DNA of 64,000 bases from an uncultured Clostridia bacterium. GTDB taxonomy: Bacteria > Bacillota > Clostridia > TANB77 > CAG-508. Made by a program: the position numbers and the translations under genes. Positions 1 through 64,000 of the stretch are shown here, one piece after another. The stretch spans positions 46,039 through 110,038 of the forward strand of contig CAKOVI010000004.1 in assembly GCA_934121905.1 (NCBI GenBank). The letters run 5' to 3'. The notes below the pieces were generated by a model that worked only from the letters and a program-made list of their open reading frames with translations, was not told where the DNA came from and searched no databases. Every line of letters starts with the position of its first letter. Position 1 is the stretch's first letter.

Positions 1-19585: not shown

Positions 19586-19683
19586 TTGTAACCTCCGAAC
19601 TAAAATTAAACCGAATTTAAAATAATTATAACATTACTAAAAATAAAAGTAAATGGAAATTGTAAAAAAAAATGAGAAAAAAG

Positions 19684-19712
19684 TTGAAAAAAAAAAATCA
19701 TTATGTTATAGT
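19684..19712 (+). promoter_or_regulatory. candidate promoter of the fibre-locus operon
   Basis: TTGAAA (19684-19689), 17-nt spacer, TATAGT (19707-19712). Confidence 0.45.
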
Positions 19713-19761
19713 GAATATGTAATTAAAAAATTAAAATAATTATACTTTAGGAGGAAAAAGA

Positions 19762-20271
19762 ATGAAAAAGAAAATGTTAAATATTCTATTTATTATTTAT
19801 GTTGCAATTGCAATTTTTGTAACAATTTGTTTATTATCTTATAATAGGTTTAAGGTAACAGAGTTTGGAAATAAATCATTATTACTCATTACAGACGATG
19901 AAATGGCACCAGATTATAAAAAAGGAGATTTAGTTATAGTAGACAAAAAGTCTAAAATTATAACAGGAAGAAAAGCTTTTTTCTATACAACATCTGATAG
20001 AAAAATAGAAATAAAACTGGGAACAGTAGAAGCCATAAAAAATGTTTCAAATAGCGAAACAACCTATACTTTAGAAGGCGGTAGAGATATTTCTGGAGAA
20101 TACTTACTAGGACCTGTAGATACAGTAGAAATTATACCTGTAGTTGGAGGAATACTAAATGTGTTAGAATCAAAATGGGGATTCTTATTTCTTATAGTAT
20201 TGCCATCATTATTAGCTTTCGTTTATCAGATTTCTGTTGTTATAGCAGAAATAAAAAATAATGACGAATAA
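19762..20271 (+). CDS. SipW-type signal peptidase I homologue, apparently catalytically inactive
   Basis: It shares the architecture of the three active paralogues (N-terminal and C-terminal TM segments, GDLVIV box). The Ser box reads TDDEMAP instead of (T/S)xSMxP, and there is no THR(I) His box. Confidence 0.55.
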   Translation: MKKKMLNILFIIYVAIAIFVTICLLSYNRFKVTEFGNKSLLLITDDEMAPDYKKGDLVIVDKKSKIITGRKAFFYTTSDRKIEIKLGTVEAIKNVSNSETTYTLEGGRDISGEYLLGPVDTVEIIPVVGGILNVLESKWGFLFLIVLPSLLAFVYQISVVIAEIKNNDE

Positions 20272-20920
20272 AAGAAAGAGAAAAAATATGAGTTTGCTAA
20301 ACAAACAAAACAAAAAGAAATTAATTATTTTAGCTTGTATGTGTAGTATTTTAATTTTGATATATGAAATAGTACACATATATGCTATTTTTTACAGTGA
20401 AGTCACAGGAAATGTCGAATTTAAAAAAGGAGCATGGAATATTGTAATAAATGGAACAGAAATATCAAAAGGAGTTCAAAAAGATTTCGTTATTGACCAA
20501 ATTAATATTGATCAAAACGAACATGTAAAATCAGGAAAATTAGCTCCAGGATTATCAGGAAACTTTGAAATTATAATAAATCCTAAGAATACTGATGTTT
20601 CTGTTAAATATGAAATAAGTTTGAATAAAGAAAATATGAAAAATAGTAGTATTAAAATAAAATCAATCAATGAAACGGAATACAATAATGAGTTAATAAG
20701 AACTGACCAAAATACATATACGGCAATAATTCCTGTGGAAAAGATAAAACAAGGAGCAACAAATAGAATAAAAATTGAAATTGAATGGGAAAATGTAGAA
20801 ACAAATAATGAAGAAGACACAAAAGAAGGAAGTAAATATAAATCCAAATTACAAATCCCGATAACAGTAAAAGCAAGTCAATACTTAGGAGAAACAATTA
20901 TTCCATACAATGAAAACTAA
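20261..20920 (+). CDS. secreted TasA/camelysin-like protein (paralogue of 27978-28568); the start may be the ATG at 20288
   Basis: N-terminal signal ending IYA|IFYSE. Blocks AWNIVINGTEI, APGLSGNFEI and TDVSVKYEI are shared with the minus-strand paralogue. Confidence 0.55.
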   Translation: MTNKRKRKNMSLLNKQNKKKLIILACMCSILILIYEIVHIYAIFYSEVTGNVEFKKGAWNIVINGTEISKGVQKDFVIDQINIDQNEHVKSGKLAPGLSGNFEIIINPKNTDVSVKYEISLNKENMKNSSIKIKSINETEYNNELIRTDQNTYTAIIPVEKIKQGATNRIKIEIEWENVETNNEEDTKEGSKYKSKLQIPITVKASQYLGETIIPYNEN

Positions 20921-20957
20921 AGGGAAAGAATAAGTACTATATCCTTAAAAGAAAGAA

Positions 20958-21488
20958 ATGATTAAGAATATGAAAAAAACAAAAAAGATTAATGTAATTA
21001 TTGGTTATATGTTAAATATTCTTATAATAATCGTTGTTTTAATAACAATTATTGGATTATATTATATGGCACAAATAAAAATATTGAAAAAAGATTATGC
21101 AGATATGTTTGGTTATACTTTTTTTGAAGTTGCAACAGGAAGTATGGCTGATACCATAAATATTGGAGATGTAGTAGTAGTAAAAGTAAATGATGAAGTA
21201 AAAGAAAATGATATTATTGTTTATAAAGAAGAAAATAGTTTTATAACACATAGGATAATAAAAATAGATGGTCAAAATCTTATTACAAGAGGAGATGCAA
21301 ATAATAGCGAAGATAAGCCAATTAAATCAAGTCAAATCCTGGGAAAAGTAATATATATTATTCCTAAAATTGGAATATGGAGAAAAATTCTGGCATCACC
21401 AGAAATTCTAGGAATGATAATCGTTGCTATTATTTTATTAGGTATTATATTTATGTACACTTCGAAATCTGAAGATGAAAATGATTAA
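20958..21488 (+). CDS. SipW-type (ER/archaeal-like) signal peptidase I
   Basis: TGSMADT (Ser box), ITHRII (His box) and RGDANN, plus N- and C-terminal TM segments. Confidence 0.75.
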   Translation: MIKNMKKTKKINVIIGYMLNILIIIVVLITIIGLYYMAQIKILKKDYADMFGYTFFEVATGSMADTINIGDVVVVKVNDEVKENDIIVYKEENSFITHRIIKIDGQNLITRGDANNSEDKPIKSSQILGKVIYIIPKIGIWRKILASPEILGMIIVAIILLGIIFMYTSKSEDEND

Positions 21489-21505
21489 AGAAAGGAAAAC
21501 AAAGC

Positions 21506-22078
21506 TTGAACAAAAAAATAAAAAGATTATATGCAAAATTAATTATACTTATATTATGTTTATGTATATTAGTCAGAATTTTTACATTAGCATTGTCTAA
21601 ATATGAAAGTACAGCTAATTCAACAGCTGATGTTGACATTGCTTTTTACTTACTTCATGAAGATTATAAAACAATGACACTTAACCTAGACTCTTTATTT
21701 CCGAAAGATGATGTGTATGTATATGATTTTTCAATAGGCAATCAAAAAGATGAAGAACAAGCGGAAGTTGACATAGAGTATGAACTAACTATAAGAACAA
21801 CAACGAATTTACCATTAACATATAAGCTTTATATGAATGAGAAATACAATCAAAAAGATGCAAATGATATTATAAAGACAAATGAAATATATCAAGATGA
21901 AGATGGAACATATTTTAGAAAAATGACAACAGATAAAGAAGAACTTAAATATAAAGAACCTAAAACAAATACATACCAATTAGTAGTTTCATTTCCGAGC
22001 AATTATAATACAGAAAATTATCAAGACATAATTGAAGCGATAGAAATAAATGTAGATGGTAAGCAGATAATTTCATAA
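21506..22078 (+). CDS. secreted protein with SipW-type signal peptide (TTG start)
   Basis: N-terminal Lys-rich stretch and TM ending LALS|KYESTANS. The size and beta-rich composition resemble the other small locus proteins. Confidence 0.5.
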   Translation: MNKKIKRLYAKLIILILCLCILVRIFTLALSKYESTANSTADVDIAFYLLHEDYKTMTLNLDSLFPKDDVYVYDFSIGNQKDEEQAEVDIEYELTIRTTTNLPLTYKLYMNEKYNQKDANDIIKTNEIYQDEDGTYFRKMTTDKEELKYKEPKTNTYQLVVSFPSNYNTENYQDIIEAIEINVDGKQIIS

Positions 22079-22092
22079 AGAGGTGCTCAAAT

Positions 22093-23016
22093 ATGAGAAA
22101 AAACAGGAAATACAAGATAAAACAACTAATACTTTTGATATGTATTTTAATATGCACATTTTCATTTATAACTATATTTGGTAGATATATAACAAACAGT
22201 ATTAATAATTTTTTTGTTAGAAGTAAAGAATTTTATTTTTATAGTGATAAATTAGCTGAAGACGATTCTGCTGTATACCAAATTGACAATTGGTCTGGAG
22301 TTGATGACTATGTTATTACAGTTAATATGAATAGCAGAAAAAATAACTTAAAGGCGGTAGACTACGATATTGGATATGATATAAGTTATAAATGTAGTGA
22401 CAATGCAATATGTCAATTAAGCAAGACAGAAGGAATTGTATATGCAAATACAAATGCAGATTTCTTTAATTTAACAATAACACCTAACAGACAGTTAGAC
22501 ACAGGGGATAAAGTTGTTGTAGAAATAGAGGTAAATTCAACTGCAAAGTATCAAAAAAAACTTAAGGGAAAATTTACACTTGTAGTAGGAAAGGAAAAAA
22601 TAAGCTATCAAATTACAGATTCTAAACAAAATCCATATATGGAATTAAGAATCACCAATACACTATCTTACTATATGGTTAATGAAGCTTTTGGTCAATA
22701 TAGTGTTGGGGAAAAGATTGATAGTGATACATATTTAGCATTATCTGATTCAGAAAAAAAGAAATGTTATTCTGCACTTGTTACAATAGGATTTGATCCA
22801 AAAGATGTTTTATTTGATATTACAAATGAGGTTTATAAAGATGCGATAAATGTTGAAACAACAGTAGTTGATGGTAATACATATATTAAGGGATTAACAA
22901 TTTCAATTGAAGCTAGCTCAAGTGTAGATTTGAGGTTTTACAAAGTAAATGTAGCTAATGATTATACTTATCCGAATGGAAATTCATCTTCAATATTGAA
23001 AATTACAAGTAAATAG
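22093..23016 (+). CDS. secreted protein with SipW-type signal peptide
   Basis: Signal-anchor ending TIFG|RYITNS, with an AGAGGTG SD. I recognised no other family. Confidence 0.5.
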   Translation: MRKNRKYKIKQLILLICILICTFSFITIFGRYITNSINNFFVRSKEFYFYSDKLAEDDSAVYQIDNWSGVDDYVITVNMNSRKNNLKAVDYDIGYDISYKCSDNAICQLSKTEGIVYANTNADFFNLTITPNRQLDTGDKVVVEIEVNSTAKYQKKLKGKFTLVVGKEKISYQITDSKQNPYMELRITNTLSYYMVNEAFGQYSVGEKIDSDTYLALSDSEKKKCYSALVTIGFDPKDVLFDITNEVYKDAINVETTVVDGNTYIKGLTISIEASSSVDLRFYKVNVANDYTYPNGNSSSILKITSK

Positions 23017-23049
23017 CAAATATAAATACTTGAAAGGAATGTGAATAAT

Positions 23050-24048
23050 ATGACAATAAACTTAATGAGCAAGTATATAGATATAATAAAAAAACAAATA
23101 AATACATATATGAAAGCAGTATTCACAAATAAATTTAAGAAAGAATATAACGATAAATTCATAGAAAAATATATTAATACCAGATATTTTAATTTTTATG
23201 AAAATGATGAAAATAAAACAATAAGAAAGAAAATTATTGAACAATTAAAAATAACGCAAGATGATATAATATTAAACCATATTGAAGACAGAGAGTTAAT
23301 TGAGCAAATGTGTGTGTTTTTCTACTATGTATTATATTTAGACCATGTTGTTTATTATAAAGATTTGCACGAAAAGATAAACAAAACAGCGAAACTAAGG
23401 TATAAAGTGCTTGGAAAAAAGAGTGAAGAATATTCAGAAGAAATATATATCAAAATGCAAGAATTTGAAAAACAAAAGAAACAGCTAATAGAAGGTTTTG
23501 ATACCGAAGAATTTGCGATAAAACTTACAAACTATCCAGAAAAAAATAATATATATAGAGTAAATCTAACACAAAATATAAAATTTCCAAAAGAATATAG
23601 TGAATTTGCAATTAATAAAGCTTTTATGACAGGAAATGTTGGTGAAGACAGGCTTTTTGTGGAATATTATTTAGTAGTTGTACAAGTATTAAAAGACATT
23701 CTAAAACAAAATTTTAAAAGACAATATATAGTTGAATTTGCTTATACATTATTAAATAAACCAAAAAAATTAAATAATTTATTAAACATTATAAATAATT
23801 TAGCAACACAAGATAAAATCTGTTTGAAAATAAGGTATGAAGATTTTAAAAAGAAGAAAGAAGAAATATATGAACTTATGCGAGATGGATATAGGGTAGC
23901 ATTAATTATAGACAATTCATTTGAGGTGGACTATAAAAATATTGGGATGCTAAAAATGTTTAAATATATAATTATAGATAAACAATCGAAAAAATACGAT
24001 GAGATTAAAGATTACAGAAATTTATTAGAAAATGTAATAGAAATATAG
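23050..24048 (+). CDS. hypothetical cytoplasmic protein; the C-terminal half is faintly EAL-domain-like (degenerate)
   Basis: The ATG at 23050 is preferred, 11 nt after GAAAGGAA. LMRDGYRVALIIDNSFEVDYKNIGMLKMFKYIIIDK resembles the EAL block G..+A+DDFG....L..L..D.+K+D, but the catalytic residues are absent. Confidence 0.3.
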   Translation: MTINLMSKYIDIIKKQINTYMKAVFTNKFKKEYNDKFIEKYINTRYFNFYENDENKTIRKKIIEQLKITQDDIILNHIEDRELIEQMCVFFYYVLYLDHVVYYKDLHEKINKTAKLRYKVLGKKSEEYSEEIYIKMQEFEKQKKQLIEGFDTEEFAIKLTNYPEKNNIYRVNLTQNIKFPKEYSEFAINKAFMTGNVGEDRLFVEYYLVVVQVLKDILKQNFKRQYIVEFAYTLLNKPKKLNNLLNIINNLATQDKICLKIRYEDFKKKKEEIYELMRDGYRVALIIDNSFEVDYKNIGMLKMFKYIIIDKQSKKYDEIKDYRNLLENVIEI

Positions 24049-24061
24049 ACGAGGTTAAAAG

Positions 24062-25585
24062 ATGGATACATTTACAAGATTTTTATATGAATTTTTATCA
24101 CAATTCTTTTCAGGGTTTCTTACAATTTTGAAAGGATTGGGAAACGGAATTAAGCAAATTTTTGATATAAAATCATATCAAGAAATTTTAAAGTCATATC
24201 AAAGTGACTTATCTATGCCTGAATGGGTATTAGTTGGAATATCTATTTTCTGTTTGGTTGTATTAATTTTATTAATATTTGTTTTAATATATTTGTTAAT
24301 AAGAAAATATTTAAAATTTAGAAAACAAGCAATTAAACAAGATGAGCTAATGGCAGAAGTAGCTAATTTGAATGGAAAAGTAGCAAGCTTAGTAAAAGAA
24401 AAAGATGAAATTTTAGCAATGAAAGTTTCGCAATTAGGACTTAAACCAGAAGAATCTGCAGAAGAAACACCAGATGAAACTGGAGACAATTCTAATACAG
24501 ATCCGAATATAAGATTTTCAAAATTAGCACTAATTGACGAAGAATATGCAAAATATAAGCAAAAAGATTATGGTAATTCATTTACTCTTCCAGAACTTTG
24601 CGATAATTTCAGAAATTTCGCGGCATCTAAATTAGGACTATTTTATAAACCGGAAATGATGAGAATATTTATTGCTGGACTTGCATCAACAAAACTTGTA
24701 ATATTACAAGGTATTTCAGGAACTGGTAAAACATCTTTGGCATATGCGTGGGGAAAATTTATGAAACACGATTCATGTGTGGCATCTGTACAACCATCAT
24801 GGAGAGATAGAACAGATATGTTTGGGTACTTTAATGAATTTACTAAAAAGTTTAATGAAACAGAAATGCTTAAAGAAATGTATATAGCTGGATATTGTGA
24901 TGAAGTATTTACTGTTATATTAGATGAGATGAACTTATCTCGTGTTGAATATTATTTTGCAGAAATGCTATCAATTCTAGAAATGCCAAATAGAGCGGAA
25001 TGGTTAATAGAGTTGGTTCCAAATAGCTGGAAAACAGACCCTAAAAAAATAAAAGGCGGAAAGATACAAGTTCCTGCAAATATGTGGTATATAGGAACAA
25101 TTAATAATGATGATTCAACATTTGCTGTAACAGATAAGGTTTACGATAGAGCAATGCCAATAGATATAAATGATAAAGGAGTGCCATTTGAACCAATAGA
25201 TACTCCAGCACAAGATATTAATTTTTCATATTTAGATAATTTATTTGCATCAGCTATAAAAGATAACCCTATTTCACAATCAACTTTAGACAAAATAGAA
25301 CAGATGGATAACTACGTAATAGAGCATTTTAGAATAGCATTTGGTAACCGTATTGTTGCACATATGAAAAAATTTGTACCTGTATATGTAGCTTGTGGAG
25401 GAGATGAAGTTGCTGGAGTAGATTACTTTATTGCTAAAAAAATATTAAGAAAATTCGAGCAATTAAATATAGCATATATTAGAGACGAAATTGATCCATA
25501 TGTTGATTTCTTGGATAAAACATTTGGAAAAAATAAAATGAAGGAATGTATTGAATATTTATTAAGATTGAAAAAAATGTCATAA
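24062..25585 (+). CDS. membrane-anchored McrB-family AAA+ (GTPase-type) protein
   Basis: TM helix WVLVGISIFCLVVLILLIFVLIYLLI followed by a coiled coil. Walker A GISGTGKTS, Walker B VILDEMNLS, and McrB-like blocks VQPSWRDRTDMFGYF and WYIGTINNDDSTFAVTDKVYDRA. Confidence 0.65.
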   Translation: MDTFTRFLYEFLSQFFSGFLTILKGLGNGIKQIFDIKSYQEILKSYQSDLSMPEWVLVGISIFCLVVLILLIFVLIYLLIRKYLKFRKQAIKQDELMAEVANLNGKVASLVKEKDEILAMKVSQLGLKPEESAEETPDETGDNSNTDPNIRFSKLALIDEEYAKYKQKDYGNSFTLPELCDNFRNFAASKLGLFYKPEMMRIFIAGLASTKLVILQGISGTGKTSLAYAWGKFMKHDSCVASVQPSWRDRTDMFGYFNEFTKKFNETEMLKEMYIAGYCDEVFTVILDEMNLSRVEYYFAEMLSILEMPNRAEWLIELVPNSWKTDPKKIKGGKIQVPANMWYIGTINNDDSTFAVTDKVYDRAMPIDINDKGVPFEPIDTPAQDINFSYLDNLFASAIKDNPISQSTLDKIEQMDNYVIEHFRIAFGNRIVAHMKKFVPVYVACGGDEVAGVDYFIAKKILRKFEQLNIAYIRDEIDPYVDFLDKTFGKNKMKECIEYLLRLKKMS

Positions 25586-25598
25586 AGGAGATTAGAAA

Positions 25599-26753
25599 GT
25601 GGATAAGCTTGAAATTATCAATTTATATGAAAATTCAAATAAAAATAGAATAGAAGAATTTACGAGTAAAACAAATTCAACTTTAAAGGTAAATATTGAT
25701 AAAAAGAAAATGCAAAAAGATTCTGATTGGATTAAAATGATGGCATTTACTATTCCTTACTTAGACAATATATTCCATTCTCCAAATAGATTTATTGTTA
25801 ATGAAGAAGAAATAGTTAAAATTGAACAAGCCAAAAAGGTATCTGTAGAAACGATTAAGCATTTATCAAAAAATACCAATTTTATACAAACAGTAGATAA
25901 AGTGACAGGAGATGTTACACCATCTAAATTATTGAATGTAAGAAAAGAAGAAACTTATAATACATATGAAAACAGATTGATATATACATTGGTTCAAAAC
26001 ATGAAAAGATTTATAAAAAAGAAAAAGGAAAATTTAGGACAATATAAAAATGATGCAAACAAAGAAAACGATAATAGAGACAATAAATCATTTGAATATT
26101 CTGCAACTTCAACAGTAGAAGATGAGCAAATAGAAGTTAATTTATCTTTAAATTCAAAATTGAATCAAGATGCTCAAAATAAATCAAATGATATAACACA
26201 AATCATAGAAGAAATAGGTGAAATAGAAAAGAAAATACAAGGACTACAATCAACAGAAGTTTATAAAACTTTAGAAAAACAGCATGTTATAGAAGTAAGA
26301 GAGCCTATAAAAAAGACCAATGTAATACTAAAGAATGTTAATTTTCAATATGCAATGAAATTGTGGGACTATTTAAGAGATAATTTTGATGATAAAAATC
26401 TTGACTCAGTAGAGAAAAAAGATTATATGGACAACAGTGAATTAAAGAAGATGGTTGATGAAACGTTTTTGTTACACTATCTAACAATGAAAACATTGGA
26501 TGATGATATGGAGGAAAAACAAGATACAAAAGAAGAAATGCAAAATATGGTGGTTGACCAAATGATAGACAAAATGTTAGAAATAAATGAAAACTTTAGT
26601 GAAGACCAAATAAAAGATTTAATAGCAAAAAAATATGAAATTATTAAATATAAAAAGACAGCTGTTATACAAGAAATACAAAAAACATTTAAAGAACACA
26701 TAAAACAATATATGAAAAAAATTGGTAATAGAGAGGAAACAGAAGAATGTTAA
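25599..26753 (+). CDS. partner protein of the McrB-like ATPase (DUF2357/McrC-N-like block, no nuclease motif seen; GTG start)
   Basis: AAGGAG lies 7 nt upstream of the GTG. ETYNTYENRLIYTLVQNMKRFI resembles the conserved block of McrC-related partners. The C-terminal half is acidic or coiled coil. Confidence 0.4.
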   Translation: MDKLEIINLYENSNKNRIEEFTSKTNSTLKVNIDKKKMQKDSDWIKMMAFTIPYLDNIFHSPNRFIVNEEEIVKIEQAKKVSVETIKHLSKNTNFIQTVDKVTGDVTPSKLLNVRKEETYNTYENRLIYTLVQNMKRFIKKKKENLGQYKNDANKENDNRDNKSFEYSATSTVEDEQIEVNLSLNSKLNQDAQNKSNDITQIIEEIGEIEKKIQGLQSTEVYKTLEKQHVIEVREPIKKTNVILKNVNFQYAMKLWDYLRDNFDDKNLDSVEKKDYMDNSELKKMVDETFLLHYLTMKTLDDDMEEKQDTKEEMQNMVVDQMIDKMLEINENFSEDQIKDLIAKKYEIIKYKKTAVIQEIQKTFKEHIKQYMKKIGNREETEEC

Positions 26754-27325
26754 AGAAAATAAAAAAAATAAAGGAAAATAAGGCTTTAAAAATAATTGGT
26801 AATATCTTATATTTTATATTATTTTTAATAGTTGTTTTAATGCTAATTATAGTAATTATACAAAGAACATCAAATAATTCTATATCGATTGGAGGTTATA
26901 GAATATTTGCTGTTGCAACAGGAAGCATGGTACCTAAATATGAGGTAGGAGATGTGATAATATCTAAGGAAATTGAACCTAGTGAAATAAAGGTAGGAGA
27001 TACTGTTGTATATAAAGGAGAGGTTGGAGGTTTTAAAGATAAATTTGTAACTCACCAAATACAATCAATAAATAAACAAGAAGATGGAACATATAAATTT
27101 ACAACAAAGGGAATTTCAAATATAGAGGCAGATCCGGAAATCTCTGAAACTCAAGTATATGGAAAAATAATATATAAAGTGAAAACTTTAAGTCTAATAA
27201 GTAAGTTAATTTCAAATGTTTACGTATTTTACTTTTTCATATTTGTTCCAATAGCAATTATAATATATAAACAGATAAGAAATTTAATAAGGGAAGATGA
27301 AGAAGAGGATGAAGACAATAAATAA
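26747..27325 (+). CDS. SipW-type signal peptidase I
   Basis: TGSMVP (Ser box) and VTHQI (His box), with N- and C-terminal TM segments and an acidic tail. Confidence 0.7.
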   Translation: MLKKIKKIKENKALKIIGNILYFILFLIVVLMLIIVIIQRTSNNSISIGGYRIFAVATGSMVPKYEVGDVIISKEIEPSEIKVGDTVVYKGEVGGFKDKFVTHQIQSINKQEDGTYKFTTKGISNIEADPEISETQVYGKIIYKVKTLSLISKLISNVYVFYFFIFVPIAIIIYKQIRNLIREDEEEDEDNK

Positions 27326-27342
27326 CAAAGGAGGAAAAAAAT

Positions 27343-27942
27343 ATGTATAAAGTATTGAAAATAATGAAAAAAATCAAAATAAGAAATTTAATAATACTAA
27401 TATTATTACTTGTTTTCAATGCTTATGCATGGTTTGTGTATACAACTAGAGTATCCCTTGACTTATCTGCACATGTCAGCTCATGGGATGTTCAATTTGT
27501 TGCAAAAGATGGAGGAATATCATCTGATATGATTATAAAAGTTGAAAATTTTTATCCTGGAATGGAAGATTTTGAAAAGATTATAGAGGTACAAAACAGA
27601 GGAGAAGTCAATGTTGAGTTAAGCTACGAAATTGAATCCGTAAGAATAATGGATGAAACTATTGAAAAAAATGACGAAACAGGGGTTACATCAGAAAGTA
27701 TTGAGGAAAAATTAAAAAACGATTATCCTTTTAAAATTAACATAGTAAAAGATGATTCAAATTTAATAACAGGTTCTGGTAATGGAAGTTTTAAAATAAC
27801 AGTTGTATGGCCATATGAATCTGGAGATGATGAGGCAGATACTAATTGGGGAAGAAAAGCATACGAGTATTATGAGAACAATCCTGATAAAGAATGCATA
27901 GAATTAAAGTTAGTGTTAAAAGCTACTCAAGCAAAAAATTAA
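27343..27942 (+). CDS. secreted TasA/camelysin-like protein
   Basis: Signal ending NAYA|WFVYTT. FYPGMEDFEKIIEVQNRGEVNVELSYEI resembles the TasA PGD...N.G block. Confidence 0.6.
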   Translation: MYKVLKIMKKIKIRNLIILILLLVFNAYAWFVYTTRVSLDLSAHVSSWDVQFVAKDGGISSDMIIKVENFYPGMEDFEKIIEVQNRGEVNVELSYEIESVRIMDETIEKNDETGVTSESIEEKLKNDYPFKINIVKDDSNLITGSGNGSFKITVVWPYESGDDEADTNWGRKAYEYYENNPDKECIELKLVLKATQAKN

Positions 27943-27971
27943 AAGGATTTAAAAAAAATTTAACTCCTTTT
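27941..27971. terminator. bidirectional hairpin between convergent fibre-locus genes
   Basis: aaaaggatttaaa / tttaactcctttt (1 mismatch). Confidence 0.45.
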
Positions 27972-27977
27972 ATTTTA

Positions 27978-28568
27978 TTATTTTAATTGTGTAAATGAAA
28001 TATCAACATGTAAAAGAGCAGGGATATCAGAGTTAGTAGAAAGAGTATCTTCTTCGTTTGTCATAGATGAGGTTGTCTCATCATCATTCCACAATACATA
28101 AATACGAATTTTTCTTGCTGTGATTTTGCTGTCTAAAGAAATTGTTTCTGATATTGGTTCATTGAAGTTAGAAAAAGATATTTTTTCACCATTATCTATG
28201 GAATAGCCTGTTGTAACTAAGTCTCTTACAGAGCTATTTTCTGCAACAGATGTGTTGATTTCATATTTAAAAGAAACATCAGTACCAGAAAAGTCGAAAT
28301 TTAAATCGAAATACCCTTCAGCAGTTGGTGCTATTATATTGCTTGCAATATTTTCGTTACCGGGAAAGACTGGTACAATTGCTGACGATATATCTGTGTT
28401 ATTTTTTATAGATAAGTTATTTATGGAAATATTCCAATTTGCTATTTTTATTGATGCATCTCCGGTAGCGGTTGTAAGATACTTAGCATAAATTTGTATA
28501 ACAAAAAATACTAAAATACATATTAAAAAAGAAATTAATAATAATAATAATTTTTTTTGATTTTTCAT
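27978..28568 (-). CDS. secreted TasA/camelysin-like protein (paralogue of 20261-20920)
   Basis: The start is chosen at MKNQKK (AAAGAGGT SD). Signal ending IYA|KYLTTATGD. Blocks ANWNISINN, APTAEGYFDL and TDVSFKYEI are shared with its paralogue. Confidence 0.6.
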   Translation of the reverse strand: MKNQKKLLLLLISFLICILVFFVIQIYAKYLTTATGDASIKIANWNISINNLSIKNNTDISSAIVPVFPGNENIASNIIAPTAEGYFDLNFDFSGTDVSFKYEINTSVAENSSVRDLVTTGYSIDNGEKISFSNFNEPISETISLDSKITARKIRIYVLWNDDETTSSMTNEEDTLSTNSDIPALLHVDISFTQLK

Positions 28569-28652
28569 AATTAAATACCTCTTTAGGATTTTAATTTTAA
28601 CATAATAAATGTAATAAATCAAGAAAAAATCAAAAAAGGAAAGGACAAATTT

Positions 28653-38300: not shown

Positions 38301-41128
38301 ATGGAACAACTCAAACCAATATTGGTTATGATACAGTACAAGATTCTTCTTTAGAAAAAGGAGAAATACAAATAGGCGGAACTGTATTTGGCGGAGGAGA
38401 AGCAAATGAATCAGGTAGTGAAGTATATGATTTCTCATTTATAAGTGTAACAAAAGGAATTGATATTCAAATCGATGGAAATGGTTATGATAAATTTGCA
38501 ATAAAAGGAAGTATATTTGGTTCTGGAAACGCTTCTAGTACAAGTGGTGAAAGTTATATAACAATAAAAAATTATGGTACATCAGATTCGCCACAAAGTA
38601 ATATTTCAATCCAAAGAGCAAACTGTGCAACAATTAGTAATTCTGCAATTTCACTTTCTGGAGCTACTGATAGAACAAATGAGTATAAATCTGAATTTTT
38701 CTCATTAAGTAGGGTAGACCAAGTAAAATTAAAAGATAATTCTATATTATATTTATGCAATGGAGCCAACTTATTAAAAGAATTGGATAGTATAGCAGAT
38801 GTAAATGGAATAGAAGAAAAAGGTGCTGTTACAATAGATTCTGATACAGGAGAAACTACTAAAAATGTTGATAATAGAATCTATATGTTAGAAGGAAAAA
38901 ATCTAAATATAGCAACAAATGAACAAGTAACAGCATATGGAAAAGTACAAGGAATGTTCTTTTTAGGACTATTTACAAATAGAATGAATCCGAGTACAAG
39001 TACAGGATTTTATCATAGTGGATACAATAATGGAGATGCAATAACAAATGCGGGAACATTTTCATCAAACTCATATGCTATGGCACAACATATGACAGAT
39101 CATGATACATCCATAGATGGTTTTTACACAAATTACAACAAAGATGGTATAGTAAAAACAGATTATATAGATACAACTCCAAAAGATGATGTTTACTATA
39201 TTTGGCTTGTTGGGGAAAAAATGGATGTTACAGTATTTGAAATGAGTTTAACTGCATCAAAATACGCAACTTTGGGAACTTATGAATTACTATTACAAGG
39301 ATTTTCAGATCCTAATATAAAATTTGCAATTACAGGATTTTCAGCTGGACTTGCAAATGGCATATCACTTGTTAATCCAGATGAAATACCATCAATAGAA
39401 CCAGATGAGGAAAAAGCAAATTCTGTGTATGGTTTATCTATGAAAACAGGAAATATTGGTTGGAAAAACAAAGGAAGTACAGTATTTCTAACACAAGATG
39501 GTGGAAAATATACAGGAACAAATGACTATGATGCAGATAATTCGACATATACGCCAACGCTTAATTTCTGTTTTTACCACTCACAAAATATTACTAAAAA
39601 ACAGGGACTTGGGGATGTAAGAATCAGATTGCAAGTTTTAACCCCAATTGATGATTTAAATTATAAATTGTCATATATAGATATAAATATTACTTTGTCA
39701 AGTGCATTATATCAAAATGACTTTTACGAAGCGGCAATAACCCCAGGACAGGAATTTGGATTATTTACTACAACAGAAACAACAATAACAAATAAAAGTG
39801 CGTTTTCTACATATTATTCTTTGTATATAGAAGATTTCTCTCAAAGTAAATATTATGCAAACTACAAAAACTATAGTAGGGTATTAGTTTCAAGAGATAA
39901 AAATAATAGTCCATATTGTTTCCCTGTAAACACAAAACTTACTATGTTGGATATGGTAACAAACAAATATTATTATTATATTGTAACTGAGGAAGATGTA
40001 AATCAAAATAAATATGTTTACAATATATCAGATTTTACGGCTATGGGAAGTAATGATGGCAAGTATGATGAAAAATCTGCGTGTGATAATTACTATAATG
40101 CCGAAAAAGATTTAATATATGAAAATTTCATTTTTCATATTAATTTTGCTGATAGCTCGCTTGAAAATAATATAGAGCAAAATACACTATTAATGGAATT
40201 AAGAGATACAGAAAATCAAACATTGCTCGGAGTTCTTGGAATTCAAAGAGACACCATGAAATATACTGTGTATAATGGAAAAGATGCAACAATAAAATTA
40301 TCTGGAGACTTAAATCCTGAAACTCTATATCTTGGAAATACATTAAATTTGAATGTTATTACGAATTTTACACAAACAGTTGTAAATTCAAAAACAGTAT
40401 ATGATACACAATATTTTGATAAAAAATTAGGTGTAAAAATAAGTATCTATGATAACAATGGGAATAGACTAAACAGTGATAGTTTATTTGGTGTAAACTT
40501 CGAATTAGACGGTAAATTGTATTATCCAAGAGTAGAGGGTACAACTAGAATTAGCATAGCAGATAAAGTTACAGATGTTTTAGCCAGATTAAAATTGAAT
40601 ACACAAAACAATACTACATTGGCAACAGGAGATTATAAAATAAAGATAGAATCATTTGGTTCATCAGATGGAATATATTATGGACTAACAGCATCAGATA
40701 AGATTGAATTAAATGTAAGAATAATAAATTCTCAATATGGACTAAAGGTAACAACAGAAGATGAATTAAAAATAGTAGATAAAGATACTGGATTTACTTT
40801 AAATGGAAATGGAACATTTACTAGCAAAATAGAATATTCATCAGGACTATCAAATCCTAGTATTGCAGTATCATTATACAGAAGAGATTATACTGATACA
40901 TATTCTGAAAAATATAATTTAGTTGATTTAACTGATTATGTTAAAGATTATATGTCACCAACTACAAGAGAAAAGGAATATTCGGTTTCTGTTAAGCCTA
41001 CAAATGAAATAAATTACACGTTTTTACTAAAAGACCATTTGGTTTCTGGAACTTATAAATTGGTTTACAAATTATATGATGATAATACATATGTTGGCGA
41101 GGCATATGAATATATAGTAATAAAATAA
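32399..41128 (+). CDS. giant (2909 aa) secreted beta-helix repeat protein / putative adhesin
   Basis: N-terminal signal anchor (LGIKAFRDS). Dozens of (V/I)(Y/F)GG(G/S/A)N repeats lie at about 35.15-38.56 kb and resemble polymorphic-membrane-protein or parallel beta-helix repeats. Inserted lectin-like and CBM-like modules are present. No LPXTG. Confidence 0.8.
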   Translation: MKKINKKKILILIGFVIIVLLGIKAFRDSRAENVIDIESNFKDSSGLVSDETMQIKALNEGKNGISVTLPDIVNNKKIKKYIITKKDIMNDSTNEVSNNVIENLVENEVNESANVSINASQDTANNTSGETTNEDNIIEMNPGEKIYLTQEEKDNSEISFTIEYDTITVNQTVLYNKSLIAENGDKEIICLSGYMPFDTQIKVENTDISNIENQIKQSYQDCIIYGNYNIKLSTNDEDYNPKKYEQKLNIEFTVDENKKYNLLEVQDEIIQEIKDFKVDSGKIIIQTDEIKAYLILENQPKEEQINNQDEVQNDETVFSDEVLVESDDTDDSILEIDDYDSDKNYYTGLNYTENESKVNSGIYPESKLRKVTVNYYGYNYDLGKPEKQEKHNITLSATANKTDTGSVIQDWEQSDWGGWNQIYTRTDTITCTVSGLNQIREKYSDCKFSKWTAKIAVPNDNFNSYFNSDLTNSANSGISVSLENSVITVTGDSFQGLNDSSDTWSFKFKVSFKDSSDWYINNISYDSLTVNSFETLVTIGPENPYGTISDTETQAVISYKKCLPVDSSGNITMELIDNPFMNRPEGKGFNGWKTNNTKYSGSISTNTNDFVQTLKTNENNIKDSSGNYVIDLYPDWIEANIVFVSSSGSSSNDGRSESSPIYNDWNTINSKLNSNIKTCSKASNREANIVVLMNGALNISGITGPNTAYTLTSLYNGTNYGSSSTYLNVGTNNVTLDSDFQLDYIYVSSNASYSSPSGTSDGTYLISPCIYGNMYNLRVGRGIISTNDNNCAWAQIQGGYYNRSSSEFKLVIESGKYTNVQLYRAYYSNNGRYGADTGATTSTTANGILVIGNDIDRNKNNNEKLKIFNRMASRTTTSTNTPYTANNSKALTIEMVIKSGTIGVDYFNSQGTGDSSERNYAGIYVGGHGQTGYDKSDRRVIVEGGNIANIIGGLNVDESDKYKTYIYVKNGNVINITGGAGYTHTYGDRIIQVTGGCIKYSISGGSNGVAASTNTNNGQLTGNSLIYVGGDAHIGATYSIDDNGNKQISETDTSQTLYGVNAGSVCGGANGNNRYAGQTDGSYIIIDGSAVVHNNVFGGGNYGTIGSSSNNTGAEVIDLKNETSSFTTNKEYLITNSSNGGNGLKANGTSVANEAISAKSIPGDGTKWIFESANGGDYYIKNASTGSYLYMRITSAWWSTSASLELSTSNKTAFSVSGSNSKQIYYYYNGRRGTNYYISYSNGWNASTYSTNLYFLTYELKETEETKDAETLVNIKALGGTIKNNIYGGANRNSIYGTVDIAINNGNIEGVTYGGSNLEGNIMGSVLMNISGGQLGIKSDAATHDYYSTDTLFGGGLGSSTKVNGRVLININDKSGNLNIYGNVYGGSSLGTINNNVNININDIYSDTNTVSITGNVFGGGKGNDSTAALVTGNINISVDGSNLPKCNAFGGSDVNGDVNGTIYVKIGENNVSTINSVYGGGNQAAIGTETKEVKVYLLSNAVVTNAFNGGKSADLLSSSESDETRQIYLQGGTAQNIYGGSDSSGTVTVSHLYIESGNAGNVYGGNNQGGTTTITYVNIKGGIIDKVYGGGEKAETTTSNISTTGGTVNYIFGGGNQAGVTTTNINTKGGNIGSAYGGSNTSGNVNESFVNTNDSDEIQTNKKITMEIKKEVSIAQDWQKGNYTTYSTLAKLTVTIKNNTENNITKWNANITVPESVLRVNDSSADITQNNGSYNITEKNRYYGTNTIQANGSFSFTFEILTMQSVEDFGLVYSLSGKDDKGNSLSYDESRIGTVYGGNNQGGVTTTSHVTVNGGEVQNVYGGGNQAVTNETNVNINGKVAKNVFGGGNQAGVNTNTNVNLNGAIVGDNIYGGGNEGIVTGDTFVYVKNSDLSNSLYAGGNGATAVVYGNTNLYMHGTNSVTNSVFGGGNKAETGTEEKNSSKSSVNIVGAIIGKNVYGGANTSVVYGTTQTNIGYDTVQDSSLEKGEIQIGGTVFGGGEANESGSEVYDFSFISVTKGIDIQIDGNGYDKFAIKGSIFGSGNASSTSGESYITIKNYGTSDSPQSNISIQRANCATISNSAISLSGATDRTNEYKSEFFSLSRVDQVKLKDNSILYLCNGANLLKELDSIADVNGIEEKGAVTIDSDTGETTKNVDNRIYMLEGKNLNIATNEQVTAYGKVQGMFFLGLFTNRMNPSTSTGFYHSGYNNGDAITNAGTFSSNSYAMAQHMTDHDTSIDGFYTNYNKDGIVKTDYIDTTPKDDVYYIWLVGEKMDVTVFEMSLTASKYATLGTYELLLQGFSDPNIKFAITGFSAGLANGISLVNPDEIPSIEPDEEKANSVYGLSMKTGNIGWKNKGSTVFLTQDGGKYTGTNDYDADNSTYTPTLNFCFYHSQNITKKQGLGDVRIRLQVLTPIDDLNYKLSYIDINITLSSALYQNDFYEAAITPGQEFGLFTTTETTITNKSAFSTYYSLYIEDFSQSKYYANYKNYSRVLVSRDKNNSPYCFPVNTKLTMLDMVTNKYYYYIVTEEDVNQNKYVYNISDFTAMGSNDGKYDEKSACDNYYNAEKDLIYENFIFHINFADSSLENNIEQNTLLMELRDTENQTLLGVLGIQRDTMKYTVYNGKDATIKLSGDLNPETLYLGNTLNLNVITNFTQTVVNSKTVYDTQYFDKKLGVKISIYDNNGNRLNSDSLFGVNFELDGKLYYPRVEGTTRISIADKVTDVLARLKLNTQNNTTLATGDYKIKIESFGSSDGIYYGLTASDKIELNVRIINSQYGLKVTTEDELKIVDKDTGFTLNGNGTFTSKIEYSSGLSNPSIAVSLYRRDYTDTYSEKYNLVDLTDYVKDYMSPTTREKEYSVSVKPTNEINYTFLLKDHLVSGTYKLVYKLYDDNTYVGEAYEYIVIK

Positions 41129-41141
41129 GGAAAGGTAAAAT

Positions 41142-41735
41142 ATGAAATACGATATTAAATCTATAGAAAAAAGAAAAAAGAAAGAAGTAATGATAAAAAA
41201 TGTATTAAAAGTAATTTTAATTCTTTTAATATATAATATGATTTTGTTAGGCATTTCTGCTATGGATAATAATGAAAATATTAATATTTTTGGATTTAAA
41301 TCTTATATTATTACTACAAATAGCATGGAACCAAATATAAGAATGGGTGATGCGGTTATATGTAAAAAAATAAAAACGGAAGATTTAAAAGAAGGTGATG
41401 TAATAACTTTCTCCAAAGATGGAGAAAGTATTACTATCACACATCGTATTATAAAAATAGAAGATAATAACGGAAAAAAATCTTATATCACTAAAGGAGA
41501 CAATAACACTTTAGAGGATAATGAAAAAGTAGAAGATAGTCAAATAAGAGGCAAAATGGTTATTGTTATTCCTAGAATTGGAAACTTTATAAAATTATTG
41601 TCAAATAATATTATAGTTTTGATATTGATATTAGTTGTATTAATATTATGGTTTATGAAAATATTGATTAATGAAAAGAGAGAGAGTAGGAGAGAAAAAA
41701 GAAAAATTGAAGAAGCAAAAAGTAAAAAATATTAA
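41142..41735 (+). CDS. SipW-type signal peptidase I
   Basis: TNSMEP (Ser box), ITHRII (His box) and KGDNN, with N- and C-terminal TM segments and a basic tail. Confidence 0.75.
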   Translation: MKYDIKSIEKRKKKEVMIKNVLKVILILLIYNMILLGISAMDNNENINIFGFKSYIITTNSMEPNIRMGDAVICKKIKTEDLKEGDVITFSKDGESITITHRIIKIEDNNGKKSYITKGDNNTLEDNEKVEDSQIRGKMVIVIPRIGNFIKLLSNNIIVLILILVVLILWFMKILINEKRESRREKRKIEEAKSKKY

Positions 41736-42285
41736 GTTTTATAAGACTTTGAAGATTAAAAGATGTACATATAAATTAATATATATTTTATTAATGTTAA
41801 TATTTATATATAATATAATATTTTTGATAAATAGTGTTATTTTAAAAAATGAATATTTTAAATTTTCAAAAATAAATATGCTTTCTATGAATACCGATTT
41901 GATGGAAAATGATATAAGCAAAAATAGTTTAGTTATTGTCAAGAAAACTAAGAAATCGGAATTGAAAAATAATGATATTATTGCATATGAGGTTAATGGG
42001 AAAATTAGAATTAATAGATTAATTAATAAGTATAATGATGAAAATAGTGGACAAGAAGTATATTCTACGAAATCAAATCTAAATTATTATCCTGATATTG
42101 AAAATATTTCATACGAGCAAATAATAGGAAAAAAGATTATAAATATACCTTTCTTAGGTGTATTTATTAAAATTTTTCAGTCGAAAATAATTAGTTTTGT
42201 TTGTACTTTTATTTTGATATTAATGTTTATAATTAACGATTCTAAAATTAAAAGAGAAAAAAGAAACAGAAGAAGAAAAATGTAA
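41671..42285 (+). CDS. SipW-type signal peptidase homologue, probably inactive (start uncertain; the TTG at 41749 is a candidate)
   Basis: The architecture matches the active paralogues. However, the His box reads INRLI and the GD(N/A)N box reads KSNLN. Confidence 0.5.
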   Translation: MKRERVGEKKEKLKKQKVKNIKFYKTLKIKRCTYKLIYILLMLIFIYNIIFLINSVILKNEYFKFSKINMLSMNTDLMENDISKNSLVIVKKTKKSELKNNDIIAYEVNGKIRINRLINKYNDENSGQEVYSTKSNLNYYPDIENISYEQIIGKKIINIPFLGVFIKIFQSKIISFVCTFILILMFIINDSKIKREKRNRRRKM

Positions 42286-42317
42286 AAAAACTTTATTGAA
42301 AAAATTTATAAAAGTCC

Positions 42318-42346
42318 TTGACAGGTTTGTGTAGATATAATACAAT
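42318..42346 (+). promoter_or_regulatory. sigma-A type promoter of pyrBI
   Basis: TTGACA (42318-42323), 17-nt spacer, TACAAT (42341-42346). Confidence 0.6.
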
Positions 42347-42371
42347 AAACAAAAATCAAGGAGGAATTAAA

Positions 42372-43286
42372 ATGAGACATTTAATCGATATCAAAGAACT
42401 ATCAGTAGAAGAAATAGACGAATTAATCAAAGTAGCCAAAAATATAATTGCACATCCTGAAGAATATCATGAAAAGTGCAAATATAAAAAATTGGCTACT
42501 TTATTTTTTGAACCAAGTACAAGGACAAGACTAAGTTTTGAAGCAGCAATGATGGAACTTGGAGGAAATGTAATAGGATTTTCAGAAGCATCATCTAGTT
42601 CGGCTTCAAAAGGAGAAAGCGTATCAGACACAGTAAAAATTGTAGGAGGATATAGTGATATAATAGCAATGAGACATCCAAAAGAAGGTGCACCACTTGT
42701 TGCATCACTAAAATCAGATGTTCCAATAATAAATGCAGGAGATGGAGGACATAATCATCCAACACAAACACTAACTGATTTATTAACAATATCATGTGAG
42801 AAAAATAGATTAGATAATTTGACAATAGGATTATGTGGAGACCTAAAATTTGGTAGAACAGTACATTCATTAATTACGGCAATGTCAAGATATAAAAATA
42901 TAAAGTTTGTATTAATTTCGCCTGAAGAGTTAAAATTACCTGAATATGTAAAAGAAGATATATTAGATAAAAATAATATTCAATATGTTGAAACAAATGA
43001 TATAGAAGAATACCTAGGAGATTTGGATATTTTATATATGACAAGAGTCCAAAAGGAAAGATTTTTCAATGAAGAAGATTATTTAAGATTAAAAGATTAT
43101 TACATATTAAATAAAGAAAAATTAGAAAAAGCTAAAAAAGATTTATGCATATTACATCCACTACCAAGAGTTAATGAAATTTCAGTAGAAGTAGATAATG
43201 ACCCAAGAGCTTGTTACTTTAAACAAGCAAGGTACGGAAAATATATAAGAATGGCACTTATTTTGAAATTATTAAATATAAAATAG
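42372..43286 (+). CDS. pyrB: aspartate carbamoyltransferase catalytic subunit
   Basis: The ATG at 42372 follows [20 protein letters not shown] and HPLPR are the ATCase signature blocks. Confidence 0.92.
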
Positions 43287-43296
43287 GAGGATATAA

Positions 43297-43716
43297 ATGA
43301 ATATAGATAGTATAAAAAATGGTATTGTAATAGACCATATACAAGCAAAAATGGGACTTGAAATATATGATGTATTAAATTTAGGTGAGTTAGATTGTTC
43401 AGTTGCTATTATTACAAATGCAAGAAGTGAGAAGATGGGAAGAAAGGATATTATAAAAATTGATAGAGCAATTGATTTGGATTTAGATATATTAGGATAT
43501 TTAGACCCTAATATTACAGTTAATATTATAAAAGATGATGTAAGAGTGGAAAAATATCATGTTAAGCTTCCGGAGGAGATTAAAAATATTATAAAATGTA
43601 AAAATCCAAGATGTATTACTTCAGTTGAACAAGAATTAGACCAAGTTTTTGTTTTGTCAGACAGAGAGAAGAAAAAATATCGTTGCAAATATTGTGAAGC
43701 ATTGAGTGAAAAATAG
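43297..43716 (+). CDS. pyrI: aspartate carbamoyltransferase regulatory subunit
   Basis: IKNGIVIDHI opening and a C-terminal Zn motif CKNPRC...CKYC. Confidence 0.9.
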   Translation: MNIDSIKNGIVIDHIQAKMGLEIYDVLNLGELDCSVAIITNARSEKMGRKDIIKIDRAIDLDLDILGYLDPNITVNIIKDDVRVEKYHVKLPEEIKNIIKCKNPRCITSVEQELDQVFVLSDREKKKYRCKYCEALSEK

Positions 43717-43730
43717 AAAGGCAGATAAAA

Positions 43731-44213
43731 ATGGATGATAAGGAATTAATTGAGAATTTGAAAATTCTTTTAATATATGGAAAAAGATTGGTTGATGGAA
43801 AAAGCAAAGATGGTATGGAAGAGAGAATATATAAAGATGAGGATGACACAGCACATTATTTTTATATAAGGGAATTTTTGCAAAGCCATTTCAAAGATGA
43901 AGAAGAAATACAAGCTATAAAGGAAAGACATGATGTTAATAGTATTTTTTATACTTTACAAAAATTGGGACATATTGTATTTGCAGAAAATACATCAACT
44001 CCTAAGTATAAATCTGGGATATTCTATATGCCGAAGGAAATTTCAGAAAGACAAAGAAAAACTTTAAAGAAAGTTCAAGAAAAGCTTATTGATGAAGATT
44101 ATAATATAATGTTATTAATGAATTTAAATAGAAATGAAAATGGAATAACAGGTTCTCAAAGGCAAGGCAAAGGAACATTATTAGGTGAAATTACCGAAGA
44201 ACAAGAAAGATAA
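43731..44213 (+). CDS. hypothetical protein
   Basis: ORF with an SD. I recognised no family. Confidence 0.5.
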   Translation: MDDKELIENLKILLIYGKRLVDGKSKDGMEERIYKDEDDTAHYFYIREFLQSHFKDEEEIQAIKERHDVNSIFYTLQKLGHIVFAENTSTPKYKSGIFYMPKEISERQRKTLKKVQEKLIDEDYNIMLLMNLNRNENGITGSQRQGKGTLLGEITEEQER

Positions 44214-44267
44214 AATGTAATAGTGTTAAATAAAAAGCATATATAAATACTAGGAGGTATTTACTAT

Positions 44268-44807
44268 ATGCTTTTTTCAAAAAATAAATTATTAAAATTC
44301 CAAATTTTTAGTGTGATTTTTACTTGGATTTTAGGGACCCTTTTGCATTTTACATATGAATGGTCAAATGAAAATATTATTATTGCAGCTTTTTCTGCTG
44401 TTAATGAGAGTACTTGGGAGCACTTGAAGTTATTATTTTTTCCAATGTTTATAACCACAGTCATAGGATATTTTTATTTGAGACCAATGGAAGAGTATAA
44501 GAATTTTTTATGTGCTAAAACGATAGGAATCTTGTCAGCATTATCTTTTGTTGTTGTATTTTTTTATACTTATACGGGAATTATTGGAACTAATTTTGCT
44601 GTTTTAGATATTGGCAGTTTTTTTGTGGGGGTTCTTTTAGGGGAGTTTGTGGCTTATAAATTGATGAAAAATAATGTGAAGTGCAATAGATGGCTTGCTG
44701 TTATTGTTTTGTTGATGTTACTTTTATGTTTTGTTATTTTTACTTATTATACACCACACATTGGATTATTTAGAAATCCTGTGAGTGGTATATACGGAAT
44801 ATTATGA
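44268..44807 (+). CDS. polytopic membrane protein, unknown function
   Basis: Several hydrophobic segments and an AGGAGG SD. Confidence 0.6.
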   Translation: MLFSKNKLLKFQIFSVIFTWILGTLLHFTYEWSNENIIIAAFSAVNESTWEHLKLLFFPMFITTVIGYFYLRPMEEYKNFLCAKTIGILSALSFVVVFFYTYTGIIGTNFAVLDIGSFFVGVLLGEFVAYKLMKNNVKCNRWLAVIVLLMLLLCFVIFTYYTPHIGLFRNPVSGIYGIL

Positions 44808-44877
44808 TATATACAAGATAAATAAAAACATAACCAATTTTAAAATAGTTGGTTATGTTTTTCTGTAAAGTGTATTT

Positions 44878-45468
44878 TTATTTACATTCATTCATATAAA
44901 ATTTCTTATCAGCAAGTTTATCCTGGACCTTACGTAAAGCCTCACCAAATCTTTGGAAATGAACGACTTCTCTTTCTCTTAAAAATTTTAAAGGTTCAAC
45001 AACATCAGGATTGTCTCTACATAAATCGATTAATTTTTCATAGGTAGCTCTGGCTTTTTGTTCAGCAGCCAAATCCTCTTGAAGATTTGCAATAGGGTCA
45101 CCTTTACAAGCCAAGCAATTGGCACTAAAAGGAACACCAGCAGCGGATTGTGGATACACATCAACACCATGATCAGTATAATAAGCACTAAGACCAGCAG
45201 CCTCAATCTCTTCGATAGAAGCATTTTTAGTTAATTGATGAACAATAGTTCCAACCATTTCTAAGTGAGCTAATTCTTCTGTACCAATGTCATTCAAAAT
45301 AGCTTTAGCATTTTGGTCAGGCATACCAAAACGTTGAGACAAATATCTAAGAGAAGCAGCAAGTTCTCCATCAGGACCACCATATTGAGAAATAATAACT
45401 TTAGCAAGTCTAGGGTCTTTACATTTAATATTTATAGGATATTGTAAAATTTTATTATAAGTCCACAT
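44878..45468 (-). CDS. cotJC: spore coat protein CotJC (manganese-catalase fold)
   Basis: The start MWTYNKILQYP overlaps the cotJB stop (TAATG). GGPDGELAASLRYLSQRF and EELAHLEMV are CotJC blocks. Confidence 0.88.
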   Translation of the reverse strand: MWTYNKILQYPINIKCKDPRLAKVIISQYGGPDGELAASLRYLSQRFGMPDQNAKAILNDIGTEELAHLEMVGTIVHQLTKNASIEEIEAAGLSAYYTDHGVDVYPQSAAGVPFSANCLACKGDPIANLQEDLAAEQKARATYEKLIDLCRDNPDVVEPLKFLREREVVHFQRFGEALRKVQDKLADKKFYMNECK

Positions 45469-45800
45469 TAGAACATTCCTCCTTCCCAAGATTCCCAAGG
45501 CCAAGGCTCTTCAAGCCATCTCCATTTATTACAAGGGTAATTAATAGATAAAGGACCATAAACCTTTTGATATTTATCAGTTAAATCCCTGTATTCCTTA
45601 CAATATTTATTGTGTAAGCATAAAGCTTTTTCATCATCTGGATGAGTATCTAAATACAAAGCAAGTTCTTGTATTGCAAAAGCCAAACATTTAATTTCAT
45701 TTAACATTTCAGCTCTTGTATTTTCTTTTTCACAGCATGAAGATTGGCAACAATCACTTGAAGATGCCATATTCATAGGATTATTTAAAGCAGCATTCAT
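45468..45800 (-). CDS. cotJB: spore coat protein CotJB
   Basis: ELALYLDTHPDD...YGPL...PWPWE is the CotJB signature. Confidence 0.85.
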   Translation of the reverse strand: MNAALNNPMNMASSSDCCQSSCCEKENTRAEMLNEIKCLAFAIQELALYLDTHPDDEKALCLHNKYCKEYRDLTDKYQKVYGPLSINYPCNKWRWLEEPWPWESWEGGMF

Positions 45801-46165
45801 TATTCATTACACCCCTCTCCAATAGAATTAGTCTTTTCAAGAAAAGATATTTGTTTCATAGAATCACAAGGTTCGTATGGACTTACAAGCTCTGGGAAAA
45901 TAGTTCCATGTTTTAATCCAACACATGGCTTAAAAGTTTCATTCATAAATTGAATTGGAACATAACTTTGAGCAAGCATAGGATTATCTGGAAAAACATC
46001 CATGTAATTATCATCGAATCCACATCCACAATTATCATTGTAATTTTGCACACTAGTTCCTACATTATTACAGCAATTTTCGATAAGATTTGTATTTGTA
46101 CAGTGATTTTGCATATTCATTAAATTGTTGTTCATACAACAGCAACGCATACATCTATTTCGCAT
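45800..46165 (-). CDS. cotJA: spore coat-associated protein CotJA with a Cys/Asn-rich N-terminal extension
   Basis: AQSYVPIQ...GLKHGTIFPELVSPY is the CotJA block, and the gene lies upstream of cotJB and cotJC. Confidence 0.8.
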   Translation of the reverse strand: MRNRCMRCCCMNNNLMNMQNHCTNTNLIENCCNNVGTSVQNYNDNCGCGFDDNYMDVFPDNPMLAQSYVPIQFMNETFKPCVGLKHGTIFPELVSPYEPCDSMKQISFLEKTNSIGEGCNE

Positions 46166-46239
46166 TTTAGATTTTACCTCCTAAATAAGTTTATAGTATA
46201 TAATATTATAAAATTCGACAAAATGTGATAAAATTTCGT

Positions 46240-46322
46240 ATTGGGGACGGTTCTTTTTCAGAAAAATGTTCCATTAAGACCCGGTTCCAATGGAACATTT
46301 CGTGAAAAGAACCGTCCCCAAT
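46240..46322. repeat. GC-rich palindromic element R5 (nested hairpins)
   Basis: Outer arms attggggacggttcttttt / aaaagaaccgtccccaat. Inner arms aatgttccatt / aatggaacatt. Confidence 0.8.
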
Positions 46323-46394
46323 CTGAAAAAATTTACAACTTCAAAAAAGTATGATATAATTTCCCCAAAAAGGACGTCACCAAAAGAGAAAATG

Positions 46395-46423
46395 CACCAA
46401 AAAGACCCGGTCCCAATGGAGCA
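46395..46423. repeat. solo half-element R6 of the same family
   Basis: caccaaaaagacccggtcccaatggagca is nearly identical to the R2 right arm. It sits just upstream of an SD. Confidence 0.75.
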
Positions 46424-46444
46424 AATGGGTCAAAAGGAGAAAAA

Positions 46445-53480: not shown

Positions 53481-56400
53481 ATGCCAAAAAATAAAGATAT
53501 AAAAAAAGTACTAGTAATAGGCTCAGGACCAATCATAATAGGACAAGCAGCAGAATTTGACTATGCAGGAACTCAAGCTTGTAGAGAATTAAAAAAAGAA
53601 GGAATAGAAGTTGTTTTAATAAACTCAAACCCTGCAACAATAATGACAGACAAAGAAATGGCAGATGAAATATATATTGAGCCAATAACAGTAAAAACAG
53701 TAGAAAAAATAATTAGAAAAGAAAAGCCAGACAGTATTCTTCCAAATTTAGGAGGACAAACAGGTTTAAATATAGCAATGGAACTGCATGAAAGAGGCTT
53801 CTTAAAAGAAAATAATGTAAGACTACTTGGAACATCGCCAGAAGGAATAAAAAATGCAGAAGATAGACAAGCATTTAAAGATATGATGGAATCTATAAAC
53901 GAACCTTGTATTGCAAGTAAAGTTGTTACAGATGTAGAAGATGCAGTAGAATTTGCAAACAAAATAGGACTTCCAGTAATTGTAAGACCAGCATATACCT
54001 TAGGTGGAACAGGTGGTGGAATTGCATATACCGAGGAAGAATTAAGAGAAATTGCATCAAGTGGTTTGTATTTATCAAGAGTACATCAAGTATTGATAGA
54101 AAAATGTATATCTGGATGGAAAGAAATTGAGTATGAGGTAATGAGAGATTCAAAAGGAAACTGCATAACAATATGTAATATGGAAAATATAGACCCTGTT
54201 GGAGTTCATACAGGTGATAGTATAGTTGTGGCACCATCTCAAACATTAGCAGACAAAGAATACCAAATGCTTCGTACATCTGCTATAAAAATAATATCTG
54301 CATTAAAAATAGAAGGTGGATGTAATGTACAATTTGCGTTAAATCCAAATAGTTTTGAGTATGCGGTAATTGAGGTAAACCCAAGAGTAAGTAGGTCATC
54401 AGCATTAGCATCCAAGGCAACTGGCTACCCAATTGCAAAGGTATCTAGTAAAATTGCAATTGGATATACATTAGATGAAATAAAAAATGAGGTAACTGGC
54501 AAAACTTATGCGTGTTTTGAGCCAGTACTTGATTATGTAGTTGTAAAAATTCCAAAATGGCCATTTAATAAATTTAGAACAGCATCAAAAGAACTTGGAA
54601 CACAAATGAAAGCAACTGGTGAAGTAATGGCAATTGCACCATCAATTGAACAAGGATTGATGAAAGGTATTCGTTCTTTAGAGGAAAATTTGGACTCACT
54701 AGAAATGCCAAAATTAAAAGGATATTCAACAGAAAAAATTTTAGAACAATTAAAAGTAGTTGATAATGAACGTATTTGGGTAATTGCAGAGAGTTTAAGA
54801 CGTGGAATTACAATAGATGAGATACATAATATTACTAAAATAGATAAGTTTTTCATAAATAAAATAGATAGATTAGTAAGAATGGAAGACGAGCTTCAAA
54901 ATAAAAAGTTAACACCAGAATTACTATTAAAAGCTAAGAAAATGGGATATACAGATAAAGTAATTTCAAGACTTACAAAAATAAAAGAAGAAGATATTAA
55001 GAAAAAAAGACAGGAAAATGGAATAATTGCAAACTTTAAACTAGTTGATACTTGTAGTGCAGAATTTGAGGCAAAAACTCCATATTATTATTCATCTTAT
55101 GATGATGAAAATGAAAGTATAGATTCCAAAAATCCTAAAAAGATAATGGTTTTAGGTTCTGGTCCAATAAGAATAGGACAAGGAATAGAATTTGATTATT
55201 GTAGTGTTCACAGTGTTTTGGCACTTAAAAAACTTGGGTATGAAACCATAATTGTAAACAATAACCCAGAAACAGTAAGTACAGACTTTGATATTGCAGA
55301 TAAACTATATTTTGAACCATTAACACCAGAAGATGTAGAAAATATAGTAAATGTAGAACATCCATATGGAGCAATAGTTCAATTTGGAGGTCAAACAGCA
55401 ATTAAACTTACAAAAGCATTACACGAAATGGGAGTTAAGATTTTAGGAACACAAGAAGTTGATATGGATAGAAGTGAGGATAGAGAGCTATTTGATGAAG
55501 CACTAGAGCATTGTAAAATCTTACGTCCAAAAGGAGAAACAGTTTATACAGCAGAAGAAGCAAAGGCGGTTGCAAACAGACTAAAATATCCAGTACTTGT
55601 TAGACCATCATATGTACTTGGAGGTCAAGGAATGGCAATTGCATATGATGATAAAGATGTAGAAAGATTAATTTCAGATATAAATGAAATTGTACAAGAA
55701 CACCCAATTTTGGTAGACAAATATATGCAAGGAAAAGAAATGGAAGTTGATGCAATTTCAGATGGAGAGGATGTTTTAATTCCTGGTGTTATGGAATTAC
55801 TTGAAAGAGCTGGAGTTCATTCAGGAGATAGTATATCAGTATATCCAACAAGTATAATTGAGCAAAAATATATTGATAAAATTGTGGATTATACAAAACG
55901 TATTGCTAAAGAATTAAATATAATTGGATTATTTAATATTCAATTTATAATATGTGAGGGAGAGGTTTATATAATTGAGGTAAATCCAAGAGCAAGTAGA
56001 ACAATTCCTTATATAAGCAAGGTTACAGGACTTCCTGTTATAGATGTTGCAACAAGAGTTATTTTAGGGGAAAAACTAAAAGATATTGGATATGGAACAG
56101 GTGTATATAAAAAATCTGATTATGTTGCAGTAAAAATGCCAGTATTTTCATTCCAAAAACTAAAAAATGCAGATACATCATTAGGCCCTGAAATGAAGTC
56201 AACAGGTGAGGTCTTAGGAGTCAGTAAACACTTTAGCCAAGCTATTTTAAAAGCTTTTATTGCAAGTGGAATTGATGTTACAAATAGAGGTAAGATTTTA
56301 GTTACTGTAAATGATAAAGATAAACCAGAGATTTTACCTATTATAGAAAAGTTGGTAAATGAAGGGTATGAAATTTACGCAACTTCTGGAACTGCTAAGT

Positions 56401-56684
56401 TCTTTAAGGATAATGGATTGGAGAATGTAATGGTTGTACCTAAGATTTGGGAGGGTACAAATAGTATTCCAGATTTGATTCATTCTGGTAAATTGGCATT
56501 TATTATTAATACTCCTACTAAAGGTAAAGAATCTAATAGAGATGGATTTAAAATTAGAAGAATGGCAGCTGAGAGTAAAGTCCCTTGTTTTACAGCAGTT
56601 GATACTGTTGTTGGTTTTTATGATGCTATTGCTAAGGGATTTAAGGAAGAGGATTTGGAAGTTATTGATATTGCTAAGATTTAG
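53481..56684 (+). CDS. carB: carbamoyl-phosphate synthase large subunit
   Basis: 1067 aa with duplicated ATP-grasp halves (VLVIGSGPIIIGQAAEFDYAG and IMVLGSGPIRIGQGIEFDYC) and an MGS-like tail. Confidence 0.95.
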   Translation: MPKNKDIKKVLVIGSGPIIIGQAAEFDYAGTQACRELKKEGIEVVLINSNPATIMTDKEMADEIYIEPITVKTVEKIIRKEKPDSILPNLGGQTGLNIAMELHERGFLKENNVRLLGTSPEGIKNAEDRQAFKDMMESINEPCIASKVVTDVEDAVEFANKIGLPVIVRPAYTLGGTGGGIAYTEEELREIASSGLYLSRVHQVLIEKCISGWKEIEYEVMRDSKGNCITICNMENIDPVGVHTGDSIVVAPSQTLADKEYQMLRTSAIKIISALKIEGGCNVQFALNPNSFEYAVIEVNPRVSRSSALASKATGYPIAKVSSKIAIGYTLDEIKNEVTGKTYACFEPVLDYVVVKIPKWPFNKFRTASKELGTQMKATGEVMAIAPSIEQGLMKGIRSLEENLDSLEMPKLKGYSTEKILEQLKVVDNERIWVIAESLRRGITIDEIHNITKIDKFFINKIDRLVRMEDELQNKKLTPELLLKAKKMGYTDKVISRLTKIKEEDIKKKRQENGIIANFKLVDTCSAEFEAKTPYYYSSYDDENESIDSKNPKKIMVLGSGPIRIGQGIEFDYCSVHSVLALKKLGYETIIVNNNPETVSTDFDIADKLYFEPLTPEDVENIVNVEHPYGAIVQFGGQTAIKLTKALHEMGVKILGTQEVDMDRSEDRELFDEALEHCKILRPKGETVYTAEEAKAVANRLKYPVLVRPSYVLGGQGMAIAYDDKDVERLISDINEIVQEHPILVDKYMQGKEMEVDAISDGEDVLIPGVMELLERAGVHSGDSISVYPTSIIEQKYIDKIVDYTKRIAKELNIIGLFNIQFIICEGEVYIIEVNPRASRTIPYISKVTGLPVIDVATRVILGEKLKDIGYGTGVYKKSDYVAVKMPVFSFQKLKNADTSLGPEMKSTGEVLGVSKHFSQAILKAFIASGIDVTNRGKILVTVNDKDKPEILPIIEKLVNEGYEIYATSGTAKFFKDNGLENVMVVPKIWEGTNSIPDLIHSGKLAFIINTPTKGKESNRDGFKIRRMAAESKVPCFTAVDTVVGFYDAIAKGFKEEDLEVIDIAKI

Positions 56685-56704
56685 ATTTTTAGTTAATTGA
56701 ATAT

Positions 56705-56743
56705 GAAAATCGCTTTGAGGTTGGTTCAAGGCGATTTTTCTTT
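56705..56743 (+). terminator. carB terminator
   Basis: gaaaatcgctttga / tcaaggcgattttc followed by a T-run. Confidence 0.6.
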
Positions 56744-56753
56744 ATAGAAAATA

Positions 56754-56785
56754 AAAAATCGTTTTGACAACTCAAAACGATTTTT
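56754..56785 (-). terminator. rpmB terminator
   Basis: aaaaatcgttttga-caac-tcaaaacgattttt. Confidence 0.65.
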
Positions 56786-56787
56786 TA

Positions 56788-56985
56788 TTATACTCTTTTA
56801 ACTTTTCCATTTCTTAAACATTTAGCGCAAACACAAACTCTTTTAACTTCACCATTGATTTCAGCCTTAACACTTCTTAAGTTAGGTTTCCATGTACGTG
56901 GAGCTCTTCTACTTACGTGTGAACGTGCGATACTAATTTTATTTCCAGAAATTGGTTTTTTTTGACAAATTGCACAAACTGCCAT
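56788..56985 (-). CDS. rpmB: 50S ribosomal protein L28
   Basis: MAVCAICQKKPISGNKISIARSHVSRRAPRTWKPNL is the L28 signature. Confidence 0.92.
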   Translation of the reverse strand: MAVCAICQKKPISGNKISIARSHVSRRAPRTWKPNLRSVKAEINGEVKRVCVCAKCLRNGKVKRV

Positions 56986-57145
56986 TTCCTTTGCACCTCC
57001 TTAAATTGACTTATTTCTATCTATGTAAAAACGATAAATCTATATTATTATGTGCCTTATGTTGCACACAAGTCAATTGACTTTATCTAGTTTAACACAA
57101 AATAAAATAAAATACAAGACATTTTAAAAAAAATTTGAAAATTTG

Positions 57146-57173
57146 TTGCAATTTATTAAAAATGTGATATAAT
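57146..57173 (+). promoter_or_regulatory. tig promoter with extended -10
   Basis: TTGCAA (57146-57151), 16-nt spacer, TGaTATAAT (57165-57173). Confidence 0.55.
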
Positions 57174-57239
57174 GGGAAAGTATATTAATTTCGCGTGGGA
57201 AATTTTAGAAAAGACATAAATAAGAAAGGAAGATTTTAA

Positions 57240-58628
57240 ATGGAGTGTAAAGTAGAAAAAACACAAAACGCAAATGAAGTAAAATTAGAAATCACAATCG
57301 AGGCAGAAAAATTTGAAAATGCCATAAAGAAAGTATATTTCCAAAGTGCAAAATACTTCAATATCCCAGGTTTCAGAAAAGGAAAAGCACCACAAAATAT
57401 AGTAGAAAGATATTATGGAAAAGAAATATTCTATGAAGATGCATTTAATGACCTAGTACCAGCAGAATATGATCAAGCATTAAAAGATAACAACATAGAA
57501 GCAGTTTCAAGACCAGAAATAGATATAATAACAATGGAAAAAGGACAAGACTTAAAATTTACAGCAACAGTACAAACAAAACCAGAAGTAGAACTAGGAA
57601 AATATAAAGGTATAGAAATAGAAAAAATAGAGTATAATGTAAAGAAAGAAGACATCGAAAACGAATTAAAATCAATGCAAGAACAAAATGCAAGACTAGT
57701 TACAGTTGATGATAGAGCAGCTGAAAACGGAGACACAGCAACAATAGATTTTGATGGATATGTAGATGGAAAACAATTTGAAGGTGGAAAAGCTGAAAAA
57801 TATGACTTAGTATTAGGAAGTCATTCATTTATAGAAGGATTTGAAGACCAAGTAGTAGGAATGAAACTAGACGAAGAAAAAGACGTAAACGTAACATTTC
57901 CAAAAGAATACTTCTCTAAAGAATTAGCAGGAAAACCTGCAACATTCAAAGTAAAATTACATGAATTAAAGAAAAAAGAATTACCAGAACTAGATGATGA
58001 ATTCGCAAAAGATGTAAGTGAATTCGATACACTAGAAGAATTAAAAAACAGCATCAAAGAAAAACAAGAAAAACAAAACAAAGACAGAGAAAAATATGAA
58101 AAAGAAGATGCAGCAGTAAAAGCAGTTGTAGAAGAAATGAAAGTAGAAATTCCTTCAGGAATGGTAGAAATGGAAATAGACAACATGATGAGAGATATGG
58201 AACAAAGAATGTCATATCAAGGAATCAAAATGGAACAATACTTAAAAATGATGAACCAAACTGAAGAAGAATTCAGAAAAAATTATGAACCTCAAGCAAT
58301 AGATGCTATAAAATCAAGATTAGCTTTAGAAGCAGTTATCAAAGCTGAAAAAATAGAAGCATCAGATGACGAAGTTAAAGCAAAACTAGAAGAAATGGCT
58401 AAAAATTATGGAAAAGATGCTAAAGAATTAGAAGAAAACGAAAATATCAAAAATTACATAAAACAAGGCATCGAAAACGAAAAAGCTATGGAATTCTTAG
58501 TTGCAAATAGCAAAGAAAAGAAAGCTGCTAAAAAAACAACAACTAAAAAGGCTGATAAAAAAGAAGAAGCTAAAGAAGAAAAAGTAGAAAAAAAGACAGA
58601 AACAAAAAAAGCTAAAAAATCAGAATAA
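57240..58628 (+). CDS. tig: trigger factor with a Lys-rich C-terminal tail
   Basis: GFRKGKAP ribosome-binding motif and an FKBP-type middle domain. It lies upstream of clpP and clpX. Confidence 0.92.
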   Translation: MECKVEKTQNANEVKLEITIEAEKFENAIKKVYFQSAKYFNIPGFRKGKAPQNIVERYYGKEIFYEDAFNDLVPAEYDQALKDNNIEAVSRPEIDIITMEKGQDLKFTATVQTKPEVELGKYKGIEIEKIEYNVKKEDIENELKSMQEQNARLVTVDDRAAENGDTATIDFDGYVDGKQFEGGKAEKYDLVLGSHSFIEGFEDQVVGMKLDEEKDVNVTFPKEYFSKELAGKPATFKVKLHELKKKELPELDDEFAKDVSEFDTLEELKNSIKEKQEKQNKDREKYEKEDAAVKAVVEEMKVEIPSGMVEMEIDNMMRDMEQRMSYQGIKMEQYLKMMNQTEEEFRKNYEPQAIDAIKSRLALEAVIKAEKIEASDDEVKAKLEEMAKNYGKDAKELEENENIKNYIKQGIENEKAMEFLVANSKEKKAAKKTTTKKADKKEEAKEEKVEKKTETKKAKKSE

Positions 58629-58699
58629 TATTAAGTAAAAGTAGAGGGAGGTTTAAAAAAGAGATTTTTTATTCATTCTCTCTTTTTGCTAAAATGACT

Positions 58700-58842
58700 C
58701 ATTGGGACCGGTTCTTTTTGTGACTGGCTCATCGGGACCGGTTCTTTTTGAGTCCATTTTGGTAAATTATTATAATAATAAAAAATGGACTCAAAAAGAA
58801 CCGGTCCCGATGAGCCAGTCACAAAAAGAACCGGTCCAATTG
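58700..58842. repeat. GC-rich palindromic element R8: about 57-nt near-perfect arms with two cores each, between tig and clpP
   Basis: 58700-58760 pairs with 58782-58842. The right arm ends 8 nt before the clpP SD. Confidence 0.9.
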
Positions 58843-58863
58843 TCCCAGCAAGGAGGAAAAATT

Positions 58864-59469
58864 ATGTTAGAAAAAAACAGTTTAGTACCTTACGTAATAG
58901 AACAAACAAGTAAGGGAGAACGTTCATATGATATCTTTTCAAGATTATTAAAAGACAGAATAATATTTTTAGGAGAAGACGTAAATAGCACAACAGCAAG
59001 TTTGGTAATAGCTCAAATGCTATTCTTAGAATCAGAAGACCCAGATAAAGAAATATACTTTTATATAAATTCACCTGGAGGAAGTGTAACAGATGGATTA
59101 GCAATAGTAGATACAATGAACTACATTAAATGTCCTGTATCAACATTTTGTTTAGGGTTAGCCGCAAGCTTTGGAGCAGTGCTATTAGCAAATGGAGAAA
59201 AAGGAAAAAGATTTGCAATGCCAAATGCAGAAATATTAATACATCAACCATTAATAGCAGGTGGAGGAATTTCAGGTCAAACAACAGACATAAAAATACA
59301 TGCAGAGCAAATGATTAAAACAAGGGAAAGATTAACAAAAATTTTAGCAGATAGAACAGGAAAACCAATTGAACAAGTTATGAAAGACACAGAAAGAGAT
59401 AATTACATGACAGCAGAAGAAGCATTAGAATATGGTTTAATAGATGAAATTTTATATAAAAGAAAATAA
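58864..59469 (+). CDS. clpP: ATP-dependent Clp protease proteolytic subunit
   Basis: The ATG at 58864 follows AGGAGG. The upstream part of the listed ORF is just a translation of repeat R8. [29 protein letters not shown] and [11 protein letters not shown] are ClpP blocks. Confidence 0.93.
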
Positions 59470-59484
59470 GGGAGAGTTTGGTAA

Positions 59485-60759
59485 ATGGCAAAAAATGATG
59501 AAACAATGAAAAATGTATATTGTTCTTTTTGTGGAAAGCCACAAAGCAGTGTTAAGAAAATTGTTGCAGGACCTGGTGTGTATATCTGTGATGAATGTAT
59601 AAGTCTTTGTACTTCTATATTAGAAGAAGAGGGATTTCTTGATGATGAAGAAACATATACATTAAATGAAGAAACAAAAATTCCAAGTCCTAAAGAAATA
59701 AAAAAGGTTTTAGATGATTATGTAATTGGGCAAGATGAAGCCAAGAAGATATTATCAGTTGCAGTATATAATCATTATAAAAGAATAAACCACGAAGAAA
59801 AAAATAAAAACAAACAAGACGAAGTTGAAATTCAAAAAAGTAATATTTTACTTCTTGGGCCTACTGGTTGTGGAAAAACACTTTTGGCAAGTACTCTAGC
59901 GAGAATTTTGAATGTACCATTTGCAATCGCAGATGCTACAACACTTACAGAAGCTGGATATGTTGGAGAAGATGTTGAAAATATTCTTTTAAAACTTATT
60001 CAGGCAGCTGATGGAGATATAGAAAGAGCAGAAAAAGGAATTATCTATATAGACGAAATAGATAAAATAACTAGAAAATCTGAAAATCCATCAATCACCA
60101 GAGATGTAAGTGGAGAAGGTGTTCAACAATCACTTTTAAAGATTGTTGAAGGTACAATTGCATCAGTTCCACCACAAGGAGGAAGAAAACACCCTCACCA
60201 GGAAATGATACAAATAGATACATCAAATATATTGTTTATCTGCGGAGGAGCATTTGAAGGTCTAGAAAATATTATAAGAGATAGAACAGGCAAGAAAACA
60301 ATAGGTTTTGGAGCAACAATTCAAACAAATAAAGAAATTGATAGATATAAAATATTTGAGGAATTATTACCACAGGATTTATTAAAATTTGGTTTAATTC
60401 CAGAATTTATAGGTAGACTTCCAATTGTTGCAACTCTTAAAGAGCTTGATAAAGAAGCTTTGAAGAAAATAGTTGTAGAACCTAAAAATGCATTAGTTAA
60501 ACAATATAAAAAATTATTAGAAATTGATGGCGTTGAGCTTGAATTTAAAGATGATGCATTAGAAGCAATTGTTAATAAAGCAATAGAACTTAAAACAGGA
60601 GCAAGAGGACTTCGTTCTATAATTGAGGGAATTATGACTGATATTATGTTTGAAATTCCTTCAAACGATAAGATTACTAAGTGCATAATAACTAAGGAAA
60701 CTGTTGAAAATGGCAAAGAACCTGAGGTTGTTGTGGATGAGAATAAAGCAAGTGCGTAA
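59485..60759 (+). CDS. clpX: ATP-dependent Clp protease ATP-binding subunit ClpX
   Basis: Zn-finger CSFCGK...CDEC, Walker A GPTGCGKT and IYIDEIDK. Confidence 0.95.
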
Positions 60760-60768
60760 TAATTAAAC

Positions 60769-60888
60769 AAGGACGGTTCTTTAATGTAACAAGTAAAGTT
60801 GCAGAAGAGCCGTTTTTTTCTGAATGTGTTCCATTGGGACCGGGTCTTTTTGGTACATTTTGTAAAAAGAACCGTCCCCAATCAGAAA
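60769..60888. repeat. composite GC-rich element R9, combining an R2-type arm and an R4-type arm
   Basis: tgttccattgggaccgggtctttttggtaca plus aaaaagaaccgtccccaatcagaaa. It lies just upstream of the pyrF SD. Confidence 0.8.
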
Positions 60889-60898
60889 AAAGAAAGGA

Positions 60899-61840
60899 AT
60901 GAAAAATATGAGCCAAAATATGATGGACAACCTAATAAAAAAAATCAAAGAAAAAAATAGCCCAATAGTAATGGGGATAGACCCAAGATATGAAATGATA
61001 CCAGATATAATAAAATCTAAATATCCAAAGGATATGGCAGGTTTTGCCGAATCAGCAGTAGTATTTGCGAAACAATTAATAGATGCAACATATGACATAA
61101 TACCTGCAGTGAAACCACAACTAGCATATTTTGAAATGATGGGACCTAATGGACTAGATGCATTCCAAGAAATCGTTGATTATGCTAAATCAAAAGATTT
61201 AATAGTAATTGCAGATGCTAAAAGAGGAGATATAGGAACAACTTCACAAGGATATGCAAATACATTTTTAGGAGAAACATCATTAGATGATTATAATGAA
61301 AAAATATATGATGCAGATTTTGTAACAGTAAATCCATATATGGGAACTGACTGTGTAAAGCCATTTATAGAAGATTCTAAAAAATATGGAAAAGGTGTAT
61401 TTGTATTAGTAAAAACATCAAATAAATCATCAGGAGAACTTCAAGATTTAAGATTAGAAAACGGAAATAAAGTATATGAGCAAGTTGCAACATTAGTTGA
61501 AGAATGGGGAAAAGACTTGATAGGAGAATATGGATATAGCAGTATTTCAGCAGTAGTAGGAGCAACATATCCAGAACAACTAAAAGAAATCAGAAAATTA
61601 GCACCACATACATTTTTCTTAATTCCTGGCTATGGAGCTCAAGGAGGAAAAGCAGAAGATATAGCTTTGGGATTTGATGAGAATGGAATAGGTGGAATTG
61701 TTAATGCTTCAAGAAGTTTAATGTGTGCTTATAAATCTGATAGATGGAAAGAAATCTATACAGAAGAGCAATTCGCAGAAGCTACAAGAGCAGAGGCTTT
61801 AAGAATGAGAGAAGAACTTATGGGTGCAATTCAGAAATAG
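60899..61840 (+). CDS. pyrF: orotidine-5'-phosphate decarboxylase (long, type 2); the start is possibly the ATG at 60908
   Basis: VKPQLAYFE and ADAKRGDIGTT are the OMP decarboxylase motifs. Confidence 0.88.
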   Translation: MKNMSQNMMDNLIKKIKEKNSPIVMGIDPRYEMIPDIIKSKYPKDMAGFAESAVVFAKQLIDATYDIIPAVKPQLAYFEMMGPNGLDAFQEIVDYAKSKDLIVIADAKRGDIGTTSQGYANTFLGETSLDDYNEKIYDADFVTVNPYMGTDCVKPFIEDSKKYGKGVFVLVKTSNKSSGELQDLRLENGNKVYEQVATLVEEWGKDLIGEYGYSSISAVVGATYPEQLKEIRKLAPHTFFLIPGYGAQGGKAEDIALGFDENGIGGIVNASRSLMCAYKSDRWKEIYTEEQFAEATRAEALRMREELMGAIQK

Positions 61841-61855
61841 AAGGGAGAATATATT

Positions 61856-62650
61856 ATGTCAAAAATGCAAATACAAGCAAAATTAATAAAAAAAGAACAA
61901 TTAAAAGACGATATTTTCAAATTTAGTGTAGAAGCACAAGAAATTGTAAATATAGCAAAACCAGGTCAATTTTTAGAAATAAGAGTAACAGACCAAGTAG
62001 AGCCATTCTTAAGAAGACCAATAAGTATATATAATTTAGACAAAGAAAATGGTATTTTAGAATTTATATTCCAAGTAAAAGGAAAAGGAACAAAAATATT
62101 AGCTCAAAAACAAGAAGGAGAAATAATAGATATAATAGGACCTCTAGGAAATGGAACATTTGAATACTCTAAATACCAAAATATAGCAATAATAGGAGGA
62201 GGAATAGGAATATTCCCATTATATGAACTTGCAAAAGAAGCGAAAATTGCAGGTAAAAACGTAAATACATATTTAGGATTTAGAAACAAGGAATTTGTAA
62301 CATTAGAAGAAGAATTTAAAAAAGTATCAACATCTTTATGTTTAGCAACAGATGATGGAAGTTATGGGAAAAATGGATTTGCAATAAACTTCTTAAAAGA
62401 AGATATAGAAAATGGAAAAATAGATTCAATATTTGCATGTGGACCAATGCCAATGTTAAGAGCTGTAAAAGACTTAGCAATAGAAAAAAATATTCCATGT
62501 CAAGTTTCATTGGAGGAAAAAATGGGATGTGGAATTGGAGTATGCTTAGGTTGTGCGGTTAAGACTGCTGAAAGTTCAAGTGAGAGCCCAGAGTATAAAC
62601 ATGTTTGTAAAGCAGGACCAGTTTTTGAGGCTGGAGAAGTTGAATTTTAG
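61856..62650 (+). CDS. pyrK: dihydroorotate dehydrogenase B electron-transfer subunit
   Basis: RRPISI (FAD) and the C-terminal 2Fe-2S motif CGIGVCLGCAV...C. Confidence 0.88.
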   Translation: MSKMQIQAKLIKKEQLKDDIFKFSVEAQEIVNIAKPGQFLEIRVTDQVEPFLRRPISIYNLDKENGILEFIFQVKGKGTKILAQKQEGEIIDIIGPLGNGTFEYSKYQNIAIIGGGIGIFPLYELAKEAKIAGKNVNTYLGFRNKEFVTLEEEFKKVSTSLCLATDDGSYGKNGFAINFLKEDIENGKIDSIFACGPMPMLRAVKDLAIEKNIPCQVSLEEKMGCGIGVCLGCAVKTAESSSESPEYKHVCKAGPVFEAGEVEF

Positions 62651-62669
62651 AAAGCAAAGAAACAAGAAA

Positions 62670-62768
62670 GGACAAAAGGGACCGGGTCTTTTTTGTCCAA
62701 AAGCAAAGGCAAATATATTAGAAGAAAAATGATAAAAAAGGACAAAAAAGACCCGGTCCCTTTTGTCC
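62670..62768. repeat. GC-rich palindromic element R10 (29-nt perfect arms) between pyrK and pyrD
   Basis: ggacaaaagggaccgggtcttttttgtcc (62670-62698) is the exact reverse complement of 62740-62768. Confidence 0.9.
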
Positions 62769-62787
62769 CAAGGAAGGAAGTAACGAA

Positions 62788-63696
62788 ATGAATTTAGAAG
62801 TAGATTTCGCAGGATTAAAATTAAAAAATCCAGTAACAGTAGCCTCTGGAACATTTGGCTATGGAAGAGAATATAGTGACTTTTATGATTTAGGAAAATT
62901 AGGAGCAGTAATAACAAAAGGAACATCTCTAAAACCAAGAAATGGAAATAAACCATCAAGAGTATATGAAACACCAAGTGGAATGTTAAATAGTATAGGG
63001 TTACAAAACCCAGGAGTGGAATATTTCGCTCAAAATGATTTACCATTTTTAAGAAAGTTTGATACAAAAATTATAGTAAATGCTTGTGGTAATACAGTTG
63101 AAGACTATGTTGAACTTTGTAGAGTATTAAACTCATTAGATATAGATGCAGTTGAATTAAACCTATCTTGCCCAAATGTAAAACAAGGATGTTTGGCATT
63201 TGGAACAACATATGAAGGAGTTAAAAATGTAACTAGTCAATGCAGAAAAGTTTTAGATAAACCTTTAATTGTAAAATTAACACCAAATGTTACAGACATA
63301 ACAGAAACTGCAAAAGCTGTAGAAGATGCAGGAGCAGATGGAGTTTCTTTAATAAATACATTACTTGGAATGAGTATAGATATAGAAAGACAAAGACCAT
63401 TTTTAGCAAATAATACAGGTGGACTTTCAGGTCCTGCAATAAAGCCGGTTGCAGTTAGAATGGTATATCAAGTAGCTCAAAAGGTTAATATACCAGTTCT
63501 TGGATTGGGCGGAATAGTAAATGGAAATGATGCAGTTGAATTTATGCTTGCAGGTGCAAAAGCAATTTCAATTGGATGTGGAAATTTCATTGACCCATAT
63601 GCAGGTCCAAAGACAGTAGAAGGAATAGAAGATTATTTGAAGAGACATAATATAGATGATGTTAATGATATTGTTGGACAGGTAAAAATGAATTAA
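62788..63696 (+). CDS. pyrD: dihydroorotate dehydrogenase B catalytic subunit
   Basis: LKNPVTVASGTFGYG, LNLSCPNV and GGLSGPAIKP are class 1B DHOD blocks. Confidence 0.92.
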   Translation: MNLEVDFAGLKLKNPVTVASGTFGYGREYSDFYDLGKLGAVITKGTSLKPRNGNKPSRVYETPSGMLNSIGLQNPGVEYFAQNDLPFLRKFDTKIIVNACGNTVEDYVELCRVLNSLDIDAVELNLSCPNVKQGCLAFGTTYEGVKNVTSQCRKVLDKPLIVKLTPNVTDITETAKAVEDAGADGVSLINTLLGMSIDIERQRPFLANNTGGLSGPAIKPVAVRMVYQVAQKVNIPVLGLGGIVNGNDAVEFMLAGAKAISIGCGNFIDPYAGPKTVEGIEDYLKRHNIDDVNDIVGQVKMN

Positions 63697-63700
63697 GCAA

Positions 63701-63736
63701 AAAACAGATTAGGATTAAAAAATCTTAATCTGTTTT
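63701..63736 (+). terminator. pyrD terminator
   Basis: aaaacagattagga / atcttaatctgtttt hairpin (1 mismatch). Confidence 0.6.

Positions 63737-64000: not shown

What the first reader, a model, noticed from the sequence alone, without database searches (positions are those of the whole stretch)
19684..42285. A 22.6-kb SipW/TasA-type extracellular fibre or adhesin locus with unusually many peptidase paralogues
The genes between recD2 and pyrB form three blocks. Two are co-directional and one gene is convergent. The locus contains:
- five SipW-type signal peptidase homologues (19762, 20958, 26747, 41142, 41671)
- seven small proteins whose N-termini share a Lys-rich stretch, a TM segment and a (Y/L)A|(W/K/I)(F/Y) junction, as in TasA/CalY-type SipW substrates. 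Several have TasA-like PG...N.G blocks.
- one subunit gene (29527) with its own strong promoter and terminator
- a 524-aa coiled-coil protein
- a 2909-aa beta-helix protein with a similar signal (IKA|FRD)
- an embedded McrB-like AAA+ pair

I saw no sortase, LPXTG motif, type IV pilus, Tad or flagellar component. Known tapA-sipW-tasA and sipW-bsaA operons are far simpler, with one peptidase and one to three substrates. This looks like an expanded, possibly new assembly system.
Basis: partly seen in the sequence, partly recalled or inferred. Interest (0 to 1): 0.75.

Follow-up and report, generated by a model that had tools for sequence, protein, structure and literature searches.

The report
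GTPase-linked TasA-like pilus gene cluster
This 22.6-kb locus of an uncultured gut bacterium encodes a probable surface-fibre system: secreted subunits, dedicated signal peptidases, a giant adhesin and a membrane-anchored McrB-type GTPase. The class was named CoCoPALM in one paragraph of a 2024 paper and has never been studied experimentally.

Summary
Between recD2 and pyrB lie five SipW/archaeal-type signal peptidase homologues, seven small secreted proteins with a shared Lys-rich/TM/"YA|xF" N-terminus, a 524-aa helical protein, a 2909-aa secreted repeat protein and a McrB/McrC-like pair.

Four refinements:
- **Peptidases.** Only three (pepB, pepC, pepD) keep the catalytic Ser/His. pepA and pepE are pseudo-peptidases, and pepA is degenerate in all 59 sequences.
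- **McrB-like pair.** It is not an embedded passenger. The GTPase is the best-conserved protein of the locus (61–93% identity) and is linked to the pilin and peptidase genes in two gene orders. At 32–36% identity, two of three relatives examined show the same linkage.
- **Fold.** The minor subunit s5 gives weak fold matches to FimG, the TasA fibre and archaeal AbpA. The abundant major subunit matches nothing solved. No Peptidase_M73 HMM hit exists for any subunit.
- **Prior naming.** The GTPase has the NxD motif and an N-terminal TM segment. These define the "CoCoPALM" systems named, but not analysed, by Bell et al. (eLife 2024).

The major-subunit family occurs in at least 480 stretches of the species-representative genome collection; all 83 loci retrieved are uncultured-organism assemblies (MAGs or metagenome contigs).

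Verdict: a real, co-conserved, uncharacterised system and a new member of a named but unstudied kind. The role of the GTPase is inferred only.

The parts
18674..19585 (-). orf303, an unknown cytoplasmic protein and possible accessory component
   Evidence: No Pfam or NCBIfam hit. Relatives lie beside the locus in L005, L008, L073, L048 and L063.
19684..19712 (+). Promoter-like site ahead of the first block (TTGAAA-17-TATAGT, extended -10 TG)
   Evidence: 10 of 12 matches, among the top hits in the region. Consensus match only.
19762..20271 (+). pepA, a SipW-like pseudo-peptidase (Ser->Glu, no His)
   Evidence: Weak SipW/TIGR02228 hits and a BLASTP match to pepD at 4e-8. The His position is never His in 59 sequences (58 orthologues plus the window copy).
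20261..20920 (+). s1, a minor subunit paralogous to s5 and s4
   Evidence: BLASTP to s5 at 4e-19 and to s4 at 2e-6. One TM segment and an IYA|IF junction.
20958..21488 (+). pepB, an archaeal/SipW-type signal peptidase with the catalytic residues intact
   Evidence: TIGR02228 at 72.6 bits. Ser, His and both Asp are invariant in 43 of 43 sequences.
21506..22078 (+). s2, a small secreted or anchored subunit
   Evidence: N-terminal TM segment. Conserved in 57 loci.
22093..23016 (+). s3, a 307-aa secreted or anchored subunit
   Evidence: N-terminal TM segment. Conserved in 50 loci.
23041..24048 (+). g335, an unknown cytoplasmic protein always placed just upstream of the GTPase gene
   Evidence: No TM segment. 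No Pfam, PADLOC or PDB hit. Conserved in 49 loci, adjacent to the McrB-like gene in both gene orders.
24062..25585 (+). McrB-like NxD GTPase with an N-terminal TM segment followed by a short helical stretch
   Evidence: NF008457 at 2.7e-4, PDB McrB 6hz4 at 1e-3 and PADLOC PDC-M26A at 1.4e-33. TM segment at about residues 54-80. The motif reads GTIN-N-D-D-ST, and the family consensus is N-x-D-[DE]. Identity across loci is 61-93%.
25599..26753 (+). McrC-like protein: DUF2357 N-domain plus a coiled-coil-like tail, with no nuclease
   Evidence: PF09823 at 7.9e-15 over residues 22-159. Coiled-coil-like segments at 126-159 and 182-214 by a crude heuristic. No invariant D/ExK in the C-terminal half.
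26747..27325 (+). pepC, an archaeal/SipW-type signal peptidase
   Evidence: TIGR02228 at 79.8 bits. Ser, His and the second Asp are invariant in 47 of 47 sequences, and the GD Asp is replaced by I/V/L in 45 of 47.
27343..27942 (+). s4, a minor subunit with an AYA|WF junction and a TasA-like PG...N.G block
27978..28568 (-). s5, a minor subunit on the opposite strand with a donor-strand-pilin/TasA-like predicted fold
   Evidence: AF2 model with pLDDT 79.6. Foldseek hits: FimG at 1.4e-4, TasA fibre 8aur at 2.8e-4 and AbpA 7ueg at 1.7e-3.
28653..29376 (+). s6, split into a signal/TM part (28653-28874) and a globular part (28867-29376)
   Evidence: It is one ORF of about 245 aa in most relatives and is split in the window, L005, L001 and L002. 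It shares a C-terminal EGxDxxCxxN motif with the major subunit.
29442..29470 (+). Promoter-like site of the major subunit gene (TTGACA-17-TATTAT)
   Evidence: Best match, 11 of 12, in the 13.6-kb region scanned.
29527..30519 (+). Major subunit (330 aa from Met9)
   Evidence: All homologues start at Met9. 3157 homologues, none with a name or Pfam domain. AF2 model with pLDDT 82.9. TIGR04088 at 18.5 bits against a cut-off of 19.
30542..30583 (+). Terminator-like hairpin after the major subunit gene
   Evidence: 17-bp stem, -25.1 kcal/mol, z -6.9, followed by UUAUUUGU.
30666..30770 (+). Conserved tiny ORF (34 aa, K/E-rich)
   Evidence: Read from the sequence. ORFs of 35-40 aa are called at the same position in L001-L004.
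30798..32372 (+). cc524, a cytoplasmic helical protein with coiled-coil-like segments
   Evidence: No TM segment. Heuristic coiled-coil segments. Not related to the McrC-like protein (hhalign probability 0.2%). Present in 53 loci.
32399..41128 (+). Giant secreted repeat protein (2909 aa), a candidate adhesin
   Evidence: N-terminal signal with an IKA|FR junction. 18 [VIF][YF]GG repeats, many spaced 24-33 aa apart, and no LPXTG. No Pfam, NCBIfam or PDB hit. Present in 46 loci.
41142..41735 (+). pepD, the best SipW-like peptidase, with the catalytic residues intact
   Evidence: TIGR02228 at 110.8 bits and NF046067 at 95.7 bits. Ser, His and both Asp are present.
41671..42285 (+). pepE, a SipW-like pseudo-peptidase (Ser->Leu, His->Asn)
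   Evidence: TIGR02228 at 44.4 bits, below the cut-off. Residues read from the alignment.

Best explanation
The locus encodes a CoCoPALM-type surface-fibre system.

**Shown by the data**
- A set of exported proteins share one homologous N-terminal signal: a Lys-rich stretch, a TM helix and a 'YA|xF' junction. They are one abundant major subunit, six minor subunits and a 2909-aa candidate adhesin.
- Three catalytically intact SipW/archaeal-type signal peptidases sit beside them, plus two conserved pseudo-peptidases.
- A membrane-anchored McrB-family GTPase of the NxD branch is present, with a nuclease-less McrC-like partner and two or three cytoplasmic helical proteins.
- All of these are co-inherited as a unit.

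**Inferred**
- The peptidases cut at the YA|xF junction. The freed N-terminal strand, which is low-confidence in both AF2 models, then complements the beta-sandwich of the next subunit, as in TasA, AbpA and chaperone-usher pili.
- This would build a fibre of the major subunit, with minor subunits as initiator, adaptor or tip and the giant protein as adhesin.
- The pseudo-peptidases would bind signal helices without cutting them, acting as scaffolds or holdases.
- The GTPase hexamer, stimulated by the McrC-like N-domain, would work from the cytoplasmic face through its TM helix. It would gate or power the release of subunits from the membrane and their passage through the wall. That role is analogous to, but not homologous with, the ATPase of type IV pili.
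For: **Homology and motifs**
- Searches give the family assignments.
- the motif GT[AI]N-x-D-[DE]-ST is near-invariant in the best 150 representatives.
- the GTPase carries a TM segment.
- the catalytic residues are conserved in the pepB and pepC families, and pepA is consistently degenerate.

**Co-conservation**
- 34 of 46 fully sampled loci carry the GTPase next to the pilin and peptidase genes, in two gene orders.
- The GTPase is the most conserved protein of the locus.
- relatives at 32-36% GTPase identity (L084, L085) again have a McrC-like gene, a SipW-like peptidase and small secreted proteins with an A-W-x-(T/I) junction.

**Pilin-like fold of s5**
-.

**Shared signal**
-.
- the signal h-region and junction form the most conserved 18-residue window of the major subunit (0.93, against 0.62 for the mature domain).

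**Expression signals of the major subunit**
-.

**Genomic context**
- housekeeping flanks and matching GC.

**Literature**
- PMC11090510, section 7.
Against: - No filament has been seen, and everything about assembly is inferred.
- The major subunit model matches neither TasA nor any pilin in the PDB.
- No subunit hits the Peptidase_M73 HMM.
- The s5 fold matches are weak: E about 1e-4 and TM-scores of 0.3-0.4.
- TasA and chaperone-usher fibres need no cytoplasmic NTPase, so the GTPase has no precedent in donor-strand systems.
- 12 of 46 fully sampled loci have no GTPase gene within 10 kb. It may be dispensable or encoded elsewhere.
- L086 has the McrB/McrC-like pair without peptidase or pilin genes nearby.
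Confidence: 0.55

Rival explanations
1. The system is a conflict or defence system, a relative of CoCoNuT type IV restriction. The McrBC-like GTPase senses infection. The exported proteins are effectors or a surface barrier or decoy, not a housekeeping pilus.
For: - The GTPase belongs to the NxD branch that otherwise holds CoCoNuT restriction-like systems.
- Its AAA+ domain hits the candidate defence model PDC-M26A at 1.4e-33.
- TM-less relatives of 700-870 aa appear in the same search.
Against: - No nuclease domain or HEPN-like partner was found.
- The GTPase is the slowest-evolving protein of the locus, at 61-93% identity.
- The major-subunit family is present in at least 480 stretches of the species-representative genome collection.
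- The flanks are housekeeping genes with native GC.
- The major subunit has its own strong expression signals.
Confidence: 0.12
2. The McrB/McrC-like pair is an unrelated defence module that happened to insert into a SipW/TasA-type operon. This is the reading implied by the first reader's word 'embedded'.
For: McrBC modules are common, mobile defence genes. The pair forms a compact two-gene unit.
Against: - The pair, with g335 upstream and pepC downstream, is kept in 52 loci and two gene orders.
- The linkage recurs at 32-36% identity in L084 and L085.
- The GTPase has a TM anchor and its partner has no nuclease.
Confidence: 0.03
3. The N-terminal helix of the major subunit is retained. The fibre would be built like a type IV pilus, from a helix-bundle core extracted from the membrane by the GTPase motor, rather than by donor-strand exchange after cleavage.
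For: - The h-region and junction are the most conserved part of the protein (0.89-0.93, against 0.62). That is unusual for a cleaved Sec signal and typical of pilin alpha1-N.
- A membrane NTPase is part of the system.
- Two peptidase paralogues cannot cleave.
Against: - Three peptidases keep their catalytic residues under strict conservation.
- The junction resembles the SipW-cognate signal.
- No prepilin peptidase, PilC-like platform or G|F(T/M)LxE motif is present.
- s5 resembles donor-strand pilins.
Confidence: 0.12
4. The products form a surface layer, sheath or matrix rather than a discrete pilus. The 330-aa protein would be the lattice subunit and the giant protein a separate adhesin.
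For: - The major subunit has no pilin or TasA match and only generic jelly-roll/lectin-like weak hits.
- It carries high-expression signals.
- The giant protein has no anchor motif.
Against: - The minor subunits have a pilin-like fold.
- One major plus several minor subunits sharing one signal is the classic pilus layout.
- The shared N-terminal strand region is disordered in the monomer models.
Confidence: 0.15

Closest known systems
[quoted passage not shown]
   Same: - NxD-motif McrB-like GTPase with an N-terminal TM helix and helical segment.
- McrC homologue with a DUF2357 N-domain and coiled-coil-like tail.
- Neighbouring signal-peptidase-family genes.
- Found in Bacillota.
   Different: - The published description is one paragraph with no component list.
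- This report adds the subunit families, the pseudo-peptidases, the giant protein, the g335, cc524 and tiny-ORF partners, the two gene orders and the spread among uncultured-organism assemblies, many of them labelled as gut samples.
- Homology of the N-terminus to FtsB could not be reproduced with Pfam.
tapA-sipW-tasA (Bacillus subtilis), calY/tasA (B. cereus) and sipW-bsaA (Clostridium perfringens) matrix-fibre operons
   Same: - A dedicated ER/archaeal-type signal peptidase sits next to its substrates.
- The substrates carry a conserved signal with an aromatic-Ala|x-Phe junction.
- No sortase is involved.
- One minor subunit model resembles the TasA fibre subunit.
   Different: - This locus has 5 peptidase paralogues, 2 of them inactive, against 1.
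- It has 7 or more subunits against 1-3.
- No Peptidase_M73 signature is present.
- The major subunit fold is unmatched.
- A giant repeat protein is present.
- A membrane GTPase module is present that has no counterpart in TasA systems.
Archaeal bundling pili (AbpA/AbpB, Pyrobaculum; PMC9245690)
   Same: A TasA-like jelly-roll subunit assembled by donor-strand insertion. The s5 model matches 7ueg_A at E 1.7e-3 with probability 0.99.
   Different: ABP loci have no dedicated peptidase, and 'ATPase' does not occur in the paper's text. This locus has both a dedicated peptidase set and an NTPase.
Type IV pili and type II secretion
   Same: By analogy only: many subunits share one N-terminal signal, there is one major and several minor subunits, dedicated peptidases are present, and a membrane-associated hexameric NTPase is part of the system.
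   Different: - No homology: the NTPase is an AAA+ McrB-type GTPase, not a PilB-type ATPase.
- The peptidases are Ser/His signal peptidases, not aspartic prepilin peptidases.
- There is no class III signal.
McrBC type IV restriction (E. coli)
   Same: - An AAA+ GTPase core with Walker A and B motifs and the asparagine/aspartate signature.
- A partner with the McrC N-terminal domain that in McrBC inserts into the hexamer pore.
   Different: - NxD rather than NxxD.
- A TM anchor in place of the DNA-binding domain.
- No PD-(D/E)xK nuclease.
- A surface-protein rather than a restriction context.

Membership tests
CoCoPALM (Bell et al. 2024) | McrB-family GTPase with the shortened NxD signature, usually followed by D or E | tested here: met
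   The window protein reads GTIN-N-D-D-ST. In the best 150 representatives at 50% clustering, N and the D two residues later are near-invariant, the residue between them varies and the next residue is D or E. This matches the published description.
CoCoPALM (Bell et al. 2024) | GTPase fused to an FtsB-like N-terminal TM helix plus coiled coil | tested here: inconclusive
   A TM helix at about residues 54-80 is followed by a helical K/E-rich stretch. There are weak hits to TM-plus-coiled-coil proteins: PRK09039 at 4e-4 and ATP synthase B' at 0.054. There is no DivIC/FtsB Pfam hit even at E<=10, and my crude coiled-coil score stayed below threshold. The architecture fits, but homology to FtsB is not shown.
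CoCoPALM (Bell et al. 2024) | McrC homologue (DUF2357 N-domain), usually with a coiled coil | tested here: met
   PF09823 at 7.9e-15. Coiled-coil-like segments at 126-159 and 182-214. No nuclease motif is conserved.
CoCoPALM (Bell et al. 2024) | Association with signal-peptidase-family genes | tested here: met
   There are five in the window. They are conserved next to the GTPase in related loci and in the distant loci L084 and L085.
SipW/archaeal-type signal peptidase I (TIGR02228) | Score above the curated cut-off, with catalytic Ser and His | tested here: met
   Met by pepB, pepC and pepD: 72.6, 79.8 and 110.8 bits against a cut-off of 51.85, with Ser and His present. Not met by pepA (19.3 bits) or pepE (44.4 bits), which both lack Ser and His.
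B. subtilis SipW equivalog (NF046067) | Score of at least 190 bits | tested here: not met
   The best is pepD at 95.7 bits. These are relatives of SipW, not orthologues.
TasA/camelysin family (Pfam Peptidase_M73, PF12389) | HMM match of the subunits | tested here: not met
   No hit for any window protein at E<=0.01. No hit among 45 plus 100 orthologues at E<=10 and E<=1. A profile of the s1/s5 family finds no PDB sequence at E<=10.
TasA/AbpA-like donor-strand pilins (fold level) | Jelly-roll or beta-sandwich fold matching solved TasA or AbpA fibre subunits | tested here: inconclusive
   The s5 model hits 8aur_A at 2.8e-4 (probability 1.00, TMq 0.37) and 7ueg_A at 1.7e-3, with FimG at the top at 1.4e-4. 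These matches are weak. The major subunit model has no hit below E 0.02.
TasA/AbpA-like donor-strand pilins (fold level) | Donor-strand exchange between subunits | not testable with these tools
   Only monomer prediction was available. The post-junction strand is low-confidence in both models, at residues 42-51 and 31-41. That is compatible with donor-strand exchange but does not prove it.
SipW-cognate signal (TIGR04088) | Score of at least 19 bits | tested here: inconclusive
   The major subunit scores 18.5 bits at E 0.0017, just under the cut-off. The other subunits give no hit at E<=0.1.
Sortase-dependent Gram-positive pili | LPXTG sorting signal and a sortase gene | tested here: not met
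   No LPXTG-like motif occurs in any locus protein. No sortase domain appears in the Pfam or NCBIfam scans.
McrBC type IV restriction | McrC with a PD-(D/E)xK nuclease and McrB with a DNA-binding N-domain | tested here: not met
   The McrC-like protein has no nuclease hit and no conserved catalytic motif. The GTPase N-terminus is a TM anchor.

The most novel reading that the evidence does not exclude
A McrB-derived, GTP-driven membrane motor has been recruited from a restriction-type ancestor to power or gate the assembly of a sortase-independent, signal-peptidase-processed, donor-strand surface fibre. On this reading the pseudo-peptidases act as signal-helix receptors. This would be a new class of prokaryotic filament machinery, used by many uncultured bacteria whose assemblies come largely from gut samples.
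Probability: 0.35. Interest if true: 0.85.

Novelty: new member of a known kind. Interest (0 to 1): 0.66.

Why it matters
- **Mechanism.** Every known donor-strand fibre (TasA, AbpA, chaperone-usher, type V) assembles without a cytoplasmic NTPase. Every known NTPase-driven pilus uses PilB-type ATPases and helical pilins. A system that links TasA-like subunits and SipW-type processing to a McrB-type GTPase would be a third solution. It would also be an example of a restriction-enzyme motor exapted for cell-surface biogenesis.
- **Ecology.** The major-subunit family matches at least 480 stretches of the species-representative genome collection. All 83 loci retrieved are uncultured-organism assemblies, many labelled as human or animal gut samples. 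Its 330-aa subunit and 2909-aa repeat protein are therefore good candidates for the adhesins and antigens these organisms present to the host.
- **Annotation.** None of the subunits carries a Pfam domain or a name, so the locus is invisible to current annotation.

Tried and rejected
- **Rfam.** A scan of the window found nothing.
- **TasA or other PDB similarity of the major subunit.** Foldseek against the PDB and BFVD gave nothing below E 0.004.
- **TasA similarity by sequence.** There was no Peptidase_M73 hit in any scan, and no PDB sequence hit for the s1/s5 profile.
- **g335 as a degenerate EAL domain.** I suspected this from the C-terminal 'VALIIDNSF...IIID' stretch. There was no Pfam hit at E<=10 and no PDB profile hit, so I dropped it.
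- **cc524 as a second McrC-like protein.** BLASTP gave 5e-8 without composition correction. hhalign gave a probability of 0.2%, so the similarity is compositional.
- **FtsB/DivIC homology of the GTPase N-terminus.** Not reproduced.
- **PDB profile searches.** Searches for the McrC-like protein, cc524 and the giant gave nothing useful.
- **Follow-up paper on CoCoPALM.** None found in the library.
- **Names for distant GTPase relatives.** None found.
- **Paralogues elsewhere in the window.** None found.

Full report
**1. What is there**

The window has low GC throughout (25-32%) and the locus does not differ from its flanks. The flanks are housekeeping genes: the Suf system, PFOR, RecD2, PyrB, CarB, trigger factor and a PBP5-type carboxypeptidase. 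The organism therefore has a wall, and the locus is chromosomal rather than an island.

Between recD2 (16433-18460) and pyrB (42318-43286), searches show the genes below. All are on the + strand except s5.

| Gene | Coordinates |
|---|---|
| pepA | 19762-20271 |
| s1 | 20261-20920 |
| pepB | 20958-21488 |
| s2 | 21506-22078 |
| s3 | 22093-23016 |
| g335 | 23041-24048 |
| McrB-like | 24062-25585 |
| McrC-like | 25599-26753 |
| pepC | 26747-27325 |
| s4 | 27343-27942 |
| s5 (minus strand) | 27978-28568 |
| s6 | 28653-29376 |
| major subunit | 29527-30519 |
| tiny ORF | 30666-30770 |
| cc524 | 30798-32372 |
| giant | 32399-41128 |
| pepD | 41142-41735 |
| pepE | 41671-42285 |

**2. Peptidases**

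- NCBIfam TIGR02228 (archaeal-type signal peptidase I, cut-off 51.85) scores pepD at 110.8 bits, pepC at 79.8 and pepB at 72.6.
- pepE reaches 44.4 and pepA 19.3, both below the cut-off.
- None reaches the B. subtilis SipW equivalog cut-off of 190 bits.
- An alignment of the five paralogues with 146 orthologues from related loci shows:
  - pepB keeps Ser, His and both Asp in 43 of 43 sequences.
  - pepC keeps Ser, His and the second Asp in 47 of 47. The GD Asp is replaced by I/V/L in 45 of the 47.
  - pepA never has the His (mostly Gly or Ala) in 59 sequences, and its Ser position varies.
  - pepE in the window has Leu and Asn at the Ser and His positions.
- The locus therefore has three probable enzymes and two pseudo-enzymes. 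The pepA pseudo-enzyme is maintained across the whole family, which argues for a non-catalytic function.

**3. Subunits**

- All seven small proteins and the giant have a basic N-terminus and one hydrophobic helix.
- The junction is Y-A|(W/I/K/T) in s1, s4, s5, s6 and the major subunit.
- hhalign aligns the N-terminus of the major family (A1) with that of the s1/s5 family (A3) at E 5.6e-6, and aligns nothing else.
- The major subunit nearly reaches the SipW-cognate signal model: TIGR04088 at 18.5 bits against a cut-off of 19.
- In 40 homologues that are 51-95% identical to the window protein, the h-region and junction form the most conserved 18-residue window of the protein. Its score is 0.93, against 0.62 for the mature part.
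- s1, s4 and s5 are paralogues (4e-19, 2e-6, 4e-4).
- s6 shares a C-terminal EGxDxxCxxN motif with the major subunit.
- TasA-like 'PG...(F/Y)x(V/L)xNxG...Y.I' blocks appear in the family consensi.
- No Peptidase_M73 hit was obtained in the window proteins or in 145 orthologues.

**4. Structures**

- The major subunit model (pLDDT 82.9, pTM 0.81) has an N-terminal helix, a low-confidence stretch at residues 31-51 and a beta-rich domain. Foldseek finds nothing below E 0.02 in the PDB or 0.004 in BFVD.
- The s5 model (pLDDT 79.6) has the same layout. Its weak but coherent hits are all donor-strand-complemented fibre subunits:
  - FimG, 3jwn_G, at 1.4e-4.
  - TasA fibre, 8aur_A, at 2.8e-4 with probability 1.00 and 212 aligned columns.
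  - PapG pilin domain.
  - AbpA, 7ueg_A, at 1.7e-3.
The support is nevertheless modest and does not extend to the major subunit.

**5. The GTPase module**

- The 507-aa protein matches E. coli McrB: NF008457 at 2.7e-4 and PDB 6hz4 at 1e-3. It also matches PADLOC PDC-M26A at 1.4e-33.
- It has Walker A (GISGTGKTS) and Walker B (ILDEMN) motifs and a TM helix at about residues 54-80.
- A search of 1.84 billion representatives found 8334 relatives at E<=1e-3, of which 761 were at E<=1e-30.
- In the best 150, the signature is GT[AI]N-x-D-[DE]-ST. N and D are near-invariant, separated by one variable residue and followed by D or E.
- That is the 'NxD' variant that defines the CoCoNuT/CoCoPALM branch in Bell et al. 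2024.
- TM-bearing relatives are about 450-650 aa long. TM-less relatives of 700-870 aa are presumably CoCoNuT-type.
- The next gene has the McrC N-domain (DUF2357 at 7.9e-15), coiled-coil-like segments and no conserved nuclease motif.

**6. Conservation**

- The major subunit has 3157 homologues. All come from metagenomes, and none has a name or a Pfam domain.
- The 79 loci retrieved from that scan are all from uncultured organisms. Submitters label them Clostridia, Bacilli, Mollicutes/Tenericutes or Erysipelotrichaceae, and a few carry other labels such as Muribaculaceae or Bacteroidaceae. Many names indicate human or animal gut samples.
- They include Clostridium sp. CAG:628 and one closed 1.55-Mb chromosome.
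- L005, a Hadza gut MAG, is 98% identical to the window.
- tblastn of all 17 window proteins against 83 loci shows the same families together. Of 46 loci with at least 9 kb on both sides of the major gene:
  - 26 have the window gene order.
  - 8 have a permuted order: giant-cc524-pepA-s1-pepB-s2-major-s3-g335-McrB-McrC-pepC-s4.
  - 12 have no GTPase within 10 kb.
- The GTPase is the most conserved protein at 61-93% identity. The major subunit is 41-80% identical.
- Three distant GTPase relatives (32-36% identity) were examined:
  - L084 has the GTPase next to a McrC-like gene, a SipW-like peptidase and secreted proteins with 'ATYAWFS' or 'SFAWFT' junctions.
  - L085 has five small secreted proteins with 'A(A/G)W.IT' junctions, a SipW-like peptidase, the GTPase and a DUF2357 protein.
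  - L086 has only the McrB/McrC-like pair, in a polysaccharide-gene context.

**7. Comparison with what is known**

- Bell et al. (eLife 2024, PMC11090510, section 7) describe a large clade of NxD GTPases. [quoted passage not shown] McrB and McrC both usually carry coiled coils.
- They name these systems CoCoPALM and defer analysis to a forthcoming paper.
- I found no such paper in the library.
- The window locus meets three of the four stated features. The fourth, FtsB homology, could not be reproduced, although the TM-plus-helix architecture is present.
- Against the tapA-sipW-tasA, calY and bsaA operons, the locus shares the peptidase type, the signal type and independence from sortase. It differs in scale, in lacking the M73 signature, in the pseudo-peptidases, in the giant protein and above all in the GTPase module.

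**8. Mechanism**

*Shown:* the homologies, motifs, topology predictions and co-inheritance described above.

*Inferred:* cleavage at YA|x by pepB, pepC and pepD; donor-strand polymerisation of the major subunit with minor subunits and the giant adhesin; pseudo-peptidases as non-cleaving receptors for the unusually conserved signal helices; and the GTPase hexamer, activated by the McrC-like N-domain and perhaps regulated by g335, cc524 and the 34-aa peptide, gating or powering release of subunits from the membrane.

*Rivals:*
- A defence-type function. This is disfavoured by the absence of nucleases, the slow evolution, the housekeeping context and the wide distribution of the subunit family.
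- A chance insertion of McrBC. This is rejected by the conservation data.
- A type-IV-pilus-like retained-helix fibre. This is favoured by the helix conservation but disfavoured by the three intact peptidases.
- A surface layer rather than a filament.

**9. Verdict**

The finding is real and its anatomy is largely as described. It is not a TasA operon writ large. It is a member of a named but unstudied class that couples SipW-type processing and pilin-like subunits to a McrB-type GTPase.

- Novelty: a new member of a known, computationally named kind.
- Interest is fairly high for three reasons. The class has no experimental or structural description. It has no annotation. It occurs in many uncultured-organism genomes, many of them from gut samples.

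Noticed in passing
window 28653-29376: The s6 subunit gene is split into a 73-aa signal/TM ORF and a 169-aa globular ORF that overlap in ATGTATGA. The same split occurs in L005 and in L001/L002, which are 68%-identical relatives. Most other loci have one ORF of about 245 aa, differing by 1 nt. The cause could be a conserved frameshift, translational coupling or decay.
   Followed up: partly
window 30666-30770: A 34-aa K/E-rich ORF (MNLEKETTENLIKIYEQIENFIKFLEKEKKEMKE) with a GGAGG site upstream lies between the major subunit gene and cc524. ORFs of 35-40 aa are called at the same position in L001-L004.
   Followed up: partly
Relatives sit next to the locus in L005, L008, L073, L048 and L063, so it may belong to the system.
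   Followed up: partly
loci L017, L028, L033, L037, L046, L051, L052, L057, L059, L072, L079, L081: Twelve fully sampled related loci carry the major subunit, a peptidase, cc524 and the giant gene but have no McrB-like gene within 10 kb. Whether the GTPase module is elsewhere in those genomes could not be checked.
   Followed up: no
L084:15696-16847 (minus strand); L085:12412-13173: Distant CoCoPALM-like loci carry extra NTPases next to the core. L084 has a 383-aa protein with an EssC/FtsK-like domain (TIGR03928 at 1.6e-6). L085 has an ABC-type ATPase.
   Followed up: no
window 41671-41735: The pepE ORF overlaps the end of pepD by 65 nt if it starts at the first ATG. The true start may lie further downstream.
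   Followed up: no
window 8666-9955 and 13876-15768: Two sizeable ORFs upstream of recD2, of 429 and 630 aa, have no Pfam hit at E<=1e-5.
   Followed up: no
L003:1022-1574: In L003 the pepB position is occupied by two short ORFs of 71 and 75 aa. This suggests that the otherwise invariant active peptidase is disrupted there, or that the assembly has an error.
   Followed up: no

What the first reader, a model, noticed from the sequence alone, without database searches (positions are those of the whole stretch)
24062..26753. A membrane-anchored McrB-family AAA+ protein and a nuclease-less partner lie inside a secretion/fibre operon
The 507-aa protein has McrB-type blocks: Walker A GISGTGKTS, VQPSWRDRTDMFGYF, Walker B ILDEMNLS and WYIGTINNDD...DRA. 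In place of a DNA-binding N-domain it has a TM helix and a coiled coil. The downstream 384-aa protein carries a YENR-type block reminiscent of McrC/DUF2357 partners, but I see no PD-(D/E)xK motif. Both genes are translationally packed between SipW-type peptidase and TasA-like genes, and the stop of 25599-26753 overlaps the next start.

There are two readings. One is a McrBC-derived motor co-opted for fibre assembly or export. The other is a membrane-tethered McrBC-like defence module that landed in the operon. Either would be unusual.
Basis: partly seen in the sequence, partly recalled or inferred. Interest (0 to 1): 0.7.

Follow-up and report, generated by a model that had tools for sequence, protein, structure and literature searches.

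The report
Restriction-type GTPase built into fibre machinery
A membrane-anchored relative of the McrB restriction GTPase and its nuclease-less McrC-like partner are a conserved, built-in part of a signal-peptidase-dependent surface-fibre gene cluster in gut Firmicutes; this class was named "CoCoPALM" in 2024 but has never been studied.

Summary
ORF 24062-25585 encodes a 507-aa protein with one strong TM helix and a McrB-type NTPase carrying the NxD signature. ORF 25599-26753 encodes a DUF2357 (McrC N-domain) protein with no nuclease, and its stop overlaps a SipW-type peptidase gene.

The pair is not a stray defence module. In 81 species-level loci (50-100% identity) the partner always follows the ATPase, and 78 have a SipW-like gene within 6 kb. 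The housekeeping flanks are not conserved.

Two independent gene fusions in other species tie the module physically to the peptidase: McrC-like fused to SipW, and SipW fused to the upstream 335-aa protein.

Bell et al. [quoted passage not shown] The window is therefore a new member of a known but uncharacterised kind.

The most likely function is a cytoplasmic, membrane-tethered GTPase module docked on SipW that powers or gates processing and assembly of SipW-dependent surface-fibre subunits. This function is inferred, not shown.

The "TasA-like" label for the neighbouring genes is not confirmed. Only the SipW-type signal peptide is supported, and that at borderline score.

The parts
24062..25585 (+). 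McrB-like NxD GTPase with an N-terminal ~55-aa ectodomain, one TM helix and a charged helical linker (507 aa)
   Evidence: ORF. McrB is the only PDB family hit. PADLOC PDC-M26A 1.4e-33. NTPase core nearly invariant in 81 homologs.
24227..24301 (+). TM helix (res ~56-80), predicted N-out/C-in
   Evidence: KD mean 3.4-3.6. Mean K+R is 5.0 in the 15 aa after the TM and 1.2 before it, over 81 homologs.
24710..24736 (+). Walker A GISGTGKTS (res 217-225)
   Evidence: Sequence. G217, G220, G222 and K223 invariant.
24914..24934 (+). Walker B VILDEMN (res 285-291)
   Evidence: Sequence. D288 and N291 invariant.
25103..25117 (+). McrB signature motif in its NxD variant: NNDDS (res 348-352)
   Evidence: In 150 family representatives the motif is N-x-D-[DE]-S. 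The third position is always D; the fourth varies D/E/Q/G/A. This matches the NxD clade definition in PMC11090510.
25599..26753 (+). McrC-like partner: DUF2357 N-domain, conserved P..TN..LKN..Y..LW block, poorly conserved helical acidic/lysine-rich tail, no nuclease (384 aa)
   Evidence: Pfam DUF2357 55.2 bits. 42 of 42 diverse homologs hit DUF2357 and none hits a nuclease family. Conservation map.
25662..26075 (+). DUF2357 match (res 22-159) including the invariant K110 and Y123-E124-N125-R126
23041..24048 (+). 335-aa cytoplasmic protein of unknown fold (X335), directly upstream of the ATPase; likely part of the cytoplasmic module
   Evidence: Conserved upstream of McrB in most loci. Fused to the C-terminus of an active SipW in at least 12 species. 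No Pfam or PDB hit.
26747..27325 (+). SipW-type signal peptidase (Ser and His intact), start overlapping the partner's stop
   Evidence: TIGR02228 79.8 bits, cutoff 51.85. Alignment. Junction.
20958..21488 (+). SipW-type signal peptidase, catalytic residues intact
   Evidence: TIGR02228 72.6 bits. TGSM / THR / GDANN motifs.
19762..20271 (+). S26-like pseudo-peptidase (DDEM replaces GSM; no His)
   Evidence: Weak SipW/S24 hits. Alignment.
41142..41735 (+). SipW-type signal peptidase, catalytic residues intact
   Evidence: Peptidase_S26 9.7e-6. Alignment.
41671..42285 (+). S26-like pseudo-peptidase (Ser to Leu, His to Arg)
   Evidence: Peptidase_S24 8e-5. Alignment.
29503..30519 (+). Candidate major fibre subunit (t338 family): SipW-dependent-type signal peptide with TYAWFT motif, and a beta-sandwich body
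   Evidence: TIGR04088 at 18.5 bits against a cutoff of 19; 11 of 31 homologs hit, best 2.5e-5. AF2 pLDDT 85. Present in nearly all loci, often in several copies. Promoter-like 11/12 match at 29442-29470.
20261..23016 (+). Three small or medium signal-anchor proteins (219, 190, 307 aa) interleaved with the peptidase gene at 20958-21488; possible minor subunits
   Evidence: ORFs and N-terminal hydrophobic segments. Conserved in related loci. No family hit.
27343..27942 (+). 199-aa signal-anchor protein (YAWF motif)
27978..28622 (-). 214-aa signal-anchor protein on the opposite strand, conserved in that orientation
28653..29376 (+). p192-family gene, split here by a frameshift at an A6 run (28848-28853); a single 231-264-aa ORF in other species
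30798..32372 (+). 524-aa cytoplasmic helical protein of unknown function, conserved in many loci
32399..41128 (+). 2909-aa secreted giant protein (N-terminal signal anchor, G/N-rich repeats); possible adhesin
   Evidence: No Pfam family. Homologs in 39 loci.

Best explanation
The two genes are the NTPase core of a CoCoPALM system, a McrBC-derived module that has lost DNA recognition and nuclease functions. The module is a fixed component of a SipW-dependent surface-fibre (pilus-like) biogenesis cluster.

Proposed mechanism, with the status of each step:
1. Shown: the 507-aa protein is anchored by one TM helix, with about 55 aa outside and the McrB-type NxD NTPase in the cytoplasm.
2. Inferred from canonical McrBC structures: the protein forms a hexameric ring. 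The DUF2357 domain of the 384-aa partner inserts into the ring and stimulates GTP hydrolysis.
3. Inferred from gene fusions seen in other species: the partner's C-terminal helical tail and the upstream 335-aa protein contact the cytoplasmic N- and C-termini of SipW-type signal peptidases. The NTPase complex therefore sits directly under the peptidase.
4. Inferred: nucleotide-driven movements of this complex power or gate the processing and hand-over of subunits with SipW-type signal peptides (t338 family and paralogs, possibly the 2909-aa protein) into a surface fibre. This would play the role that a hexameric ATPase plus prepilin peptidase plays in type IV pili.

The module is not a restriction enzyme.
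For: McrB-clade membership:
- Only McrB chains are hit in the PDB.
- Walker A, Walker B and the N-x-D-[DE]-S motif are conserved.

Partner:
- DUF2357 is found in 42 of 42 homologs, and no nuclease family in any.
- No conserved acidic catalytic motif is present.

Topology:
- The K+R bias is 5.0 after the TM helix and 1.2 before it.

Synteny:
- The partner lies directly downstream in 81 of 81 species-level loci.
- A SipW-like gene lies within 6 kb in 78 of 81.
- The recD2 and pyrB flanks are conserved in 0-1 loci.
- Gene order is rearranged between clades, but SipW-McrB-McrC stays together.

Fusions:
- McrC-like plus a charged coil plus a complete SipW occurs in L071 and L078. These two proteins are 62% identical to each other, and the SipW domain scores iE 1e-50.
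- Active SipW plus the X335 domain occurs in at least 12 species, directly upstream of McrB.
- Both fusions fit SipW's termini being cytoplasmic.

Other evidence:
- The partner's stop overlaps the SipW start in the window.
- A second, more divergent clade (~45% identity) is also SipW-linked in 35 of 46 loci.
- The literature names this architecture and predicts a pilus-assembly link (PMC11090510).
- No full-length copy is found on plasmids or phages.
Against: - No experiment exists for any member.
- SipW/TasA-type fibres in Bacillus need no cytoplasmic NTPase (established knowledge of the tapA-sipW-tasA system), so the need for a motor is unexplained.
- The subunits are not demonstrably TasA-like. 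There is no Pfam hit, and the confident AF2 model of t338 has no significant PDB neighbour.
- The SipW-type signal peptide match is just under the curated cutoff for the window protein.
- The AF2 model of the partner failed (pLDDT 46), so ring insertion and the tail structure are untested.
- Some TM-anchored relatives lack SipW nearby.
- The NTPase core matches a PADLOC defence-candidate model.
Confidence: 0.68

Rival explanations
1. The complex is a regulatory switch or checkpoint rather than a motor. It would be a GTP-dependent gate, doing no mechanical work, that licenses SipW activity or fibre initiation, for example by sensing cytoplasmic nucleotide state or subunit load through the TM helix and ectodomain.
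For: The linkage and fusion evidence is the same as for the main model. The window has two catalytically dead S26 paralogs, which suggests regulatory or scaffolding roles within the peptidase set. [quoted passage not shown]
Against: Nothing distinguishes this from the motor model with the data in hand. The whole NTPase core, including Walker B and the sensor motif, is conserved, which argues for real hydrolysis cycles.
Confidence: 0.17
2. The pair is a membrane-tethered McrBC/CoCoNuT-like defence or abortive-infection module that guards the fibre, for example against phages that use it as a receptor. It would use SipW or another cluster protein as its effector.
For: The NTPase core matches PADLOC candidate PDC-M26A at 1.4e-33. 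The nearest non-TM relatives are 700-870-aa CoCoNuT-type proteins. Plasmid-borne relatives of the NTPase domain exist. Some TM-anchored pairs occur outside SipW clusters.
Against: No nuclease or other recognisable effector was found. The partner has no PADLOC hit. Position inside the fibre cluster is fixed across 81 species while the flanks vary. The fusions are to a housekeeping-type peptidase. No neighbouring defence genes are present; the flanks are recD2, pyrBI and PFOR genes. No full-length plasmid or phage copy exists.
Confidence: 0.1
3. The pair is a cell-division or positioning factor. The FtsB-like TM-plus-helix N-terminus would target the complex to the septum or pole and merely place the fibre machinery there.
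For: PMC11090510 reports homology of the N-terminal region to FtsB. Weak NCBIfam hits to TM-plus-long-helix proteins cover res 53-133. In L082 the pair lies next to mraW and a PBP gene.
Against: The predicted topology (N-out, helix and NTPase in the cytoplasm) is the reverse of FtsB's, whose coiled coil is periplasmic (established knowledge). No FtsB/DivIC Pfam hit appears at E<=0.1. This model does not explain the McrC-SipW and SipW-X335 fusions.
Confidence: 0.05

Closest known systems
[quoted passage not shown]
   Same: An NxD-type McrB GTPase fused to an N-terminal TM-plus-helical segment, a McrC (DUF2357) homolog with a helical extension, and association with signal-peptidase-family genes. 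The window matches every stated feature that could be tested.
   Different: Nothing contradicts membership. The paper gives one paragraph and no mechanism. This analysis adds the N-out/C-in topology, loss of the partner's Zn ribbon in this clade, the 335-aa third cytoplasmic component, the two SipW fusions, the pseudo-peptidases and the SipW-type signal peptides of the neighbouring proteins.
Canonical McrBC type IV restriction enzyme (E. coli, T. gammatolerans; PDB 6HZ4, 6UT6, 7VSR)
   Same: A McrB-type AAA+ core with Walker A, Walker B and the asparagine/aspartate signature, paired and translationally coupled with a DUF2357-containing McrC homolog.
   Different: There is no N-terminal DNA-binding domain (a TM helix takes its place), the signature is NxD rather than NxxD, the partner has no PD-(D/E)xK nuclease, and the genomic context is a fibre cluster rather than a defence island. 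Similarity is remote (E 1e-3 to 1e-5).
CoCoNuT systems (CnuB/CnuC), same paper; probably PADLOC candidate PDC-M26
   Same: The same NxD GTPase branch. McrC homologs there also often lack an active nuclease. The more distant SipW-linked relatives keep the C-terminal CxxC...CxxC zinc ribbon typical of CnuC.
   Different: CoCoNuT GTPases are 700-870 aa, have long cytoplasmic coiled coils and no TM helix, and are always accompanied by HEPN or other nucleases. None of this is present here.
tapA-sipW-tasA fibre operon of Bacillus subtilis (and archaeal bundling pili with a SipW-like peptidase)
   Same: A dedicated ER/archaeal-type S26 signal peptidase encoded next to secreted proteins that carry the SipW-dependent-type signal peptide (TIGR04088 class).
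   Different: The Bacillus system has no cytoplasmic NTPase. Here the subunits show no detectable TasA/camelysin homology or fold match. The window has five peptidase paralogs (two inactive), at least seven signal-anchor proteins and a 2909-aa protein.
Type IV pilus / archaellum assembly machinery (functional analogy only)
   Same: A dedicated signal peptidase acts together with a membrane-associated hexameric NTPase in a fibre gene cluster.
   Different: There is no homology. The NTPase is McrB-type AAA+ rather than PilB/FlaI, the peptidase is a Ser-His S26 enzyme acting outside the membrane rather than an aspartic prepilin peptidase, and there is no PilC-like platform protein.

Membership tests
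McrB-like AAA+ GTPase | Walker A P-loop GxxGxGK[ST] | tested here: met
   GISGTGKTS at res 217-225. G217, G220, G222 and K223 are invariant in 32 diverse homologs.
McrB-like AAA+ GTPase | Walker B hhhhDE | tested here: met
   VILDEMN at res 285-291. D288 invariant, E289 at >=90%.
McrB-like AAA+ GTPase | McrB signature motif NxxD (or the NxD variant) at the sensor-1 position | tested here: met
   NNDDS at res 348-352. The family pattern is N-x-D-[DE]-S with D fixed at position 3, which is the NxD variant (definition).
McrB-like AAA+ GTPase | Closer to McrB than to other AAA+ clades | tested here: met
   A family profile hits only McrB chains in the PDB (1.1e-5 to 2.9e-5). The single sequence gives the same result.
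McrB-like AAA+ GTPase | Passes the curated family thresholds (Pfam AAA_5; NCBIfam McrB equivalog) | tested here: not met
   AAA_5 scores 13.4 bits against 22. NF008457 scores 19.8 bits against 637. This is a divergent branch, not an equivalog of E. coli McrB.
McrB-like AAA+ GTPase | N-terminal DNA-binding specificity domain | tested here: not met
   The N-terminus is a ~55-aa segment, a TM helix and a charged helix, with no DNA-binding family hit.
McrB-like AAA+ GTPase | GTP-specific hydrolysis stimulated by the McrC partner; hexamer formation | not testable with these tools
   Needs biochemistry or a multimer structure prediction.
McrC | N-terminal DUF2357 domain | tested here: met
   PF09823 at 55.2 bits against 23.3 (E 7.9e-15). 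42 of 42 homologs hit.
McrC | C-terminal PD-(D/E)xK nuclease | tested here: not met
   No nuclease family hit in 42 homologs. No conserved acidic/lysine catalytic motif; the C-terminal 125 aa are poorly conserved and helical. The AF2 model is low confidence, so absence of the fold rests on sequence evidence only.
CoCoPALM (PMC11090510) | McrB GTPase of the NxD branch | tested here: met
CoCoPALM (PMC11090510) | GTPase fused to an FtsB-like TM helix plus coiled coil | tested here: inconclusive
   The TM helix is clearly present. The following 45-aa charged helix was not confirmed as a coiled coil by a crude heptad scan. No FtsB/DivIC hit at E<=0.1. The predicted topology is opposite to FtsB's.
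CoCoPALM (PMC11090510) | Coiled-coil or helical extension on the McrC homolog | tested here: inconclusive
   Heptad-like windows occur at res ~126-160 and 182-215, and the tail is helical and charged. A long E/R/K coil is unmistakable in the Ruminococcus homologs.
CoCoPALM (PMC11090510) | Association with signal-peptidase-family genes | tested here: met
   The window cluster has five S26/SipW-type genes. 78 of 81 related loci have one within 6 kb.
SipW/TasA-type fibre operon | ER/archaeal-type S26 signal peptidase (SipW type) | tested here: met
   TIGR02228 at 72.6 and 79.8 bits against a cutoff of 51.85.
SipW/TasA-type fibre operon | Substrates with the SipW-dependent-type signal peptide (TIGR04088) | tested here: inconclusive
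   The window t338 scores 18.5 bits against a cutoff of 19. 11 of 31 homologs match, best 2.5e-5. The other small proteins give no hit.
SipW/TasA-type fibre operon | Subunits homologous to TasA/camelysin (Peptidase_M73) or sharing its fold | tested here: not met
   No Pfam hit. The profile search against the PDB gives nothing. Foldseek with a pLDDT-85 model gives a best E of 0.011 to a lectin, and TasA is not among the top 50.
Anti-phage defence system (type IV restriction-like) | Effector nuclease, and a variable, island-like distribution | tested here: not met
   No nuclease. The module is syntenic with fibre genes in 81 species, has housekeeping flanks, and is absent from plasmids and phages as a full-length gene.

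The most novel reading that the evidence does not exclude
Gut Firmicutes possess a third, so far undescribed, energy-dependent route for building Gram-positive surface fibres, besides sortase pili and type IV pili. In it, a domesticated restriction-type AAA+ GTPase ring (McrB-like) with a McrC-like shaft is mechanically coupled, through the membrane-spanning termini of a SipW-type signal peptidase, to cleavage and polymerisation of a new class of beta-sandwich subunits.
Probability: 0.3. Interest if true: 0.85.

Novelty: new member of a known kind. Interest (0 to 1): 0.55.

Why it matters
If the inferred role is right, this would be a clear case of a restriction-enzyme motor recruited for cell-surface biogenesis. 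It would also be the first NTPase known to work with a type I (S26) signal peptidase.

The system is very widespread in human and animal gut Bacillota. At least 591 species-level genomes carry a relative, and more than 8000 protein clusters were found. It occupies about 22 kb in what are probably small genomes; one related MAG chromosome is 1.55 Mb. It is therefore probably important for colonisation or adhesion.

The fusions reported here give directly testable interaction predictions: McrC tail with the SipW N-terminus, and X335 with the SipW C-terminus.

Tried and rejected
1. AF2 model of the partner from 23 close homologs. Mean pLDDT was 45.8, so the model is unusable, and no fold search was run on it.
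3. A profile of 42 partners against PDB sequences hit only a designed helical bundle, with no McrC hit.
4. t338 was tested as TasA-like in two ways. The profile search against the PDB gave nothing. Foldseek against the PDB with a confident model gave no significant neighbour.
5. The idea that the 335-aa upstream protein is a degenerate EAL domain was not supported by the PDB profile search or by a Pfam scan of 26 members, and was dropped.
6. PADLOC scans of the partner, X335 and Y524 gave no hits.
7. A literature search found no later CoCoPALM paper and nothing on PDC-M26. The supplementary files of the eLife paper held as text contain none of the search terms.
8. An NCBIfam scan of the other small signal-anchor proteins and the giant protein's N-terminus for TIGR04088 gave no hits.
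9. A crude heptad scan did not confirm a coiled coil in the ATPase linker.
10. The promoter scan did not exceed the shuffled expectation (108 found against 110.7 expected), so promoter calls are only suggestive.
Full report
**Observation**

The window is low-GC DNA (25-32% GC). Its genes are chromosomal housekeeping genes of an anaerobic Firmicute: PFOR subunits, recD2, pyrB/pyrI and Mn-catalase.

The two ORFs exist exactly as described: 24062-25585 (507 aa) and 25599-26753 (384 aa). Both have Shine-Dalgarno-like sequences upstream. The second ORF's stop codon overlaps the ATG of the next gene, as ATGTTAA.

**The ATPase**

Residues about 56-80 form a very hydrophobic helix. Over 81 homologs, the 15 residues after this helix carry on average 5.0 Lys+Arg, against 1.2 before it. 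The topology is therefore N-out/C-in, with the NTPase in the cytoplasm.

The C-terminal 320 residues are nearly invariant across homologs. They carry Walker A, Walker B and the motif NNDDS. In 150 family representatives this motif reads N-x-D-[DE]-S with the third position fixed. That is the "NxD" variant of the McrB signature described by Bell et al..

The relationship to McrB is remote but specific:
- McrB chains are the only PDB sequences hit, at E 0.001 for the single sequence and 1.1e-5 for a family profile.
- NCBIfam McrB scores 2.7e-4.
- Pfam AAA_5 is sub-threshold.
- PADLOC's candidate PDC-M26A matches the NTPase core at 1.4e-33.

The claimed coiled coil is a 45-residue charged helix that my crude heptad scan did not confirm.

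**The partner**

Pfam DUF2357, the McrC N-terminal domain, is matched at 55.2 bits. It is matched in all 42 diverse homologs tested, and none of them hits any nuclease family.

Conservation is concentrated in two regions:
- Residues 41-140, which include the invariant K110 and the YEN(R) block.
- Residues 225-260, with the pattern P..TN..LKN..Y..LW.

The last 125 residues are poorly conserved, helical and rich in charged residues. No conserved D...(D/E)xK is present. The AF2 model was too poor to use (pLDDT 46).

**Context in the window**

Positions 19762 to 42285 hold a single large cluster. It contains:
- Five S26/SipW-type peptidase paralogs. Three have Ser/His intact, and two have the catalytic residues replaced.
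- At least seven proteins with N-terminal signal anchors.
- Two cytoplasmic proteins of unknown function (335 and 524 aa).
- A 2909-aa secreted protein.

The 338-aa protein (t338) carries the SipW-dependent-type signal peptide class TIGR04088. The window protein scores just under the cutoff, and 11 of 31 homologs match. Its AF2 model is confident (pLDDT 85) but has no significant PDB neighbour, and TasA does not appear among the matches. I therefore describe these proteins as SipW-dependent secreted beta-sandwich proteins, not as TasA-like.

**Phyletic pattern**

The ATPase family is large. There are 8334 50%-identity cluster representatives at E<=1e-3 and 761 at E<=1e-30.

The nearest roughly 60 representatives all have a TM helix about 140-150 residues before Walker A. 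The more distant 700-870-aa representatives have none and look like CoCoNuT CnuB proteins.

A scan of species-representative genomes found at least 591 with a relative. The best 80 (50-81% identity) are all gut or rumen Bacillota MAGs.

In these 80 loci plus the window's own species:
- The partner lies directly downstream in 81 of 81.
- A SipW-like gene lies within 6 kb in 78 of 81.
- The flanking recD2 and pyrB genes are conserved in 0-1 loci.

The three exceptions are a 3.8-kb contig (L012) and two loci, L081 and L082. The L082 neighbour still carries a SipW-type signal motif.

Gene order differs between clades, but SipW-McrB-McrC and t338/p192 paralogs stay together.

A second, more divergent clade was sampled from metagenomes, at about 45% identity and with ~600-aa ATPases. 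It is SipW-linked in 35 of 46 loci that have adequate flanks. Its partners end in a CxxC...CxxC zinc ribbon and again lack a nuclease motif.

Eleven of those 46 loci, and loci L084 and L087, have the pair without SipW. The linkage is therefore dominant but not universal in the wider TM-anchored family.

No full-length homolog is found on plasmids or phages.

**Fusions**

In two Ruminococcus species (L071, L078), the McrC-like protein continues through about 400 residues of E/R/K-rich coil into a complete SipW peptidase with both of its TM segments. The two fused proteins are 62% identical to each other.

In at least 12 other species, the gene just upstream of the ATPase encodes an active SipW peptidase fused at its C-terminus to the X335 domain. 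X335 corresponds to window 23041-24048.

Both fusions are topologically coherent if SipW's N- and C-termini are cytoplasmic. They place the partner and X335 at the cytoplasmic face of the peptidase. This is the strongest evidence that the module works with SipW rather than merely next to it.

**Literature**

[quoted passage not shown] They name these systems CoCoPALM and defer them to a later publication. I found no such later paper in the library.

The window is a member of this named but uncharacterised class.

One point differs from their description. The topology predicted here is the reverse of FtsB's, so any similarity to FtsB is architectural at most.

**Mechanism**

Shown:
- The domain composition.
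- The topology.
- Conservation of the NTPase active-site motifs.
- Lack of a nuclease.
- Obligatory pairing with the partner.
- Linkage and fusion to SipW.

Inferred from McrBC structures:
- A hexameric ring with the DUF2357 finger in its pore.

Inferred from context:
- The ring, the partner's tail and X335 dock on SipW and couple GTP hydrolysis to processing and assembly of SipW-type subunits.

Whether the complex does mechanical work or acts as a gate cannot be decided from these data. A defence role is unlikely, at about 0.1.

**Verdict**

I rate it a new member of a known, unstudied kind, with interest 0.55.

Noticed in passing
L071:9828-12824 and L078:11787-14765: The McrC-like (DUF2357) protein is fused, via a ~400-aa E/R/K-rich coil, to a complete SipW-type signal peptidase (998 and 992 aa; 62% identical to each other). 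In sister genomes (L077, L080) SipW is a separate gene immediately downstream.
   Followed up: yes
L051, L052, L054, L056-L062, L070, L075: the ORF ending at the McrB start (e.g. L057:7953-10001): An active SipW peptidase is fused at its C-terminus to the domain encoded by window 23041-24048 (X335). The fused proteins are 646-756 aa. This implies that X335 is a cytoplasmic SipW-binding component.
   Followed up: yes
window 19762-20271 and 41671-42285: Two of the five S26/SipW paralogs have lost the catalytic residues. One has DDEM in place of GSM and no His. The other has Ser replaced by Leu and His by Arg. They are probably pseudo-peptidases with a scaffolding role.
   Followed up: partly
window 28653-29376 (A6 run at 28848-28853): The p192-family gene is split into 73-aa and ~169-aa ORFs by a frameshift at a poly-A run. 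The same split occurs in three independent assemblies of this species (L001-L003), while other species have one 231-264-aa ORF. It could be a pseudogene, a phase-variable gene or a programmed frameshift.
   Followed up: partly
window 29503-30519: The t338 family gives a confident AF2 model (pLDDT 85, pTM 0.82): an N-terminal helix plus a beta-sandwich. It has no significant structural neighbour in the PDB. The protein has a strongly conserved C-terminal W.EGQD.DC.N..ASG motif. It may be a new fibre-subunit fold.
   Followed up: partly
window 29442-29470: The best promoter-like match in the region (TTGACA-17-TATTAT, 11/12) lies just upstream of t338, as would be expected for a highly expressed major subunit. 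The scan as a whole is not above chance.
   Followed up: no
window 32399-41128: A 2909-aa protein with an N-terminal signal anchor (…GIKAFRD, reminiscent of the SipW-type motif), G/N-rich repeats and no Pfam domain at all. Homologs are present in 39 related loci, and the protein may be an adhesin.
   Followed up: no
L105 and L158 (e.g. L105:6831-17124): A divergent CoCoPALM clade with this gene order: two GFA[AS]W-motif signal proteins, a 320-340-aa SipW-like protein, a 600-aa TM-McrB, a Zn-ribbon DUF2357 partner, then an ABC transporter ATPase and permease and an ~800-aa secreted protein.
   Followed up: partly
L092, L093, L094, L096: TM-containing McrB relatives of 800-870 aa are paired with very long partners (1047-1190 aa). 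No SipW lies nearby, and their function is unknown.
   Followed up: no
window 24062-24226 (res 1-55 of the ATPase): The predicted extracellular N-terminal segment is an amphipathic, moderately conserved helix (M.TF..F..F...F..G). The predicted N-out topology is the opposite of FtsB's, to which the region has been likened.
   Followed up: partly
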